Virus record (IMG/VR): IMGVR_UViG_3300024297_000001 | Source of the DNA: a virus | Lineage: Duplodnaviria; Caudoviricetes | DNA: 64,000 nucleotides | Reading direction: 5' to 3' (one strand) | Shown here: positions 1 to 64,000 of the stretch, piece by piece | How positions within the stretch are numbered: the stretch's first letter is position 1 | How the letters are laid out: each line of letters starts with the position of its first letter | Notes under the pieces: model-generated | Database searches by the model: none | What the model was told of the DNA's origin: nothing | The model's input: only the letters and a program-made list of their open reading frames with translations | Translations under genes and position numbers: made by a program

Positions 1-874
1 GTGGAATCCAAAAGCCTTTCCAGTTCTTTCTAATCTTGTTCATTGCGTCTCGATTCAAAGCACAACCTCCTGTTACAGCAAGATTGAAACTTGGATTATT
101 AAACTGTATGCTTGATGTAAGGTTAAGACATAGTTCTTCAAATACATGTTGTACAGCCGCCGCAAGGTTATCAATATCCTTAATCTCTGGTGCCCACCAT
201 TTTAATCCTCTATGGCAGTTCTCCTTGAACTTGATATTACATAATGGATCAAACGATACATCAAAGAAGTCATCGTATAAACGTTGTTTATACTTGTATG
301 GACTACCTGACTTTGCAAGTGTACAAACTACTGCTTCTTGTTTGTTAGGTTCATAACCTAAACGTTGTGTCATTGCACTGTACCAAAGTCCTAAACTGTT
401 AGGATAACTTTGACTGTTAATCTTTGTTAGTGAATCTGACTCACCTTTCCACATTGTTAGTGTTTCAAACTCTCCAATGCTGTCTATACAAATTATGTTA
501 CCGTGATTCCAACCACTTGTGTAATAACCATATGCCGCATGTGATTCGTGATGTGATACAGTGTATATAGGAACATTAACGTTCCACTGCTTTAAATATT
601 TTTTAATATTGTTTTCGTCAAACAACCAACCTTGACCTGCCCACAACTGTCTAATGCTTTTTAACATAGGACGTTCATACCAAACAACGTGATGTGGTTC
701 ACCGAAGTTCTTTCTTGCAACTTCAATAATAGTATGATTGAAGTGCGGATCGTTATCAACGTTACTGAAGTCCTTACTCAGTGCCGCCCACAACAATTCT
801 AACTTGTCATCTTCCTTTTTGAACACAGCCAATGATGCATCATGACTGTTACCTACCATTCCCCAAATTATCAT
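1..874 (-). CDS. Carbamoyltransferase (NodU/CmcH family), N-terminal part, runs off the window edge
   Basis: Not in the ORF track. Manual translation from ATG 874 (ATGA overlap with the upstream stop) gives MIIWGMVGNSHDASLA, SHHESHAAYGYY, DSIGE, SLGLWYSAMTQRLG and TGGCALN, with no stop before position 1. Confidence 0.85.
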   Translation of the reverse strand, partial: MIIWGMVGNSHDASLAVFKKEDDKLELLWAALSKDFSNVDNDPHFNHTIIEVARKNFGEPHHVVWYERPMLKSIRQLWAGQGWLFDENNIKKYLKQWNVNVPIYTVSHHESHAAYGYYTSGWNHGNIICIDSIGEFETLTMWKGESDSLTKINSQSYPNSLGLWYSAMTQRLGYEPNKQEAVVCTLAKSGSPYKYKQRLYDDFFDVSFDPLCNIKFKENCHRGLKWWAPEIKDIDNLAAAVQHVFEELCLNLTSSIQFNNPSFNLAVTGGCALNRDAMNKIRKNWKGFWIP

Positions 875-1116
875 TTTTTACCTCCGCGGTAACGTTTCCA
901 AATCTTGTGTAGTATGTAAAACCATACAGAATTAATTGCTGGTTCTATTATTGCAACTGCTCCTGCTTCCCAGATACTTGCACCTGTGATAGCACTTACA
1001 ACAATCATTGCTATTATAATATGTCCAATAAAAAATATAATGGCGAGTAATAAACTTTCGTCCAAGGTATCTTTTACAACATTCACAATGCCTTTAGTTA
1101 ACTCTGTCATAATCAT
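871..1116 (-). CDS. Small membrane protein, DUF2061-like
   Basis: Two hydrophobic segments ending in IEPAINSVWFYILHKIW. Confidence 0.65.
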   Translation of the reverse strand: MIMTELTKGIVNVVKDTLDESLLLAIIFFIGHIIIAMIVVSAITGASIWEAGAVAIIEPAINSVWFYILHKIWKRYRGGKK

Positions 1117-1227
1117 TTTACTTGTAGATAAACGGATCCCTTTTTTTAAGTTCTTCGATACGCTTCTTCATTCTGCGTTTCTCTTTCCAATCACAATAAG
1201 GCTTTGTGATCTTACCCCATACCTTTT

Positions 1228-2184
1228 TTAACCAAACCATTTTTTACTCCGTAGTTTAATTTTTAATTCATTCTTTTCACTTGATGATACAATTGAATAC
1301 AGTGTATAAATTTTACCATATGCTTTTATAGCGTCATTGACGTCATTGATGTTGTCGCCCCATTCCGGCATACTAATACTCCAACCAAGTTCGATTGCTT
1401 GTTCTACAAGTTTAGCACCTGCCTCATCTCTGTCTGGCACAACTATCTTATTTGTATTTAAACTATTAAGGAGCATGGCCTGTTGATCTTTGACTTCGCT
1501 ACCAAGCAATGCACAGCCTTCTACTGCAATAGCATCAAAAGGACCTTCTACAACTATAGTATGTACACGATTATAATCTTGTGCATCAAGATTGAATACA
1601 TATCCAGGTTGTTGATCACTTAGATATTTTGGATTACCATCTTTGATCTTACGTGCAGTGTATCCTACTATTTCTTTTTTGTGATAGAACGGAACAATGA
1701 TTCTGTCTTTTAATTCTGGTGACCAATGAAAGTTATAATCTTCCAAGTATAAGTTTCTTGATTGTAGATACTGTATAACTTCTATGGGTGTGTCTTTGCC
1801 GATAGGCTTACTGTCTTTGGGTAATTCTTTCTTATCAAACTTAGGCAGTTTTACTTCTATGTCACTCATGCCTACTTCTGCAATTTGTAAACACTGTAGA
1901 GCAAGTTTAGTAATTACGTCATCGGGTGTGTTCAACCATTGAAACAGTTTACGCATTTTATAACTTAACTGTCTGCCTGGAACCCAACTTGCTTTGAAGC
2001 CACAGTTGAAACAATGATAACTTATACCACCTTCACCGTTATTGATTAGTCCGCCACGTTGTCTTTTGTCAGCATTGGTTCCATTGTGTACACAACAGGG
2101 TGCATTGAAAGAAGTCCAACCACTTGGAGTAGTTTTCTTCTTAGACGGTAGATGTAACTGTAGTGTTTCGAATACAATGCTCAT
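1228..2184 (-). CDS. gp61: DNA primase (T4 gp61/DnaG-like)
   Basis: N-terminal Zn ribbon (APCC..YHCFNCG) and TOPRIM motifs VEGPFDA and PDRD. Confidence 0.9.
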   Translation of the reverse strand: MSIVFETLQLHLPSKKKTTPSGWTSFNAPCCVHNGTNADKRQRGGLINNGEGGISYHCFNCGFKASWVPGRQLSYKMRKLFQWLNTPDDVITKLALQCLQIAEVGMSDIEVKLPKFDKKELPKDSKPIGKDTPIEVIQYLQSRNLYLEDYNFHWSPELKDRIIVPFYHKKEIVGYTARKIKDGNPKYLSDQQPGYVFNLDAQDYNRVHTIVVEGPFDAIAVEGCALLGSEVKDQQAMLLNSLNTNKIVVPDRDEAGAKLVEQAIELGWSISMPEWGDNINDVNDAIKAYGKIYTLYSIVSSSEKNELKIKLRSKKWFG

Positions 2185-2190
2185 AATACT

Positions 2191-2219
2191 ATTATAGTAT
2201 ATTATGAGCGAAAAGTCAA
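2191..2219 (-). promoter_or_regulatory. sigma70-type promoter for the primase operon
   Basis: TTGACT-17 nt-TATAAT, ending 6 nt before the primase ATG. Confidence 0.8.
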
Positions 2220-3008
2220 CTAATTTCGGACTAATACTTTATCAATTGTTCCAGAATTTGTTGTTGTATATTTGGTTCTCAAATATGAAAACACACCATT
2301 AAAATTAACTGGAGTAGGTTCAGTTGGATTAGTTAAACTTACAGATGTAATGTCTACCCAATTACTTGGATTTTGATTTTCCAAACTACCTTGGATAGTT
2401 ACTGTACCTGTAAAGTCAGTTGAGTATATCGCCGCAGTGTGCAAAGCATCATTGCCGTTCAGTGCCGCTTCACCAGGTACTGATTCACTGTTGTATTCAA
2501 CTGGGTCAGAGTTTTGAACTTCTGTGAAAGACGTAACGGAGTATGCTTCTTTCGGACCAGGGAATGCTTCGCCGTGCAACTCGATGGTACCAATCATCTC
2601 AAAGTGGCTGTTAGCATAAGTGATTACTTCACTGTTGTCACTATCCTTAGTCAAGTAAATTGTATAAGTTAGTAACTGATCGTCTAAGTTTAGTAAGTCG
2701 TTTGCAGTAATATTAACTTCAAACTGACCTTTATAGTTAGGCGTTGATGTTTCTTTTATTGTTCCTGTTTTAGTAAGCACTTGTGTTTTAGCATGATCGA
2801 ACGCTGTAAAGTGTGGCGTATAAGTATTAAGTATGCTTATAGGCTTACTGTCATTATTTTTTATTTCAAAGGTCAACTTGTTGTCGATACCTTTAAAAAT
2901 TTTTAAGTTTTTCTGGTACACTTGTCTTAACTCCGTTGTTGTGCCCGTAGTCACATTTGCTACGAGATTGGTTTTGGCATTGACTAAATATCTGGGTATA
3001 AGTTGCAT
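2220..3008 (-). CDS. Hypothetical protein, probably virion-associated
   Basis: 262-aa Thr/Asn-rich ORF with TAAATA 5 nt upstream of the ATG. Function not recognised. Confidence 0.6.
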   Translation of the reverse strand: MQLIPRYLVNAKTNLVANVTTGTTTELRQVYQKNLKIFKGIDNKLTFEIKNNDSKPISILNTYTPHFTAFDHAKTQVLTKTGTIKETSTPNYKGQFEVNITANDLLNLDDQLLTYTIYLTKDSDNSEVITYANSHFEMIGTIELHGEAFPGPKEAYSVTSFTEVQNSDPVEYNSESVPGEAALNGNDALHTAAIYSTDFTGTVTIQGSLENQNPSNWVDITSVSLTNPTEPTPVNFNGVFSYLRTKYTTTNSGTIDKVLVRN

Positions 3009-3026
3009 AATACTATTTATTAGAGA

Positions 3027-3398
3027 ATGATGTTAAGAAAAGATATAGAAGATAAATTTCCGTTTTTAAGTGTTGTTACCTATGGTGGCAATGAGTACGT
3101 TGGTATAGTCTGTAATCAGGATAATTTTATTACAAGCATGTACGTTTACTCAGAGTTACAAACAGATAGGCACAGAGACTTGTTCTTAGAGATGGGTGAA
3201 ACATGGTGGTGGGAAAGCAACCGCATGATACCTATCAACATCTTTTTACGCAAAGAGATGGACAAGTTTAGATACTGTTTAGTTAACATGAACAGCAAAG
3301 ACGTAAAAATTGTTCACGGACCTACAGTGAACTTAAAGAACCTTACACTCAAAAGAGTGAAAAGACGTTCAGTACAATTAGTAAAAAAGCCTAAATAA
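3027..3398 (+). CDS. Hypothetical protein
   Basis: 123-aa ORF filling the gap between two minus-strand genes and abutting the convergent stop at 3399. Confidence 0.7.
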   Translation: MMLRKDIEDKFPFLSVVTYGGNEYVGIVCNQDNFITSMYVYSELQTDRHRDLFLEMGETWWWESNRMIPINIFLRKEMDKFRYCLVNMNSKDVKIVHGPTVNLKNLTLKRVKRRSVQLVKKPK

Positions 3399-3959
3399 TT
3401 ATTGTTGGATCTGTTCGCAGAGCAGATTCATGTGGACTACGATTGCTTGTGCATAAGCCATCGCATGTGCCTTCTTAAAGTAATAGGAACCGTCTTCAGG
3501 TTTTACCCATACTTCTTGTAGTATCTCTTTCCAAGGCTTGTCCTGTAGATGTCGCTTGGCTGGTCTTATTATTGCTAACGTTGCCGCCAACTGTTGTATG
3601 CTTGTTGGCTTCAACTTCTTTAGAAGAGAACTGTGTTCTCCTACGTGAAACAATTTGTTGCTGAATTCTGGAGCGGTGAGTAAATCCCATAATGGTTCCT
3701 TTTTCATGAGTTCTAAAAGATGCTGTTCATCTTTTACATCTTTATATATCGAAACATTTAGAAAGTCTAATTTAAAGTAACCTCTATCTTCTGCTGTCTT
3801 ATGTTCGATCGTAGATAAGTTGTCCACAGGATTGTGTGGAATCTCAGTTGTGTATACACCAGTGTTGTGTTTCTTGCCTGTGTTAAGTTTAGCGACACGA
3901 TGCTTGATCTTACCAAGCACTACATCTCTATCAGCAAAGTCTATATCTATATCAGGCAT
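3399..3959 (-). CDS. Miniature family-C DNA polymerase (DnaE catalytic core)
   Basis: PDIDIDF, GYFKLDFL and FKKAHAMAYA match the DnaE motifs PDxDxDF, KxDFL and FNKSHAxAY, but in only 186 aa. Confidence 0.8.
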   Translation of the reverse strand: MPDIDIDFADRDVVLGKIKHRVAKLNTGKKHNTGVYTTEIPHNPVDNLSTIEHKTAEDRGYFKLDFLNVSIYKDVKDEQHLLELMKKEPLWDLLTAPEFSNKLFHVGEHSSLLKKLKPTSIQQLAATLAIIRPAKRHLQDKPWKEILQEVWVKPEDGSYYFKKAHAMAYAQAIVVHMNLLCEQIQQ

Positions 3960-3960
3960 T

Positions 3961-4053
3961 TTATTTTGGCTCTTCTTTGTCCATGCACCATAGCATGAAT
4001 ACGGGTATTACGTAACACGCACATAGAAATAATATTCCGTACAGTATTACCAT
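3961..4053 (-). CDS. 30-aa hydrophobic microprotein
   Basis: MVILYGILFLCACYVIPVFMLWCMDKEEPK. Overlaps the upstream stop and ends 1 nt before the mini-DnaE ATG. Confidence 0.4.
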   Translation of the reverse strand: MVILYGILFLCACYVIPVFMLWCMDKEEPK

Positions 4054-4124
4054 TTTGGTTTGTACAATGTTTGTATTGTACCATCTCCGGGTATGTAGTA
4101 TCCTTCTATTTCTCTTTTATTCAC
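4047..4124 (-). CDS. 25-aa microprotein
   Basis: GTG start overlapping the upstream stop; VNKREIEGYYIPGDGTIQTLYKPKW. Confidence 0.3.
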   Translation of the reverse strand: MNKREIEGYYIPGDGTIQTLYKPKW

Positions 4125-4458
4125 CCGCTTCGACAATACTACGGTCGATTTCTTTTTCGACTTCTTTTTCTTTTTTGTCTTCATTTTGTCCCACCAAGTT
4201 AGTTGGTTTGTTTATCGGCATACCACTTCTATTGAACCATCTATCATCATCTGTAACATACACATGACTTCTAAACTTTGTCTTGTCAATGTCTTTTAAA
4301 GTGATTGCACGTTTATGAATACCACCTTTATACTGTGTGTAATCTCTGTTGATCAATCTCATTGATCCTCCACTTGCAGGACTGCCGTAAAGTCTATCTA
4401 TACTTTCTCCATCAGGTCCCATATGGTTACTGATTACTTGATAATTGTTGTTATTCAT
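4117..4458 (-). CDS. Hypothetical early protein
   Basis: 113-aa ORF immediately downstream of a consensus sigma70 promoter. Confidence 0.65.
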   Translation of the reverse strand: MNNNNYQVISNHMGPDGESIDRLYGSPASGGSMRLINRDYTQYKGGIHKRAITLKDIDKTKFRSHVYVTDDDRWFNRSGMPINKPTNLVGQNEDKKEKEVEKEIDRSIVEAGE

Positions 4459-4465
4459 AGTTAAT

Positions 4466-4494
4466 ATTATACACGTTTAATTGGTTAAAGTCAA
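4466..4494 (-). promoter_or_regulatory. sigma70-type promoter
   Basis: TTGACT-17 nt-TATAAT. Confidence 0.8.
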
Positions 4495-5178
4495 TCACAA
4501 GTTAGCCTTTTGGGCAATCTCTTTTACCAATTCTACATCAACAGGACTGCGTTTGAATCGTATTGCCCAATGTTGTGGATCCATTACTGCATATACAATC
4601 CCAAGTTGTTCATCGTTGAATTTGGATAGCATCTCTTTGCCACTTGCACAATTTAATACAAGCCATGCACTAATCTTACCATCACGTAAATGTTGTGTTA
4701 CTCTGTTAAGACTTGCGTATCTAAAATAATCATTCCATGGTGCTTCTTGTTCATCTGCCCATTCCATCATAGTTTTGATTGAACGTTCTACTGCTGTTTC
4801 AACCCCTTCCTTCTTTAGGATATCAATTGCATACTTTTCATACAGTTCATCTCTACACCAGTGATCAAGTTTAACTCCACTTGTTACTACATAGTCAATA
4901 TACTTTTCTGGATACAGTGGTCGGACGTTGTTTACAAAAGATCCAAACTTTACAAATGCATTATAGTATTGACTGTCACAGAAGTCTTGATATGTCTTTT
5001 CTTTCTTAATGTTTTGACACAGTACATAGAATCTTGTAAAAGCATAATAACCTAACTGTACATGCTTTTCATTCTTTTGCAATGCACGTCTTTTCTTTTC
5101 GCACATATGAACTGCAAGAGTCTTTTCTCTTGAGTATGATGTACCGCAGTATGGACATACAAATTTTTTGTCAGACAC
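4495..5178 (-). CDS. Hypothetical protein with an N-terminal C2H2-like zinc finger
   Basis: FVCPYCG..LAVHMC. The likely start is GTG 5178, just after the upstream stop; the ORF track extends it to 5256. Confidence 0.7.
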   Translation of the reverse strand: MSDKKFVCPYCGTSYSREKTLAVHMCEKKRRALQKNEKHVQLGYYAFTRFYVLCQNIKKEKTYQDFCDSQYYNAFVKFGSFVNNVRPLYPEKYIDYVVTSGVKLDHWCRDELYEKYAIDILKKEGVETAVERSIKTMMEWADEQEAPWNDYFRYASLNRVTQHLRDGKISAWLVLNCASGKEMLSKFNDEQLGIVYAVMDPQHWAIRFKRSPVDVELVKEIAQKANL

Positions 5179-5179
5179 G

Positions 5180-5995
5180 TTAGTAACCCCTTGCGTATCT
5201 TTTATTTGTATCGTAACCTGCTTCAAGAATTGCTTTTCCGATATCTTTGTAGTCATTTACTTCCTCTAATACTTTTTGATATTTTTGTGCAAACGCTTTA
5301 TCAATACCTACACCTAACATTGGTGATATACGTTTTTGCAAATATTCATAATACATCATAGGCGTTGGGTGATAATCTAATGTAGGTTCTTCATCTAAGT
5401 TACCTAACTTTGCACCTTTGAACGATAAACGGTTATCATGCATCTGCACCATCCAGTTGTACATATCCTTTTCAATCCAGTAATTGTTTTGTAAGATCTT
5501 TTTGTACGGTGCCCATTGCGGATCTTGTACTATTTCTTCTCTCATGTCTGTACCAAAGATCATTATGATTCTTGCCTTACAACTTGTTCTTGCAATACCT
5601 ATTGCGGCGTGTATAGAGTTAAATGTATGCATCATATACGAACGTTCACTCCATAACTTATTCATTACAAAGCCTTTAACAGAATCAGCGGCATTGTCTA
5701 CAAATATGTTGCCACCTGGATACCAACTCTCTGGCAAGTCTGGATCCCACTTGTGATGATCAAACCTGTGATAGTCAGTCCATTGTATAATAACTGTGTC
5801 CTCAGTAGTAAAGTCATGACGTAAACATGCTTCACTGAAGCGTTCCATAATCTGTCTATTGCCAGCACCTCTGTTACCCCAGTTGTAAAATTCTTGATAA
5901 CTTTGTCCTAAGATGTCTGCCCATGTTGGCCAATGATATCTTGTTAGGCTACAACCAAATGTAAACAGTCTTCCGTTCTTTTTAATTATGGCCAT
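5180..5995 (-). CDS. SGNH/GDSL-like protein
   Basis: LFTFGCSLT (block I), NWGNRGAGN (block II) and a distal DYHP. Paralog of 60894..61826. Confidence 0.6.
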   Translation of the reverse strand: MAIIKKNGRLFTFGCSLTRYHWPTWADILGQSYQEFYNWGNRGAGNRQIMERFSEACLRHDFTTEDTVIIQWTDYHRFDHHKWDPDLPESWYPGGNIFVDNAADSVKGFVMNKLWSERSYMMHTFNSIHAAIGIARTSCKARIIMIFGTDMREEIVQDPQWAPYKKILQNNYWIEKDMYNWMVQMHDNRLSFKGAKLGNLDEEPTLDYHPTPMMYYEYLQKRISPMLGVGIDKAFAQKYQKVLEEVNDYKDIGKAILEAGYDTNKRYARGY

Positions 5996-6428
5996 TGAAT
6001 TCCTCTATAAATTTTTCTATATCTTTTTTCTTATTCATATTAACTAACATCTGTATTTCATCTGCTTTCATGTTAGGAAATATCTTTTCAAGTTCTTTGC
6101 CTGTTTTGTTTGTTGCACCTTTTTTCTTTTTGTAACCAATCCATTCATGATATTGAATAGACTTGTTTTCATTAGATGTCATGCATAGCAGTTGCCATAA
6201 TAGTTTTTGATGTTTAGCAACTGTAAAATAATTCTTGTTATAATATTCATTAGTCTTAAACACTGCAAGTTCTTGTGCTTCACGTTTACCTTTGACTACA
6301 CTGCAATATCTATTAAGCAAAAAGAAACTAACGGCCTTACGTTGTTCATCAGTAAGTTCGTCCCATACTTCCTTTGCATTCATATCGATTGCACCAAGTA
6401 TATCTTTTAAAGGTAATTTATCAGCCAT
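5982..6428 (-). CDS. Putative clamp-loader small subunit (gp62-like)
   Basis: Size and the FFLLNRY..NEYYNKNYF..HQKLLW pattern resemble T4-like gp62. Confidence 0.5.
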   Translation of the reverse strand: MADKLPLKDILGAIDMNAKEVWDELTDEQRKAVSFFLLNRYCSVVKGKREAQELAVFKTNEYYNKNYFTVAKHQKLLWQLLCMTSNENKSIQYHEWIGYKKKKGATNKTGKELEKIFPNMKADEIQMLVNMNKKKDIEKFIEEFNGHN

Positions 6429-6999
6429 TTAGTTTTGTCTCTATTGAATATGTCATACCTATTGTAACACGAAACGGAACAGTAGTCAAGTCCATCGTGT
6501 GCCAATAGTGTGCAGGAAACAGTACACCATTTCCTCTTTTATATTTTGTTCTTGTTAATTCGGTCTTACCATCTTCTTCAAAAAATATTGTATCACCGTC
6601 TGCATCATTAACATAGTAAACAAACGTCCATAGTCCAGGCTCGTTGTTGCTTACATCAGTGTGCGGACCATAGTAAACATTTTGTACAGTACCATTTAGT
6701 CTTGTACGTGTTACTGTATTGATCTGTGCATCTGGTATTGTGTTAGGAATAATATCACGTGTCAGTGCAGTGTGCAATAACTTTGTAAGTTCTTTGTGGT
6801 CATCAAGTATATTACTTTGTGTACAAAACATAACATCAGTGAATAGTGCAGGAGTCTTGTATTTGTCTCCTTCTTCGTGTTCTTCTGGTACACTTACAAA
6901 CTGCCAATTAACATCTTTAGTTTGATCCTCAATGTATTGTACAAGCCAACTTGGAAACGGATTTTCAATATTAAAAATGTTATCTTTGCTTACTATCAT
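6421..6999 (-). CDS. 2OG-Fe(II) oxygenase
   Basis: PHTD, FVYYVNDADGDT and VLFPAHYWH give the HxD...H triad, followed by the distal R. Confidence 0.85.
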   Translation of the reverse strand: MIVSKDNIFNIENPFPSWLVQYIEDQTKDVNWQFVSVPEEHEEGDKYKTPALFTDVMFCTQSNILDDHKELTKLLHTALTRDIIPNTIPDAQINTVTRTRLNGTVQNVYYGPHTDVSNNEPGLWTFVYYVNDADGDTIFFEEDGKTELTRTKYKRGNGVLFPAHYWHTMDLTTVPFRVTIGMTYSIETKLNG

Positions 7000-7181
7000 C
7001 TTTTCAAAAACCTTTTCGCGGCATCAATTGGATTACGTAAACCTTCATACGTTTTATCAATGAAGCCTATATGTTTAGTTAGTTTGTTGTCTAATGCTTC
7101 AAGTGTTAATTGTAATTTGTCAACCTTTACATTTAACAATTCTATATCTCTCATTAGTTTTTCTTCGTTGCTTGGACTCAC
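6996..7181 (-). CDS. Small coiled-coil hypothetical protein
   Basis: 61 aa with heptad-like character, overlapping both neighbours. Confidence 0.55.
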   Translation of the reverse strand: MSPSNEEKLMRDIELLNVKVDKLQLTLEALDNKLTKHIGFIDKTYEGLRNPIDAAKRFLKR

Positions 7182-7285
7182 TTACCTAACTCCTCTATAG
7201 TTTTTGTATCCTCAAAGTCTACTCCTGTGTCTGTGTAAACTGCCACTGCCGCAAATAATACTAAAATAAAAATTAATAATCGCAT
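7178..7285 (-). CDS. 35-aa secreted or membrane microprotein
   Basis: MRLLIFILVLFAAVAVYT. The ATG forms a TAATG overlap with the upstream stop; the track's longer ORF is the same frame extended. Confidence 0.5.
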   Translation of the reverse strand: MRLLIFILVLFAAVAVYTDTGVDFEDTKTIEELGK

Positions 7286-7998
7286 TACTTTCCTTTCTTT
7301 TTCATTCGGTTTATAAAACGTGCATAACTTCCTACGCCCATCATAAGACTGTTCATCTTGTTTAGTTCCTCTGATGAAACCAAATGTGTTTTTAATTCGA
7401 TCCGTTTTTCTGTTAGTGGTACCAAGTGTAGCCACGGATCACCTGGCTCAATAGTTAGTTCACTGTTGAATGGTACCATCAAGTTAACAATAGTTGCATG
7501 TTGATACTTGAACTCTGATATAGCAGGAACTGTCCAATACTCTATTGGATTAGTCATATGCCATTGCGGACTTGTCCATAACCATTTGGTTCCGCTTGTA
7601 TCTCTTATCTGCCACGGACTCATTACCTTGCCATGAAACATATTTGGCTTGTGGTGTGCATAGTCTTGTGGGTCATGTGGTATAACAGGACTGCCTTCTG
7701 GATACGTTTGTATCATTGCTTGATCAGGTTGATCAAATGTTTTAATTTTTAATTGCATCCAGGCAGGAAACATAACGCCTGTTGTTAGTAATTCGTTTAC
7801 GTGTGGACAACGTTTTAGTGTAGCATTGTCTAAGCCTTGATATGTCATGCTATCAAACTTACGTGTTGATGCCATCTTCTTCCACCATTCAGGCATTGTG
7901 TCCTTGGCAAGTTCAGGCTCATACGCATCATAGATAACACGCTGATCAGTAAAACAATCTAATGTTATTGTGCTTGGCTTATTAAAAATACTAAACAT
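7285..7998 (-). CDS. Hypothetical protein (PxWxK..KxCP family)
   Basis: MPEWWKK..TLKRCP..GVMFPAW. Paralog of 49852..50553. Confidence 0.7.
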   Translation of the reverse strand: MFSIFNKPSTITLDCFTDQRVIYDAYEPELAKDTMPEWWKKMASTRKFDSMTYQGLDNATLKRCPHVNELLTTGVMFPAWMQLKIKTFDQPDQAMIQTYPEGSPVIPHDPQDYAHHKPNMFHGKVMSPWQIRDTSGTKWLWTSPQWHMTNPIEYWTVPAISEFKYQHATIVNLMVPFNSELTIEPGDPWLHLVPLTEKRIELKTHLVSSEELNKMNSLMMGVGSYARFINRMKKKGK

Positions 7999-8626
7999 CT
8001 TGCCTCGTTATATGGTCGTTGTCTGTTTGGTGTGGGCGTTCTAACTCACAGTGCCAATTCATACCCATTACAATTCTACGTTGTGTAGATTTGTTAGGTT
8101 GACTCCTATGACTCAACCAACCAGGAAAGAACACTACATCGCCCTGTTCGACTTCAACCTCTGTAAAGTAGTTATGAAGTTTTGATTGATTTTGAGCGAA
8201 ACGTGGATAACCTGCAAACAACGTTCTTTCTTTATTTTCAAATTCTAAGTTGCCACCATTCTCTGGTTGCTGTATGTACACACTACACACAAGATGACTA
8301 TTTCCGTGATCGTGTGTGTCAGTCCATGCACCTTCAAAGTGACTATTGACCCAACTCTTTGTTACACCAAATGTGTTGTAGTTCAAGTCCCATGCTTCTA
8401 AAACTTTGTTTGCTTGTCCTTTTAACCAACCGTTCAATAGTCTTGTTTCTTCCCATAAGTGTGGAGCATCAAGATGACCTGTACTTGTAATACCACCATC
8501 TTGTTCTACTTCGCCTGGATCAATAATAGTGTCTAATAGTTTTGCACTACGTTCAGCAATAGCAGTTAAGTCAACAGGACAGTTGACCTTATAAACTAAA
8601 TGAGGTGATATTAAAATAGGTTCCAT
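7991..8626 (-). CDS. 2OG-Fe(II) oxygenase, TIGR02466-like
   Basis: SWVN, HDHGNS, SVYIQ, GDVVFFPGWLSH and RIVMGMN. Confidence 0.85.
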   Translation of the reverse strand: MEPILISPHLVYKVNCPVDLTAIAERSAKLLDTIIDPGEVEQDGGITSTGHLDAPHLWEETRLLNGWLKGQANKVLEAWDLNYNTFGVTKSWVNSHFEGAWTDTHDHGNSHLVCSVYIQQPENGGNLEFENKERTLFAGYPRFAQNQSKLHNYFTEVEVEQGDVVFFPGWLSHRSQPNKSTQRRIVMGMNWHCELERPHQTDNDHITRQDV

Positions 8627-9189
8627 TATGTCTCTTTCTTGAATAAAGGATCTGAATCTCTTTTCTTTCTACATTCCATACTTACACGTCTCTCTTTCCA
8701 AAACATGTTATTCATTATCCTAAAGTCAGTAACTGCTTCTACTTTGTTTGTCCACCATTCTTGACTTTCAACAATCAAGTGTGCGTTACGTCCATCGGGT
8801 AAATTCTTACCTGCAGGTTTTGTATCAATGATCAAGTATGCAGTATTCAATGTTAGACTTTCAATATCTTTCAACACATTGTCAATTAAGTCTGGTTCAA
8901 TGTGTTCTAAAACATCTGCACATATAACTAACTCCGCAGGAGCATTTGGTCTTTTAGAAAACTTTGCATAACCTGGATCGTAATTAGTGCAACGTATGTG
9001 GGCATATCGTTTTGATATGTTTTCAAGCACATGACCTTTGCCACAACCGTAATCAATAATACTACTACATCGGTTGTTTGCTAACCATTGATCGATGTGT
9101 TTGTAACGTCCACTATCACCAAAAGAACTTTTCTGCTTGTGCAATAATTGTAATTGTCTTGCATAAGAGTCAGTAACTGTTTTAGTCAT
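8626..9189 (-). CDS. Class I SAM-dependent methyltransferase
   Basis: IIDYGCGKG and VICADVLEHI. Confidence 0.85.
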   Translation of the reverse strand: MTKTVTDSYARQLQLLHKQKSSFGDSGRYKHIDQWLANNRCSSIIDYGCGKGHVLENISKRYAHIRCTNYDPGYAKFSKRPNAPAELVICADVLEHIEPDLIDNVLKDIESLTLNTAYLIIDTKPAGKNLPDGRNAHLIVESQEWWTNKVEAVTDFRIMNNMFWKERRVSMECRKKRDSDPLFKKET

Positions 9190-9696
9190 TTAAAATAACT
9201 CTCCGTAGTCAATAGTTTCAATCTGTCTTGAAACATCTTTAATAAAAAATGCACATAACGGATTCTCACCTTCTGTAATTGGTACACTTAATAATTGACC
9301 ATTTTTAGTTTTAGGTACATGCCATTTTACATCATTATAAAAGTTTGTAACTTTTAAATCTGCAAAGTCTGGTTTGTAACTCTTTAAGGGATTAAAAACA
9401 AATGCTTCAAAACCTCTGTCGTTGATACTTGTCAACGGAAGTATTTCTAAGTCATTACCTGTCTCTGAATCTCCTACTGCAATATGCCAATCAAGTGGCA
9501 TACTAATCTCTTTGCCGTTAATCTCCATAACAATAGCCGGCGAACTAAAACTTTCTAAAAATATTAGAGGTATAAAAAAGAAATCAGGATTTTGAGGATC
9601 GCTGTTATCTAATACACTGAATCTAATATCTTCTTCAATCTGTTCTGGCAGGTTGTTAAGTGAAAAGGCTTTGTTATCTAACGTTAATATATTCAT
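9190..9696 (-). CDS. Hypothetical protein, possibly a degenerate Hint fold
   Basis: 168 aa directly downstream of uvsW; see findings. Confidence 0.6.
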   Translation of the reverse strand: MNILTLDNKAFSLNNLPEQIEEDIRFSVLDNSDPQNPDFFFIPLIFLESFSSPAIVMEINGKEISMPLDWHIAVGDSETGNDLEILPLTSINDRGFEAFVFNPLKSYKPDFADLKVTNFYNDVKWHVPKTKNGQLLSVPITEGENPLCAFFIKDVSRQIETIDYGELF

Positions 9697-9705
9697 TTTT
9701 TTCCT

Positions 9706-11166
9706 TTATTTTTGCCAATCTATTTTTTCAATAGTGAATGGATATTCTGCTTCTTTGTAAAACTTTTTACGTGATGTTAAATGTCTCTTTGCATATTTGC
9801 ATGTAGACGTAACGTCCCATATCTGTACAAAGTCCTTATCTTGTGCCTTTCTTATGCCTCTGCCAATTGATTGAATTACTCGGACAAAACTCTTGCCTGG
9901 CTCGAGTAAAATTAAATTAAAGATACGCGGTATGTTAATACCAACAGCCGCAACTCCATATGTTGCAATAATAACTTTGTTTGTACCTTCTTTAATTTCA
10001 TCATATGCATCTTTTCTATCTGCAAGTTTAACATCGCCTTTGACGAACACTGCATCTGGAACGAGATCCAATAGTTTTTCTCCTGCTGATATCCTATCAA
10101 CAAGTATTAGTGTATTACCTGATTGTGAAACAGATTTTACTAACTTACCAATGTATTCTAAACGACTTTCGTTTGTTGTTAGATACTTCAGTTCACTTTG
10201 ATAATCTCTGTGTACTTGTGTGTCAATCATTTGTAATATGTTAACATGACACTTACTCAATACACCTTTGTCTTGTAATTCTTTTGCACTGATGTTTCCT
10301 ATTACAGGACCTAAACTTGCAAGTATGCTTTGAAACTCAAATTGTTCCTTAGGTATAGTTCCTGTTAGTCCCCAACGTATAGGTGCATTCTTTAAATTTT
10401 GTGTTAGTAGTTTCTTAAGTACATCTGCTTTTGCTTGGTGTACTTCGTCAATGATAATAGTTTTCACGTCATCTAAAAACTCTGCAAGACTTAAAACACT
10501 TTGTCCGTCTTTGTTACGTTTGTCAAGTATGTTTAAACTTTGCCAAGTACAAATAGTATGTGTTCTACCTAATTCTTTTCTATCACCAAAGTATACACCT
10601 ACATCAAGTCCACAGTTAACATAGTCTTCTTCTGTTTGTGTAACAAGTGATTTGTTAGGAACAATAACCAACGTCCGACCAAGTTTCTCTGTAATGTGTG
10701 ATAGACATGCAGTAATGATTGTTTTACCTGCACCAGTTGCAACTTCTTGTAATGCTTGTGGATTGTCTAAGAAGTTATTAATTGTTTCTACCTGATAGTC
10801 ACGTAATACAATAGGCTGTCCTTCAAGTTGATGTCCTTTAGGCCAACTACGTGCCGCGAAATAGTTTTCATCAATCTTACTAAATTTTAAATTGTGTGTT
10901 TCTCTGTTGTCTACAATCTCTGCAACTTCAACACCTTGCTCATTCAATACCTTTAACACAACATCAAGATGATTAATGTAACCACTACCACCTAAACCAA
11001 AGAAGCCTACAGTGCCGTCCCATCTACCAAGTTTGTACTGTGGCAAGTAACGTGCATACGGAACTTGAAACTTTAGTTTGTTTGCAATCTTTCTACGAAC
11101 GTCAACAGATAAGTTTTCAACCTTAAAGTTTACTTCGTCATGTATTACTATTCTGCAACTGCTCAT
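9706..11166 (-). CDS. uvsW: UvsW-like SF2 DNA helicase
   Basis: LRDYQ, ATGAGKT, IIIDEVH, GLTGT and QSIGRGIR. Confidence 0.9.
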   Translation of the reverse strand: MSSCRIVIHDEVNFKVENLSVDVRRKIANKLKFQVPYARYLPQYKLGRWDGTVGFFGLGGSGYINHLDVVLKVLNEQGVEVAEIVDNRETHNLKFSKIDENYFAARSWPKGHQLEGQPIVLRDYQVETINNFLDNPQALQEVATGAGKTIITACLSHITEKLGRTLVIVPNKSLVTQTEEDYVNCGLDVGVYFGDRKELGRTHTICTWQSLNILDKRNKDGQSVLSLAEFLDDVKTIIIDEVHQAKADVLKKLLTQNLKNAPIRWGLTGTIPKEQFEFQSILASLGPVIGNISAKELQDKGVLSKCHVNILQMIDTQVHRDYQSELKYLTTNESRLEYIGKLVKSVSQSGNTLILVDRISAGEKLLDLVPDAVFVKGDVKLADRKDAYDEIKEGTNKVIIATYGVAAVGINIPRIFNLILLEPGKSFVRVIQSIGRGIRKAQDKDFVQIWDVTSTCKYAKRHLTSRKKFYKEAEYPFTIEKIDWQK

Positions 11167-12416
11167 ATGGCTTGTATTCCTGTCGTGTATGTGTTATCTT
11201 TGTGCCTTGTGTATCTTGAGATAATGCTATCTTCTGCTGTCCAAAATATTTTCAAATCAAATCTTTCTACGTATTCTCTTGCAACATTGTGAGATCCTCT
11301 TGAATTGCCAAGCACAAGTACACTTACTGGATCAAAGTCAGACTTTAAAATAGGTTTTGTTATTTTCTTTCGATTAGCAACAACAAGTCTTGTTGAATTG
11401 CTTATACTATTATTTAATGCCTTGTCCCTGACGAATTGGTTAAATTCACCATTGTTCTTATTGTCCAATCTAAACATAACGGATATATCTTGATTATGTA
11501 AGAAACCTTTAGTTGCATGATATAACATGCTTAATTGATCTGTTGCTGATTCAGGCTCCAACAATACAATACAAGGGAACCTGTTTAGTTCGTGTAGGCT
11601 TTCAAGCACATGATCCAATGACCATTCATTTGAATTAACAACAACTGAACTATTCTTTCTTTCTAAAATTTTGTGTGTAAGTGTTGAAACTTGTGGACAC
11701 GAAAAGTCTGGAAAATGATGTAAGCCATACAAGTAACGCTTGTCCCAAAGTTCAAGCATATTCTCATCTGGATTAGGATATCTATCAGATAACTTTTGAA
11801 TTAATATTTCATTCATGTTCTTAAATTGATTCTCATATATGCCTGGAACAATATTATCCTTGTTCATATCAAACTGTACAAGTTCGTCATAGTATTCTTG
11901 TACGTCCTTATCAATTTCAAAATCTTCTTTAAATTTATATGCAACAGTGCATACTTTGTAAATGTTTTGTTCGTTTGCTTCAAAGTGATGTGTATGCTTT
12001 TCGTAGTAGTACGTGTCGTCATTATCCTTTTTTAGATCTTGTACGTGTTCAATTACATCATTACTAAAAGGAAATCTTATGCTTACATAATCTAATTTAT
12101 TCTTTTGTGTAAACTTAACCCAATGACTTTTGTCTACTTGTCTGTAAGGTTCTCTAATACTGTCTACGTGTTTGGTAACATCAATATTTTGATTAGCAAA
12201 CTGCTCTGTGTAATATTCAAGAATTAACTTTTTAACAAGTTCGTGTTGCTTTTCGGTTAATGCAGATCCTTTGAATACCTGACGTGCAATGCTTGATAAG
12301 ACTTTTGAGTTGTCAGGATGTAATTGAAAGCATTTATCTTTCCAATGCTTACCCGGCAAGACTGTTAATCCTGCAAGTGCTTCTAATAAATCTTCAACTT
12401 TGTATTCGTGGTTCAT
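11163..12416 (-). CDS. Hypothetical early protein, co-transcribed with uvsW
   Basis: 417 aa with ATGA coupling to uvsW and a sigma70 promoter upstream. Confidence 0.7.
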   Translation of the reverse strand: MNHEYKVEDLLEALAGLTVLPGKHWKDKCFQLHPDNSKVLSSIARQVFKGSALTEKQHELVKKLILEYYTEQFANQNIDVTKHVDSIREPYRQVDKSHWVKFTQKNKLDYVSIRFPFSNDVIEHVQDLKKDNDDTYYYEKHTHHFEANEQNIYKVCTVAYKFKEDFEIDKDVQEYYDELVQFDMNKDNIVPGIYENQFKNMNEILIQKLSDRYPNPDENMLELWDKRYLYGLHHFPDFSCPQVSTLTHKILERKNSSVVVNSNEWSLDHVLESLHELNRFPCIVLLEPESATDQLSMLYHATKGFLHNQDISVMFRLDNKNNGEFNQFVRDKALNNSISNSTRLVVANRKKITKPILKSDFDPVSVLVLGNSRGSHNVAREYVERFDLKIFWTAEDSIISRYTRHKDNTYTTGIQAI

Positions 12417-12441
12417 CTGTGATTCCTATACTATAAAACTT

Positions 12442-12470
12442 ATTATACAGGATTATAGTAAAGAAGTCAA
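12442..12470 (-). promoter_or_regulatory. sigma70-type promoter
   Basis: TTGACT-17 nt-TATAAT, followed by an AGGA ribosome-binding site. Confidence 0.8.
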
Positions 12471-13283
12471 GTGTTTTATTGGGGTTCCTTGAGATATTTC
12501 CGGCACACTCCATTCCGTGTATGCCAAATTGTTAAGCCATTGTTCTCTATCAGGCATTAACGGATTGTTAATGTTGGTCAAACTTTTCATGCTCATGTCC
12601 CATGCAAGACTGCTTTGACCCGTGAATACAGGAATACCATTCATGACTGCCTGTGTTGCAGGATTGCTTGACCAATTTATTAAAGCATATACATCTTCAA
12701 ACTGTAAGTCAAAATCATCATAGGTGCCTGGTATTTGTTTTGGTGTTTGTACTTCTATGCCTGGTATTTTAATTTTGCAACGTGGGTGAGGTCGAACAAC
12801 TATTTCTCTGTCCGTCCACATCTGAACGCCTCGTATCATGTCAGACACGAACTGTTGTATTGGTGGCATGCCTTCCCATTGTTGGCTCTTGTCATGCTGA
12901 GTACAAATTACAATCTTACTGCCGTCAGTGTTCCAAGGTTTAAGTTTTAGTCCTAACTGTTCAGCACGATCACTTTTGTTATTACCATCTGGAAATACAG
13001 CATCTCCGTTTATACCATCAATACCAACCTTCCAAGTAGTGCCTCTAAACAATGCTCCTACTTCAAGTACAATAACTTTTTTATTTTGTTTTTTAAAATG
13101 ATCCCAAACGTTTTTGTTTGCTGACATTCTGCCATGCCATAACACACTCCATATAACGGCAACGTCTGCATCTAAGTTGTTATATGTAACTTCGTGTCCT
13201 AATGTGCTTACACCTTGTGCGAATGCTTCAAAGACAGGCTTTGAATTTAATGCACCATTGTGTGTAAACAGACTAAACTTCAC
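12453..13283 (-). CDS. GT-B protein resembling capsule-synthesis KpsC/KpsS
   Basis: IVVRPHP..NWSSNPATQAVMNGIPVF. Confidence 0.6.
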   Translation of the reverse strand: MKFSLFTHNGALNSKPVFEAFAQGVSTLGHEVTYNNLDADVAVIWSVLWHGRMSANKNVWDHFKKQNKKVIVLEVGALFRGTTWKVGIDGINGDAVFPDGNNKSDRAEQLGLKLKPWNTDGSKIVICTQHDKSQQWEGMPPIQQFVSDMIRGVQMWTDREIVVRPHPRCKIKIPGIEVQTPKQIPGTYDDFDLQFEDVYALINWSSNPATQAVMNGIPVFTGQSSLAWDMSMKSLTNINNPLMPDREQWLNNLAYTEWSVPEISQGTPIKHLTSLL

Positions 13284-14104
13284 CTTGCATCTTTCCAGTA
13301 TTCTTCGTGACGCTTTCTAAATAAATCTTGAAGTTTACTTTTGCCTACTTCTTTACGAGCACCTTTGAGATGATCAAAGTATGCACCAAGTTCTGTGTTA
13401 ATCAAAGGATGTCCTTCACCTTTAACAAGATGTCCACTAAGGTCTGTGATGTTAGGGTGTTGTAATCTAATCTTCTTTAACACTTCATCAAATACATAAC
13501 TGTCATGCCATTCTTCCATTTTGAAAATGCCGTTGTCTGCATCTTCATAGACACGTTCAAACTCTTTAAGAAAATCAATAGCACCTTGTTGTTTGATATA
13601 CAATGCATAAAATCCACACTCAGGCCATTTTCTACCACGTCCTAAATATGCTAACCAGTTTTGCTCTGGAAAGAAACTTACAAGTCTATCTTGTGTGATA
13701 GGACTATGACAAACTGTATCTCCGTCAATCCATATTACTAAATCGTATTCCGTTTTGGTACATGCGTCATACACTGCATACACTTTGTTTGCAAATCTAA
13801 TAGCGTCCCACTTAAACTTCTTGTGCCAATCACGTGGACGTCTTGCTTTTATCTCTGGTGGACATATACCGTTTGCTTTAGGTTCGTCTTTCCACTTTGC
13901 CTTAAACGCATTTAACTTTGGTAACACTGCTTTAGCATCTACAATCTGTATTCTTGTAGGTTGAGGATTAGTAGGTGTACAATCTTCTGTGTACACAATT
14001 AGATCAATCTGTTCGTCTACGTTTTGTGCAAACGTATCGATCATACGTTGACCGTACTGTTCTAATCCTGCTTGATGAAATGTTGTTAGTGCAAGTACCT
14101 TCAT
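13280..14104 (-). CDS. GT-A nucleotide-diphospho-sugar transferase
   Basis: WIDGD (DxD), ECGFY and WHDSYVFD. The likely start is ATG 14104 (ATGA overlap). Confidence 0.7.
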   Translation of the reverse strand: MKVLALTTFHQAGLEQYGQRMIDTFAQNVDEQIDLIVYTEDCTPTNPQPTRIQIVDAKAVLPKLNAFKAKWKDEPKANGICPPEIKARRPRDWHKKFKWDAIRFANKVYAVYDACTKTEYDLVIWIDGDTVCHSPITQDRLVSFFPEQNWLAYLGRGRKWPECGFYALYIKQQGAIDFLKEFERVYEDADNGIFKMEEWHDSYVFDEVLKKIRLQHPNITDLSGHLVKGEGHPLINTELGAYFDHLKGARKEVGKSKLQDLFRKRHEEYWKDAR

Positions 14105-15024
14105 GTGTACTGCCTCATGTGTCTCCAACAACTACCGTCCTTTAGTTCTTGTAGTGTCCAGTGACATTGTGCAAGTTTTTCAAGCCATGGACCTCTATCA
14201 AATTCATCTGGTGTTGCAAGATTTTTGAAATTATAATTAGCGACATCTTTTGCTTGACTACGTCCTGCATCTGTTAAGAAGATAGGAACACCTTCAATAG
14301 CGGCAATGATTGTTGGACTACTGTTATGTCCAACACACAGTCTTGCACCTTTCAAGTCTTCGAATATACTTTTGGTTCTACTAACAGTAACGTTCAAATC
14401 TCTTATCTGTGGCTCGTATGTATCTTTGTGTTTGTCGCCTGGATGAAAACGCACAACAATAGGTGCGTCAATGTTTTGTCTAATCTTTTCTACAGTTGCA
14501 CGTAACCATTGCAGTACATTTTGTCCTTGCATACTCCAACCGCCATTTCTTTGACAAGCAATTAAAATATGTCCTTCATTTTGTATACGCCAAGGTTTTA
14601 CATCAATGTTTAATGCATTTTTCATTTTCTGCCAACGCAGTTTATCAACATTCTCTGGACCGTTACAATATTCACCTGTGTTAGCAAAGATACCATCGTA
14701 ACTATAACGCAAATAAGTTTTGCTGTTGTTTTTATCAAACGCAAGAAATAAATTACTGTCAACAATAATACAACGTTTGCCACGTCTTAATTGATTATCA
14801 TAAACTTGTCTACGTAATTTTAAGTGTGGTGTGCTTTTACTGTTAGCATGAACAAAGCCTTGTATAACTGCAACGTCTGTGTCCATAGGATGATATGTGT
14901 TAATAATTAGTCCTCGGTCACCAATAAGATTCACACCTTCAATAAAATTTTTAAGCAGTGCTGGCTTTTCCGGATTTGAATTTCCTGGCGGAATTACTTT
15001 CATGTATGATGCTACTGTTAACAC
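14101..15024 (-). CDS. GT-B protein resembling KpsC/KpsS
   Basis: IVVRFHP..HNSSPTIIAAIEGVPIF. Confidence 0.6.
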   Translation of the reverse strand: MLTVASYMKVIPPGNSNPEKPALLKNFIEGVNLIGDRGLIINTYHPMDTDVAVIQGFVHANSKSTPHLKLRRQVYDNQLRRGKRCIIVDSNLFLAFDKNNSKTYLRYSYDGIFANTGEYCNGPENVDKLRWQKMKNALNIDVKPWRIQNEGHILIACQRNGGWSMQGQNVLQWLRATVEKIRQNIDAPIVVRFHPGDKHKDTYEPQIRDLNVTVSRTKSIFEDLKGARLCVGHNSSPTIIAAIEGVPIFLTDAGRSQAKDVANYNFKNLATPDEFDRGPWLEKLAQCHWTLQELKDGSCWRHMRQYT

Positions 15025-15842
15025 AATCCGTACTCCTCTATAATTGCTAATGCCGTTCCGTCTTCTAACTCCCTTGTGTTAAAATTACAGTATGCTAACC
15101 AGTTTTGCCAAGCAACAACTTTGTCAGGATCTGGTCTATATGGATTTTCAATGTCTGAAATATTTTTTGTACACAATGCATCAGCGGCGCCTGGTGCTGT
15201 AGCAATAGCAGGTATTCCTGAACTAATTGCTTCTGTTGCCGCAATACTATTGTAAGTTACAAGTGCATAAATTTTTTCACGATCAATTTGAGCAGGCACA
15301 CTATTATCACCTACACGTAATACTCTTCCTACTTTATCACGTACAATAATTTCTCTGTCTGTATGTTTTTTTAATTCTGCCATAGTTTCAGTTAACCATT
15401 GATCTCTGGTTATACCATAATACATACAAGGTTTTTCTGATGGCGTTACAACAAGAATAGGACCATTATGATTTTTCCAACCTCTAAATCTTAACTTGTC
15501 AATTGCTCCTGGCAATCTAATAAATCTATCTTTTGGCAAGTCCCACCTTGGACTAAAATGCTGTACATCATTCTTTACAACTCTATGCCAGTCTTTGCGT
15601 TTCTGTAAGTTGCCCATATACCCAGTGTCAATATAATAGAAAGTTCTGTTTTGTTCTGTAGCCACTTTCATAACTTTACGCTCAGTAAGACCTCTTACTA
15701 TAACAGGAGTATGTGGATGATCTGTATCTTTTTGTAATTCTTTTAAACTTGTAGGTATAGTTTTTTCAAAACAATTTGTTAATAGTTTAGAAATAGCATC
15801 ACTACTATCTGCTACAAAACATTCGGGGTATTTTTTATACAT
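15018..15842 (-). CDS. GT-B protein resembling KpsC/KpsS
   Basis: IIVRDK..YNSIAATEAISSGIPAI. Confidence 0.6.
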   Translation of the reverse strand: MYKKYPECFVADSSDAISKLLTNCFEKTIPTSLKELQKDTDHPHTPVIVRGLTERKVMKVATEQNRTFYYIDTGYMGNLQKRKDWHRVVKNDVQHFSPRWDLPKDRFIRLPGAIDKLRFRGWKNHNGPILVVTPSEKPCMYYGITRDQWLTETMAELKKHTDREIIVRDKVGRVLRVGDNSVPAQIDREKIYALVTYNSIAATEAISSGIPAIATAPGAADALCTKNISDIENPYRPDPDKVVAWQNWLAYCNFNTRELEDGTALAIIEEYGLC

Positions 15843-16521
15843 TTGTATACATCATGTCTGTTAAAAACTTTTTCCAAACACCGTGGTATGAACAATGTCT
15901 GTAATTCTCAAACCAAGGACCGCCTTCTGTATAGTGCAGTGCCTTTGGGGTTCCGTCTTCAGGTTCTTGGTACCAATCAACAAGCCAGTTCCATTCGTGA
16001 CTGATTTGTCCTACTTCCTCGTCCTTGAGCCAACTAAATCTGTGAAAGTATTTTCCATCGAAGTTAGGATTGTTTACACTGTCAATTGTTACTGCTTGGT
16101 TACTTGGATGTCCGCAGTTCCATAACACAACACTTGACCAGTTCTTACGTGGATATTGTGTTTGTACTTGTCCGTCCATCTTTGTTCCAGGCTTAGGTGT
16201 GTAATCATGTTGGGCACACATAACAGCATACTTGTCGTCTGCAAGATCAAATAAATTTTTTACATTCTCTGTAAACACAATGTCGCTGTCAATAAACAAT
16301 GCCCAGCCTTCGTAATTCATTAAGTGTGGAATAAGAAAACGTGTAAACGTAAATTCTGTACTTGCAAGTTTATCCTCGCCTCTCCAATACAACTTATCAT
16401 TTCTTAATTCGTTTTGTTTCAACGGAATCACTTCTGCTGTTGGGCATTGTGATTCAATGCTGTGCTTACAAACTTGATAAGCAATATCTTCTCTTGTATC
16501 GTAACCTACAAAAATTTTCAT
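15835..16521 (-). CDS. Glycosyltransferase, GT8-like
   Basis: IFVGYD, FTFTRFLIP, FIDSD, RKNWSS and LHYTEGGPWF. Confidence 0.8.
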   Translation of the reverse strand: MKIFVGYDTREDIAYQVCKHSIESQCPTAEVIPLKQNELRNDKLYWRGEDKLASTEFTFTRFLIPHLMNYEGWALFIDSDIVFTENVKNLFDLADDKYAVMCAQHDYTPKPGTKMDGQVQTQYPRKNWSSVVLWNCGHPSNQAVTIDSVNNPNFDGKYFHRFSWLKDEEVGQISHEWNWLVDWYQEPEDGTPKALHYTEGGPWFENYRHCSYHGVWKKFLTDMMYTNV

Positions 16522-16522
16522 T

Positions 16523-17272
16523 TTACCTTCTTTCTATGTCTTCTTCAATACACTTGTCGCCAAACTGTACTTCTAATATATGACAGTGTTCTTCTGTATT
16601 GTTGATTCCTTTGTGCCAAACATTTTTATCTATTGTGTATGAACGGTTAGCATCTAATTCTCTTGACTCTAATCTGCTTTCCCATTCTGTTTCAATAACA
16701 CACTTACCTTTCAACACATACCAGTTCTCACTGCGATGTTTATGTCGTTGCATTGACAAACTATTGCCAGGCTCTATTACAAGTTCTTTAACCTTATAAC
16801 CTTGCTGTTCATCAAGCACTCTATACCAACCCCAACTACGTTTCGTCTTTGGGTATTTGTAATTCTCTAAAATCCAACTACTTGAATTTATCTTGTCTGT
16901 GCCACCTACTCCGTATACAAATTCTATTTTGTCACCATACGTATCATACTCGGGTACGTTACCATCAACCCTGTCACCACCGTTAGCAAATACATACTCT
17001 CCTACAGTAGTAGCCATCAGTTTGAAGATTGCCCCACATGCTGTACCATCGCTGTCATCAAAACTTAATACGTTGTCAACACATTCAAGTTCACGTATGA
17101 TAGCAAGGCGTTCTGCAAATGGCATGAAAGGTTGACCCTTCTTTGCTGTCAACCACTCATCACTGTTTAGTCCAACAACCAGTTTGTCACCAAGTTTCTT
17201 TGCCGCTTTAAAGTACGCCAAATGACCTGAGTGTAGTGGATCAAAGCCACCTGTAACTAACACATACTTCAT
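16523..17272 (-). CDS. Cytidylyltransferase fused to a cupin (MPI-like) domain
   Basis: TGGFDPLHSGH (HxGH) and ANGGDR, then WGWYRVL..LSMQRHKHRSENW..WH. The likely start is ATG 17272, 5 nt after TAAATA. Confidence 0.85.
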   Translation of the reverse strand: MKYVLVTGGFDPLHSGHLAYFKAAKKLGDKLVVGLNSDEWLTAKKGQPFMPFAERLAIIRELECVDNVLSFDDSDGTACGAIFKLMATTVGEYVFANGGDRVDGNVPEYDTYGDKIEFVYGVGGTDKINSSSWILENYKYPKTKRSWGWYRVLDEQQGYKVKELVIEPGNSLSMQRHKHRSENWYVLKGKCVIETEWESRLESRELDANRSYTIDKNVWHKGINNTEEHCHILEVQFGDKCIEEDIERR

Positions 17273-17334
17273 AAATGTATTTAATTTAGTGCCAGATAAC
17301 ATTGTTTATTCCTGGTTGCTCAATAAGTAATTAC

Positions 17335-17928
17335 ATGGACACATTGAATTTATTTGTTAATAGTATCAGCAGAGTTACGTTTTCAAAACACAAAGATATC
17401 AAAAAATTATTTGGTAGAGTTGTTGAAGACTACCAAAAGCAAACCAACAATGTTAATATACAGCATATTAATACTTGGCAAAGCAAGGATAACTTTCACA
17501 CTAATAACGCCTTCAAACACATCAGCGAAAGTGATGATGTTAAGGGTTTTGTTAAGTCTATTACTGAAAAATTTGAAGTTAAACAAGGACAGCATATTGC
17601 TATCACCAGAGCACACATTCAAACAGTATTGCCAGGTGGTTGCTTAACTAAAACAAAAAACACAAATAGTTTTTATTCAGGTATGTACTTTGTAACCAGC
17701 GATCCAAAAAGTGGCGGACTTGTAATTGACAATCCTGTAAGTGAATATTACTTCAGTAAGATTCCAGTTGAAAATAAAAACGCATACAATAGTTGGCAAA
17801 CGTATTTGCCAATGCCAGAAGGCGAGATGTATTTTATTCCAGGATATTTAGATGTTAGTACTACACCTAACTTGAGTAAAACTAATTTGGATATTATTAC
17901 TTTTGATCTCGAAATAATCAAAAAATGA
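17335..17928 (+). CDS. TIGR02466-like oxygenase homolog lacking iron ligands
   Basis: NSFYSGMYFV and GEMYFIPGYL are retained but the His ligands are missing. The likely start is ATG 17335. Confidence 0.6.
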   Translation: MDTLNLFVNSISRVTFSKHKDIKKLFGRVVEDYQKQTNNVNIQHINTWQSKDNFHTNNAFKHISESDDVKGFVKSITEKFEVKQGQHIAITRAHIQTVLPGGCLTKTKNTNSFYSGMYFVTSDPKSGGLVIDNPVSEYYFSKIPVENKNAYNSWQTYLPMPEGEMYFIPGYLDVSTTPNLSKTNLDIITFDLEIIKK

Positions 17929-18350
17929 CAAACGAAGAAGTTCTAACACTAATCGAGAACTCAAATCAAAATAAGTTTAGCAATGTATTATTGTTACCCT
18001 TAGGAGATGATGTGTTAGACAAGCATATAGAACAATGGTTATTGGAACGTGTAAACGTGGTTAAAATGCCCGTGTATACCCCTGAATCATTAGAGTATGC
18101 TGTTGCCCGTGTAGACTATGCTTTGTGTACTGTAGGGCCCTTAAAATGCGTCTTAGACGCCAGTATACCTATGTTTATCAACATGCATGATACTGAGTTT
18201 GACATAGTAAATAAAGATAATAGATTTGTGTTTGATCCATTTAGAAATGAAGACAAGACCAAAATTGATTACACATCTGTATTAGATTTAGCAACCAAAT
18301 GTATAAAGAAAGACTTGGATAAACACTGGATACCATATTATGAAATGTAG
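17925..18350 (+). CDS. Hypothetical protein
   Basis: 141 aa with overlap coupling on both sides. Confidence 0.6.
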   Translation: MTNEEVLTLIENSNQNKFSNVLLLPLGDDVLDKHIEQWLLERVNVVKMPVYTPESLEYAVARVDYALCTVGPLKCVLDASIPMFINMHDTEFDIVNKDNRFVFDPFRNEDKTKIDYTSVLDLATKCIKKDLDKHWIPYYEM

Positions 18351-19278
18351 TGCATTTTGGAATCACACCAATATAAGAAGTGGCAATAGAGTCTATCCTT
18401 GTTGTAGATTCAAACGTTCTATTGCTACATTTGATGGCGACATTGACAACGTATTACATAGTACAGCCTATCAAGATCTACGTGAACAAAGTGCTAAAGG
18501 CGAATTTATTAAAGGCTGTGAAAAGTGTTTCTATGAAGAAAAGATAGGGCACAAAAGTTTACGTGAAGAATTTAATGAAAAATATTCAATGGATAAAGTT
18601 GAACTAAAGTTTCTTGAAATTGGGTTTGACAACTTGTGTAATTTAACTTGTGATGGTTGTAATTCAGAGTTTAGTACAAGTTGGATTGTAAAAGAAAAAG
18701 AAATTTACGGAGCACCTAAACACAAGTTAATGGAGATTGATGACGTTACAAACGTACCAGACTCGCTTGAAAAGATATTGTTTCTTGGAGGCGAACCATT
18801 AATTACTAACAGACATTTGAAACTTCTACGTCAAATAAAAAACAAAAGCCATGTTGAAATCATATACAACACTAACGGAACGTTTATACCTAATGATGAA
18901 GTTGTTGAAGAACTAAGGCACTATAAGAAAGTAACTTTTATCTTAAGCATTGATGGCATAGGTGAACTTGGAGAACGTGTACGTGGCGGAACTAAATGGC
19001 CTGACGTTGTTAAATTTATTGATTGGGTTCACGACAATATGTACACATTAGAATTTAATTCTGTGCTACACAAAAACAACTATATGGGTCTAAAAGACTT
19101 ACATGACTTCTGTACAAGATTTACAAACACACGTTGGTACATTAACGTACTAACATTCCCTTTTGATTTAGATATCAATGTCCTTGATGCTGATGCTAAG
19201 AATAGTATTATTAGTGATGCACGAAAATTAAACTTACCTAACAAAGATTTTATTATTAATCATTTACAAAAGAATTAA
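18340..19278 (+). CDS. Radical SAM enzyme with an N-terminal twitch/SPASM-like segment
   Basis: VYPCC..CEKC, then CNLTCDGC, GGEP and YNTNGT. Confidence 0.9.
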   Translation: MKCSAFWNHTNIRSGNRVYPCCRFKRSIATFDGDIDNVLHSTAYQDLREQSAKGEFIKGCEKCFYEEKIGHKSLREEFNEKYSMDKVELKFLEIGFDNLCNLTCDGCNSEFSTSWIVKEKEIYGAPKHKLMEIDDVTNVPDSLEKILFLGGEPLITNRHLKLLRQIKNKSHVEIIYNTNGTFIPNDEVVEELRHYKKVTFILSIDGIGELGERVRGGTKWPDVVKFIDWVHDNMYTLEFNSVLHKNNYMGLKDLHDFCTRFTNTRWYINVLTFPFDLDINVLDADAKNSIISDARKLNLPNKDFIINHLQKN

Positions 19279-20410
19279 TCTTATGTAATAATTCAACAGG
19301 CTGTTTTTGTTGAAACAAATTAAGATAATGTTCTCTATTATATTCTAATATAGTTGTAAGTTCGTTGTACATGTCTTGTAGTTCATGTATATTATAACTG
19401 TTTAGTTTATCAACTTCACCCATTGCCATTGCAAGTCTTGTTGAAGGATCTTCTTCGTTGTCATATGATTCATCTATAATTTGACTAAAGGTCATAAAGC
19501 CAAGTTCACGCAATAGTGCTAACGTTCCTTTCAAACCAACAACAATAAACGGGTGCTTATACAAGAAACACTTCAATGCTTTTTCTGTAAATGCTTGTCT
19601 ATTATTATCCCAAAAGTCTCCTTCAGTAACAATACTAAAATAACTTTCTTTGTAATAATCATCTGCACTTGGCAAACTTCTTGACATTGATTTATATGTA
19701 ACTTCGTTCAAGTCTAACTCTACAGGCAAGTTGTCTTGTAATAATGTTACAAATTCTTTTGGCAAATTAGTATCTAATAAACTTTTGTCAAGATACTTTC
19801 TATGTTCTTGTTGTGTGCTATTGCCGTTGAATACATGTTCGTATGCACCAAGTGGACAACTTAGGTATGTATGTTTAGCAATATCATTCTTTAACAAATG
19901 ATGTGTTACTTGTAGTCTATGCATACGTTCTTGCCTATTCAAACACAAGAACTTTTTCTTACGTAAGTTACTGTTACCATTCCAGTCTTTGTTAAGATGA
20001 TTGCGTATATCAATGCCGTCATATCTATCAAGATGTAATTGTACATTAAAATATATTTTGTTCTTTGTGTTAAGAAGTTTGTTGTTTGTTAGTATTACCC
20101 AGTCAACAATATAAGGATTGTCCTGTACAGTTTTTTCTACCAACGCAAGAAATGCATCGTCTGTAAGCCCCTCGTATGAGTCATCGATAACAAGAAAGGT
20201 CGGTATTTTATACGTTTTAAAAAAGTTAGTAAATGTTTCAAATGTGTAATCATTGTCTCCTACATATTCAAAGAATACTACAAGTTTATCTTGATTCTCA
20301 AGTACCTTATCATTATGTCCTTCAAATTCAATAATACCTTCGAAGTTCTCGATAAACGTACCAAGGCTTCTGGAATTACTATCCATTGTTATTAAAGGTA
20401 TTTTCTTCAT
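19256..20410 (-). CDS. Putative glycosyltransferase (GT-B, GT10/GT47-like)
   Basis: KFLCLNR..HR, YFSIVTE, FTEKALK..HPFIVVG and IDESYD. Confidence 0.5.
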   Translation of the reverse strand: MKKIPLITMDSNSRSLGTFIENFEGIIEFEGHNDKVLENQDKLVVFFEYVGDNDYTFETFTNFFKTYKIPTFLVIDDSYEGLTDDAFLALVEKTVQDNPYIVDWVILTNNKLLNTKNKIYFNVQLHLDRYDGIDIRNHLNKDWNGNSNLRKKKFLCLNRQERMHRLQVTHHLLKNDIAKHTYLSCPLGAYEHVFNGNSTQQEHRKYLDKSLLDTNLPKEFVTLLQDNLPVELDLNEVTYKSMSRSLPSADDYYKESYFSIVTEGDFWDNNRQAFTEKALKCFLYKHPFIVVGLKGTLALLRELGFMTFSQIIDESYDNEEDPSTRLAMAMGEVDKLNSYNIHELQDMYNELTTILEYNREHYLNLFQQKQPVELLHKINSFVND

Positions 20411-21270
20411 AGTAATTTTACATTCTTAACCACTGCTTCGTCTTGTGGTTTTAGTTTTGGATTAGCAGGACACATTGCACAAATGCTGTGTGGTTTGAAA
20501 ATGTTTTTAACAAATTCTTCAAGTTCACTTTCTTGTACATCAATGTTAAGTCCTTCGTAATCTACATATGGTTTCCAATCAACATCATCTATTTGTCCTG
20601 CTTTGCTCAAGTATGTACGCACCATACTAATAGGAGGACACTTGTATAACTGTCCTTTGTATATTATAGGATATATGTTTACACCACATGCTTTATAACT
20701 TGCTTCAGGATCTTTGTCAGTCCAAGGCTTTAGTTTGCCGTTGATCGTTTGTCTATAATCATACCAGCCACCTTCTGTAGGATCAGTAACTTCTACTTCA
20801 ACATCATCTTGCTTGTGTGCAATATCACTAACCATACTCCAGTTGCCTTTGCTGTAAAAAGCATTCCATAAATTAGTTTCAATAAGTTCTCTAACCTTAG
20901 GATTTTTATTATGTAAACTACAACTAATTTTTGCTCTGCCTATTTTCTTAAGGACCTTTAGTATGTCTGGACGCTTAGGTAATAAGAATCCGTTAGTATA
21001 AACTTCTATAACTGCATGATCAAATATGCGTCTTGCTTCTTTTAGTATATCGTATATGCGTGGGTGTAACAAAGGTTCACCACCAATGATAGTAACATGG
21101 TCTGGGTCAAGTCTTTTACCCCATGCTTCCATGTTCTTAATAATGTCTTCAAATGATTCTACGAAAGGTAAGTTGTGATCAATAAACCTATCGCAACCTG
21201 GACACGCCAGATCACAACTTGTCGTAATCATGTATTCAAGATTTGGTATATGATAACCGCGTTTACTCAA
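20407..21270 (-). CDS. Radical SAM enzyme
   Basis: CDLACPGC, GGEPLLHP, YTNG, with C-terminal C..KCP..CAMC. Confidence 0.9.
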   Translation of the reverse strand: MSKRGYHIPNLEYMITTSCDLACPGCDRFIDHNLPFVESFEDIIKNMEAWGKRLDPDHVTIIGGEPLLHPRIYDILKEARRIFDHAVIEVYTNGFLLPKRPDILKVLKKIGRAKISCSLHNKNPKVRELIETNLWNAFYSKGNWSMVSDIAHKQDDVEVEVTDPTEGGWYDYRQTINGKLKPWTDKDPEASYKACGVNIYPIIYKGQLYKCPPISMVRTYLSKAGQIDDVDWKPYVDYEGLNIDVQESELEEFVKNIFKPHSICAMCPANPKLKPQDEAVVKNVKLL

Positions 21271-22324
21271 AGTAACTTTCCAATGTGCCTTTACGTTTCG
21301 TATCTAAAGTAACACAATGGAAGCCACCACTCAATGTACGTGCTTGACGCATAGGTAATGCTATACTTTCAATTCCCCATTTATCTAATTCTTTACGCAG
21401 GTCTTCTTGATTCTCATCACAAATTACAAGTTTTTCATTAACACTCATAAAGTTCAAACCAATATATTTACTGCATGGCGAAACGTTGTTAGGCAAGTTA
21501 GTGCCGATGTCATGCACCTTATCACCTGGGAAGAAAATCTTATCCCAGTTTTTAAAGATAGGTGGATACCAGTCAGGATTAATTCTATCTCCGTTAAACA
21601 ACACAAGTCCAGGACGTAATGGAATTACTGTACTGTCAAAGTGTGAATAACTATAAAATTTTTCAGCAAGATGAATTTTATATCCTAAAGGTTCAAGGAT
21701 AGTTTTTAACCACTGTCCTCCTAATAGTGTACCACTGTTGCTAACTTGATAGATTAAATCCTTACCAAGTCTTACTACGTTGGGTGCATCAAATACAATT
21801 TCTTTGTTAACAAGTGTAGGAATACTTAGGTCCTCAAGTTGATAACTTTCATCAAGCAGTCTTGGACGAGGCGCACTAATCCATTGTGAACCGCCTGCCA
21901 TTGCTTCATATAAAAATTCTCTGTATGCTGTTGTTTCGTATTGTCTTGCTCTCATTGCACCTGGACAATCAATAATAAGATTGTTAAGTGGCAATAATAA
22001 ATCTCGTGGACAGTATGTGTACCAACCTGTAGTTTTCCAATCTGGAGAACCAAATTCTACGCTGTGATCAATTGACTCTGGACGTCTAACTTTAACTCCA
22101 AGGTTAGTTAAAAGTTTGGCAAGGCCATCAAGGTCCTCATTTGCTTCGTCAATTACCCACTCAGGACTTGGTCCTTCTAAGTCTTTGATGTGTTCATATT
22201 TGCAATCTGCAAATCCAAAACTGTGCGTTGATTTATCTACTGTTGGTATTCTTGCATGATCGGCGATACCCACAAAACATTCTTCTAATGGATCCCAATC
22301 ATTGTGACTGCTTACTACTGTCAT
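21263..22324 (-). CDS. Amidinotransferase (glycine/inosamine-phosphate family)
   Basis: SHNDWDPLEE, YCPRD, FDAPN, HFDST and GGFHCVT (Asp/His/Cys triad). Confidence 0.9.
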   Translation of the reverse strand: MTVVSSHNDWDPLEECFVGIADHARIPTVDKSTHSFGFADCKYEHIKDLEGPSPEWVIDEANEDLDGLAKLLTNLGVKVRRPESIDHSVEFGSPDWKTTGWYTYCPRDLLLPLNNLIIDCPGAMRARQYETTAYREFLYEAMAGGSQWISAPRPRLLDESYQLEDLSIPTLVNKEIVFDAPNVVRLGKDLIYQVSNSGTLLGGQWLKTILEPLGYKIHLAEKFYSYSHFDSTVIPLRPGLVLFNGDRINPDWYPPIFKNWDKIFFPGDKVHDIGTNLPNNVSPCSKYIGLNFMSVNEKLVICDENQEDLRKELDKWGIESIALPMRQARTLSGGFHCVTLDTKRKGTLESYFE

Positions 22325-22370
22325 ATTAATCTCCTTGGTTAGTATTCATATTTAAATGGCTGATATGAGA

Positions 22371-23246
22371 TTAAGTGCCAGAACTGGTATTGACTATTTC
22401 GCCTATTAGTTCGCTAATACACACTCTATTGACGTCACTGCCTCGGTTCCAATCTTTCCATTTGTCGTCTCCGATGCCAAACATAATGCAGTCTGTGGGT
22501 AGTAAGTTCTTATCTTCTATTGCTTGATTGTAAGCAGTTGCATACTGTTGCCAGTTCCAATCTACTGGAAAGTTTTGTATTAAACTATTTGCAATGCTTA
22601 TGTCAATTCTGTTATTCATTTCTACAGAATTAAACACATCAATGCCGTCATCTGTATCTACACGTTCACAACGTACACCTACACGTAAAAATTCTGCGCC
22701 ATAAAATGCTTTACTAATACTAAACGTAATAGTTTCTACGCATTTCCATTGTGCTAAATCTACGTTAATATTCTTTGTACAAGGATAATATGCAAAGTCA
22801 AGTAGCACAGGAATTTCTAAACTATTACAAATATCTAAGTAATATTCAAGGTCAACATGCTGTCTACCATAGTCGCTGAAAGGTACACTTGTGATTAACA
22901 CATCGTCGTGTTCAAGTGGTTCGTCTTCGATGTATTCCCAATCACACCCATGTTTCAAACATGCACTGTGATACATAAATTCACCTTTGTGAAATCTAAA
23001 ACGTTTGTTTTTGTGTCTAAAATAAAAATGATCAAAGGCTTGTACAGTACCGCAAACTAATTTTTGGCTTGGAAATAAATCAAGTCCTATTAGTTTATTA
23101 TTACCACTTGCACTAATCCAATCCATAAATGTTTTAATAAACGTAGATGGTAATTCTTCGTTATACAAATCATTTACAGGATTTAATTCTGTAATAAACT
23201 TTTTAATTTTGTTGTCTGTTACAGGTTTAGCGCCTCTTAAATTCAT
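22371..23246 (-). CDS. PLP-dependent enzyme (fold type I, aminotransferase-like)
   Basis: LLDFAYY and FSISKAF (Schiff-base Lys), then LRVG. Confidence 0.75.
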   Translation of the reverse strand: MNLRGAKPVTDNKIKKFITELNPVNDLYNEELPSTFIKTFMDWISASGNNKLIGLDLFPSQKLVCGTVQAFDHFYFRHKNKRFRFHKGEFMYHSACLKHGCDWEYIEDEPLEHDDVLITSVPFSDYGRQHVDLEYYLDICNSLEIPVLLDFAYYPCTKNINVDLAQWKCVETITFSISKAFYGAEFLRVGVRCERVDTDDGIDVFNSVEMNNRIDISIANSLIQNFPVDWNWQQYATAYNQAIEDKNLLPTDCIMFGIGDDKWKDWNRGSDVNRVCISELIGEIVNTSSGT

Positions 23247-23745
23247 TCTTTACTCCAGTTACTTGCATAGTGTACTTAGGTCTCATTCCGCTATTAGCAC
23301 TTAAATGCGGCTCATCTTTTTGAATAATAATTGCATCACCACGTTTCCATTTAGTGATAGGTGTATTGTTTATTTCAAAATAATGTCCACTCTGCCAGTC
23401 TTCTAAAAATATATTAATACGACAACATTCGTCAGGATCAACTCCGTAGTTTTTTGATATCATATAAAACGTATCAACGTGTTCTGGTAATACTTGTCCT
23501 GGTGCTTGTTGCATTACTGCGACAGTACATCTGTCAAATAACGACTTACCAAAATTAATAAAATCTTCATTATCTGGAAATGCTTGTTTGTACTGTGTGT
23601 TGTCTTTTGTATAACCTGCAAGATGATATTTTTTATTTTGTGATTCAAATGCAGTTGCTCTGCCTTGATCACTTACGTTATCTTTATCATCATAAAGAAG
23701 TTTTTTGTAATTAAGTTCTGGTATATCTAATGTTATTTGGTCCAT
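23227..23745 (-). CDS. Cupin/2OG oxygenase (Asp/Asn beta-hydroxylase-like)
   Basis: LPEHVD..PHLSANSG..YTMQVTG. Confidence 0.7.
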   Translation of the reverse strand: MDQITLDIPELNYKKLLYDDKDNVSDQGRATAFESQNKKYHLAGYTKDNTQYKQAFPDNEDFINFGKSLFDRCTVAVMQQAPGQVLPEHVDTFYMISKNYGVDPDECCRINIFLEDWQSGHYFEINNTPITKWKRGDAIIIQKDEPHLSANSGMRPKYTMQVTGVKNEFKRR

Positions 23746-24479
23746 GGTTTGTCGTATGCTACTTTCTCTTTGTCATCAAACCAATACAAACTTCTGTGTG
23801 GAGGATGTTTAGAGTCATGCTCTGCGTTACTAACATAATAGAACAAACGCAATGCTTTTCTACTTGTACCTTCTGGGTTTGTCATTGGCTCAGGGTAACC
23901 GTGAAATGCAAAGTTATCATAACTCCATATAACGGCATTACCTGCACCTACAGGAACTTTGCTATGTACAGTTTCTCTTTTTCTATCATAAAACTGTAAC
24001 TGTCCACCCCAATCTTGATCCCAATCTTCATTAAGATAGATTACTAAACTTACCATGCGGTGTAATCTAAGTTGTTCATTCCAATTGAAATCGCTGTGTA
24101 CTTTTAAACTATCACCTGTTAATGACTTACAATATCCTGCACCTATAAGATGAGGATCAGGTATTAGATCAACTGTGTCAGTAACGTCTTGTAACCATTT
24201 GATAAACTTTCCACTGTGTAATGCATGTATAACTGCATCTTGTACAGGCGTCTTATCAACGTTATTATATTCATACATACATGAACCTGCTCTTGTAAAA
24301 TGCTTACAGTCTTCAAGTGGAACTTCTTCCAACTCTTTAGCCATTGCTTTTACAAGTTCGTTTGGAACAAGGTTGTCAATAGTTAATAAACTATAACTTG
24401 GGTGACTACGATACTTTTGTTGTAGTTCGTATGTGTTTGAAAAATTCTTTTCAATATGATCTAAAAGTTGCTGTTTCAT
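23733..24479 (-). CDS. 2OG-Fe(II) oxygenase (prolyl-hydroxylase-like)
   Basis: VHSDFN, LVIYLN..WGGQL, FHG and RKAL. Confidence 0.9.
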   Translation of the reverse strand: MKQQLLDHIEKNFSNTYELQQKYRSHPSYSLLTIDNLVPNELVKAMAKELEEVPLEDCKHFTRAGSCMYEYNNVDKTPVQDAVIHALHSGKFIKWLQDVTDTVDLIPDPHLIGAGYCKSLTGDSLKVHSDFNWNEQLRLHRMVSLVIYLNEDWDQDWGGQLQFYDRKRETVHSKVPVGAGNAVIWSYDNFAFHGYPEPMTNPEGTSRKALRLFYYVSNAEHDSKHPPHRSLYWFDDKEKVAYDKPWTK

Positions 24480-24487
24480 ACAAGTAT

Positions 24488-25189
24488 TTAAACAAGGTCA
24501 GTAAAACGAGGTTCTTGTTTTGGTCCGCGATCAATAGTTCTCTTAGGCCAGTTGTGTCTATAAGAACTTTTATAATGTGTAATTTTTGCATGTAGTTGTG
24601 GTTTCTTAAAACGCCAATTATTATAAATTTTACAATCAAATAATTTAAATCGTGTGTTTTGTATTGTTACAATTTCGTTGGTCCAATTTGTAGGCAAGTT
24701 ACCTCTAAGAAAATAATTCATTTCTCTTTGATCACTTCTTCCTTGTTTTGTACCGTCTATCTTATTCATACGTTGACACCATATGTCTACAAATTTTAAT
24801 GTTGATTCTGTTTTTCTAAAGAACATTACACCTGCATTAATAGGTTGATCATTAAAAAACTTTACACCTCTTACAGTTACACCGATATCATAACTACCTC
24901 TATCTTGAATACCATGCAAACTTTGCCAAAGGATTGTATCAGCGTCCATCCAAACTACATACTCTCCTGCATTAACTTTGCTGAGAGCATCTTTGACCAT
25001 AAAAGGTTTACTTGGAATTTTTCTGCCTGCGTCTTCGTATACTTCACCAACAAAAGGTTCGCCATATCCTAATTCACCTAAATCATACACATGATATTTT
25101 TGTCTTAGATCAACAAGTGAACGTACTAATACATCACACATATTCTTAAATTTTTTATTTGCGGCAGTTATTACTAATATATCATTCAT
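24488..25189 (-). CDS. Nucleotide-diphospho-sugar transferase (GT77-like)
   Basis: WMDAD, INAGVMFFR and DQREMN. Confidence 0.75.
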   Translation of the reverse strand: MNDILVITAANKKFKNMCDVLVRSLVDLRQKYHVYDLGELGYGEPFVGEVYEDAGRKIPSKPFMVKDALSKVNAGEYVVWMDADTILWQSLHGIQDRGSYDIGVTVRGVKFFNDQPINAGVMFFRKTESTLKFVDIWCQRMNKIDGTKQGRSDQREMNYFLRGNLPTNWTNEIVTIQNTRFKLFDCKIYNNWRFKKPQLHAKITHYKSSYRHNWPKRTIDRGPKQEPRFTDLV

Positions 25190-25898
25190 TTTCTAATACC
25201 GTTAGTTTTTTGTAATTAAACAATTTACATTTATACTCTGTTAGTAAAGGTTGCACAGTTCTATTGTCTTCAATAAAATATACAAACTGTTTTGACAAGT
25301 GCGGCATAAGTGTATCTAATGTATTTGTAATACTACTATCACTATGATGTCCATCATCAATTGCAATGTCTATTGTTCTACCTTTTAGAATTTCGTTAAT
25401 TTTTTCTTGGTTATCTGCAAATTGATCGTACTCATAAAGTTCAGGTGCCTTATGTTGAAATGCTCCTTTGTCTTTTAAGAATTGTAAATTATTTTGTGTA
25501 TGACTTACGTCAATATCTAATCCAATAATATCTGCATTAGGAAACAATTGACTCCATATTGCTAATCCTGTGCCTTTCAATATACCACATTCTACAATAG
25601 TTTTTATGTTAGTACGGTCCATTAAATGTTTACTATAGTAAGTTGCATATCCATGACGGGTCATACGATCACCTCCTGACATACCTGCAGGATTTAATTT
25701 TGTTTTAGGTGCAAGTGGACTTACTTTGTTACGTGGCACAGTGTTATGATAGCCACCAAAGTTTTCTTCCATTTGTTGCAACCATTGTACTGATCCTACT
25801 TTAATCATACGTTCCCTTTTGTGTAGTTTAGATTGTGCTAAACCTATTTTCAATATTTCTTCTTCCTTTGGCCATTCTTCATCAAAGTATCTGGTCAT
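25182..25898 (-). CDS. Class I SAM methyltransferase (sugar O-methyltransferase-like)
   Basis: VECGILKG, GLDI and IDDGHH. Confidence 0.7.
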   Translation of the reverse strand: MTRYFDEEWPKEEEILKIGLAQSKLHKRERMIKVGSVQWLQQMEENFGGYHNTVPRNKVSPLAPKTKLNPAGMSGGDRMTRHGYATYYSKHLMDRTNIKTIVECGILKGTGLAIWSQLFPNADIIGLDIDVSHTQNNLQFLKDKGAFQHKAPELYEYDQFADNQEKINEILKGRTIDIAIDDGHHSDSSITNTLDTLMPHLSKQFVYFIEDNRTVQPLLTEYKCKLFNYKKLTVLENE

Positions 25899-26680
25899 GC
25901 TAAAACTGGTTCCTTGGTAGTTGTTAAATTAATATCTAACATTTCTCCAAACTTTAAATTATCAGGAGTTTTGTAACAACCGCCTCCTGGCCAAAAAGTA
26001 AGTTCACCTAATTTAGGCTGTCCTTCCCAATATAAATCAACTCTAATATATTTCCATCTTGCAGATATCTTTTCTGCTATCTTTTTCATTTCAAAAAAGT
26101 TTTCTAAGCCATCAAATGGTTCTTGTTCTACGTGTTTCATTGTGTGTACTAAATGCAATGGTGTAGTTTTTCCATTAGGATCTAATATAGATTCTTTCTT
26201 TTTACCACCATGTCTATCCCAAGTCATAGTTACCCATTTTACTTCACCATGCACACAATTAAATTTATAGTCAACGCCTGTGCCTTCTAATTTAACTTCT
26301 TTAACTACGCCAGGTGTAATAAGTCTATATGCCCATTCGCCTTTGCCTTTTCCGTAAGGCTTAGATGCTTTTGCTTTACAAAATTCTTCTGCTTCTAATT
26401 CTTCTTGTTTGTTATTAGCAAAACGCACACCACCTGAGCCGTTGTTTGCTTTAATAACCATAGGGTATGTTGTTGTGTTAGGTATAATTAAATCATTGCC
26501 AAAGTCTTTAGAAATAAAATCTTTGACTGCTAATTTATCACAACAAGTAATTTGATCTTTGTCTTGATCGTAAATTTTTAACCAAGCAATTTTTTCGTTG
26601 AATGTTTTTGGATTATCTATGTTAGGCCAAGTACCTAACTTCTTTTTATGCCAGTGAGTTGCTTCGTGCTTAATGCTCAT
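25895..26680 (-). CDS. TupA-like ATP-grasp amide ligase
   Basis: PKTFNEKI, DKLAVKDF, KANNGSG, DYKF, RVDLY and GELTF. The likely start is ATG 26680. Confidence 0.85.
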   Translation of the reverse strand: MSIKHEATHWHKKKLGTWPNIDNPKTFNEKIAWLKIYDQDKDQITCCDKLAVKDFISKDFGNDLIIPNTTTYPMVIKANNGSGGVRFANNKQEELEAEEFCKAKASKPYGKGKGEWAYRLITPGVVKEVKLEGTGVDYKFNCVHGEVKWVTMTWDRHGGKKKESILDPNGKTTPLHLVHTMKHVEQEPFDGLENFFEMKKIAEKISARWKYIRVDLYWEGQPKLGELTFWPGGGCYKTPDNLKFGEMLDINLTTTKEPVLA

Positions 26681-27380
26681 GATATAGTTCTCTAATGATA
26701 TCAATTTTTTGTTGATATGCATTAAGACCTACAATATCTTCTTCAATAGTTTCCTCTGGAGCAAAGATGTAACAAGTTTTACTTTTTACTAAGATAGGAT
26801 GGTATCTTAAATTATGGAAATAAGAAATCATTTCATTTACATCTTGATTAGGTTCAAACACTACCCACGGTCTAAACTTTTCTATTGTTTTCATTGCGCC
26901 TTGTATTACAGGCCATTCATAGCCTTGCACATCAATTTTTATTAAACTACATGACTCTAAATTTTCGTCATCTAATTTTTTTACTCTAATAGTATATGAA
27001 TGTTTTTTCTTTTTATTTACAATGTGTGCATTACCACAGTTATCATCACTGTCTACAAATTCTGCTTCTGTGTTTTCGTTACCAAGACCATATTCACGTA
27101 TATCACCTTCGCCTTGCATATTTTTATACAAGCATTCTAAATTACGTGGACTTGGTTCGTAACTAATAACTTTTTTAAATTTGTCTTTAAATGGATACGA
27201 CCATATACCAATGTTTGCACCTACATCAATAAATGTTTTGAATTCTTTAATATTTTCTAAAATTTTGCTACGAACACGTTCTTCGTATGTTGGGTTATTT
27301 TGATCTTCGTTATCAGCAACATGACTTGTAATTTTTATTTCGTTATCAGGTACCCACCAACCGTTATCTAAGTGCTTCAT
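26670..27380 (-). CDS. FkbM-family methyltransferase
   Basis: FIDVGANIG, YEP and IKIDVQGYE. Confidence 0.9.
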   Translation of the reverse strand: MKHLDNGWWVPDNEIKITSHVADNEDQNNPTYEERVRSKILENIKEFKTFIDVGANIGIWSYPFKDKFKKVISYEPSPRNLECLYKNMQGEGDIREYGLGNENTEAEFVDSDDNCGNAHIVNKKKKHSYTIRVKKLDDENLESCSLIKIDVQGYEWPVIQGAMKTIEKFRPWVVFEPNQDVNEMISYFHNLRYHPILVKSKTCYIFAPEETIEEDIVGLNAYQQKIDIIRELYHEH

Positions 27381-27829
27381 ATTGTAGCGTCTTCCATACC
27401 TGCTACACGTAACTTAACAATGTTAGTAATTTGCCATTGCTTCTGATCTAAGCCTTTAGTAATACCTAACCATTTGTTACGCATTAGTGCAAATTCATTA
27501 ATGATCTTTTCCATATCAACTACATCTGCTTCACCGTCAACATACTTTTCTACATCACGACTTGACAATGCTCGTTGATAATTTTCAAGATACTTCTTAA
27601 AAAACGTACTACGTAATCTACGTAATTCGATGTTAAGATATTCTAATATTGCTTCAAGTTCTTGTAACTGATTAAAACGTTGTTCGACAAGGCCGGGCAT
27701 TTCTGCCGCGGCCTTCTCAAGACTTCCGAATATACGGATTTCTTTTTTAGCCTGTAATAACTGATCGTTATAATAGTCTAACGCCTCAGGTATTTTACTA
27801 ATATCTTTTGATATTTGGCTATACCACAT
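27377..27829 (-). CDS. uvsY: Recombination mediator UvsY
   Basis: ALSSRDVEKYVDGE..LDQKQWQITN, in the gp32-uvsX context. The likely start is ATG 27829. Confidence 0.75.
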   Translation of the reverse strand: MWYSQISKDISKIPEALDYYNDQLLQAKKEIRIFGSLEKAAAEMPGLVEQRFNQLQELEAILEYLNIELRRLRSTFFKKYLENYQRALSSRDVEKYVDGEADVVDMEKIINEFALMRNKWLGITKGLDQKQWQITNIVKLRVAGMEDATI

Positions 27830-27831
27830 AG

Positions 27832-28059
27832 TTAATCCCAATCGTCATCGTCAGCAGTCAATTCCTCATCAATATCAAGATAGTAGTTAATTGCCGCATC
27901 AAGATGATCATCTGTACCTAAACTCTCTTTAAGTGCTTCATCGGACACACCATAATCTGCAAGTAAGTCAACAAATCTTTCTGCTAACGTTTCTATTTGC
28001 TTTTTATCTGTATGTTCTTTAAAAAGATTCCAGGTATCTACGATTTGTGAACTATCCAT
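27832..28059 (-). CDS. Small acidic hypothetical protein
   Basis: 75 aa between uvsX and uvsY. Confidence 0.65.
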   Translation of the reverse strand: MDSSQIVDTWNLFKEHTDKKQIETLAERFVDLLADYGVSDEALKESLGTDDHLDAAINYYLDIDEELTADDDDWD

Positions 28060-28066
28060 ACTTAAC

Positions 28067-29152
28067 TTACTCCTCTGTGACTGGTTCGATTGTTTCGGGT
28101 GCCTCTTCCTCTACATCAGTAATTACCTCTGACTGAACTTCACTGAACTCGTTCATGACTCTGTCAAGTAAAGGTCCGCCGGCTTCCCATGCTTTACGAT
28201 ATTCCTTAATTTCTTCTCCATCTTTGGATACAAATTTAAGTCTGTTACCGTCTTTCTTAAGCATATCTTTTTTCTCAAACAAATCAACAAGTCCACTGTA
28301 AGGATTCATTCCTGTTTCATATGGAATTTTAACTTGTACACCTTCGAACGGTTTTGCGTAACGTGTCTTCATTACTTTACAACCTGCTCTAATACCACGT
28401 ACTTCGCTAATCTTATTACCTGCTTCATCTTCTTTTAGTTTCAATTTCTTCATTGCTACTACAATAGATGACGCATAGATAAATCCTTGTCCACCACTAA
28501 TTTTATCATCAGGGTCAAACATATCTTGCGATGCATACGTATGGTTAGTACATACAAGTCCTACATTGTGTGAGCCAATCATGTTAACTGTGTTTCTTAC
28601 AAGTGATGTAAGTGCTTTAGGTTTTCTACCCATGTCACCCTTCATATCACCTTTGTTAAACTGGTCAACATCAGTTGGTGTTAACAACATACCTAAACTA
28701 TCAATTACAAATAATACTTTAGGACGTTCTTCTTCCGACATTTCTTTGTAATCTGCCATAAACGTTGACACTGTTTTAGCAACATCATCAATCATTGACA
28801 TATTAAGTTTTAGTAGTTTGCTTTCGCTTGTATCAACATCAAGTGCTTGTAGCCAAGTTTCATCAAGTGCGTTCTCACTGTCAATTAGTACAACAAAGAT
28901 ACCTTGATCTTGTGCCGCCTTTACAATGTTACCTGCACAGATATAACTCTTACCTGCTCCTGACTCTCCTGCAAATACAGTTACCTTACCTAATGGAACA
29001 CCTTTGTGGAAGTCGCCACTAATAAGATAATTTAAGGCATAGTTTCCTGTACTAATCCAATCAGTAGGATCGTTAAAACCACTACTCATGCCTGTGATCG
29101 ATTTAGTCAAGTTTTTACGAAACTTGGAAACGTCAAATGCTTTATTAGCCAT
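28067..29152 (-). CDS. uvsX: RecA-like recombinase UvsX
   Basis: AGESGAGKS, IDSENA, IDSLGML, NHTY, ISGG and KTRY. Confidence 0.92.
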   Translation of the reverse strand: MANKAFDVSKFRKNLTKSITGMSSGFNDPTDWISTGNYALNYLISGDFHKGVPLGKVTVFAGESGAGKSYICAGNIVKAAQDQGIFVVLIDSENALDETWLQALDVDTSESKLLKLNMSMIDDVAKTVSTFMADYKEMSEEERPKVLFVIDSLGMLLTPTDVDQFNKGDMKGDMGRKPKALTSLVRNTVNMIGSHNVGLVCTNHTYASQDMFDPDDKISGGQGFIYASSIVVAMKKLKLKEDEAGNKISEVRGIRAGCKVMKTRYAKPFEGVQVKIPYETGMNPYSGLVDLFEKKDMLKKDGNRLKFVSKDGEEIKEYRKAWEAGGPLLDRVMNEFSEVQSEVITDVEEEAPETIEPVTEE

Positions 29153-29173
29153 ATTATCTCCTTATTCAGATAA

Positions 29174-29195
29174 TGTGTGGGGTTGCCCCCACACA
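29174..29195 (-). terminator. GC-rich hairpin between gp32 and uvsX
   Basis: TGTGTGGGG-GCAA-CCCCACACA on the minus strand, with only a weak U tract. Confidence 0.5.
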
Positions 29196-29208
29196 CTGTA
29201 CTGCTATA

Positions 29209-30195
29209 TTAGTTTTGACGTGAACGGATCATTGCAAGAATGTCTTCCGCACTATTGTCTGCTTTAGGTTCTGCCGCTGGTGCAGTTTGTGCCACTGCCG
29301 CTGGAGCCGCCTCTGCTACTGGAGCCGGAGTTGCCTCAGGTGCCGGAGCAGTTGTTGCCGCTGGAGCAGTTGCTGGTGCTCTATTTTGTGGATCACCAGT
29401 TCTCGCCGCCATTCCCGCTGGACGGAAATATTGACCAAAACGTTCTGCGTCATATGCTTCACCATCTACAGATGCTTGGAACATTTCTTGCATTACTTTT
29501 ACTTCAACCTCTGAAGGCTTCTTAGGTAAAAAGTCTGACAAGTTGTATAGACCATTCTTCTCAACGGCCGCAGTTTCAACTTCAGTTAAAGGACGCTCTC
29601 TACGTGCCCAGTTACTTGTAGAATAATCTGCATAACCACCTTTAGAAGTTTTTACGATTCTAAAGTCTACACCTGAAGTGTAATCAGTTGGCAGTTCTTC
29701 CATATCTGGATCCATTAACGCACTTTTAATAAGTTGGAAAATTTGTGGACCAATAATAAAACGTCTAATTGGATTTTCTGGAGTACCATCTTCAGACAGT
29801 CCGTTTTCAGTTACAAAGCCTTGGAATACGTATGAACGTTTCTTCCAATACTTACGACCCATATCTTCTAAAGTAGGATCTTTAAACCAACCTCGAACTT
29901 CGTTTAAGATTGCACATGACTCACCATACATTTCCATGCAAGGGATTTGCACTTGTACTGGTCTTGAGTCAGTTTCGCCTTTTAAACCTGCGAAAGGTAG
30001 TTTGATCATCAAACGTTCTTTCCAAAAGAAAGTGTTTGTGTCGTCCCCATCAGGTAAGAAACGGACAGTTGACTGTTCGCCTTCCTTTAAGTTCCAAAAT
30101 GGGTAAATTGCGTTGTCGCCGCCGCTTGAAGAATTACCGCTTGTGCGTGATTCTTGTTCTTTCAGTTTAGCTCTTATTTCTGCTAATGTTGCCAT
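29209..30195 (-). CDS. gp32: Single-stranded DNA-binding protein
   Basis: VRFLP, YWKKRSY and GYADYSTS, with an Ala/Pro-rich tail. Confidence 0.85.
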   Translation of the reverse strand: MATLAEIRAKLKEQESRTSGNSSSGGDNAIYPFWNLKEGEQSTVRFLPDGDDTNTFFWKERLMIKLPFAGLKGETDSRPVQVQIPCMEMYGESCAILNEVRGWFKDPTLEDMGRKYWKKRSYVFQGFVTENGLSEDGTPENPIRRFIIGPQIFQLIKSALMDPDMEELPTDYTSGVDFRIVKTSKGGYADYSTSNWARRERPLTEVETAAVEKNGLYNLSDFLPKKPSEVEVKVMQEMFQASVDGEAYDAERFGQYFRPAGMAARTGDPQNRAPATAPAATTAPAPEATPAPVAEAAPAAVAQTAPAAEPKADNSAEDILAMIRSRQN

Positions 30196-30263
30196 TGTTA
30201 AGCCTCCTATATAATTTGCCTTTGGCTGTTATTGTATTGCCTTGATTGTGCAGTACTGTAAAC

Positions 30264-30293
30264 AGTATAACACAAACTTACTTATAAAGTCAA
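30264..30293 (-). promoter_or_regulatory. sigma70-type promoter for gp32-uvsX-uvsY
   Basis: TTGACT-18 nt-TATACT with an extended TG. Confidence 0.7.
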
Positions 30294-30317
30294 GTGGAAC
30301 TTTGTCAAAAAAGTGAA

Positions 30318-32501
30318 TTAGTTATCCAAACCTGCTAAATGTTTGATTCTTTCCATCTCACCATCTTGGTTAGTAACTAACTTTTTCATAATGACTGCCG
30401 CAGGAGCAAGACTTTCGTCTCCATATTTTTTCTCACATGCTGTAAGTACTGCTGTTTCACCTTTTGGAAAATTGTTAGTTGTGTAATCAAAATGACCTTT
30501 GATGAATTCATCTAAGTCAAGTTCTTTCTTCTCACCTCTTTCTTCTGCGTCCCCATCTGCTTTTGATATTGAACCATCTGGACCAATTTTAACGTCCATG
30601 GTATCATCGTCAGTGGGTTCTTTTTCGGCCATCAGTTCATCTGCTGTCCAAAAATCTTCTACTTTAAGTCCTGCCATTTTGATAGCATCTTCAAGTGTGT
30701 GTTCTTCACCGTCTGGTGTTTTGAACTTATCACCTTTCTTCATGCCTGCCGCTTTTGCTTTTTGTACTGCTTGTGCAAATGCATTGCCTTCAAAAGTTGT
30801 TGACTCGTCTTGTATTAATTCTTTTTGATGTTTTTCAAGTTCTTCGATTGAATCAAAAGTACCTGTTTCCTTACCGTCTTTGTAAGAAATAAATTTACCA
30901 TCTTTATGTTTTGCCGCAAGTCCGTATTTGTTCATGCCCATGCTTGATACTTCATTTGGACCTTGCTCATGTTTTGAATTAGCAACTACATCATCTAAGT
31001 GTGAAGCAAAGTCACCATGCATGTCCATGCTTTCATCTTCAACACCATTGTAGTTGTCAAAGAATTCTGCGTCACCATGTTTTTCAATAAACTCTTCTCT
31101 GCTTAGATTTTCAGCATCATCTTCTAATGCTTTTTTAACTGCACCTTCTTCTACATCTGCACTTTCATCAGCGTCACCGTTCATAACTTTATCAATAATT
31201 CTTGCATTATGGTCACTGTCATCATTGCCTGTAATTTTTTCAAGTTCTTCCATACACGCTTTTGTAATTGGCATTTGGTTATAAAACTTTAAATCCCACG
31301 GATCGTTCAAGTATGCATCACCGTATTTTGCTTCCATTGCTTCATCTTCATTTTCTTCAATAAAGTCTGTAGCAATACCTGAGTCCAATGCCCACTTTAC
31401 ATAACCTTTTGGCATTGTGCCGTAACCGCCTTCGTACTTAGAATACTTTTCAATCCACGCATTAATTTTGTCTCCCATTTCATCTGAAACTTCTGGATCC
31501 ATTGGATCGTCATCTTCACCTAAAAGATTTTCTGGAGTAAGTGCTTCTGATTTAGTTCCTTCTTTAACAAGATTGTAAATGTAAGGAAATACACCTTTCA
31601 AGTCTTCGTTAAACTGACGAATAGTTAATTCATCAATCCAATTTGAACTTACATCTTCTGGTACTTCTTCCATTACTGTTTCTTGGAAGTTTGCCATTGC
31701 TTCTTTGTAATAACTATTTCTTTGTAACTTATGTACAGTTTCTTTTACAGAGTCAATTCTTTCATTAACGATGTCCATGTAACCAGCAAGACCCTCTGCC
31801 ATTACACTTGATCTGTTCATGTAAGTTTTGAAAGTACGTAACTTAGAAAGTTCTTCGCTGAGTGAAACGATATGCTTTCCAAATGCATCGTACTGATTTC
31901 CGCCTTCGCTAACATGTTGTGCCATTGCTCTTGCACCATTTAAATGTTTGAAAGGATATTTGTATCTTTCGCCTTCTGGGCTCTCTACATATATGCTATG
32001 AATTCTTTGTGTTCTTCCTGCAGGATTTTCAAAATCAACTGCCTCATTATGTTTAACAATGATCTTTGCATTGCCAACATCTTGGAAACTTGTTTTAGAA
32101 GTTCCGTATAGTCTCGATTCACTCATTTGGTTTTCTCCGGGTCTGTTTTTTGAGAGGTAATCGTAATCTCTCTTGTCTAAGTTACTTTTAGTTATATCTC
32201 TTGTATCAAAATTCAGCATTCTCTTTTTAGCAAACTGTCGCATTTCTTTCATAAAAGCGTACCAGTTTTGCTTAATAGACTCTGTAGCATCTGTAAGCAA
32301 ATCGTTGTTATAAAGCATAGTTAGACTTTTTTCATCTAACGTTACGTTAACTTTATTACCGTTGCTAAACTCAAAATCGAAGAAACGTGCTTTTTCAGGC
32401 ACATTTGTAATGGTACTTGCTTCATCACCAATAGTAATCTTGGGATATCTACCTCTGATCTTGTTAAACAGTTCTTCTGCAATTTTTTCCAAGTTTATCA
32501 T
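30318..32501 (-). CDS. Large hypothetical protein with an acidic modular C-terminal half (possible internal head protein)
   Basis: 727 aa downstream of terminase, with TAAATA 5 nt upstream. Confidence 0.7.
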   Translation of the reverse strand: MINLEKIAEELFNKIRGRYPKITIGDEASTITNVPEKARFFDFEFSNGNKVNVTLDEKSLTMLYNNDLLTDATESIKQNWYAFMKEMRQFAKKRMLNFDTRDITKSNLDKRDYDYLSKNRPGENQMSESRLYGTSKTSFQDVGNAKIIVKHNEAVDFENPAGRTQRIHSIYVESPEGERYKYPFKHLNGARAMAQHVSEGGNQYDAFGKHIVSLSEELSKLRTFKTYMNRSSVMAEGLAGYMDIVNERIDSVKETVHKLQRNSYYKEAMANFQETVMEEVPEDVSSNWIDELTIRQFNEDLKGVFPYIYNLVKEGTKSEALTPENLLGEDDDPMDPEVSDEMGDKINAWIEKYSKYEGGYGTMPKGYVKWALDSGIATDFIEENEDEAMEAKYGDAYLNDPWDLKFYNQMPITKACMEELEKITGNDDSDHNARIIDKVMNGDADESADVEEGAVKKALEDDAENLSREEFIEKHGDAEFFDNYNGVEDESMDMHGDFASHLDDVVANSKHEQGPNEVSSMGMNKYGLAAKHKDGKFISYKDGKETGTFDSIEELEKHQKELIQDESTTFEGNAFAQAVQKAKAAGMKKGDKFKTPDGEEHTLEDAIKMAGLKVEDFWTADELMAEKEPTDDDTMDVKIGPDGSISKADGDAEERGEKKELDLDEFIKGHFDYTTNNFPKGETAVLTACEKKYGDESLAPAAVIMKKLVTNQDGEMERIKHLAGLDN

Positions 32502-32514
32502 ATTAATATTTATC

Positions 32515-34104
32515 CTAATAGACGCCTGTTACAAATATAGGCATAGGCGCCTCATATTCCTGATCTGCATCCAATTGTCTGAATGTATTGTACACTCTTG
32601 GATCCCAATCCTTTAAAACTTCCATCATGCGTATGTTCAATAGCACTGCACTTACAAGATCGTCAGTTTCACCTGGCTTTGCTTTGAAACTTGTGCCTGA
32701 TGCTACATAGCCTTTCATTTCTGATATCAATGCTTTGCTGTTTATCTGCATTTTGTCATTCTCAACCATGTTCTTGAACTTAGAACAAGCACTGATTTTA
32801 CTTCTATGTGTAGTGTTAAATCCTTTACGGAACTTTCTAATGTGTCCTTTACGTATTGGTTCACTTACAAATAGTCCTGGTATGTTTTCTTCGCCTACAT
32901 CATTTACAACTAACAATGCCGCTTCACCAATAGTATTGTTTTCAATGCTCCAATAAATGTTGTTTGCATTTGGTGCTCTACATTCAGCATTGATATAATC
33001 TGCAATATCTTTTAAAACTCTAATTTGTCCTGGTATAGGTGTAGTATTGTGTCTCCACTCTGCAACTTGTTTGTAACTTGGTAATTCAAATACTTGTATC
33101 GCGGCATAGTCTCCACCTGTACCCATGCTTGGATCTAAACTAATACAATATGTTTGATCCCTTTCAAGTTTTTTGTACCAACGTGTCTGCCCCATATTCT
33201 CAACAGGTTCATTACCTTCAAGTCCTGCTAACTTAATACTATTAATAAGTGTTTCGTCAAATACTAAGAATTCACAACCATACTCACGTCTAAATCTTTC
33301 TTCGCCAATACGACCAATCTCTGCTTTTTTCCATGCTTCATCTCTGTCTGGGTGTTCTTCCCACTTAACAGTAAAACCATGAAATCCGTTTATACCTACT
33401 TCGCTTTCATTACCATGTTCATCAAATTTGTTTTGACTTTCTTTCCATATAGTAGCAAAAGTATCTTCGTCTGAGTTAGGTGTGCTTGTAAGAATAGCAC
33501 GACCACCTGTTGCAAGTGTAGGAGATATTGAAGTCCAAAATTCATCTGCAATAGTAGGTTGCACAAACGCAAACTCATCACAGTATAGTAATGATATGGA
33601 CATACCACGTCCTGTGTTTCCTGTTGTAGTAGCACTTACAATTCTACTTCCGTTTTCAAATTCAATTGAACCTTTGTTGTAGTTTGTAACACCTGCTCTA
33701 ATATGATCAGGACACATTTCGTAAACGTATCTAATACGTTGCATAATTTCTTGAGCACCTGTATACTTGTGTGCCGCAATAAGAATAGTTTGGTCTGGAT
33801 GAAACATTGCGTACCAGGCAAGGTACACAGCCGCACAGGTTGTCTTACCTGTTTGTCTTGGTAACATATTAATATTGAATCTATGATTGTGATAACTGTG
33901 CATCAATCCTACTTGGTACTTGTAAGGATCAAATAACAATTTTCCTTTGACTGGATGTTGGATATATGCAAAGTTACTTGCGAAATATAAGTAACCTTGA
34001 TTATCATCAGTACAAAGCATCAGATCATTGATCTGTTCATTTGTATATGTTTCTCTTGTATTAGCCTTTTTGGTTAATACGCCATCTAAACTTTTATTTG
34101 CCAT
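32515..34104 (-). CDS. gp17: Terminase large subunit
   Basis: PRQTGKTT, LYCDEFAF, ILTSTPN, LDPSMG and DDLVSA. The likely start is ATG 34104. Confidence 0.95.
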   Translation of the reverse strand: MANKSLDGVLTKKANTRETYTNEQINDLMLCTDDNQGYLYFASNFAYIQHPVKGKLLFDPYKYQVGLMHSYHNHRFNINMLPRQTGKTTCAAVYLAWYAMFHPDQTILIAAHKYTGAQEIMQRIRYVYEMCPDHIRAGVTNYNKGSIEFENGSRIVSATTTGNTGRGMSISLLYCDEFAFVQPTIADEFWTSISPTLATGGRAILTSTPNSDEDTFATIWKESQNKFDEHGNESEVGINGFHGFTVKWEEHPDRDEAWKKAEIGRIGEERFRREYGCEFLVFDETLINSIKLAGLEGNEPVENMGQTRWYKKLERDQTYCISLDPSMGTGGDYAAIQVFELPSYKQVAEWRHNTTPIPGQIRVLKDIADYINAECRAPNANNIYWSIENNTIGEAALLVVNDVGEENIPGLFVSEPIRKGHIRKFRKGFNTTHRSKISACSKFKNMVENDKMQINSKALISEMKGYVASGTSFKAKPGETDDLVSAVLLNIRMMEVLKDWDPRVYNTFRQLDADQEYEAPMPIFVTGVY

Positions 34105-34120
34105 TGTATAGTATTTACTC

Positions 34121-34148
34121 AAAAAAATAGGACCCGAAGGTCCTATTT
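34121..34148 (-). terminator. Intrinsic terminator with a C(UUCG)G tetraloop
   Basis: AATAGGACC-TTCG-GGTCCTATT followed by a T run on the minus strand. Confidence 0.85.
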
Positions 34149-34177
34149 GAGTTTACTTGAGTAAAAGTAATTTTATA

Positions 34178-34564
34178 TTATGTGGCTATTAATGTTGCCG
34201 CAACTGTTACTAATGTACCGCTTGTATCAATGTTGTTAGGTCCAACTGCTGTTACTGTGCTTGTTGGATAGTTTGCCGCTGTTCCAATTGTTCTAATACG
34301 TGTTTGTAAGTCTGCCGCTGATGCTTGATTATCACACACAACAGTCATTGTGCCACTGTTGTCGTCTGTAGTACAATAAATTAAAGGATTAATTTCTTTA
34401 CAAATTTGCTCAACTGTTTCGTTAATAGCATCGTCTTCACCTCTTAGATCAACTGCTGTACCGTTTGCAATTTTTACTAAAATTTTAAATGGAATAGCAC
34501 CTGGGAAAAAAACATTTCCTGCTGTTGATAATCCTGATCCGTGTACTCTTGTTATTCCAGCCAT
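34178..34564 (-). CDS. Hypothetical virion protein
   Basis: 128 aa, Ala/Thr-rich, with a strong SD (AGGAG). Confidence 0.65.
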   Translation of the reverse strand: MAGITRVHGSGLSTAGNVFFPGAIPFKILVKIANGTAVDLRGEDDAINETVEQICKEINPLIYCTTDDNSGTMTVVCDNQASAADLQTRIRTIGTAANYPTSTVTAVGPNNIDTSGTLVTVAATLIAT

Positions 34565-34574
34565 CTATCTCTCC

Positions 34575-35408
34575 TTAGTGTCCGCCGCAACTACTTGCGT
34601 ATAATTTTTCAAGTTGTTTTGCTTCGCAACCCATTTCAGTATATTTCTTCATGATATCTGCTTTAGACATACCTTTGTCTGCACATTTTTTCATTTCTTT
34701 ACCGCTTGGTAATTGTACTTTTTTACCTTCGCCTTCTTCAATACTTTCTTTTTTAGCATCTTTATCTTTGATTGCTTTTTTCATTGGCTCTTTTTTGTCG
34801 CCATCTTTGTCCATATCTAAGAAGTCTGGTTTTGCTTTTGCTTCGTTTGTTTCTAAATCAGCAACACGGTCTTCATCACATTCGCATGGATCTTCTTTAC
34901 AATCATCACATTCTTCTTCGTTCATAAACTCTGAAAGTTTAGCAGAAAGTTCTGCACGTAACTCATCTTCAAGTGCCATTGGATTATCTCCGCCTGCAAC
35001 TTTTGGATAAGATTTTTTCTGTGCGCCATCGTGTCCTGTAGCAATGTCTTTTGTCATAAAGTTATGGTCTTGATATTTTTCATCTGGTGAATTATCATAG
35101 TCGCCACTTGCTTCAGTGTCAGTGTCATCACAAGCCATGTCGTCCATTGGCTTTGGTTCGTCACTTACAAGACTCATCATTGATTTCATGTCATCATGTG
35201 GATCCATTGGACCCATCATAGGTGCTTTAGGTTTGATTGCAGTTGGAATGTCTGCAATATCACTTGCACCTTCTTTGCCTTTTAAAGCATTCATTAATTT
35301 AATTACGTCTTCAGCATTATCGCCTGACATATTAATTGACGCCGACGCCGCTTCATTCATTGCTTCGTCCAACGCTACTATTTTTTTGTAAATTTCGTTT
35401 AATTTCAT
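34575..35408 (-). CDS. Acidic hypothetical protein (scaffold/internal-protein-like)
   Basis: D/E/M-rich; contains KPDFLDMDKDGDKKEPMKKA. Confidence 0.65.
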   Translation of the reverse strand: MKLNEIYKKIVALDEAMNEAASASINMSGDNAEDVIKLMNALKGKEGASDIADIPTAIKPKAPMMGPMDPHDDMKSMMSLVSDEPKPMDDMACDDTDTEASGDYDNSPDEKYQDHNFMTKDIATGHDGAQKKSYPKVAGGDNPMALEDELRAELSAKLSEFMNEEECDDCKEDPCECDEDRVADLETNEAKAKPDFLDMDKDGDKKEPMKKAIKDKDAKKESIEEGEGKKVQLPSGKEMKKCADKGMSKADIMKKYTEMGCEAKQLEKLYASSCGGH

Positions 35409-35410
35409 AA

Positions 35411-35986
35411 TTAACTCCCTATTGGACTTTTGGTTCCGATATCAGCGGTTGCGTCCATCTGTTTTTTATCTGTAGCACCTTCTTCAGGTAACTCAATTGC
35501 TTTACCAGTAAATCTTTCTTTAGATGCAGTTTCTAACTCTTTAAGTAGGTCCATAACTCTGTTACTGCCTACATCTTTTTGAGCACTTTCACCACCCATA
35601 TCTTCTTTAGTAAGTTTTGTTTCATATGGTGCATTTTGATCAACTTCTTGATATAACTCTTGAGGTTCGTTTGGATTACGTACTACTATGTGTGATTGCG
35701 GAATACCTAATTGGTAACCTAAGTACTCTTGTAACATTTCAGTGTGTGTAGGGTATGTTACTTCGCACTCGTAGTAAGTTACTTCTTCATTCTGCAATGC
35801 AGGAAAGTCCAACGGACGTTCTTGGATTGGTGTTTTCTTACCCGGCGTACAGTTTTGTACACCAAATTTTCTTAGAGCAGTTTCTAACTTGTCTGCTATA
35901 CCTGTGTTATCACCAGCAATACCAATTTTAAAAGGATAAACTTTACCATTGTATGCTTCTGTTAAATAATCGCTATATTTTTTCAT
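35411..35986 (-). CDS. Hypothetical protein
   Basis: 191 aa in the late operon. Confidence 0.65.
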   Translation of the reverse strand: MKKYSDYLTEAYNGKVYPFKIGIAGDNTGIADKLETALRKFGVQNCTPGKKTPIQERPLDFPALQNEEVTYYECEVTYPTHTEMLQEYLGYQLGIPQSHIVVRNPNEPQELYQEVDQNAPYETKLTKEDMGGESAQKDVGSNRVMDLLKELETASKERFTGKAIELPEEGATDKKQMDATADIGTKSPIGS

Positions 35987-36007
35987 AATTGTGTTTTCCC
36001 TACTAAA

Positions 36008-36505
36008 CTATTTATCCATGTTCTTGAGTTTTTCTAACAAACTATTACGGTCTGTAACTACATATCCTTCGCCTGAAACAACGCCATCTGGTGAATCTCC
36101 ACCATCTTTATCCTGTTTTTCCTTCTTAAGTTGTAGTTCAACCATTTTAAGTTTCTTGTCTAATTTTGCAACTTTAGCATCAAGGTTAGTTTTTAGCATA
36201 TTACCTGCTACTTCAAACACCCTACCACTATATCTGCTTTCAACATTCATACCCAAGTCCATTAGATCTTCATATGCATTCATAGACTTCTCAGCAACTT
36301 CGTTTAGTTCCTTATCTGCTAATTCGCCTAAGCCTTTCACTTGTGGTAATGCCGCAGTAATTTTATCCATCTCAGCAATACTACGTTGAGTTTCTTCATG
36401 CTCTACAATAGCATGTTTCTTTTCTGCTTTAGCAGATTGTTCCTTGTCTTTCTGAACAATCTCTTTGCTGTCTGGCATATTAAGTAATTCTTCTAATTTC
36501 TTCAT
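36008..36505 (-). CDS. Putative terminase small subunit (gp16-like)
   Basis: Helical RVFEVAGNMLK..VELQLKK and C-terminal VVTDRNSLL resemble T4-like small terminases. Confidence 0.5.
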   Translation of the reverse strand: MKKLEELLNMPDSKEIVQKDKEQSAKAEKKHAIVEHEETQRSIAEMDKITAALPQVKGLGELADKELNEVAEKSMNAYEDLMDLGMNVESRYSGRVFEVAGNMLKTNLDAKVAKLDKKLKMVELQLKKEKQDKDGGDSPDGVVSGEGYVVTDRNSLLEKLKNMDK

Positions 36506-36535
36506 ATTTTGGATTCCATTAAATGCTACTATTAT

Positions 36536-36976
36536 TTAGCCTTTGCGTTGGCCAGAGTGGAACATATCCTTCTCTGTAACAACCCTAAAAAAGATGCCTT
36601 TATCCTTGCACCATGCCCTTGCGGCCTGCCATTTAGCCATGTTTAGTGCAACAGCCATTTGCTTTTGTTTATTTCTGCCTGCACTTTCCATAGTTGTTTG
36701 ATTGTCTGGCTTAACTTCTATAACTTCTGCACGTTGTTTACCATTCTTATCCATGTAACTAATAAAGAAGTCTGGTACATACACCGTTGCTTTTCCTGTG
36801 AAAGGATTTACATAAGGTATCTTTACTGCTTCACTTGCCCACTTGGCAACGTTAGGATTTTCATCGCAGAATTTCATAAATGCGAATTCCCAACTTGATC
36901 TATATAATGGTGTTTTGCGACCGATATACTTGTCTGGAAACTTTAAGTTGTAACGTCCTTGGGCGTACTTGGCCAT
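36536..36976 (-). CDS. gp4: Head completion nuclease
   Basis: YRSSWE, WASE, YVPDF, IEVKP and KWQAA. Confidence 0.88.
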   Translation of the reverse strand: MAKYAQGRYNLKFPDKYIGRKTPLYRSSWEFAFMKFCDENPNVAKWASEAVKIPYVNPFTGKATVYVPDFFISYMDKNGKQRAEVIEVKPDNQTTMESAGRNKQKQMAVALNMAKWQAARAWCKDKGIFFRVVTEKDMFHSGQRKG

Positions 36977-36977
36977 G

Positions 36978-37343
36978 TTACACTCCTATGTTTCGTGCTT
37001 CAGTCCTGTTTTGTATGTCAACTACTCTGTAACCTAATGTACTAATTTTTTCTCTGTTATAGTTTAGTACTTCTGTTACAACACTACTCAACTGAACACT
37101 GTCTGTTTTCTTTAGAGTATCAAGTAATTCAAAAACATTTACGTCATCAAGTTTTGCTTGTTGTAACATTACTGTTCCTACAGCAATGGCAGAAGTTTTT
37201 TCAAATCCTCTGCTTGTAAAAAATCCTATTACAGCATCAACTTGGTTAGTAGGAAAATTAATAAAGTCAGTAAAATACTGATTGTAAAATCTCTTTACAT
37301 CATTTGAACTATCATCTTTTACTACTTTAGGTAGGTTACTCAT
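36978..37343 (-). CDS. Hypothetical protein in the tail module
   Basis: 121 aa, coupled to the upstream gene. Confidence 0.65.
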   Translation of the reverse strand: MSNLPKVVKDDSSNDVKRFYNQYFTDFINFPTNQVDAVIGFFTSRGFEKTSAIAVGTVMLQQAKLDDVNVFELLDTLKKTDSVQLSSVVTEVLNYNREKISTLGYRVVDIQNRTEARNIGV

Positions 37344-38710
37344 TATCCTGTCCTTACAATGTTAGGCAAGTTAGCAAGTGTTTTGCTATTTGCCGCTTCT
37401 TTATATGCCGAACTTGCAGTGTCCCATGCGGCGTTAATCGCATTGACACTTGCATCACCCCCTGCGGCTAAATGATCTTTTTTGTGTGTTGTTGATTTAG
37501 ATAAGTCTGCTAACTTGTCTGGATTGTCTTGAAGTTCTTTTGTAACGTCTGCAAGACTTGTACTCTGTACTGCTTTTTGTATTGCCGCCACAGCACTTAC
37601 ACCAGCAACTGCTGTTGCAACATCTTTTAGTGATCCACTGCCACTACCTTTAGGAAAAAATGTATTTGCAACTCCGCCAACATTTATTCCGCCAACATCT
37701 CCAATGGCTCCTTTAATAATTCCAAAGCCTTCTTGTCTAATTCCGTCTTTAGATAAATCCTTAACATTTCTTGCAGTGTTGGCCGCTTTTAAAACTGTAC
37801 CTAACAATGCTCCTGGTGACTTAAATGCATCGCCTGATGTAATATCTCCAAACACATCTGCCGCACCTGATGCAACACCACCAACACCAAATAGACTTGA
37901 TGTTCCGCCTCCACCTAATGAAAGTGGACTTGGTGTTTTATCATAATGTTCTGTTGCAAAACCTTTTGGTGCTGTACCTTCTGACACTGCACCTCTTGTG
38001 TACCATACTGTTTCAAACTGAACACTCATTGTACTTTGTGCAACACCGGCACCATCTGTTTGATCCATTGTGTCATGTTGCCAACTATTAATAATAGGAT
38101 TGACAAGTGTAAATGCTGTATAACGTTTACGTGACATTTGATATACAACAATGCTATCAAAGAAAGGATCTATACTATCGTTATCAAAACCATATCTATA
38201 TTTCGACTGTGGAGAGTTTGCATCAGCAAATGTGTTTGCTCTGTTGTATGCAGAAGCAGTCGTGTTAGGACTTCCTGCTGTATCAGTTGATGCATAGTTT
38301 CCATCTTTAAAATAATATCTGTAGTATGCTTCCCACATTGCAGTTGTAAGACCATAGTTGTCATCATGGAAAGTAAAATTACAAGGACTGTAGTCTATGC
38401 GTTTTTGTAAAATTCTTTTTCTATTGTATTGATGTTTTACTTCTGTAGTAACATCAAACTTAGGCAAGTCAACACTCTTAACTAACATATTAATAGTGTT
38501 ACTGTGTTTCTCTGATAGTTGTGGAATAATTGAAGAAGCCTTTCTATTAATGTTGAATGCAACATGATAAAGAAACTTACTCTTAGGTGCATACTTAAAT
38601 GCATCATCTACATATAATCTTGAAGCATGTTGATAGTCTGCAAGGTTACCTTTTGGACTTAATGCTCCAGATACTAAATTGTCAAGAAATGGGGTTAACT
38701 TATTTGCCAT
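37343..38710 (-). CDS. Tail-tube-fold baseplate/tube initiator protein (gp54/gp48-like)
   Basis: VKSVDLPKF..QYNRKR..YSPCNFTFHDD. Confidence 0.65.
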   Translation of the reverse strand: MANKLTPFLDNLVSGALSPKGNLADYQHASRLYVDDAFKYAPKSKFLYHVAFNINRKASSIIPQLSEKHSNTINMLVKSVDLPKFDVTTEVKHQYNRKRILQKRIDYSPCNFTFHDDNYGLTTAMWEAYYRYYFKDGNYASTDTAGSPNTTASAYNRANTFADANSPQSKYRYGFDNDSIDPFFDSIVVYQMSRKRYTAFTLVNPIINSWQHDTMDQTDGAGVAQSTMSVQFETVWYTRGAVSEGTAPKGFATEHYDKTPSPLSLGGGGTSSLFGVGGVASGAADVFGDITSGDAFKSPGALLGTVLKAANTARNVKDLSKDGIRQEGFGIIKGAIGDVGGINVGGVANTFFPKGSGSGSLKDVATAVAGVSAVAAIQKAVQSTSLADVTKELQDNPDKLADLSKSTTHKKDHLAAGGDASVNAINAAWDTASSAYKEAANSKTLANLPNIVRTG

Positions 38711-38745
38711 ACTAATATTTATCTAAAAAATAAAGTGGGTATAGA

Positions 38746-38772
38746 ATAAAAAAGGCGCACTCGGCGCCTTTT
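38746..38772 (-). terminator. Intrinsic terminator after the tail tube gene
   Basis: AAAAGGCGC-loop-GCGCCTTTT with A and T runs on both sides. Confidence 0.8.
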
Positions 38773-38802
38773 CTACGTTTATTTTAAAACTCTTAAACTT
38801 GA

Positions 38803-39432
38803 TTATACTGCGCCACCGCCAGTAACAAGTGTGTTGATAGTTCTGCCTACAGCAGTACCAATACCTGTTCCTTGTGGTGTTTGTATCGCATTATCGTATC
38901 TAATACTTAATGCAACACTAACTACTTCTGATGTCGCGTATGCTAATTGATTGTAGTTTGCACTTTCTAAATAACAACCGTATAACTCAAATGTTTCAAG
39001 CACATTAACTGTGTTTGCACCGTTACCACCATCTAAAATTTCAATACGTGTAACGAATTTGTAGTCCGCGCCTGATGCCGCACCTGATTGTTCAAAGAAA
39101 TCAAACTGTTTCTGCAACTGCTCGCCAACAAGTTTCTGAACGTTGTTACTTACATCTTCACGTAAGTTTAATGTAATTGGTTCCCAAGTATGTTTTCCTG
39201 CAAGGAATACTTTTGAGTTGTATACATCAAGTGTAATCTGTTCAAAAGTTACGTTAGGTCTTGTTACATCGACAACCTGTTTAGTTAACTCTGTAGTTGG
39301 TGTTGACACTCCAAAATTTTCCAGTGACACCCTGAAGCGGTACTGCAATTTTGGCATTAACAAACCTTGTGAACCTGCACTCGCGTTGCTGTCCAAAGGT
39401 ACTGTTAGTCTTGAAAGTGATGAAATTGCCAT
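38803..39432 (-). CDS. gp19: Tail tube protein
   Basis: KLQYRFRV..AGKHTWEPITLNLRED..LSIRYDNA; follows the sheath gene. Confidence 0.88.
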   Translation of the reverse strand: MAISSLSRLTVPLDSNASAGSQGLLMPKLQYRFRVSLENFGVSTPTTELTKQVVDVTRPNVTFEQITLDVYNSKVFLAGKHTWEPITLNLREDVSNNVQKLVGEQLQKQFDFFEQSGAASGADYKFVTRIEILDGGNGANTVNVLETFELYGCYLESANYNQLAYATSEVVSVALSIRYDNAIQTPQGTGIGTAVGRTINTLVTGGGAV

Positions 39433-39463
39433 TTATTTGCTCCTATTACTTTTATTTATCATA

Positions 39464-42400
39464 TTATAGGCCCGCTATTTCTCCAGTGTTTTTAAGTCTT
39501 AATGGAATGTAAATAAACTCCACTGCTTTCACTGGTTCAATTGCAATGTCTACATAAAGTTCGTTTCTATCAATTCTTGATGGAGTGTTGTTACTTTCGT
39601 CACACACTACTAAGAAATCATATAACGCTCTTTGTCCTACAAGCTCAAGCATTAAACTATCTGCTTGTTGTTTGATCTCGTCTCTTGTGATCTTATCGTT
39701 AGGCTCAAAAATGTAAGGCTTCGCAAGTTTGTTTAACTGTCCACGTAAGTAAATTACTAAACGTGCAACGTTAATTCTATCTAAAGAACTTGCATTCTTC
39801 GCTCTTGTCTTTTGACCAAAGTTAACAAGACCTGCACCAGTTAAGAATGTTACTGGGTTAACCTTGTTACTGTACAATGTATCTCTTTGACCTTCGTTAA
39901 GAGCAACTGTTTTAAACTCGCCTTCGTTATCAATAAAGCCTGCACTTGAAGCGTTAGTAATTCCACCACGTCTTGTTCCTGCTGGAGCAAACCATGGGTA
40001 ACTAACTTGATCACTTAATGCAATAGTTCTAAGTATACCATGTGATGCTGGAACAACTACGTTGTTACCTGCATTGTCACTTGTGAATAAACTTGGATAA
40101 AACACACCTAAGTATTCGTCACTTGTTACTAATCCATTGTCGTTATCTTCAACAGCACCGTTAACGTTTGTTGCCCAGTTGTTAATTCCTGTGGCATCAC
40201 TTGCTAATCTCATTGGAGAGTCACCAACAACAAATGCTGTTAAGCCTCTGTCATTGTTCAATGTAACCATTTCACCAATCAGCTCTGGATAACCAGGTGT
40301 TGCTAATAAGTTAAAGATTCTTGATTCGTTATCTCTAATGTCTTGGTTGCTGTTCATCATTGCCTGTAATGCTTGTACAACAACTTTACGCTGTGCCTTA
40401 CGACCGAATGTACCTGAACCATCTGCTTGGTTAGCACTTTCAGTTACCCATCTGTGTGGATAGTAAGACGCCATTGACTCGTCGCCAGTACGTGCATTAT
40501 CTTCTGCAAGATCGATTGAATTACGTACAAATTTCTTAACGTTAAATCCAGAACGTCTTAAGTTCCATAACAACATACCTTTTGGATATAGTGCTGGATC
40601 TGGAGCATCTGGGTCTAAGTAATTACTTGCCGCTAAATCTGCAATAGTACCTGCTGATCCACTGTTAACACCTGAAGTGTTATAACGTGCATCACTAAAC
40701 AACACACCATTCTCTGTAGTCTGGTCTGTGCTATCTCTTAATACCCATTTCAATGTAGTTCCATTGTATTGGTAAATTACTGGATAGTTTTCTAAGTCTG
40801 CTGTACTAACCCAAAGGTCGCCATTTACAAGTGCTGAACCATCTGATTGTGTAGTTGGTTCTGTTGCACTAACAATTGGACCATTTGGTGAACTGTTTGG
40901 ATATCCTGAAGAACTGTCTTGGTAACCTACCCAAGTAGTTCCGTTGTGTAACATAATATCAACTTCGTCAACAACTGAGTTGTACCATAATTGACCATCA
41001 AGTGCTAATGCACTCGGTGCATCATCGCCTGCTGTGTATGATAGTACTTGCCAGTTTGAAGCCATATACTGTTTAGGATTAGTTGAACTGTCTGTTCCTG
41101 GTACATAGTATAAGTTTGCTGTACCTGTGTTTGCATCAACATAAGGAGTAAATCCTGCTAATGTTAATCCACCATCTGTATCAACAATTCTAATTTCTCC
41201 ACCATCGTTGTGTTCAATAACAATTCTGTTTGAAGCGTCTACACTTGCTACAATGTTAGTAAATCCAGCACTGTTAATTTTTCCTGCAATTTCTTCAGCG
41301 TCTGCCGCCGCGCCTGTTGCATTTGTACTAACTGTTACTGCCGCACTCATTGTTGCTGAGTTTGTAGTTGACTCACTCATTGTAAATGTGTAAGTACCGC
41401 TTGAAACTTGATCTGCGATAATTGCTGATGAAATCTTAGTAGATCCAGTAGCAACTCTTTTAAAGATTTTAAAGTCATACTCAACATCTGCTGATTCAGT
41501 AACGTTTGTTTGTGCATAGTAAGTATCAACTGAAAGGTTTACACCTCCGCCTGTTGAATCTAAGTTTTTCAATGCTGTTGCGTTATCTGCATATAATGGA
41601 ACACTCTTGTTGTCCCATAGTTCAGTAGTTCCATTCCACTCTTTAACAGAAAGTTTAGCACCTAAGTTTGCGTCAGTAGTTTTAAACCAAATACTTCCGC
41701 TTGGTCTTGGTGTTGTGTCTGTTGTTTTGTATTCTGGAACACCAGTGTGAGGTGCTATTTCTAATTTAGGTGCATTGTAAGTTGCCGCTGTTAAACCTAA
41801 TTCAGCCGCTAAACCTGTACCGTCTGCAATTACAAGAGCAACACCAGTTGAGAAAATGTTCAATCTGCTGTTTACTGCACTTGCTGTTACGCCTGCAATA
41901 CCTGCACCATTAATATCACTAACAACATCTGCTAATGCTGTGCCTGATGCTGTAATTGTGTTACTATTAATAGTTAAAGTTTTACCACCTGTTACAGTTG
42001 GATTGCTTGTTGCCGCAACTGCTGTTGGCCAACTTGCCTGCCATGCGTCAGTTCCAACTTTAACCCAAGTACCACTTGTGTTTTTGTAGTACGTTTTGTT
42101 AATTGTAGTTGTTGCCACTGTTGCATAGTCACCAATTTTACCAACTGATGCTAAAGGAATACCAGTTGCTTGTCCGCCTACTAATTTAGTTGCGTCTGTA
42201 ATTACTGTTGGTGTTTTTAATGTAAATGTTTGACCACCTGTTGCTGTAGCAGGATTGCCATTCCATTCAAAAATGCCCATTCTACTAATTTGCGTATCAA
42301 ACCAGTAAGTTCCATCAGCCGGATCAGCCGCTGGTGCATTCGCAGTTGCTTGAAGTTCGTTCAAGTCAATGTCTGCTCTTACAACAAAAGCTCTGTTGGA

Positions 42401-42712
42401 AACTCCTAAGTATGAGTAAGCCGCTTGTAGTCCATATTCATTAATCTCTGATCCATGAATTGGATTGTTGTTGTTATCTGTATAAAACAAAGGATCTCCG
42501 AAAGTTTCGGATAAATCTCTTTGTGATGTAAGCAAGAACGGAACTCCAGCGTTTGCTTTCGTTGTTCCCCTTGCTGTACCTGTGCCACTTGCGTTCGCTT
42601 TATCTTGCGCCGTAGCAACAAAAATCATTGGGGTAGTGCCTGGTTCAGCAGGTGTATAGAAACTTTCATCTATAACGCTGACCTGTACTCCGGGTGATAC
42701 TAAGTTTGCCAT
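39464..42712 (-). CDS. gp18: Tail sheath protein (enlarged)
   Basis: MANLVSPGVQV, WFAPAGTRRG, LDRINVARL and FIYIPL. The likely start is ATG 42712 with an AGGAG SD. Confidence 0.93.
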   Translation of the reverse strand: MANLVSPGVQVSVIDESFYTPAEPGTTPMIFVATAQDKANASGTGTARGTTKANAGVPFLLTSQRDLSETFGDPLFYTDNNNNPIHGSEINEYGLQAAYSYLGVSNRAFVVRADIDLNELQATANAPAADPADGTYWFDTQISRMGIFEWNGNPATATGGQTFTLKTPTVITDATKLVGGQATGIPLASVGKIGDYATVATTTINKTYYKNTSGTWVKVGTDAWQASWPTAVAATSNPTVTGGKTLTINSNTITASGTALADVVSDINGAGIAGVTASAVNSRLNIFSTGVALVIADGTGLAAELGLTAATYNAPKLEIAPHTGVPEYKTTDTTPRPSGSIWFKTTDANLGAKLSVKEWNGTTELWDNKSVPLYADNATALKNLDSTGGGVNLSVDTYYAQTNVTESADVEYDFKIFKRVATGSTKISSAIIADQVSSGTYTFTMSESTTNSATMSAAVTVSTNATGAAADAEEIAGKINSAGFTNIVASVDASNRIVIEHNDGGEIRIVDTDGGLTLAGFTPYVDANTGTANLYYVPGTDSSTNPKQYMASNWQVLSYTAGDDAPSALALDGQLWYNSVVDEVDIMLHNGTTWVGYQDSSSGYPNSSPNGPIVSATEPTTQSDGSALVNGDLWVSTADLENYPVIYQYNGTTLKWVLRDSTDQTTENGVLFSDARYNTSGVNSGSAGTIADLAASNYLDPDAPDPALYPKGMLLWNLRRSGFNVKKFVRNSIDLAEDNARTGDESMASYYPHRWVTESANQADGSGTFGRKAQRKVVVQALQAMMNSNQDIRDNESRIFNLLATPGYPELIGEMVTLNNDRGLTAFVVGDSPMRLASDATGINNWATNVNGAVEDNDNGLVTSDEYLGVFYPSLFTSDNAGNNVVVPASHGILRTIALSDQVSYPWFAPAGTRRGGITNASSAGFIDNEGEFKTVALNEGQRDTLYSNKVNPVTFLTGAGLVNFGQKTRAKNASSLDRINVARLVIYLRGQLNKLAKPYIFEPNDKITRDEIKQQADSLMLELVGQRALYDFLVVCDESNNTPSRIDRNELYVDIAIEPVKAVEFIYIPLRLKNTGEIAGL

Positions 42713-42817
42713 ATTTGTTCTCCTGTTGAACTTATTATATGTATTTAGCAACGTAGACGTAAAAGTATGCTAAACACCATGTCAAAAAGGGCATCAAAAG
42801 GGTAGGTAAATACTAAC

Positions 42818-43156
42818 ATGAGACCTTTATGCAAATGCGGTAAAAGACCTGTTGCTGTTAACTACAGAAAAGGCAACAAGACTTTTTATAGAACCAAGTG
42901 TGATGTATGTATTCGCAACAAGGGCAAAGAACTGGGTGAACCTAAGTGGTACCAAGCAGGTTATAGACAAAAAACACATTGTGAGAAGTGTAACTTTAAA
43001 GCCACGTTTAGAGAACAAATGAGAGTGTTTCACATAGACGGTGATCTAAACAACAATCGTCCAAGTAATATGAAAACTATCTGTGCTAACTGCCAGATTG
43101 CTATGCAGAGAGAAGGTTCCCGCTGGAAACAAGGTGATCTTGAACCTGATTTTTAA
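42818..43156 (+). CDS. Zn-binding HNH-family protein
   Basis: CKC, CDVC, CEKC and FHIDGDLNNNRPSNMKTICANC. Confidence 0.75.
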   Translation: MRPLCKCGKRPVAVNYRKGNKTFYRTKCDVCIRNKGKELGEPKWYQAGYRQKTHCEKCNFKATFREQMRVFHIDGDLNNNRPSNMKTICANCQIAMQREGSRWKQGDLEPDF

Positions 43157-43712
43157 GATCTAACAACGTACCGTTATTATCAATAGTGTGTGTAAATTTT
43201 GTGTGTGCCCATGCCCATTCAGATGCATGTACATCTTTGGGTTCAACACCAACATCTTGATATATTCTAAACCAAATAGGATCCTGCCCACGTTTTACAC
43301 GCCAAACTTGTCCACCAACTTCATATAGCATTTTTGCTTCATTTGGAAAACGTACATCTGGAATAACAAAGTGTGTATTAGGATTATCAATAATATGCTT
43401 TTTAGTAAGGCTTACCCAGATACCATCATAGAAGCCTTCACGCATACATTCTGTACCAAATTCTTGTAGTACAAGTCTTGGAGTAATTTCTCTACCAGTT
43501 TCCTGCGTCCAATATTGATCTACTTGCTCACGCCATGCTCTTGATTTGTCAGTTTTGCCATCAAGCAGTTCTCTATCCCAACTGAACATAGATGCTACTG
43601 CGTCTTTAAGTTTGTCAGCAAACGATATTTTTACAAAGTTATGGTTATCTATTAGATTTTGAGCGACTGTGTCTTTACCAGATCCGATTAATCCGCAAAT
43701 GCCTATTAGCAC
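43101..43712 (-). CDS. gp1: Deoxynucleoside monophosphate kinase
   Basis: GLIGSGKDT, SFADKLK, PRLVLQEFGT and DVRFPNE. Confidence 0.9.
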   Translation of the reverse strand: MLIGICGLIGSGKDTVAQNLIDNHNFVKISFADKLKDAVASMFSWDRELLDGKTDKSRAWREQVDQYWTQETGREITPRLVLQEFGTECMREGFYDGIWVSLTKKHIIDNPNTHFVIPDVRFPNEAKMLYEVGGQVWRVKRGQDPIWFRIYQDVGVEPKDVHASEWAWAHTKFTHTIDNNGTLLDLKNQVQDHLVSSGNLLSA

Positions 43713-43747
43713 AAAGAATACTCCTCTATAAGTTTAATTTAAGTTAT

Positions 43748-43776
43748 AGTATAGTATAAATTTATGCTTTTGTCAA
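43748..43776 (-). promoter_or_regulatory. sigma70-type promoter for dNMP kinase
   Basis: TTGACA-17 nt-TATACT. Confidence 0.8.
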
Positions 43777-43783
43777 GTACTTT

Positions 43784-44542
43784 TTAACCAATACTGAAAC
43801 CGTAGCCTTGACCACCTGCAACCTGTAATTTTAGATCTTCTTCAAGTTTGTCCATTTCGGCTTGTGCTTCTGCTTTGAGTGCATCACCATTAAGTGTTGA
43901 TCCACCCTGTGGTCCTGCGATTGTGGCAAATTTACTTCTTGCTTCTCCAAGCATAAACTTACATTTAGCAAGTGTGTAATCTTTGATCCATTGCTTTGCA
44001 AGATAGTCTGTAAGTATTTGGAAGTCTGGTCTGTAGTTGTATGCTTGTAATAATACCTGTTCGCCTGTTCTTGGTCTTTGTAGAACAGTTAATTTTTTAG
44101 TTGCTGTGTTCCAAGTAAATTCAATAAATGAACCAAACATTCTTCCTACAAGTTCTTGGTAACCAGCGAATAGATTGTATGTTGCTAAACCACCCATGTT
44201 AGAACTTGATAACAAGTAAGTGTTTGTGTATGCTAAATTGAATGGCTCAAATAATGTTCCACCATCTCCGCCACCTGTTCTTGATCCAATTGAACGTCTA
44301 AACATCTGTCTAACTTCTACTACTTCATCTGGTAGTGTATATTCATTCTGGTCAAGTACCAACTCAAGAAACATATATGACTCTTCAACAGAATTATCAC
44401 TTCTTTGACGGAATTTGTCAAATGATGCTTTGATTGCTATTTCGTAATGTTCTGGATCAAGTTCAACATCAACCATGCCTCCGCCAAGCATAGCGTTTAC
44501 ATAATCGAATACTTCTTGTTTTGCTGTTGTTATATTGGCCAT
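43784..44542 (-). CDS. gp13: Neck protein
   Basis: LGGGMVDVEL..KDYTLAKCKFMLGEARSKF..GPQGG. Confidence 0.8.
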   Translation of the reverse strand: MANITTAKQEVFDYVNAMLGGGMVDVELDPEHYEIAIKASFDKFRQRSDNSVEESYMFLELVLDQNEYTLPDEVVEVRQMFRRSIGSRTGGGDGGTLFEPFNLAYTNTYLLSSSNMGGLATYNLFAGYQELVGRMFGSFIEFTWNTATKKLTVLQRPRTGEQVLLQAYNYRPDFQILTDYLAKQWIKDYTLAKCKFMLGEARSKFATIAGPQGGSTLNGDALKAEAQAEMDKLEEDLKLQVAGGQGYGFSIG

Positions 44543-44561
44543 AATCTTTCGTCTCCATTAG

Positions 44562-44582
44562 TATTTATGCGTTCGATAAATA
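44562..44582. promoter_or_regulatory. Back-to-back late-type TAAATA elements for gp13 and gp14
   Basis: TATTTA at 44562-44567 (minus strand) and TAAATA at 44577-44582 (plus strand) between the divergent genes. Confidence 0.65.
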
Positions 44583-44590
44583 CAAGTACT

Positions 44591-45754
44591 ATGCCGAGAA
44601 TAAGTTTATATAAACCCGAGAAGGGCAAAGACTACGATTTCCTTGATAAGACTATTACAGAGATGTTTACAGTCGGGGGAACCGACGTTTTTGTACACAA
44701 ATACTTAGGTCCTAAGAATCCTGATGAAGCAGATGCTACACCTTCTGCTCCAAGATATGATGCTGTAAAAGAAACTAATATTCAAGACATGCTTTTCATG
44801 GAAAACCGTGATAGAAAGTATGATCCAGATATTTACGTTTTGCGTGGGATCTACAATGTACAAGATGTTGACTTTGATATGAGTCAGTTTGGTTTATTCT
44901 TAACCAACGACACATTGTTTATGACTATTCCAATCAACTATAGTGTAAAAACACTTGGTAGAAAAATTATGCCAGGTGATGTATTTGAAATGCCACACTT
45001 AAAAGATGAACATGCATTAAATGATTACCAAGTAGCACTAAAACGTTTCTATGTAGTTGAAGATGTAAACAGAGCGGCAGAAGGATTTTCACAAAGTTGG
45101 TATCCACACTTGTACAGAGTCAAGATGAAGCAAATTGTTGACTCACAAGAGTTCAAGGATATACTTGATTTACCAACAGAAGAAGGTAGTTCACAAACAT
45201 TACGTGATGTACTTTCTACATACGATAAAGAAATGCAAATTAACGATGCTATTCTTAATCAAGCAGAAGCAGACTCACCAGAATCTGGTTATGATACAAC
45301 TTCATTATACACATTACAAACAGATGCACAAGGTAAACCAGAACTTGTAACTGCCGACGAAGCAACAATTGACGCAAGTGTTAATGCCGGAAACTTAGAT
45401 GCAAGTAGAGTAAATCAAACACCAGACAGAGAAGGTTACAGTGGTTACTTACTTGGCGATGGTATTCCACCAAATGGAGAAGCATTTGGACATGGTATAG
45501 GTTTCCCAACAAACACAGCAAAAGGTGATTACTTTTTAAGGACTGATCTTATGCCAAATAGATTGTTTAGATTTGACGGACAACGTTGGGTCAAAATGGA
45601 AGATAAAGTACGTATGACATTATCTAACAAAGATAATAGAAATACACATAAAACTGGATTCATTAATAATACTAATTCAGGAACCATTGCTGGTGAAACT
45701 ATTCCAGAAAGACAAAGTTTAAGTAAAGCAATGAAACCAAAGGCGGATAATTAA
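44591..45754 (+). CDS. gp14: Neck/head closure protein (gp14-like) with a C-terminal extension
   Basis: MPRISLYK..ENRDRKYDPDIY..FGLFL..GDVFEMPHL. The likely start is ATG 44591, not 44447. Confidence 0.75.
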   Translation: MPRISLYKPEKGKDYDFLDKTITEMFTVGGTDVFVHKYLGPKNPDEADATPSAPRYDAVKETNIQDMLFMENRDRKYDPDIYVLRGIYNVQDVDFDMSQFGLFLTNDTLFMTIPINYSVKTLGRKIMPGDVFEMPHLKDEHALNDYQVALKRFYVVEDVNRAAEGFSQSWYPHLYRVKMKQIVDSQEFKDILDLPTEEGSSQTLRDVLSTYDKEMQINDAILNQAEADSPESGYDTTSLYTLQTDAQGKPELVTADEATIDASVNAGNLDASRVNQTPDREGYSGYLLGDGIPPNGEAFGHGIGFPTNTAKGDYFLRTDLMPNRLFRFDGQRWVKMEDKVRMTLSNKDNRNTHKTGFINNTNSGTIAGETIPERQSLSKAMKPKADN

Positions 45755-45924
45755 TGAAACACAATGTAGCAGGATTAATTTTTGGAATTTTAGGTGTAAT
45801 TTTTTTAGCAAAAGATATGGGTATGCATGGGAATAGTTTATTTGGTGTTAGTGAAATGACATGGATGTGGTTTACAATGGCAGTTGTACATTTCTTCCTT
45901 AACGATTGTGGGTGTAAAAAATAA
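45754..45924 (+). CDS. 56-aa membrane microprotein
   Basis: Not in the track. MKHNVAGLIFGILGVIFLAKDMGMHG..WMWFTMAVVHFFLNDCGCKK, with TAATG overlaps at both ends. Confidence 0.7.
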   Translation: MKHNVAGLIFGILGVIFLAKDMGMHGNSLFGVSEMTWMWFTMAVVHFFLNDCGCKK

Positions 45925-47342
45925 TGCAACATTTTTATGATGGACAGATAAGAAGATATATTACTCAGATGATTAGACTCATGAGTAATTTTTCTTACAA
46001 AGACGGTGACGGTAAACTTACACAAGTTCCGGTAATGTACGGAGATATTACACGTCAGGTTGGTCATATTCTTAGAGATAACAGTGAAAACAAAATTCCA
46101 AGTGCGCCACGTATAGGTGTTTACATTACAGGATTAGAATTAGATAGAGATAGACTTGCAGATGCTTCATTTGTTGGTAAAGTACACTTGCGTGAAAGAG
46201 ATTATGACGAAACAAATAACGAATATTTAAACACACAAGGTAAAAATGTAACAGTAGAGCGTTTAATGCCTACACCTTACAAGTTAACTGTTTCCGCTGA
46301 CATATGGTCAACTAACACAGAACAAAAATTACAAATTATGGAACAGATATTAATGCTGTTTAATCCAAGTTTAGAAATACAAACAACAGACAACTACATT
46401 GACTGGACAAGTTTAAGTGTAGTTGATTTAGAAAGTGTTAATTTTAGTAGTAGGTCAATGCCTACAGGTACTGAAAGCGAGATTGATGTTGGATCGTTAA
46501 CATTTACTACACCTATATACATTTCACCACCTGTCAAAGTTAAAAAACTTGGTGTTATAACAAACATTATAATGAGTATGTTTAACGAAGACACAGGTAA
46601 CGTTGACCTTGGTGCTACTATGCCTGAACTTAAACGTTACAATGACGAATTCGGCGAAGGCGTGTTTATGGAAGACAAAGACGGAACTACTACACGTAAA
46701 GATACAGCAGGACTTGCCATTACAGCATACAATGATTACGATTTACTTGTGTTAGGTAACACTGCACAACTTATACATAGAGGTGTTGTTGGTAATACTA
46801 ACTGGAATGGTTTCTTTGAAGCGTTACCAGGTACATTTAGATCAGGTCTAAGTCAACTACAATTAACAAGATTAGATATTAATCAAAGTGTCAACGGTAC
46901 TGTTGCAGTTAATCCAACAGATGAAACAACATTAATTATTAATTGGGACGAAGATACTATTCCAAGTGATATGGTCCTTACTGGTTCAACAGGCGATAGG
47001 AATAAGATAGATTATATTATTGATCCAACTAACTTTAATCCAACTACTATTAAATCAAACGGTGTTAGAGTATTATTATTAGGTTCTATTGGTAGTGCAA
47101 CAAATACTGATGGTGCTGATGCTTGGAAAAACAATGACGGTACAGACTTTATTGCAAGTGAAAATGATATAGTAGAATGGACTGGTACAAAATGGCAAAT
47201 ACTGTTTGATTCAAGTACAGTATCTGACATCAAATTTGTAACTAACCTAAATACAAGTATCCAATACAAATGGACAGGTACAGAATGGGTCAAATCCATT
47301 GAAGGCGAGTACCGGAATGGAGCGTGGCGCATACAATTTTAA
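45924..47342 (+). CDS. gp15: Tail terminator/sheath stabiliser with a C-terminal extension
   Basis: FYDGQIRRY..VPVMYG..PTPYKL..QIMEQILMLFNP. Confidence 0.8.
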   Translation: MQHFYDGQIRRYITQMIRLMSNFSYKDGDGKLTQVPVMYGDITRQVGHILRDNSENKIPSAPRIGVYITGLELDRDRLADASFVGKVHLRERDYDETNNEYLNTQGKNVTVERLMPTPYKLTVSADIWSTNTEQKLQIMEQILMLFNPSLEIQTTDNYIDWTSLSVVDLESVNFSSRSMPTGTESEIDVGSLTFTTPIYISPPVKVKKLGVITNIIMSMFNEDTGNVDLGATMPELKRYNDEFGEGVFMEDKDGTTTRKDTAGLAITAYNDYDLLVLGNTAQLIHRGVVGNTNWNGFFEALPGTFRSGLSQLQLTRLDINQSVNGTVAVNPTDETTLIINWDEDTIPSDMVLTGSTGDRNKIDYIIDPTNFNPTTIKSNGVRVLLLGSIGSATNTDGADAWKNNDGTDFIASENDIVEWTGTKWQILFDSSTVSDIKFVTNLNTSIQYKWTGTEWVKSIEGEYRNGAWRIQF

Positions 47343-47354
47343 ATAATTACTTGT

Positions 47355-47795
47355 ATGAGCGACAAAATCAATTGCAGTGGTGCATTATTTTATGCACTAA
47401 AAACTAAACGTTTTTTATTCTTACATAGAACTCAAAGCAAACAGAACAATGTTTGGGGTTTGGTAGGTGGCCGTGGTGCTGTTGACGAATCGCCTATTGA
47501 TGCTTTACATAGAGAAATCAAAGAAGAAATTGGTACTACACCAAAATCAGTAAAAACTATACCTTTAGAAACTTTTGTCAGCACCGACGAAAAGTTCAAT
47601 TTCCATACATACCTAATAGTTGTTAAAGAAGAATTTATTCCTGATCTAAATGAAGAACATGATGGTTATTCTTGGGCAAGTTTTAGTAAGTATCCAAAGC
47701 CTTTGCATCAAGGTTTAAGAAACACACTACAAAACAAAACTAATATTACAAAGTTGCAGACAGTGTTTGAGTTGATTGACATATTAGAGAGTTAA
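47355..47795 (+). CDS. NUDIX hydrolase
   Basis: GGRGAVDESPIDALHREIKEEIG Nudix box. Confidence 0.85.
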   Translation: MSDKINCSGALFYALKTKRFLFLHRTQSKQNNVWGLVGGRGAVDESPIDALHREIKEEIGTTPKSVKTIPLETFVSTDEKFNFHTYLIVVKEEFIPDLNEEHDGYSWASFSKYPKPLHQGLRNTLQNKTNITKLQTVFELIDILES

Positions 47796-47796
47796 C

Positions 47797-49047
47797 ATGA
47801 TAAAAGTTTACGGCGACATAATGCTGGACAGTTGGATTATTGGGAAAGCCAGTAGAATTAGTCCTGAAGCGCCTGTACCAGTACTAAAAGAAATTGAAAG
47901 AAAAAACAGTATAGGTGGTGCGGCTAATCTTGCACTTAATCTTAGCAACATTGTTGACAACGTTTCTTTGTTTGGTGCAGTAGGTATGGACGACGAAGGT
48001 TTTGATGTTCTAAAAATACTTGAAACAACAAATAATATAGATTGTAGCATACAATCAGATGCAGAAATTACAACTACTAAAACAAGATTAGTAGGCCAAC
48101 GTGGACAACACATCATGCGTTGGGATAAAGAGAAAAAATACAAAGGTAAAGCACAAGCAAGATTCCTTGAAAGTGTTAACGAAGAAGATATTGTATGTTT
48201 AAGTGATTATAACAAAGGTACCATTGGTACACATTTAGTAGAAAAACTTAATAATAAAAAATGCAAAGTTTTAGTTGATCCTAAACAAGGACCAGAAGTA
48301 TACAAAGGTGCATTTCTTGTGAAACCAAACATGAAAGAATACAAAACATGGTTTGGAAAATTTAATAGAGAAGTTGCTTTCTTTGCAATCAAAGAACATG
48401 GTTGGAAATATCTTGTAGTAACAGACGGTGCTAATGGTATACACGTTTTAAGTGATGAATTACAATATCAACACTACAAAGAACCTGTAAGAGAAGTTGC
48501 AGATGTAACTGGTGCTGGTGATACTGTACTTGCCGTTATTGCTTATGGTATTAAAAGAGGTATGGATGTGTTTGCCGCATGTAAGTTAGCCTGTTATGCT
48601 GGTGCAAGATCAGTAGAACACAGAGGTGTATATGCAATACAAACAGAAGATTTAAAAAGACAAGTAGTTTGGACCAATGGCGTGTTTGATATACTACATG
48701 AAGGACATTTTAGACTGTTAAGACATGCAAGATCAAAAGGTAGAAAACTTATTGTAGGTATTAACAGCGATGCAAGTACAAAAAGACTCAAGGGAGAAGG
48801 CAGACCTATTAACAATCAATTACAACGTAAAATGAATCTTGAACTTTTACCATGGATTGACGAAGTTGTAATATTTGATGAAGATACTCCCATTAATTGT
48901 ATTGAAAGATTTCAACCAGACTTAATTATTAAGGGTGGAGATTACACTGTTGAAACAGTTGTAGGTCATGAACTTGCAGAAGTAGAAATTTTTCCAACAG
49001 TAAAAGATCAATCAACAACAAGTATTATAGAGAAGATGAAAATATGA
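47797..49047 (+). CDS. hldE: Bifunctional heptose-7-P kinase / heptose-1-P adenylyltransferase
   Basis: GDIMLD..RISPEAPVP, DVTGAGDT, NGVFDILHEGH, KGGDY and STT. Confidence 0.93.
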   Translation: MIKVYGDIMLDSWIIGKASRISPEAPVPVLKEIERKNSIGGAANLALNLSNIVDNVSLFGAVGMDDEGFDVLKILETTNNIDCSIQSDAEITTTKTRLVGQRGQHIMRWDKEKKYKGKAQARFLESVNEEDIVCLSDYNKGTIGTHLVEKLNNKKCKVLVDPKQGPEVYKGAFLVKPNMKEYKTWFGKFNREVAFFAIKEHGWKYLVVTDGANGIHVLSDELQYQHYKEPVREVADVTGAGDTVLAVIAYGIKRGMDVFAACKLACYAGARSVEHRGVYAIQTEDLKRQVVWTNGVFDILHEGHFRLLRHARSKGRKLIVGINSDASTKRLKGEGRPINNQLQRKMNLELLPWIDEVVIFDEDTPINCIERFQPDLIIKGGDYTVETVVGHELAEVEIFPTVKDQSTTSIIEKMKI

Positions 49048-49868
49048 GAATTTTAGTTACAGGTTACCAAGGATTTATTGGTTCAAATGTAGCATCATAC
49101 CTAAAAGCAAAAGGACATGATGTGGAAGGCTTCCCTTGGGAAATTAATAAGTTTCCAGATGCTCAACAATACGATAGAATTATACATTTGGGTGCAATTT
49201 CAAGTACAACTGAACGTGATGTTGAAAAGATTATGCAACACAACTATGAGTACACAATGAAGTTGATTGAAATTTGTGATATGATGGGTACTTCTTTACA
49301 ATATGCAAGTTCGGCAAGTGTGTATGGAGAACTAACACACTTTAGAGAGGACTTAGAGTTAGATCCTCGCAGTCCTTATGCTTGGACAAAGTACCTTGTT
49401 GATAGATTTGTAACACAACACCTAAATGAGTTTAGAGTTAACATACAAGGCTTTAGATATTTCAATGTTTATGGTCACGGAGAAGAACACAAAGGCGATA
49501 TGATGAGCCCAATTAGTAAGTTTACTAAACAAGCCAAAGAAACTGGTGTTATAAAAGTGTTCGAAGGTAGTGGTAAGTTTAAACGTGATTTTATTTGTGT
49601 TGAAGATGTTGCAGTGATGCATGAAAAAATGCTTGATGTTGATAAAAGTGGTATTTGGAACATTGGTAGTGGCGTTGCTACTTCATTTTTACAAGTTGCA
49701 CAAGTTATTGCAAACAAGTATGGTGCAAAGATTGAAGAAATACCAATGCCGGAAAACATTAAGGCACAATATCAAAAATATACGTGTGCTGACAATGACA
49801 AATTAAAAGAAACTATTGAGCATAAGTGCTTTAGTGTAGGAGAATGGGTAAATGGCCAACCAAACTGA
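49044..49868 (+). CDS. hldD: ADP-L-glycero-D-manno-heptose 6-epimerase
   Basis: GYQGFIGS, HLGAISSTT, YASSASVYG, YAWTK, RYFNVYG and RDFICVED. Confidence 0.88.
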   Translation: MRILVTGYQGFIGSNVASYLKAKGHDVEGFPWEINKFPDAQQYDRIIHLGAISSTTERDVEKIMQHNYEYTMKLIEICDMMGTSLQYASSASVYGELTHFREDLELDPRSPYAWTKYLVDRFVTQHLNEFRVNIQGFRYFNVYGHGEEHKGDMMSPISKFTKQAKETGVIKVFEGSGKFKRDFICVEDVAVMHEKMLDVDKSGIWNIGSGVATSFLQVAQVIANKYGAKIEEIPMPENIKAQYQKYTCADNDKLKETIEHKCFSVGEWVNGQPN

Positions 49869-50553
49869 TTGTAAAGTTGAATGGTGGAGCGTTGTTCCTG
49901 GACTTACTAAAGTCGAACCAATTAAAGATGCAACAAAATTCATGCCTGAATGGTTCAAACATGCACCTAAGTACTTGACTGAGGACTTTGCAGACAAAGG
50001 CACTATCAAGAACTGTCCTGGTTTCATAGATTTATATAAAAATGCGTATGTTGTACCTATGTGGTGCGACTTTCACATCAAAGCAGACAATAAAAACTTT
50101 GCATGGCACTCAAGTAATGAAAACTTTACTATGAGCCTGCACACTGACAAGCAATTTTTAGAACATGCACCACAAAATGCCAAAGATGACTTTGTATGTG
50201 TTGCAAAAACTGATTGTCCTTGGCGTGTGCGTACAAGTCCTGGCTGGGCAATGATGCAATTACCAATGTTTTATGATTTTAACGAATATTTTACGTGTAT
50301 GCCTGGTATAACACACACGGAATGGAGCCATCAGATTAACCAACAACTGTTAATCAAAAAAGAAGGCGAATTTTTGCTTGAAAAAGGCACTCCATTAGCA
50401 ATGTACGTACCAATAAAGATTGCAAACCTTGAAACTACGGTACAAGATGAAGATGAAGAAAAATATCGTGCAAGTTTTGTAAGTAATCTAATATTTCAGA
50501 GTAAGTTTAAAGGTGCTTACAAGAAATTTAAAGAAGTATGGAGTAAAAAATGA
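49852..50553 (+). CDS. Hypothetical protein (PxWxK..KxCP family)
   Basis: MPEWFKH..TIKNCP..VVPMWCD. Paralog of 7285..7998. Confidence 0.7.
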   Translation: MANQTDCKVEWWSVVPGLTKVEPIKDATKFMPEWFKHAPKYLTEDFADKGTIKNCPGFIDLYKNAYVVPMWCDFHIKADNKNFAWHSSNENFTMSLHTDKQFLEHAPQNAKDDFVCVAKTDCPWRVRTSPGWAMMQLPMFYDFNEYFTCMPGITHTEWSHQINQQLLIKKEGEFLLEKGTPLAMYVPIKIANLETTVQDEDEEKYRASFVSNLIFQSKFKGAYKKFKEVWSKK

Positions 50554-50954
50554 GTAGACTTGAAGGTAAAGTAGAAAAGGGTTGGGGCTACGAACTAATA
50601 TGGGCAACAACTGACAAGTATTGTGGCAAACTTATGGTATTTGAAAAAGCAGGCAAGAAATTCTCAATGCATTTTCATAAAGAGAAGGACGAATCATGGT
50701 TTGTCAACTCAGGACGCTTCGAAGTTAAATGGATTGATACAAAAGACGCTGTGTTATACAGCAAAGAATTAAATCCTGGGGATACATGGCACAATCCACC
50801 ACTACAACCACACCAGTTAATTGCTCTTGAAGACAATAGTAGTATTAGTGAAGTTAGTACTGCTGATTCAGTGGAAGATAATTACAGAATTATACCTGGT
50901 GATAGCCAAAAAGAAGTAATTAAGAAAAATTCTCCGCCACCCACAATGCCTTAG
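50550..50954 (+). CDS. Cupin (sugar isomerase-like)
   Basis: KGWGYE..FSMHFHKEKDESW..PLQPH..EVST. Confidence 0.8.
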   Translation: MSRLEGKVEKGWGYELIWATTDKYCGKLMVFEKAGKKFSMHFHKEKDESWFVNSGRFEVKWIDTKDAVLYSKELNPGDTWHNPPLQPHQLIALEDNSSISEVSTADSVEDNYRIIPGDSQKEVIKKNSPPPTMP

Positions 50955-53900
50955 GCTTGTGCTTCAGACCATCTAAGAATAACGTTACCAGTAATTGCCG
51001 CACCCGACGTTTTATAAACGTTAATGGCTAACACGTCTGGTCCATTCGGGAATGTACCCCTACCACCCAATGTAGTATTTGTAAGTTCTTTAATAAATGC
51101 AAGATCCAGCGTTGATCTTTCTCCAGGTTGTGCAATGAATGAGAAGATTGTTTCTCCTGGTTGTGCATATGGTGGATTTCTAAATATAAACGTTACAGTG
51201 CCAGCGGCATTAATGGTTGTATTAGCGGACTGTGAGAAGTTAACCTTATAATAATAAGTTCCTGACGCTCCAAAACGTTCTTCTGTAATACTTGTTACCT
51301 GTGTACCTGATGGCCAGTTACTATCTGAAGCCGCAACCTCTGTACCTGGTGTAACTCCTGCAGTATCTAAACTTGATTTATCTAAGTATAAGAAGTTAGA
51401 GTTAACAAACGCATCACCTTGGTTGGATACTGTAAATGTAGTTGCAGTTCTGTTAATGTTTGCATTAGTATTATTACTAATTCTAATATAACCGTACTGT
51501 GATCCACTTGGAGCATATACCTGTGTTACTGTAGAGTTAGCAGGAATACTTGTACCTGTAATAGGTGCACCAAGAATATCGCTTGGATTATCAAATGCAT
51601 CGTCAATGTTTGGTGAAGGTCCGTTATTACTACGTGCAATAAAGATGTAATTTCTATTACTTCTATTGTTATAAATTGTACTTGATAATAATGTTGCTGT
51701 TTGTTCGTCTTCTACTGTAACTGCTGTTGTAGTTTCTTGTGTATCTGAAGACCAGTTAACAGAACCACCTGGTGCAATCTGTGCGAAACTTGGTTGTCCA
51801 CCTTGTGCAACACCTGAAATACCTGCCCAACCAATATCATTTGGATTCAATGGATAGTTTTGTGGATTAAGCACACCTTCAATAACAATACCACCTGTGT
51901 CTGAACCTGCTGGTTGATCCGTTGTAACCTCAAGTCCTTCAAGTAGCAACTGTGCTCTGTTTAAAAGTTCTCTTTCTCCTAAGTCACCAACAAGTGCGTT
52001 ACTAACACTTGGTGCCAATCTAATCAAGAAAGATGTATATCTTGTAGTACTAATACTAACACCTGTCGCTTTGTAACTGAATAAGTATCCTCTATCACTG
52101 TCAAATCCACCGTCTGTAATAAACGCTGATCCCCAGTGTGATATGTTTGGACTAATTGTATTACTTACTAACACAACTCCTGTGTTTCTATCGTGTGTTG
52201 CCGCCACTCCGCCAGTGTATGTTCTTGTTGCACCTGATGCAAAGTTTGTCATCGGTGAACTTCTTGTACAACCTGTTAAATTTTTACCATCAACACCTGT
52301 GAAACGTATCATCTCAGCATCAATGTAAACAATACCACCTTCGGGTGGGAAGAACGAAGCGTCTTGTAATGGTATAATAGTTTGTGAATCTGTAATATCA
52401 CTTGCTAATTTACCACTTGGACCTTCGTTTGTAATTTCATAACGTACAGGCATGTTACCTGTTCTCATAAATGCTTCTGTGTTAACGTTACTGTTACGCA
52501 TTCTGTGACAGAATACAAAGTTACCATCAGCACCACGTAGCATGTAGTCAATAAAACCAGCACCATACCATGAATACTGTATACCTACCATCTGCATTTT
52601 TGATATATCTAAGTTGTATCCACTTGGACCAGTACCGTCCATTCTATCTCTGTTAAAATCTTTCTGTTCTGTTTTCTTATCTTTAACTAAACAAATCTTA
52701 CTTGCTTGTACATCAGTAACACCTCTAAAGTCTGGTGTTAGATACATTGTTGTATTGTTAACAACCTGTGATACAACGTGTGTCATACCTTTTAACACAA
52801 TTCTATCACCTGCTTTTAATTGTTCTCTAAATCTTGTGTTAGTACCTGTACATGTGTTTGAGTCAACATTAATATTAACTGTACCTGCTAACTGTAATGT
52901 TGCAGTTCTTTGTACAGCACTAAATTGTGTTCCATCATATTCAAAGAAAATACCGTTCTGATCATCAAATGCTCCTGAACGTACAGTTGCACCGTGGAAC
53001 TTGTTAACCGATACTTGACATTCTGATGTAAGTTCTGGTGTTGTACTTCCTAATGCACCTTGTGCAACAATCTCAAATGTATTTTCATCGTTGATATCTG
53101 TAACTGTATATGTGCCATTATAGCCTACAGTCTTAACACCAATGATTCTAACCACACCACCAATTTGTAATCCGTGTTCTGTTTCGTCAGTTGTTACTGT
53201 AATAATTGCACCTTGAGCAGTACTTGCCGATGTAATATTAAGAATGTTATAACTTGGAGCAAACAAAGCACCCGTTGTATACATAATACCCTTACCTGAC
53301 TGGTATCTAATATACTTTTTACTCTGTCTAATTGCTTGTGACCCGTGTTGTGGTCCACCTGTTCCTAACTGCACACCACCATCATATGGTCTGTGTATAA
53401 AGAACGAATCTGGTCTTGGATAAACGTTACCAATAATAGGTTCATCATTGTTAGTACCTGTATCAATGTTTCCTGGTGATCTACATTGGTATTCAAGTTG
53501 TGTTAAACTTGGAACTGCTGTAGCACTAAATGGTCCTGATGCAAGTTCATGATTGTTTACACCATCGCCTGATGTTGTTGTAACTGCAAAAGAGTTACCT
53601 GGAACAAGTCCATGTGGTGTTTGGAATGTAATTCTAATACTTGCTAATGCACTGTAAGTAACAACACTTGAGCCTGCAATAGGTGCTGTTGTTTCTTCTG
53701 ACATTGTAACAGAACTGTAAGTGTTTAATGTTTCACCTGAAACTGCTGTACCACTAACATTAATACCAACAAAGTCACCTTCTGTTGATTCTTGTGTACA
53801 ACGTAATGTTAAATCGTTTGTAGGAGTAGCGCCACCAAGTTGATCACCTGGAATAATAATTCTGTTACCTACTTCATAACTTGATCCGTCATCAGTTGCA

Positions 53901-56900
53901 ACAACAAGACTGTATGTTCCGCCACTTCTTGTAACTGTAAAGATTGCACCCGAACCTGAATTGTTTTGATTATTACCTTGGATTGCTGTTACACTGCCAC
54001 TTCCTGTAGCACCTGTACCAGTAAATGAAACTCCTGTAATTCCTCCACCTGAGTCAACACTTGTAATAGTAATTGTTAAATCGTTTGTTGGACTTGCACC
54101 ACTTAAATTAGTTCCGTTGATTACAATCTCTTGATCAACACCGTAATTAAATCCTGCACTGTCAATACTAACTGTGTAAGTACCACCTGCTAATCCAATT
54201 TGGAATTGTACACCGTTACCAACTACTCTTTGAATGTTAATTACGTTTGGATAAGATTTAGTATTAACTGCTGTACCTGAAATACTTGTTCCTGTAATAG
54301 CACCGTTAACATCAACTGATGAAATTGTAATTGTTAAATTGTTTACACCGTCAGTACCACCTAACTCTGAACCAAGTATTGTAAAGTTCTCTGCCGCCAA
54401 GTAACCTGAACCTGCGTTAGTAACAGTAATTGAATAAACTGTACCAATTCTCTGTACGTTAAACGAAGCATCAACACCGTTAACTGTTGTAGAAGTGTTT
54501 GCAGGATTACTGTAAGTTACATCTGCGTCAACTGCTGTACCTGTTGCACTTACACTTGTAATTGATCCGCCAGCACCAATACCAGTAACTGTCATAACAC
54601 AATCGTTTGTACTATCAGCGCCACCTAAATCGAAACCACTAATTTTAATTACATCACCAACAGTATAACCTGTTGATGTATCTGGTGATGCCATTGAAAC
54701 TGTATAAGCATTATTAGTGTATACAACATCAAAATTACCATCACTACCAAGTCCGCCTGATAAGTTACCTTCTTGATTAAAGAATGTACCATTACCATCA
54801 AAGCCTACACCTGATTCTGTAAATGTTAATACTTCTCCAAGAGTGTCAACAGTATCAATAAGAATTGTTAAATCGTTTGCACCGTCAGCACCTCCAAGTT
54901 GTTGTCCACCAATTTGTATTCTATCACCAACTTTATAATCTGTACCAGCGGCGTTTAGTGCTGTTGTATATACACCAGATGTTCTTGTAACATCAAAACT
55001 TGCACCGTTACCAATTGAAGTATCATTATTACCAGTAACTCCTACATAGTTTACTGTGTTACCAACAAGAATTCTTGTTGTTGCTTCTGATAATGTTAAA
55101 TCATTACCTGCAACATTTGTTACGAAAGTTGCTGTACCATCACCTCTATCAAGACCAGCACCAACTTCAACTGCTGTAGCATCTTCAACTGTAATTTGTG
55201 TTGAACCTTGTGCTATATCTGATGTCAATACAGGTGTATCAATTATTGATCCTGTACCTGTTACACCAGTAACCTGAGAACCTAATGGTATACCGCCTGG
55301 TACTGCTACAAGTGGAGCACCAAGTGCCGGTACTGCACCAGTAAATGTAATTCTGTCTGCTCCGGTTGCCGCCGCCAATGGCATAGTAAATGATCCTGAT
55401 GAACCTTGTGTAGTAACTTCGAATGTTGGAGTGTCACCCTGAATACTTGCACCTGTGTAAAATGCCGCTTGTCTTAAAATTGTATAGAACGTTACAAGTG
55501 ATGTACCTGCTGATATTCCAACTTTAGCCTTTGCGTAATATGTAAAAGTTGTATTATCAACAACACTGTTAATAATAAATGTACCTTCAGCACGACCGTT
55601 ACCTGCAACCTCTCCTGCTAAACCTCTAATAGTAATTGGATTACCTTCTTCAAATCCATGTGGTGCAGTTGTTGTTACAGTAATTAAGGATTGACCAACT
55701 CCGCTACTGCCTGATGATGCATCAGTAGTAACACCTGCAACCCCTGTATCAGTGCCTGGTACTTCGTATGTTGATGGATAACCACGCATTGTACCAATCG
55801 CTTGCCACTTGGTAGGCTGTAGTCCGTACTCAAAGTCAGCGTCAAGCATTGATAGAGCGTTTGCAACTCTGTGTCTTTCAATTGCGTCAGTACCAAAGTC
55901 ATATGGTCTAACTTTTAAGTCACCTTGATCAACAAAAATTTGTAATGTATCTGTGTCTGACCATACAGTAACTTTTTCTTCTGATGGTAAAACTGAAAGT
56001 CCACCTGTAATTACATCTGTAAGTATTTTTGCTAATTCTGTAACACGATCCTGAGCACCTAATTCGCTTGCCGCACCTAAGAAATATTGTGTAGTTTCCG
56101 GAGTACCTGTTTGTTTAGTTGGATATACTGTTTTAGGTAAGATGTAATTGTTAATTAAATCTCGCATAAAGTTTTTCGCGGCAATTTCTTGCTCACGTGT
56201 ACCGTCAATCTGTGGTGTAGGACCTACCCAATATTTTGATGCTGTATCTCTTACATATTCATTACCACCGTAACGTAAATCTTTTAACATTGCATCAATG
56301 TTATATCCTGTATCTCTTTCACACTTAGGTGAATTGTAAGTATAACCGTCCCATATACTTCCTGCTGTTGCGTTAGTAACGTTATCTACAATCCAAGCAC
56401 GTACTTCGTCTTTAATAAATTCTTTGTTGTTTAAAATTAATGCTCTTGAACCTGTAAGGAATTCTGTGTTTGTTGTATCAGTATCAAATAATACTTGTGT
56501 AATTGTATCAGTATTTTCAAGAAACTTTTGAAAGTAAAAGTATGTTGGTGTAAATTCTACTGACTCATATGCATATCTTACTCCTGCGCCTTTACCTGGA
56601 TCACTAAAATTAAATAGAACCTGGTTAACAGTTGTATCAGTAATTAGTAGTAAATTATCTTGTGTAACTTTTGTTGGAAAAATTGCTCTACTAATTTCCG
56701 CTCTATGAAAGTCTGGCATTGCATCAAGACCTGAAACAATAACAGTACCAATAGTATCAACAAGTACTTTTTTTACCTGTGCCGCCGCTGTTGATTCAGA
56801 AACGTATTCATCATTTTTATATTGATAAGTTACTGCTGGTGATTGTTTAGTTGTGTAATCAGTATTTGTTAAAATGTAGTTGTTAATAATATCAACACAC

Positions 56901-57565
56901 TTTGCCTTTGCCGCTTTCTCTGGCAACCTATCGCCGTCAATTTGTGGTAATGCTCCATCCCAATATGTTGAAGCAAGATAACGTGCTTGTTCGTTACCGT
57001 TGTATCTTAAATCGTGTAATAATCCGCCTGGTTGATCTTGTACAGGATTATAAGTGTCACCACCAATAAGGTTGTAACCCATATCTCTTTCACACTTGTC
57101 ATCACTGTCATTTGTGTAACCATACATCACACTCTTTGTACCATCTGCTGATGCACTTTGGAATGCGTGTGCTAATTGATTTGTACTTGTACCTGCGTTA
57201 ATTGTAATTGTGTTTGCATCTGGAACAGCATCAACTTTAATGATATCAGGAGTAGTTGAATGAGGAATTGCTTGTTGATCAAAAGTAATTGCACCTGCTT
57301 CAAACTTAATATAGTCACCTACTTGATAAGGGTGACCTGTAATAGTAAGTGTCATTACACCTGTTGTAGGTTCGTAAGTTGCACTTGTTGGTGTATGAAC
57401 ACCTGCTGTTACTTGTCTTGTAATTGCATCGTTAATCCAAGCACGAGTTTCGTCTTTTAGAAACTCAACGTTTTGTTGGATTAGGTAGTAAGCATTCGGG
57501 TGATAGTTTCCACTAATAGGAATTCCTGTATGGAAAATATAATCATTAATTTTAGTCTTTGCCAT
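50951..57565 (-). CDS. Giant tail-fibre/baseplate-like structural protein
   Basis: 2204 aa, Gly/Thr-rich, with internal repeats; lies in the late structural context. Confidence 0.75.
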   Translation of the reverse strand: MAKTKINDYIFHTGIPISGNYHPNAYYLIQQNVEFLKDETRAWINDAITRQVTAGVHTPTSATYEPTTGVMTLTITGHPYQVGDYIKFEAGAITFDQQAIPHSTTPDIIKVDAVPDANTITINAGTSTNQLAHAFQSASADGTKSVMYGYTNDSDDKCERDMGYNLIGGDTYNPVQDQPGGLLHDLRYNGNEQARYLASTYWDGALPQIDGDRLPEKAAKAKCVDIINNYILTNTDYTTKQSPAVTYQYKNDEYVSESTAAAQVKKVLVDTIGTVIVSGLDAMPDFHRAEISRAIFPTKVTQDNLLLITDTTVNQVLFNFSDPGKGAGVRYAYESVEFTPTYFYFQKFLENTDTITQVLFDTDTTNTEFLTGSRALILNNKEFIKDEVRAWIVDNVTNATAGSIWDGYTYNSPKCERDTGYNIDAMLKDLRYGGNEYVRDTASKYWVGPTPQIDGTREQEIAAKNFMRDLINNYILPKTVYPTKQTGTPETTQYFLGAASELGAQDRVTELAKILTDVITGGLSVLPSEEKVTVWSDTDTLQIFVDQGDLKVRPYDFGTDAIERHRVANALSMLDADFEYGLQPTKWQAIGTMRGYPSTYEVPGTDTGVAGVTTDASSGSSGVGQSLITVTTTAPHGFEEGNPITIRGLAGEVAGNGRAEGTFIINSVVDNTTFTYYAKAKVGISAGTSLVTFYTILRQAAFYTGASIQGDTPTFEVTTQGSSGSFTMPLAAATGADRITFTGAVPALGAPLVAVPGGIPLGSQVTGVTGTGSIIDTPVLTSDIAQGSTQITVEDATAVEVGAGLDRGDGTATFVTNVAGNDLTLSEATTRILVGNTVNYVGVTGNNDTSIGNGASFDVTRTSGVYTTALNAAGTDYKVGDRIQIGGQQLGGADGANDLTILIDTVDTLGEVLTFTESGVGFDGNGTFFNQEGNLSGGLGSDGNFDVVYTNNAYTVSMASPDTSTGYTVGDVIKISGFDLGGADSTNDCVMTVTGIGAGGSITSVSATGTAVDADVTYSNPANTSTTVNGVDASFNVQRIGTVYSITVTNAGSGYLAAENFTILGSELGGTDGVNNLTITISSVDVNGAITGTSISGTAVNTKSYPNVINIQRVVGNGVQFQIGLAGGTYTVSIDSAGFNYGVDQEIVINGTNLSGASPTNDLTITITSVDSGGGITGVSFTGTGATGSGSVTAIQGNNQNNSGSGAIFTVTRSGGTYSLVVATDDGSSYEVGNRIIIPGDQLGGATPTNDLTLRCTQESTEGDFVGINVSGTAVSGETLNTYSSVTMSEETTAPIAGSSVVTYSALASIRITFQTPHGLVPGNSFAVTTTSGDGVNNHELASGPFSATAVPSLTQLEYQCRSPGNIDTGTNNDEPIIGNVYPRPDSFFIHRPYDGGVQLGTGGPQHGSQAIRQSKKYIRYQSGKGIMYTTGALFAPSYNILNITSASTAQGAIITVTTDETEHGLQIGGVVRIIGVKTVGYNGTYTVTDINDENTFEIVAQGALGSTTPELTSECQVSVNKFHGATVRSGAFDDQNGIFFEYDGTQFSAVQRTATLQLAGTVNINVDSNTCTGTNTRFREQLKAGDRIVLKGMTHVVSQVVNNTTMYLTPDFRGVTDVQASKICLVKDKKTEQKDFNRDRMDGTGPSGYNLDISKMQMVGIQYSWYGAGFIDYMLRGADGNFVFCHRMRNSNVNTEAFMRTGNMPVRYEITNEGPSGKLASDITDSQTIIPLQDASFFPPEGGIVYIDAEMIRFTGVDGKNLTGCTRSSPMTNFASGATRTYTGGVAATHDRNTGVVLVSNTISPNISHWGSAFITDGGFDSDRGYLFSYKATGVSISTTRYTSFLIRLAPSVSNALVGDLGERELLNRAQLLLEGLEVTTDQPAGSDTGGIVIEGVLNPQNYPLNPNDIGWAGISGVAQGGQPSFAQIAPGGSVNWSSDTQETTTAVTVEDEQTATLLSSTIYNNRSNRNYIFIARSNNGPSPNIDDAFDNPSDILGAPITGTSIPANSTVTQVYAPSGSQYGYIRISNNTNANINRTATTFTVSNQGDAFVNSNFLYLDKSSLDTAGVTPGTEVAASDSNWPSGTQVTSITEERFGASGTYYYKVNFSQSANTTINAAGTVTFIFRNPPYAQPGETIFSFIAQPGERSTLDLAFIKELTNTTLGGRGTFPNGPDVLAINVYKTSGAAITGNVILRWSEAQA
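53790..55030 (-). repeat. About five degenerate protein repeats, GxxYxVGDxIxIxGxxLGGxxxxNDLT
   Basis: Read from the translation: GTDYKVGDRIQIGG, STGYTVGDVIKISG, GSGYLAAENFTILG, GFNYGVDQEIVING, GSSYEVGNRIIIPG. Boundaries are approximate. Confidence 0.75.
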
Positions 57566-57570
57566 TTACG

Positions 57571-58605
57571 TTAAACTCCTAATGCAATAGCCAACGCTGT
57601 TGCTGTACTATCTACGTATGCTTTGTTTGTCAATTCTTTTTCAGTCACCGGTCTTTGTTGTCCTATTGCTTTTGTGAACGTTGCGTCCGCAGGAGTTACA
57701 TTTCCTATTACAGTACTATTTAACCCATTTGAGGCATTCAACGCTAAGAACGAACCATCTCTTGCAGTAGTTTGTCCTATCGACATGTTATTTATTGATC
57801 CTATACCACCTGTATCTAATGTTAATACTCCTGTTCCGCTTGGTGTAATTGTAACATTATCATCAACTGGACTTAATGTTACTGTATCTGTAGCAGTCAA
57901 CGTCAATGCATTTACATACATATTGCTCATTGTACCCTGTCCTACAGGGTTAATTATTACACTACCATATGCACCTTGTGGAGCAATCTGAATTTCTGCA
58001 TCTTGACCTGTAAATGTAACATCACCGATAACATTTAAACTACTAAATGCACCCACACCTGTAATGGTTGGATCTGATGTAGTTATAGTTCCGTAAATAG
58101 TACCGTCACCAGTAGCGTAATATAATGTCTCTGGTGCAAGTGCTGGAACCTTAAATGTTACAACCCCATTGGATTTACCTTGTGCTTGTAATTCTGTTAG
58201 TGTTTCATTGGTGTTTGGATCTACATAACTTAAACCATCGCTATAAAATATAACAGGAACAAGATTAATTAATGTTGCTGATTGTGCAGTTGGATCAACA
58301 TAAAAAATATTAAAAGTTAAGAAAGGAAAGTTTGCTAAATCAAATGAATACGTTGTACCTCTTACTAAACTAAATGAAGGGTTTTCCGCTGGAATTTGTG
58401 TACCTGTGTTGTATGTTGTATTCTCAATAAATGCAGATGAATTACCTTCACCTGACTGTCTCATGTAGAATCTATTTTCAACAATTTCTTCTTCTACAAC
58501 AGAATATGTTAGACTTTTAAGTGTAACGTTACCTTCAGCATCAACACTAAATCCAGGACTCTTAAATCCGTGTTCTGCTTCTAACGGTATGTAGTTTACA
58601 GCCAT
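57571..58605 (-). CDS. Tail-associated structural protein
   Basis: GFKSPGFSV, a cupredoxin-like FKVPALAPETLYY segment and a C-terminal NKAYVD. Confidence 0.65.
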   Translation of the reverse strand: MAVNYIPLEAEHGFKSPGFSVDAEGNVTLKSLTYSVVEEEIVENRFYMRQSGEGNSSAFIENTTYNTGTQIPAENPSFSLVRGTTYSFDLANFPFLTFNIFYVDPTAQSATLINLVPVIFYSDGLSYVDPNTNETLTELQAQGKSNGVVTFKVPALAPETLYYATGDGTIYGTITTSDPTITGVGAFSSLNVIGDVTFTGQDAEIQIAPQGAYGSVIINPVGQGTMSNMYVNALTLTATDTVTLSPVDDNVTITPSGTGVLTLDTGGIGSINNMSIGQTTARDGSFLALNASNGLNSTVIGNVTPADATFTKAIGQQRPVTEKELTNKAYVDSTATALAIALGV

Positions 58606-58620
58606 ACTATATTCTCCTCA

Positions 58621-59040
58621 TTATGCAGGTACCAATACGTTTTGTGTTTGATAATAGTTTGCACTGAATACACATTTTGCACCACGTCCTGGTGCTGAAT
58701 CATCTAATGGTTTTGCATTAACAATAATGTTTACGTAACTGTCATTAACTGTAGCAGTTACATCAAGAATTTGATTTCCTAAGTTGCTACGTCCATATAC
58801 AACTAATTCTGCTGTGCTTGGACCAGCAACTACTAAACACTTAACAATCTCTTTTTGAAATGTGCTTAGATCAGCAACAATAGTGTATTCTGCCGCACAA
58901 AAATCACCTACAAGCCATCTGTCAAGCAGTGTATCTTCTGTGATTTTCTTCCATGGTCCGTGATAACTTAAATTAGTACCGTTTTTCATTAGTACTGTGT
59001 TCTTTAAGCCTTTACCGAAAAATTTACCAATATCAAACAT
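58621..59040 (-). CDS. Hypothetical structural protein
   Basis: 139 aa with TAAATA and an SD upstream. Confidence 0.6.
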   Translation of the reverse strand: MFDIGKFFGKGLKNTVLMKNGTNLSYHGPWKKITEDTLLDRWLVGDFCAAEYTIVADLSTFQKEIVKCLVVAGPSTAELVVYGRSNLGNQILDVTATVNDSYVNIIVNAKPLDDSAPGRGAKCVFSANYYQTQNVLVPA

Positions 59041-59077
59041 AATAGTCCTCTTTAGTATATTTATCGCTTAAGAAGAT

Positions 59078-60892
59078 TTAATTTTTGACTGTAATAAGTT
59101 TAGAATATTCGGGCAAATATAGGTATTCTACGTCGGATTTAGCAAGTGTACGTACAGCATCATCCAATGTTTCAACTAAAGGTTCACCACCTAAATTAAA
59201 ACTTGTGTTAAACACCATAGGAACACCTGTTTTTTCTTTAAATGCTTTAATTAAATTGTAGTAGTTTTTGTTCTGCTTTTCGTTCACCGTTTGTATACGA
59301 CAAGTTCCGTCTACGTGTATAATAGCAGGAATCTTTTGTTCAATGCCTGGTTGACAGTTTACAGCATACATCATTGTAGGTGAACTTTTCATACCGCGTA
59401 AGTCAAACCATTCATGTACATCTTCTTCAAGAATAGTTCCAGCAAATGGTCTGAAATATTCTCTGCGTTTTACTTTGTTTACATGATCCTTACCATCTGG
59501 ATCTGTTGGATCATATAAGAAACTTCTATTACCTAAAGCACGTGGACCGTTCTCACTTTGACCTTGGAATACAGCAACAATATTCTTATCAGAGATTAAA
59601 TCAACAATATATCCATCTGAAGTATCAAATACTTCTGCTTCATGCTTCTCTGCTATAATGCTAATTTCTTCGTCAGTATAATGATAATGTGGTCCGTTGT
59701 ATAATGTATCAACTGCTTCGTGTCTACTGCTGTCATTTGTAATAAGTCTATGCTGAATCATTGCCGCACCCATTGCCGTACCAGCGTCATTACTAACAGG
59801 CTCAACATATAAATTAATGCCTTCGTCTTTTAGTTCTTCTAAGTACCAATAATTTGCAACACAGTTTAATCCATAACCACCACTAAGAACAATATTCTTA
59901 TTACCAGTCATCTTAACTGCTTTTCTAATTAAGTCAGCAACTTGTTTTTGCGTTTGTGTTTGCACAGCATACGCCATGTCTCTTCTGTTATCTAATTTTG
60001 TAACATCTTCTTCTTGACCTTGACGGTCTCTTGTTTCTTCAATAAAGTTTTTATTAACATAAGCACCATTAGGGTATGTTGGAATAATTACATTTCTATT
60101 TGATAACGGATTTGTTAAATCTTCTGTAAACAATTTAGGAATATTATTGTTTTCTTTACCATATGGAAATAGTCCCATAGTTTTACCTGCTTCAATAAAA
60201 CTAAAGCCACAGTATTCAGTTACTGCTTCATATGTTTTTACAATACCTGCTGTTTCACTAATAACAATTTCAGGTATAGTTCCGTCACCTTCACCGAAAA
60301 AGTCTGCGTTAAACTTTGGATATTCAGCACCAACAAGTGGACCATAAGTACCTAAATGTTTGTACACTGTTTTAATAGTTGCAGGATATTCACAAGTGTA
60401 AATGCTTTCTGTTTCCCAAAGTGTAGTTGGATTGTTAGGATCACCGCCCATGTTTGCAGTAAAGAAAGTTCCAGCACCATCTACGATAACTGCTGTTGCA
60501 GTATCAAATCCTGAATTATAAAAACTTAATCCAGCATGTAGTTTGTGATGAAAATAACTTAGGTCAATTACTTGTGGGTGTTTAGGAAGTAACTTAGGAT
60601 CTCTATCAATAAGTCCTAACTTACGTGCAATACCTGTATAAACATCGTCTCCTGTAAAGTCAACTTGACCTGCTGTTGCTTCTAAACTTTGTGTATGTGC
60701 AATACAAATATAATCTAACTTGTCAGTATAATCAAGTATTTTCATCATAGATGCATACGGACCTCCGTCATACTTGTGTCTACTTAAACGTTCTTCTTCA
60801 ATAGAAAATACTACTTCTCCGTCTTGAAGTAAACATACTCCTCCGTTATGTCCTCTGGCTATTCCTGCTATCCACAATGTTGGTTTCTTCAT
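59078..60892 (-). CDS. Carbamoyltransferase (NodU/CmcH family)
   Basis: GHNGG, EEERLSRHK, HHKLHA, DGAG, GKTMGL, GGYGLNC, GPRALGNRS, RPFAG and NTSFN. Confidence 0.95.
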   Translation of the reverse strand: MKKPTLWIAGIARGHNGGVCLLQDGEVVFSIEEERLSRHKYDGGPYASMMKILDYTDKLDYICIAHTQSLEATAGQVDFTGDDVYTGIARKLGLIDRDPKLLPKHPQVIDLSYFHHKLHAGLSFYNSGFDTATAVIVDGAGTFFTANMGGDPNNPTTLWETESIYTCEYPATIKTVYKHLGTYGPLVGAEYPKFNADFFGEGDGTIPEIVISETAGIVKTYEAVTEYCGFSFIEAGKTMGLFPYGKENNNIPKLFTEDLTNPLSNRNVIIPTYPNGAYVNKNFIEETRDRQGQEEDVTKLDNRRDMAYAVQTQTQKQVADLIRKAVKMTGNKNIVLSGGYGLNCVANYWYLEELKDEGINLYVEPVSNDAGTAMGAAMIQHRLITNDSSRHEAVDTLYNGPHYHYTDEEISIIAEKHEAEVFDTSDGYIVDLISDKNIVAVFQGQSENGPRALGNRSFLYDPTDPDGKDHVNKVKRREYFRPFAGTILEEDVHEWFDLRGMKSSPTMMYAVNCQPGIEQKIPAIIHVDGTCRIQTVNEKQNKNYYNLIKAFKEKTGVPMVFNTSFNLGGEPLVETLDDAVRTLAKSDVEYLYLPEYSKLITVKN

Positions 60893-60893
60893 A

Positions 60894-61826
60894 TTAAAAT
60901 CCTACGTATCCTATGTGATTATAATCAACTACCTCTTTTAAAATTGCTTCTTCGAAACTTAAAAGGTCGCGATTTTCATCTTTTAGTTTATCTAATAGTT
61001 CAACTGTACTATGTTGTTTATCGTTATTTTTGCTTTTAAGGCCCAAACTTGGACGAACTACTTCGTTCAAGTAATCATAATGTTGCCAATGACTTGGGTG
61101 TGGTTCCATCCAATCTTCATTTGTATTTGGGTCGTAAAAATCATAATGTTTTTCTTTACGTTTCCAAGCAAACAACCCTAAAGGTTCTAACCAATTTGTT
61201 TTGTCTATGTTTTCGTAAACTTTTAATTCAGGTCTTTCTTTATATACATCAACAGTATCAGTTGGTGTTTCTCCAAAGTCATTTATGTTTGGCATGTCTG
61301 TACCTAACTTATTCATATGTCCAATACTTGTCATACGCCATGTACAACCTGTGCTTTCTAATAATCCTTGTGTAAGTATTATTGCATTTTGTCCGTGCAT
61401 ATAATAACTATGTTCGTCCCAGAATGTATTAATCCAGTCGTCATTATAGCAAACTTCTCTATTCATGTAATTAAAAATACTGCCTTTAGTTTTCCAACCT
61501 ATTTCGTCAGTGTTTCTAATTGCATCGCCTCGCTTACCTTTAAACTCTACAGTTCTAAAAGTATGCCAGTCGTTACGTGTATGTGTACTCCATTGTACAA
61601 TTACTGTATCGTCTTTTGTAAGATTGTTTTTTACGTGGCATTCTGCAACACGTTCTGCAATAGCACGATTGCCTAAACCAGGAAAGCCCCAGTTCTCATA
61701 ATGATCGAATTCATAACCTAAGAAATCAGCATACGTTGGCCACGCATACATGGTAAAACTACAACCAAATACAAATAGTCTATTCTTTTTGTTCTGGTGC
61801 TTCTGGGATTTCAACTCTTGTTCCAT
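60894..61826 (-). CDS. SGNH/GDSL-like protein
   Basis: LFVFGCSFT, NWGFPGLGN and a distal EPHP. Confidence 0.6.
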   Translation of the reverse strand: MEQELKSQKHQNKKNRLFVFGCSFTMYAWPTYADFLGYEFDHYENWGFPGLGNRAIAERVAECHVKNNLTKDDTVIVQWSTHTRNDWHTFRTVEFKGKRGDAIRNTDEIGWKTKGSIFNYMNREVCYNDDWINTFWDEHSYYMHGQNAIILTQGLLESTGCTWRMTSIGHMNKLGTDMPNINDFGETPTDTVDVYKERPELKVYENIDKTNWLEPLGLFAWKRKEKHYDFYDPNTNEDWMEPHPSHWQHYDYLNEVVRPSLGLKSKNNDKQHSTVELLDKLKDENRDLLSFEEAILKEVVDYNHIGYVGF

Positions 61827-62763
61827 CTTTAACCATACTGTTCACTGACTTAACAACTAAATCTTCTATAGTGTCATTCATTGCCATAATACCTTCATTA
61901 GTTCTGTCAGACCATTCATCTATTGTAATCCTAATAGGACTATAAACTCTTGCACCTTCGCCCATGTCAAGGATGTCAAACTTAGGATTTTCAGGATAAG
62001 AAATATTTTCTTTGAATGTTGAACCAACAACAATAGTTGCTGAACAATCTAAAGCATTAACAATATGTCCGCCTACACTATCACAACCTAAGAAGTGATC
62101 TGCGGCTTGAATAATTCCACACCAGAATCTTAAATCAATGTTTTGTGGAATAGCAACAGGTGCTTTTACACCATGCTTCTGGAACTCAATAGCAATTTCA
62201 CTCATAAAGATTACACCAAAGTCTTTAGAAAGTTTTTTAACAATGTTTACTACGTTCTCTGGATCAAAACTTCTTCCGCTTGGATCACCAATCATTCCGT
62301 TTTCGTTAACAGTTCCTCTACCAAATGGTTGGAACACAATTACTTTATCTTTTTTAGTTTTTTCTTTTACTTCTTGAATTAACTTAACACCTGACATTGC
62401 TTCTTGTTGGCTAAGTTTAATTGTAGGTCTTGGTAAATCTCTTACACCTTTATTATTAATTTCAATGTCATAACACTGTCCTAAAGACGCTTTCTGATTA
62501 TAATATTCCCATACTCTATATGGTTCAGGTGTTTTTAATTCACGATCAATTAACTTATCTTCAAATAAGTTTTTGTGAAATACATCGTATGCTTTTTTGT
62601 GTAGTACAGGGTGTCCTTTATAAAAGTCCATTCCTCCTTCACATACGATAATAAAATCGTCATCTGGGTTTTCTTTATGATAGAGTTCTAAAGCAGGAAT
62701 ACTTGTAATAACTCTGCCTGCTCCACCGTTAATAAAAAATGCTGTGTTTCGTTTTGTTGACAT
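61780..62763 (-). CDS. GT9 (heptosyltransferase-like) glycosyltransferase
   Basis: GGAGRVITSIPAL, FQPFG and FLGCDSVGGHIVNAL. Confidence 0.75.
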   Translation of the reverse strand: MSTKRNTAFFINGGAGRVITSIPALELYHKENPDDDFIIVCEGGMDFYKGHPVLHKKAYDVFHKNLFEDKLIDRELKTPEPYRVWEYYNQKASLGQCYDIEINNKGVRDLPRPTIKLSQQEAMSGVKLIQEVKEKTKKDKVIVFQPFGRGTVNENGMIGDPSGRSFDPENVVNIVKKLSKDFGVIFMSEIAIEFQKHGVKAPVAIPQNIDLRFWCGIIQAADHFLGCDSVGGHIVNALDCSATIVVGSTFKENISYPENPKFDILDMGEGARVYSPIRITIDEWSDRTNEGIMAMNDTIEDLVVKSVNSMVKDGTRVEIPEAPEQKE

Positions 62764-62793
62764 TATATTTTATAGTTCCTTTTATGCAATTAC

Positions 62794-63627
62794 TTATTGT
62801 GTAGTTGGTTTTGTTTCGTCATTCGTGACATAGTCCCAAAAGAAGTGTTGTTGTCCTGTGCGTGGTACTTGTACTACCCACTTGCCATCAACTAATACTC
62901 CGCTCGGACTACTTGTTGGTAAGTCTTCTCTTTCACCAAACTTATCACAGCAACTATCGACAGTAATAATAGGAATACCATATTGTGAACTCATCATACG
63001 TAGGTGTACGTCATGCCATTCCATCCATAAACTGTCTTGACTGTTTCCTCTATCTCCATTTGTAGCATGTAATATAACTTCTACTTGATGTATACTTGCC
63101 ATTAATGGTAGACTTGGTGCGTTAAATCTAAATCCATTACCCCAAAAATCATTACATATCATTCCGCATGTTCTCACACCGTCAAGATAATGTGTTTTAG
63201 TTGTTCCTGGTGGATCTGCTAATACTTGATCCCAACTATGATGTGGACTATCTTCCCCACCAACGATATATTGTTTGTTAGTTGCTCCAAGTAATTCGCC
63301 TTGTTTATCGTAATATCTAATTTGATTTTTTCTAATACTTCCTCTATGCTCAACATCAACCCATAATGTACCAAGTGCAATACCCATTCCTTTTGAGTTT
63401 GCATGTGTAATTACTCTGTATGCAGATTTGGCTAAATCAGGCATACCATTTTCTAATACTAAATCAAAGTTTGGAAAATAACCTGATAGTGAACCTTCAG
63501 GTGTTAGTAACCAGTCGCAGTTATTTTCTGCGGCCCAGTCAATTGCCTTAATGATACTTGCTTCATTCTTTTCAAGATTCTGTGTTACAGGTATTTGAGC
63601 ACCCGCAAATCTAACTGTATTACTCAT
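62794..63627 (-). CDS. Carbon-nitrogen hydrolase (nitrilase family)
   Basis: Glu-Lys-Cys triad: TPEGSLSGY, NKQYI and ICNDFW. Confidence 0.88.
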   Translation of the reverse strand: MSNTVRFAGAQIPVTQNLEKNEASIIKAIDWAAENNCDWLLTPEGSLSGYFPNFDLVLENGMPDLAKSAYRVITHANSKGMGIALGTLWVDVEHRGSIRKNQIRYYDKQGELLGATNKQYIVGGEDSPHHSWDQVLADPPGTTKTHYLDGVRTCGMICNDFWGNGFRFNAPSLPLMASIHQVEVILHATNGDRGNSQDSLWMEWHDVHLRMMSSQYGIPIITVDSCCDKFGEREDLPTSSPSGVLVDGKWVVQVPRTGQQHFFWDYVTNDETKPTTQ

Positions 63628-63672
63628 ACAATTATTTAAGTATTGGGTGTAGTGTTTAGTGTGAGATTTGGC

Positions 63673-63999
63673 TTATGCAGTACCGCATGGCGAACGTGGA
63701 ACATCTACTTTCCAAGCCGCATAACGTTGGCATTTGTGAACTTTAAATGTAGCACCTGTACCAGCATCAGCACCGCCGTCTTTTGCTTCGTACGTGAATG
63801 TAGCACCAGCAAATTCTTTTGCCGCTCTTCCTTCTACAATATCTTTACCATCGTTGATTGCTTGGTTACTACTTAAAGTTAAAGCAGTAATAGCACCACT
63901 GTTAACTGTTTTTACTGTAGCAATAAGATGATCAGCAATAATATAATTGTCTAAGTCTGCTTTTGCAAATTTAATTTTGTCACCTACTTCGTAATTAGA
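63673..63999 (-). CDS. C-terminal end of a fibre-like protein (truncated by the window)
   Basis: Manual translation SNYEVGDKIKF..SGAITALTL..GTGATFKV..CGTA, stop at 63673. Resembles the repeats of the 2204-aa protein. Confidence 0.65.
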   Translation of the reverse strand, partial: SNYEVGDKIKFAKADLDNYIIADHLIATVKTVNSGAITALTLSSNQAINDGKDIVEGRAAKEFAGATFTYEAKDGGADAGTGATFKVHKCQRYAAWKVDVPRSPCGTA

Positions 64000-64000
64000 A

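Follow-up and report, generated by a model that had tools for sequence, protein, structure and literature searches.

The pentanucleotide GCWGC is absent from both strands of the 64,000-base stretch of phage DNA analyzed here (hereafter, the window), and it is one layer among at least three complete purges of short words, rather than the single avoided word that the original prediction had taken it to be. The window belongs to a jumbo phage of the T4 superfamily with a genome of ~350 kb. We consider it likely that restriction-site avoidance explains these purges, with type II restriction by the host as the putative selective agent.

Not a single GCWGC site was seen in the window, while 58.5 (sd 7.1) were expected from dinucleotide-preserving shuffles, 56 from a maximal-order Markov model, and 71.5 from within-gene synonymous-codon shuffles (minimum 55 in 200 shuffles). 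The absence, first noticed by reading the letters, is thus far from expectation under composition-aware counting and stronger than had been claimed, the earlier figure of ~40 expected sites being too low against the computed 56–71.5. GCCGC and GCGGC together are over-represented (85 vs. 50 expected), which, as had been proposed, narrows the avoided word to GCWGC and speaks against GCNGC.

CTAG is also missing from the window (0 vs. 124 expected), as is WGCGCW (0 vs. 16), and AGCT is reduced to 4 sites against 151 expected. GTGCAC (1 vs. 9) and GGATG/CATCC (21 vs. 70) are depleted, GCATGC occurs once, and GATC is present at a normal count of 194. Among 293 palindromic patterns, a count of zero was found for CTAG, GCWGC, and WGCGCW, and otherwise for sub-patterns of CTAG or AGCT alone. 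Known type II enzymes recognize the avoided words, which in restriction-site avoidance are typically short palindromes; CTAG, GTGCAC, and GGATG are known restriction sites. All four surviving AGCT sites (Table 1) carry the flank AGCTC, the background share of which is 29%; GAGCT is still strongly depleted, since ~44 sites would be expected from a 29% share of 151.

Selection at synonymous positions removed the words; neither amino-acid change nor mutational decay accounts for their loss. Alanine in the window is encoded by GCA (797), GCT (258), GCC (74), and GCG (122), so that GCA and GCT make up 84% of usage overall and still 93% ahead of other G-initial codons, but where one alanine codon is followed by another, the first is GCG (56) or GCC (19) in 75 of 75 cases. 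This rule had been recognized correctly at the outset. Leucine CTA is never used ahead of a G-initial codon (0 of 539) and has 180 uses elsewhere; serine AGC is never used ahead of a T-initial codon (0 of 240) and has 140 uses elsewhere. Alanine GCT follows an A-ending codon in 2 of 370 cases vs. 256 of 881 otherwise, NCT is never followed by AGN (0 of 1196), and TAG stop codons after C number 0 of 8. Alignments with window genes covered 88 GCWGC sites of the relative G004; amino acids were conserved at 30 of them, and all 30 were recoded in the window. The individual examples given in the original prediction are real triplets, although their coordinates were 1 to 30 bases off and they lie on the minus strand (Table 1). 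Recoding in the tail of the gp32-like gene also holds: the stretch 29272–29361 has four Ala-Ala pairs rather than three, and six of six pairs gene-wide start with GCG.

Table 1. Positions of the genes, recoded alanine runs, and surviving AGCT sites discussed in the text (window coordinates).
Feature	Position	Strand	Remark
GCG GCG GCT, in-frame Ala-Ala-Ala	155..163	-	First example of the original prediction, which placed it at 126-134, ~30 bases away
GCG GCG GCA, in-frame	41303..41311	-	Within tail sheath gene; position originally given was shifted
GCG GCG GCA, in-frame	56780..56788	-	Within 2204-aa gene; position originally given was shifted
gp32-like gene	29209..30195	-	Name from the original prediction; no family found in Pfam
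Ala-Ala pairs of gp32-like gene	29272-29277, 29296-29301, 29305-29310, 29356-29361, 29404-29409, 29566-29571	-	GCG first
Surviving AGCT	30169..30172	.	Context AGCTC, start of gp32-like gene; conserved in relatives L001-L005
Surviving AGCT	39642..39645	.	Context AGCTC, tail sheath gene
Surviving AGCT	40281..40284	.	Context AGCTC, tail sheath gene
Surviving AGCT	42389..42392	.	Context AGCTC, tail sheath gene
T4-type large terminase	32515..34122	-	Marker for collecting and ordering relatives
Tail sheath	39464..42751	-	~48% identical to jumbo phages Atu_ph07, PA5oct
Generic class-I SAM methyltransferase	8626..9189	-	187 aa; Methyltransf_23
Window-private tailoring-enzyme island	20407..26722	-	Radical SAM, 2OG oxygenase, glycosyltransferase, methyltransferase, ATP-grasp

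Judging from the identity of its tail sheath to those of Atu_ph07 and PA5oct, the phage was placed in the jumbo T4-superfamily group, while Megablast of 8 kb of the window against GenBank phages gave no match. It is an abundant, uncultured, marine phage: in no fewer than 15 separate studies of seawater metagenomes, sequencing runs contain at least 97% of the sampled words of the window. In IMG/VR the family has at least 596 contigs. These runs, the repetition of the purge in independently assembled relatives at 72–87% nucleotide identity, and the biological nature of the codon-context rules all argue against an artefact of assembly or library, such as a restriction-based library preparation that loses sites; no point in favor of an artefact was found, and we give it practically no credence.

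Relatives (160 loci or contigs) were collected via the large terminase, and the state of each word was mapped on the TerL tree. A purge of GCWGC was seen in 61 of 148 loci, one of AGCT in 31, and one of CTAG in 14, while GATC, ACGT, GTAC, TCGA, TTAA, CCGG, and the 31 other W/S-centered 5-mer palindromes are never purged. The classes are nested: GCWGC alone is purged in many contigs, GCWGC and AGCT in a subset, and all three words, with CTAG, only in the clade of the window. There are also sister clades without CATG or TGCA and further clades with no purge at all, among them that of a complete 357-kb genome. GCWGC needs at least six state changes on the tree, and AGCT and CTAG at least two each. 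The long relatives give the same picture, GCWGC being missing from G003 (186 kb; 0 vs. 207 expected) and both GCWGC (0 vs. 188) and AGCT (0 vs. 425) from G002 (185 kb). In G007 (62.7 kb), ~78% identical to the window in nucleotides, the counts are 0 vs. 70 for GCWGC, 2 vs. 121 for AGCT, and 0 vs. 110 for CTAG, and in G010 (90 kb) GCWGC (0 vs. 80) and AGCT (0 vs. 190) are missing with CTAG at a normal 251 vs. 254. GCWGC is near normal in G004 (complete, 357 kb) and G005 (262 kb). The purges are genome-wide, kept through divergence, and lineage-specific, and are not a compositional trait of the family.

It is extremely unlikely that a mutational bias emptied the words, whether by deamination of host-methylated C in GCWGC and AGCT or by very-short-patch repair eroding CTAG. 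Many bacteria and phages have slightly fewer CTAG sites than expected, and Cellulophaga phage phiST, for example, has 111 against 185 expected. However, exact zeros over contigs of 62–186 kb stand beside sister lineages at expectation, and the Ala-Ala pairs changed from W to S at the third position (GCA/GCT to GCG/GCC), which is not the C-to-T change of deamination. In addition, window-private genes missing in four long relatives are equally clean: those of the tailoring-enzyme island have no counterpart in G002–G005, yet are as free of GCWGC, CTAG, and AGCT as the rest.

Under restriction-site avoidance, host type II restriction endonucleases that cut several short words would have imposed long and ongoing selection against every copy of these words. 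The words are removed almost wholly via synonymous codon choice at codon junctions, leaving the proteins unchanged. The GCWGC purge would be the earliest in the phage family and the one spread most widely, the AGCT purge would have been added in a subset, and the CTAG purge only in the clade of the window itself, while sister clades meeting other hosts may have purged CATG or TGCA, or nothing. Selection by a putative host nuclease, as originally suggested, agrees with the evidence as a whole: the loss is total, synonymous, and lineage-specific, it extends to other classical type II words (CTAG and AGCT here, CATG or TGCA in sister clades), and no DNA methyltransferase family that could protect the sites by methylation was seen in the relatives G002–G005. 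More than one word is avoided. From the words themselves, the candidate enzymes would be of the TseI/ApeKI type (GCWGC) or the BbvI type (GCAGC), an AluI-type enzyme for AGCT, and an enzyme for CTAG. ApeKI recognizes GCWGC and BbvI recognizes GCAGC. The proposed TseI/ApeKI specificity matches the site, but the footprint of a BbvI-type enzyme is identical, because GCTGC reads as GCAGC on the opposite strand.

It has been reported that TseI cuts GCWGC (PMC6329791) and that AluI has the site AGCT (PMC5567051, PMC7499927). GCWGC methylation has been found in aquatic bacteria (PMC6329791, PMC8919816): the target of M.AbaBS3I, a GCWGC m4C methyltransferase of aquatic Chloroflexi (PMC6329791), is the avoided word of the window, and the same word is methylated in a marine Chloroflexi MAG (PMC8919816). 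We regard Chloroflexi as a lead from the literature rather than a predicted host. Methylome surveys by SMRT sequencing overlook most m5C. Orthodox type II sites are completely eliminated in about one-tenth of prokaryotic virus genomes (PMC6286503). The survey of Rusinov et al. (2018; PMC6286503), which also treats GCWGC, describes, as seen here, the complete or nearly complete loss of short orthodox type II words beyond composition and codon usage, in virulent dsDNA phages. In comparison with that survey, the phage of the window loses three 4–5-bp words at once, for which many hundreds of sites would be expected over its ~350 kb, and its family is uncultured and marine, shows stepwise nested purges, and carries DNA-modification genes.

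The original prediction also offered a phage-encoded nuclease as the cause. According to this explanation, a GCWGC nuclease of the phage, and others for AGCT and CTAG, would shred host DNA, and the phage genome would be kept free of the sites. Restriction endonucleases are frequently orphans that Pfam does not hit, several orphans also occur among the clade-specific genes of G002 and G003, and the gene content of the window was read over 64 kb of a ~350-kb genome, all of which leave some room for such a nuclease. Nevertheless, no nuclease family was found in the 30 clade-specific or window-specific proteins scanned, and the only gene common to the window, G002, and G003 and missing in G004 and G005 is that of the generic small SAM methyltransferase, so this proposal was not borne out. 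That 187-aa protein, which is not of a DNA methyltransferase family, is probably unrelated to the purge; the methyltransferases of the window are of small-molecule or sugar types, and the DNA methyltransferase families C5, N4/N6, and Dam (PF00145, PF01555, PF02086) had no match in G002–G005. Moreover, at least five words (GCWGC, AGCT, CTAG, CATG, and TGCA) are purged in differing nested sets, which would require matching gains and losses of nucleases, and known phages that break down the DNA of their host shield their own with base modification or inhibitors rather than by avoiding sites. We therefore judge a self-encoded nuclease very unlikely.

The family carries genes of the 7-deazaguanine pathway. 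FolE is encoded in G002–G005, a QueE-like protein in all four of these, and QueD/PTPS in G004. Both G004 and G005 carry a gene like phiST gp040 and another that is DpdA-like. Purged words occur on contigs with deazaguanine genes: GCWGC (0 vs. 14 expected) and AGCT (0 vs. 37) in L154, CTAG (0 vs. 33) in L164, and CATG (0 vs. 69) in L166. The DpdA assignment is that of a candidate, with sequence and fold comparisons giving no confirmation. The PF01702 profile found nothing, and a 519-aa DpdA-like ORF had no match in Pfam or PDB profile searches. The AlphaFold (AF2) model of this protein has a pLDDT of 50, and hhalign against phiST gp042 (DpdA3) aligned only the MHFLG motif (probability 1.3%), while its language-model neighbors are viral TGT/DpdA clusters (0.93 and 0.88). 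Two other candidates for DpdA were rejected, namely a 334-aa protein adjoining QueE in G003, which has no match in cultured phages, and a 367-aa ORF of G004, which does not resemble phiST gp042 and is without a match in the PDB.

These genes raise the explanation that the purged words are those in which 7-deazaguanine cannot be installed, or in which the modified G is cut by a modification-dependent, sequence-specific nuclease of the host. The modification system, rather than ordinary restriction acting on unmodified DNA, would then cause the purge. The genes are present family-wide and share contigs with the purges, and every purged word contains G, which is in line with this explanation; GCWGC is also among the sites listed for methyl-directed type IIM enzymes (PMC6286503). 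However, the same genes are accompanied by different purged words or by none, and G004 and G005 combine the genes with normal GCWGC, so that shared modification machinery alone cannot set the pattern. The literature consulted here contained no deazaguanine-dependent nuclease, and the status of DpdA as a candidate weighs against this explanation as well; we consider it improbable. The idea that protection in a 'GA' context lies behind unpurged GATC was set aside as speculation, since ACGT, GTAC, and CCGG, which have no GA, are never purged either.

The DpdA3-type system of phiST has counterparts in the family of the window in FolE, a QueE-like radical SAM enzyme, and a gp040-like protein, with a candidate DpdA-like protein besides. 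In phiST, DpdA3 replaces 100% of G with dDG (PMC10516641); DNA containing 7-deaza-G resists AluI and HpyCH4V (PMC7499927). With its G fully replaced, phiST has no 4–5-mer purge, only CAGCTG being missing (0 vs. 12 expected), while the family of the window, with its putative modification, has up to three purged words. If every G were replaced as in phiST, sites containing G should already be protected, which counts against restriction-site avoidance; avoidance would then require partial modification, a vulnerable unmodified stage, or host enzymes that ignore the modification. If the DNA is modified, post-replicative base exchange may leave a restriction-sensitive stage, marine hosts may carry enzymes for GCWGC, AGCT, or CTAG to which deazaguanine DNA is susceptible, or host nucleases may target the modified base in the purged contexts. 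We suggest only tentatively that a family equipped to replace G by 7-deazaguanine still purges G-containing words and that this purging is still evolving; if so, the purged words of each lineage would be a read-out of what the modification fails to block.

Three routes to the host were followed, and none led to it. The one relative obtained by scanning genome contigs is from freshwater; it had been binned with a Polynucleobacter MAG and shows no avoidance. The window has no tRNA genes, the sequencing runs containing the phage are bulk seawater metagenomes only, and a study of marine jumbo phages (PMC9123017) offered nothing usable on this group.

Restriction-site avoidance is textbook biology, and the phenomenon itself is not new. 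What the family offers is an unusually clean natural experiment, with stepwise, nested, and complete purges within one abundant, uncultured group of marine jumbo phages. The succession of GCWGC, AGCT, and CTAG purges, with CATG or TGCA purged in other clades, can be used to date and order encounters with host defenses, and the sets of purged words serve as a host fingerprint, so that a marine bacterium with GCWGC, AGCT, and CTAG restriction systems would be a candidate host. The occurrence of purges alongside 7-deazaguanine genes raises the question of how complete and effective this modification is as a shield against restriction.

GCWGC (W = A/T) has no site on either strand of the 64-kb window, against 58.5 ± 7.1 expected from dinucleotide-preserving shuffles, 56 from a maximal-order Markov model, and 71.5 (minimum 55) from 200 shuffles permuting synonymous codons within each gene. 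GCSGC (S = G/C) is over-represented (85 vs. 50 expected), and therefore the avoided word is, as the original prediction had it, GCWGC and not GCNGC. Gene calling gave 73 genes covering 96% of the length, in which all 75 Ala-Ala pairs open with GCG (n = 56) or GCC (n = 19); GCA/GCT account for 84% of Ala codons overall and for 93% of those preceding other G-initial codons. The recoding of Ala-Ala pairs, originally read by eye, is thereby confirmed and extended: the example sequences are real, although their positions are off by 1-30 bases and they lie on the minus strand.

Other words are missing from the window as well. Under the codon-shuffle null, the observed/expected counts were 0/124 for CTAG, 4/151 for AGCT, and 21/70 for asymmetric GGATG/CATCC. 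GATC was at expectation (194/197), and a scan of 293 palindromic patterns added WGCGCW (0/16), GTGCAC (1/9), and CTGCAG (4/18). CTAG and AGCT show the same junction-specific codon switching as GCWGC. Leu CTA is used 180 times, yet in none of 539 cases ahead of a G-initial codon, and Ser AGC 140 times, yet in none of 240 cases ahead of T. Ala GCT occurs in 2 of 370 cases following an A-ending codon vs. 256 of 881 elsewhere, none of the 1196 NCT codons is followed by AGN, and none of the eight TAG stops is preceded by C. The context AGCTC is shared by 4/4 surviving AGCT sites vs. a 29% background in G004, a complete relative, perhaps because the selecting enzyme prefers certain flanks. The site in the gp32 gene and two of those in the sheath gene were found again as GAGCT in the nearest relatives (L001-L005). 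Several 6-mers are depleted family-wide, GCWGC-normal lineages included: GTGCAC is at 2/55 and AGCGCT at 0/26 in G004, and asymmetric GCAAGC/GCTTGC is low in the window (2/21) and in the long relatives G002 (10/50) and G003 (18/59).

Among the window's genes are those for a T4-type large terminase (TerL), a sheath stabiliser resembling gp15, and a tail sheath ~48% identical to those of the jumbo phages Atu_ph07 and PA5oct. Megablast of 8 kb found no near relative among GenBank phages; IMG/VR contains at least 596 contigs with TerL at 75-100% identity, and the complete relative G004 is 357.6 kb. Sequencing runs of at least 15 seawater studies contain ≥97% of the words sampled from the window. 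L120 (CAYVBV010000066.1), a 10-kb family contig (TerL 79% identical, GC 41%), was assigned to a MAG under the name uncultured Polynucleobacter sp. and shows no word avoidance; it may represent a freshwater branch or have been binned in error.

Features of the window
Feature	Position	Strand	Remarks
Generic Methyltransf_23, 187 aa	8626-9189	-	next to 2OG oxygenases
Tailoring-enzyme block	17302-27841		N-terminal-SPASM radical SAM; second radical SAM; 2OG oxygenases; nucleotide-sugar transferase; TupA-like ATP-grasp; FkbM methyltransferase
Much of this block	20407-26722		without counterpart in the four long relatives (G002-G005)
Surviving AGCT sites	30169 (gp32 gene), 39642, 40281, 42389 (sheath gene)		GAGCT on opposite strand
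727-aa ORF	30318-32501		no Pfam family
Hypervariable segment within the 727-aa ORF	about 31151-31510		~360 bases unalignable to the IMG/VR contig G001 (otherwise 100% identical), which has ~320 bases there instead

Among 80 TerL loci, word loss forms a nested pattern: GCWGC, AGCT, and CTAG are all gone in the window's clade, GCWGC and AGCT in the next clades, and GCWGC alone in many other loci; one clade lacks TGCA with GCWGC scarce, another lacks CATG, and the remaining clades have no word purged. The TerL tree requires at least six state changes for GCWGC and at least two each for AGCT and CTAG. Whole contigs confirm that the purges extend over long stretches of family genomes, and GCWGC is normal in the complete G004. 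Nucleotide identity between these relatives and the window is only 72-87%, and therefore the zeros were kept through thousands of substitutions.

Observed/expected word counts in relatives
Contig	Length	GCWGC	AGCT	CTAG
G003	186 kb	0/207	440/557	620/632
G002	185 kb	0/188	0/425	578/551
G007	62.7 kb	0/70	2/121	0/110
G009	29.6 kb	0/34	0/63	0/62
G010	90 kb	0/80	0/190	251/254
G005	262 kb	288/398	707/898	962/914

In a wider survey of 160 family loci, GCWGC was purged in 61 of the 148 where it was testable, AGCT in 31, CTAG in 14, GCGC in nine, CATG in eight, CGCG in three, TGCA in two, and AATT and GGCC in one each; GATC, ACGT, GTAC, TCGA, TTAA, CCGG, and the 31 other W/S-centred 5-mer palindromes were purged in none. 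CATG (0/36 to 0/70) or TGCA (about 6/36 to 17/99, with GCWGC low) are the alternative purges of sister clades (L036, L038, L040, L064, L066, L166, L207, L214 and L027, L028, L043, L044, L052, L054, L055). At G004 GCWGC sites aligned to window genes with the residue unchanged, the window is recoded in 30/30, 17 of them Ala-Ala with GCW changed to GCS. Mutation bias and an assembly or library artefact are both rejected on joint evidence: the words are at expectation in sister lineages, replacements run from W to S at the third codon position, genes private to the window are just as clean, and independent assemblies agree.

Complete loss of short type II words through synonymous change, differing from lineage to lineage as seen here, is the hallmark of restriction-site avoidance (PMC6286503). 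Selection by a putative host GCWGC nuclease, as originally proposed, is well supported. Candidate host type II enzymes would select against copies of GCWGC, AGCT, and CTAG: TseI cuts GCWGC, GCWGC-specific methylation occurs in aquatic bacteria (PMC6329791, PMC8919816), and AGCT is cut by AluI (PMC5567051). Palindromic TseI/ApeKI-type and asymmetric BbvI-type enzymes leave the same footprint, because GCAGC and GCTGC are reverse complements. The weaker depletion of GGATG agrees with a survey in which avoidance was chiefly at orthodox type II sites (PMC6286503). Since no DNA methyltransferase family was found in the four long relatives, avoidance appears to substitute for self-methylation.

The other original proposal, that the phage spares its own DNA from a GCWGC nuclease that it encodes, was not borne out. 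When gene content was compared by tblastn, the sole gene common to the GCWGC-free window, G002, and G003 and missing from the GCWGC-normal G004 and G005 was that of the generic Methyltransf_23, a distribution that probably arose by chance from the history of the clades. A Pfam scan of 30 clade- or window-specific proteins returned tailoring enzymes or orphans and no nuclease family; the orphans leave this proposal some room, but to account for five words purged in nested combinations, a matching series of nucleases would be needed.

Host restriction must be reconciled with a deazaguanine pathway that both purged and unpurged lineages carry. All four long relatives have FolE and a QueE-like protein. 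GCWGC-normal G004 and G005 also carry a protein like gp040 of the Cellulophaga phage phiST and a 519-aa protein that a language model places nearest to viral TGT/DpdA clusters; in G002 and G003, the contig stops just before this region. Pfam, PDB profile, fold, and hhalign analyses did not confirm the transglycosylase identity of the DpdA-like protein. Of 80 contigs collected around its gene, 20 are themselves purged (e.g., L154, GCWGC 0/14 and AGCT 0/37; L164, CTAG 0/33; L166, CATG 0/69), and therefore pathway genes and purges occur on the same molecules. DpdA3 replaces all guanines post-replicatively, and phiST DNA resists G-containing enzymes (PMC10516641); DNA synthesised with 7-deaza-dGTP is likewise resistant to AluI and HpyCH4V (PMC7499927). 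Our phiST control (L141 and L142, KC821604.1) has no 4-5-mer purge (AGCT 348/356, GCWGC 68/72), whereas the purges of the window's family continue, which implies one of four options: modification may be partial or motif-specific, there may be an unmodified vulnerable stage, host enzymes may be insensitive to the modification, or, less likely, host nucleases may target the modified base. CAGCTG alone is missing (0/12) from phiST, in which G is 100% replaced by 7-deazaguanine. The family is a very clean example of a known phenomenon, whose extra interest lies in its nested evolutionary series and in the DNA-modification genes that coexist with it.

Follow-up and report, generated by a model that had tools for sequence, protein, structure and literature searches.

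A small DnaE-like gene of an uncultured marine phage lineage as the probable C-terminal subunit of a split, minimal Pol III alpha-like nucleotidyltransferase

Results

The DnaE-like gene and its neighbourhood

The DNA examined here, which we call the window, is a stretch of 64,000 nucleotides from the IMG/VR virus record IMGVR_UViG_3300024297_000001 (Caudoviricetes). Our analysis centred on a minus-strand open reading frame (ORF) of 186 amino acids with its ATG at 3959 and its stop codon at 3399-3401. This ORF and the genes and site closest to the argument are as follows.

1228..2184, minus strand: gp61-type DNA primase (Toprim), 1.2 kb downstream of the DnaE-like ORF and in the same direction
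2220..3008, minus strand: virion-structural-like protein (PHROG 14467), part of the conserved gene order
3027..3398, plus strand: convergent ORF of 123 aa (PHROG 11637, E 4e-34), its stop abutting the stop of the DnaE-like ORF
3399..3959, minus strand: DnaE-like ORF of 186 aa, very probably the C-terminal unit of a split minimal Pol III alpha (hereafter the C-half), with metal-binding palm strands and a reduced fingers module
4117..4458, minus strand: ORF of 113 aa without Pfam or PHROG match, directly upstream of the C-half
4494-4466, minus strand: predicted sigma-70-like site, TTGACT-17-TATAAT, 11/12 consensus matches
4495..5256, minus strand: C2H2 zinc-finger protein (PHROG 11058, E 4e-61)
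9706..11166, minus strand: UvsW-like SF2 helicase, at the head of a conserved replication/recombination block

The gp61-type gene is the primase that the first-pass annotation had already placed near the ORF. We found that the gene order running from uvsW to the C-half, the convergent small ORF, the virion protein and the primase is kept in phages PAC2, RaK2 and Atu_ph07 as well as in the window. A small opposite-strand gene is annotated at the equivalent spot in PAC2, RaK2 (ORF125w) and Atu_ph07 (gp073), and the tail-to-tail pair that it forms with the C-half is conserved across very distant jumbo phages. A C2H2-annotated gene lies upstream of the C-half in PAC2 too, there as its immediate neighbour, and the C2H2 protein is possibly a functional partner of the C-half. 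A consensus scan of the 157-nt spacer 5' of the C-half ATG revealed no promoter-like site; the nearest is the predicted site at 4494-4466, which could drive both the 113-aa ORF and the polymerase half.

Several other genes of the window were noted. Two 2OG-Fe(II) oxygenase-like genes and a SAM methyltransferase gene lie at 6421-9189 (minus strand), between the UvsW-like helicase and the C-half. Carbamoyltransferase genes are found at 2-874 (minus strand; partial, at the edge) and at 59078-60892 (minus strand; full-length and Nol-like), and a DUF2061 membrane protein is encoded at 871-1116 (minus strand), between the primase and the partial carbamoyltransferase. In PAC2, RaK2 and Atu_ph07 the primase is followed by a gp41-type helicase; in the window the DUF2061 gene and the carbamoyltransferase are found there instead. 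The window also encodes a long tail sheath protein and a large terminase. Megablast of positions 1-20000 of the window against the phage collection gave no match.

Homology of the ORF to Pol III alpha

Family assignment of the ORF came from PHROG 11778 ('DNA polymerase'), which matched at an E value of 9.4e-63, residues 3-184 of the protein aligning with profile positions 8-195 of 197. A Pfam search of the ORF gave no match, and a search of PDB sequences with the ORF as a single query returned a chance match only, so that a profile was needed to reach Pol III alpha. The only PDB sequences matched by our 77-member family profile were Pol III alpha chains, and on E. coli DnaE the match comprised three collinear blocks (399-418, 540-641 and 740-769). 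The AlphaFold model of the ORF had a pLDDT of 96.2, and the top 13 matches in a Foldseek search with this model were all Pol III alpha. Using VIA-align, we aligned 184 residues of the model with Taq Pol III alpha (3e0d, residues 461-838) at a Z score of 9.9 and an rmsd of 3.4; the score was 9.1 for E. coli DnaE (2hnh, residues 400-781) and 7.8 for PolC, while the best unrelated chain reached 3.5. The kinship with the DnaE palm that had been proposed on first pass was therefore borne out by structure prediction. Taken with the profile match, the model indicates that the ORF is DnaE from the strand bearing the catalytic DxD to the helix that follows FNKSH.

Two segments within this span have been greatly reduced. 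The thumb region (E. coli 419-539) has shrunk to 36 residues in the ORF, and E. coli residues 642-739, which include YQEQ and RRAMGKK, have shrunk to about 11. In terms of the domains of Lamers et al. 2006, we take the deleted parts to be the thumb and the index finger, and the kept part to be the middle finger. As all of the ORF falls within E. coli DnaE 400-781, it contains no PHP, clamp-binding or OB part. The absence of these three parts had been noted before; to them we add the thumb. The ORF thus has the canonical catalytic aspartate triad of family C (D3, D5 and D65) and lacks the canonical DnaE/PolC layout, in which the PHP domain, the thumb, complete fingers, the clamp-binding part and the OB domain occupy one chain. 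Our searches of the relatives likewise gave no PHP match above the cut-off and no additional piece of the fingers.

We used the C-half as a TBLASTN query and identified 96 records in the phage collection, 94 of which covered at least 80% of the query. Among the matches listed, all C-half records were from jumbo phages, and every genus in the tally was likewise jumbo. Identity to the window protein was 52% for PA5oct-like phages, 50% for Atu_ph07 and 41-45% for phages of the RaK2, 121Q, GAP32 and CBB types. In the protein database at least 8000 clusters at 90% identity matched the C-half, mostly from marine metagenomes and nearly all 186-192 aa long, and the family comprises 428 representatives at 50% identity.

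Active-site motifs, conservation and selection

The first-pass annotation had assigned two catalytic aspartates to PDIDIDF (residues 2-8 of the ORF) and the third to KLDFL (residues 63-67). For comparison, the K-12 gene places the corresponding motifs of E. coli DnaE at 400-406 (PDFDVDF) and 553-558 (KFDFLG), with GRGS at 361-364, and the catalytic triad of the E. coli enzyme is D401, D403 and D555 (PMC8485763). The motifs that we located in the ORF, all on the minus strand, are listed below.

3939..3953, minus strand: DIDID, residues 3-7; D3 and D5 are the equivalents of D401 and D403 of E. coli
3858..3869, minus strand: HNTG, residues 31-34, within KKHNTG; H31 is kept in 76/77 homologs and G34 in 75/77
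3765..3773, minus strand: KLD, residues 63-65; K63 and D65 are the equivalents of K553 and D555 of E. coli, D555 being the third catalytic Asp
3561..3566, minus strand: RP, residues 132-133; corresponds to the E. coli FRPGP motif (638-642) and is invariant
3465..3479, minus strand: FKKAH, residues 161-165; corresponds to E. coli FNKSH (756-760)

The assignment of the three aspartates proved correct: all align with the E. coli triad, and D3, D5, D7, K63, D65, R132 and P133 are invariant in all 77 homologs, which are 30-96% identical. The estimated spacing of about 60 residues against about 150 was also accurate, since we measured 60 residues between the second and third aspartates of the ORF and 152 between D403 and D555 of E. 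coli DnaE. We take K63 to be the lysine that contacts the triphosphate. H165, kept in 75 of the 77 homologs, aligns with E. coli H760, which touches the sugar of the incoming dNTP and is the proposed steric gate (PMC8485763). Compared by eye, outside any tool alignment, KKHNTG appears to resemble GKHAGG (509-514) of E. coli DnaE, which forms the strand after the thumb.

Median pairwise dN/dS in the family was 0.15, calculated from 445 pairs with dS between 0.1 and 1.5, and there was no sign of relaxed selection on the aspartates. Across the 77 homologs the C-half is 179-216 aa long and its first aspartate lies 1-17 residues after the start; in the window ORF two residues precede it. The ATG start is identical in 78 of 81 close loci, the window included. 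The ORF is a genuine, intact, DnaE-derived gene under purifying selection.

These data also bear on whether the ORF might be an inactive remnant, or a decoy that binds or poisons parts of the host replisome without catalysis. Such a role would suit a piece of a host-type replicase carried by a phage whose bulk synthesis does not depend on it. We consider it very improbable because the catalytic residues are invariant, the dN/dS value is low and the family is as large as described above. Moreover, the regions of DnaE that bind epsilon, the clamp and tau are in the PHP domain and the C-terminus, outside the 400-781 span that the ORF covers.

A complementary N-terminal half in related phages

The ORF chain starts after the GS motif and does not include the nucleotide-binding part of the palm with GRGS. 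The GS loop, with its helix, belongs to the nucleotide site in enzymes of the Pol-beta nucleotidyltransferase fold. We examined the window for this part by TBLASTN with the N-terminal half (N-half) from three phages and obtained chance-level matches only, with no other DnaE piece in the 64 kb. The first-pass statements that the ORF has its own start and stop and that no DnaE fragments flank it in the window were therefore accurate. It had named complementary DnaE fragments elsewhere as what would refute its reading, and such a fragment is present in the relatives, where a second small gene ends exactly where the ORF starts.

In PAC2, a PA5oct-like phage, this second gene was found by Pfam DNA_pol3_alpha at a distance of 43 kb from the C-half. 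It encodes 169 aa, is annotated as a 'DNA-pol3-alpha domain' protein and ends ...GVGRGSS...KEFLK-stop, while the PAC2 C-half starts ...DVDID; the end of the N-half is the point where E. coli DnaE runs into PDFDVDF. Both halves were also present in each of four marine contigs (G003, G004, G007 and G008). In G003 and G004 the N-half is an open frame of 188 codons (a gene of ∼185 aa) that matches Pfam positions 19-95 and ends ...WREFLR. The two halves are 122 kb apart in G004 and about 120 kb apart in G007, these being the cases in which a single linear contig gives both positions. In the phage collection the N-half was found in the jumbo genera that also have the C-half, and the numbers of N-half records by genus equal those of C-half records (Escherichia 34, Pseudomonas 11, Erwinia 8, Salmonella 8, Xanthomonas 4 and Yersinia 4). 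The N-half query also matched full-length DnaE of other phages, as expected of a homolog.

The four marine contigs that carry both halves each encode an intact PolB of 890-899 aa; none was found in the 64-kb window. The separate main replicase supposed in the first-pass annotation is thus present in the genomes of relatives, and the C-half itself sits within a replication gene block. In PAC2 the T4-type PolB (L007, 201926-207152) is cut into genes of 803 and 379 aa by a Hef-like homing endonuclease gene. A further relative (G002; contig of 262 kb, rated 73% complete) contains the C-half, and we did not find the N-half or PolB in it. As PolB is 28 kb from the N-half in G004, the two genes most likely lie in the part of G002 that is missing. 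One other candidate DnaE piece was considered, a PHP-like match 3 kb upstream of the C-half in G004. With 14.7 bits it was below the cut-off, and the window ORFs that we judged to be at the equivalent distance upstream, which include the two 2OG-Fe oxygenases, give no PHP match; we rejected it as a chance match.

The N-half is central to whether the 186-aa protein could be a self-sufficient, streamlined polymerase or terminal transferase acting next to the replicase without a partner. Several features fit such a protein: the ORF has its own start and stop, the triad is invariant, purifying selection is strong and no DnaE piece lies nearby in the window. Nevertheless, the ORF corresponds to E. 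coli 400-781 only, without the GS-motif segment, and in relatives this segment is a separate co-occurring gene that is sometimes fused to the C-half, so we regard self-sufficiency as improbable. Accordingly, of the description 'streamlined rather than broken', what stands is that the gene is DnaE-derived, intact and selected; what does not is that 186 aa make a complete enzyme, as the GS half is missing.

Natural single-chain fusions

In three proteins of 375-376 aa (P0226, P0272 and P0273) the N-half continues in frame into the C-half through a linker of 10 residues. These proteins are 78-81% identical to one another and come from ENA and Logan assemblies, on metagenome contigs of 2.4-5.8 kb. 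The Pfam DNA_pol3_alpha match spans the junction of the two halves in these proteins, and only in them did we find the GS motif and the carboxylate triad in one chain; the window ORF has the triad without the GS motif. The fusions are Rosetta-stone evidence for a single enzyme made from the two genes. Our search of IMG/VR found no fused form. A model of the fused form, made with an alignment of the N-half only, had a pLDDT of 46.6, too low to show how the halves pack.

The closest C-half relatives of the fusions (P0274-P0282, 50-58% identity) are split forms. Our search for longer relatives of the C-half returned a single odd protein of 425 aa (P0271, on a 1.4-kb contig), in which an unrelated N-terminal part of ∼280 aa precedes a C-half without the DxDxD start. 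Another protein (P0262, 233 aa) consists of the first ∼105 residues of the C-half followed by an unrelated tail. These two may be artefacts of assembly or gene calling.

Trans-spliced split DnaE genes occur in cyanobacteria, and the two phage halves might by analogy be joined post-translationally by a split intein. The likelihood of this is negligible. The N-half stops right after ...EFLR, the C-halves have only the 1-17 residues given above before the first catalytic aspartate (two in the window ORF) and the fused forms join the halves by the short linker; there is no room for intein pieces on either half and hence no intein at the split.

Comparison with known family C enzymes

A split minimal Pol III alpha of group 2.2 jumbo phages was described from comparative genomics by Iyer, Anantharaman, Krishnan, Burroughs and Aravind (2021, Viruses 13:63; PMC7824862). 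The split enzyme is said there to accompany a family B polymerase, and it is suggested that it might act in the synthesis of one strand or in repair. The window ORF agrees with the split enzyme in its family (PHROG 11778), its DxDxD start, its length and its primase neighbourhood, and the relatives of the window agree in having a distant N-terminal unit and a family B polymerase. It differs in coming from a marine lineage that is uncultured and very abundant in ocean metagenomes, and the passages of the 2021 paper that we consulted make no mention of single-chain fusions such as the three found here. Since the kind of enzyme was already described in 2021, the ORF adds a marine member and is not a new system. 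Our literature search found no bench work on the split enzyme, and the PA5oct omics paper does not mention it.

Compared with bacterial DnaE and PolC (E. coli 2hnh, Taq 3e0d, M. tuberculosis 5lew and PolC 9qrn), the ORF has the same palm strands with the aspartate triad and the lysine and the same RP and F-x-K-S-H finger motifs, with Z scores of 9-10 over all 186 residues. It differs in keeping only ∼186 of the ∼380 residues of DnaE 400-781, and in lacking the PHP domain, the GS-motif half of the palm, the thumb, the 643-739 segment and the clamp-binding, OB and tau-binding parts.

Full-length DnaE-like polymerases are known from Gordonia, Streptomyces and Bacillus phages and from group 3.2 jumbo phages such as phage G. 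They are homologous to the split form, and were reached by the N-half query and by the fold search. Each of these enzymes is one chain of 800-1200 aa that includes a PHP domain and serves as the main polymerase, in contrast to the two-gene minimal form that stands beside PolB. The split-intein DnaE of cyanobacteria resembles the phage form in that a family C polymerase comes from two distant genes. However, the cyanobacterial genes carry the halves of a splicing intein, whereas the minimal phage form is split between the GS and DxD motifs without an intein. The cyanobacterial split is also much further along the protein, near residue 774 of the Synechocystis DnaE.

Discussion

We conclude that the ORF is very probably the C-terminal subunit of a two-subunit, minimal family C (Pol III alpha-like) nucleotidyltransferase of T4-related jumbo phages, a reading that stands on homology, fold, conservation, the split seen in relatives and the fused forms. 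The C-half would supply the beta-sheet with the three metal-binding aspartates, the presumed triphosphate-contacting lysine and a reduced fingers module, in which the RP and F-K-x-S/A-H motifs, including the sugar-contacting histidine, are kept. The N-half of ∼185 aa would supply the GRGS loop and the helices of the same palm and would hold the triphosphate. The two halves most likely join non-covalently to form one active site of the Pol-beta fold.

Most likely, the two-subunit enzyme extends a primer terminus with deoxynucleotides in short, non-processive patches beside PolB. Addition of dNTPs to a primer is suggested because the sugar-contacting histidine is kept and the gene is placed in a primase/helicase block; short, non-processive synthesis is suggested because the thumb, the RRAMGKK segment and the contacts with the clamp and the exonuclease are lost. 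The extension, gap-filling or tailing role put forward in the first-pass annotation is possible, and would concern the two-subunit enzyme, not the C-half alone.

Templated synthesis is not assured, since the enzyme has neither the thumb nor the 643-739 segment in which YQEQ and RRAMGKK lie. The two-subunit enzyme might be real and yet carry out untemplated tailing, make a signalling nucleotide, or nucleotidylate a protein or a modified base. Apart from the loss of the thumb and of the index-finger-like RRAMGKK segment, such activities would fit a phage that, judging by its relatives, already has PolB, and a window with many genes for modification enzymes (carbamoyltransferases, 2OG oxygenases and a methyltransferase). 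Against them, what is kept of the fingers contains the invariant RP motif together with the sugar-contacting histidine, the gene belongs to the conserved primase/helicase/UvsW block, and the model can be superposed over its whole length on Pol III alpha with bound DNA (3e0d and 4iqj). We therefore think a non-templated enzyme unlikely.

Returning to the two-subunit, primer-extending enzyme, we offer only tentatively the stronger proposal that the two small proteins, ∼370 residues together, are a true template-directed DNA polymerase with a dedicated job beyond that of PolB. If this were true, it would be by far the smallest family C polymerase, and its job might be to take over the primers made by the primase or to copy the modified DNA of the phage. 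The natural single chain of 375 aa would then be both a ready test object and a model of the ancestral Pol III core.

For annotation, our results mean that neither half alone should be labelled a DNA polymerase or a pseudogene. The abundance of the family in ocean metagenomes, a split point fixed between the GS and DxD motifs and the existence of natural single-chain fusions all make the enzyme easier to test. What the family presents is a family C active site of about 370 residues in two chains, which is strongly selected in thousands of giant phages that encode PolB.
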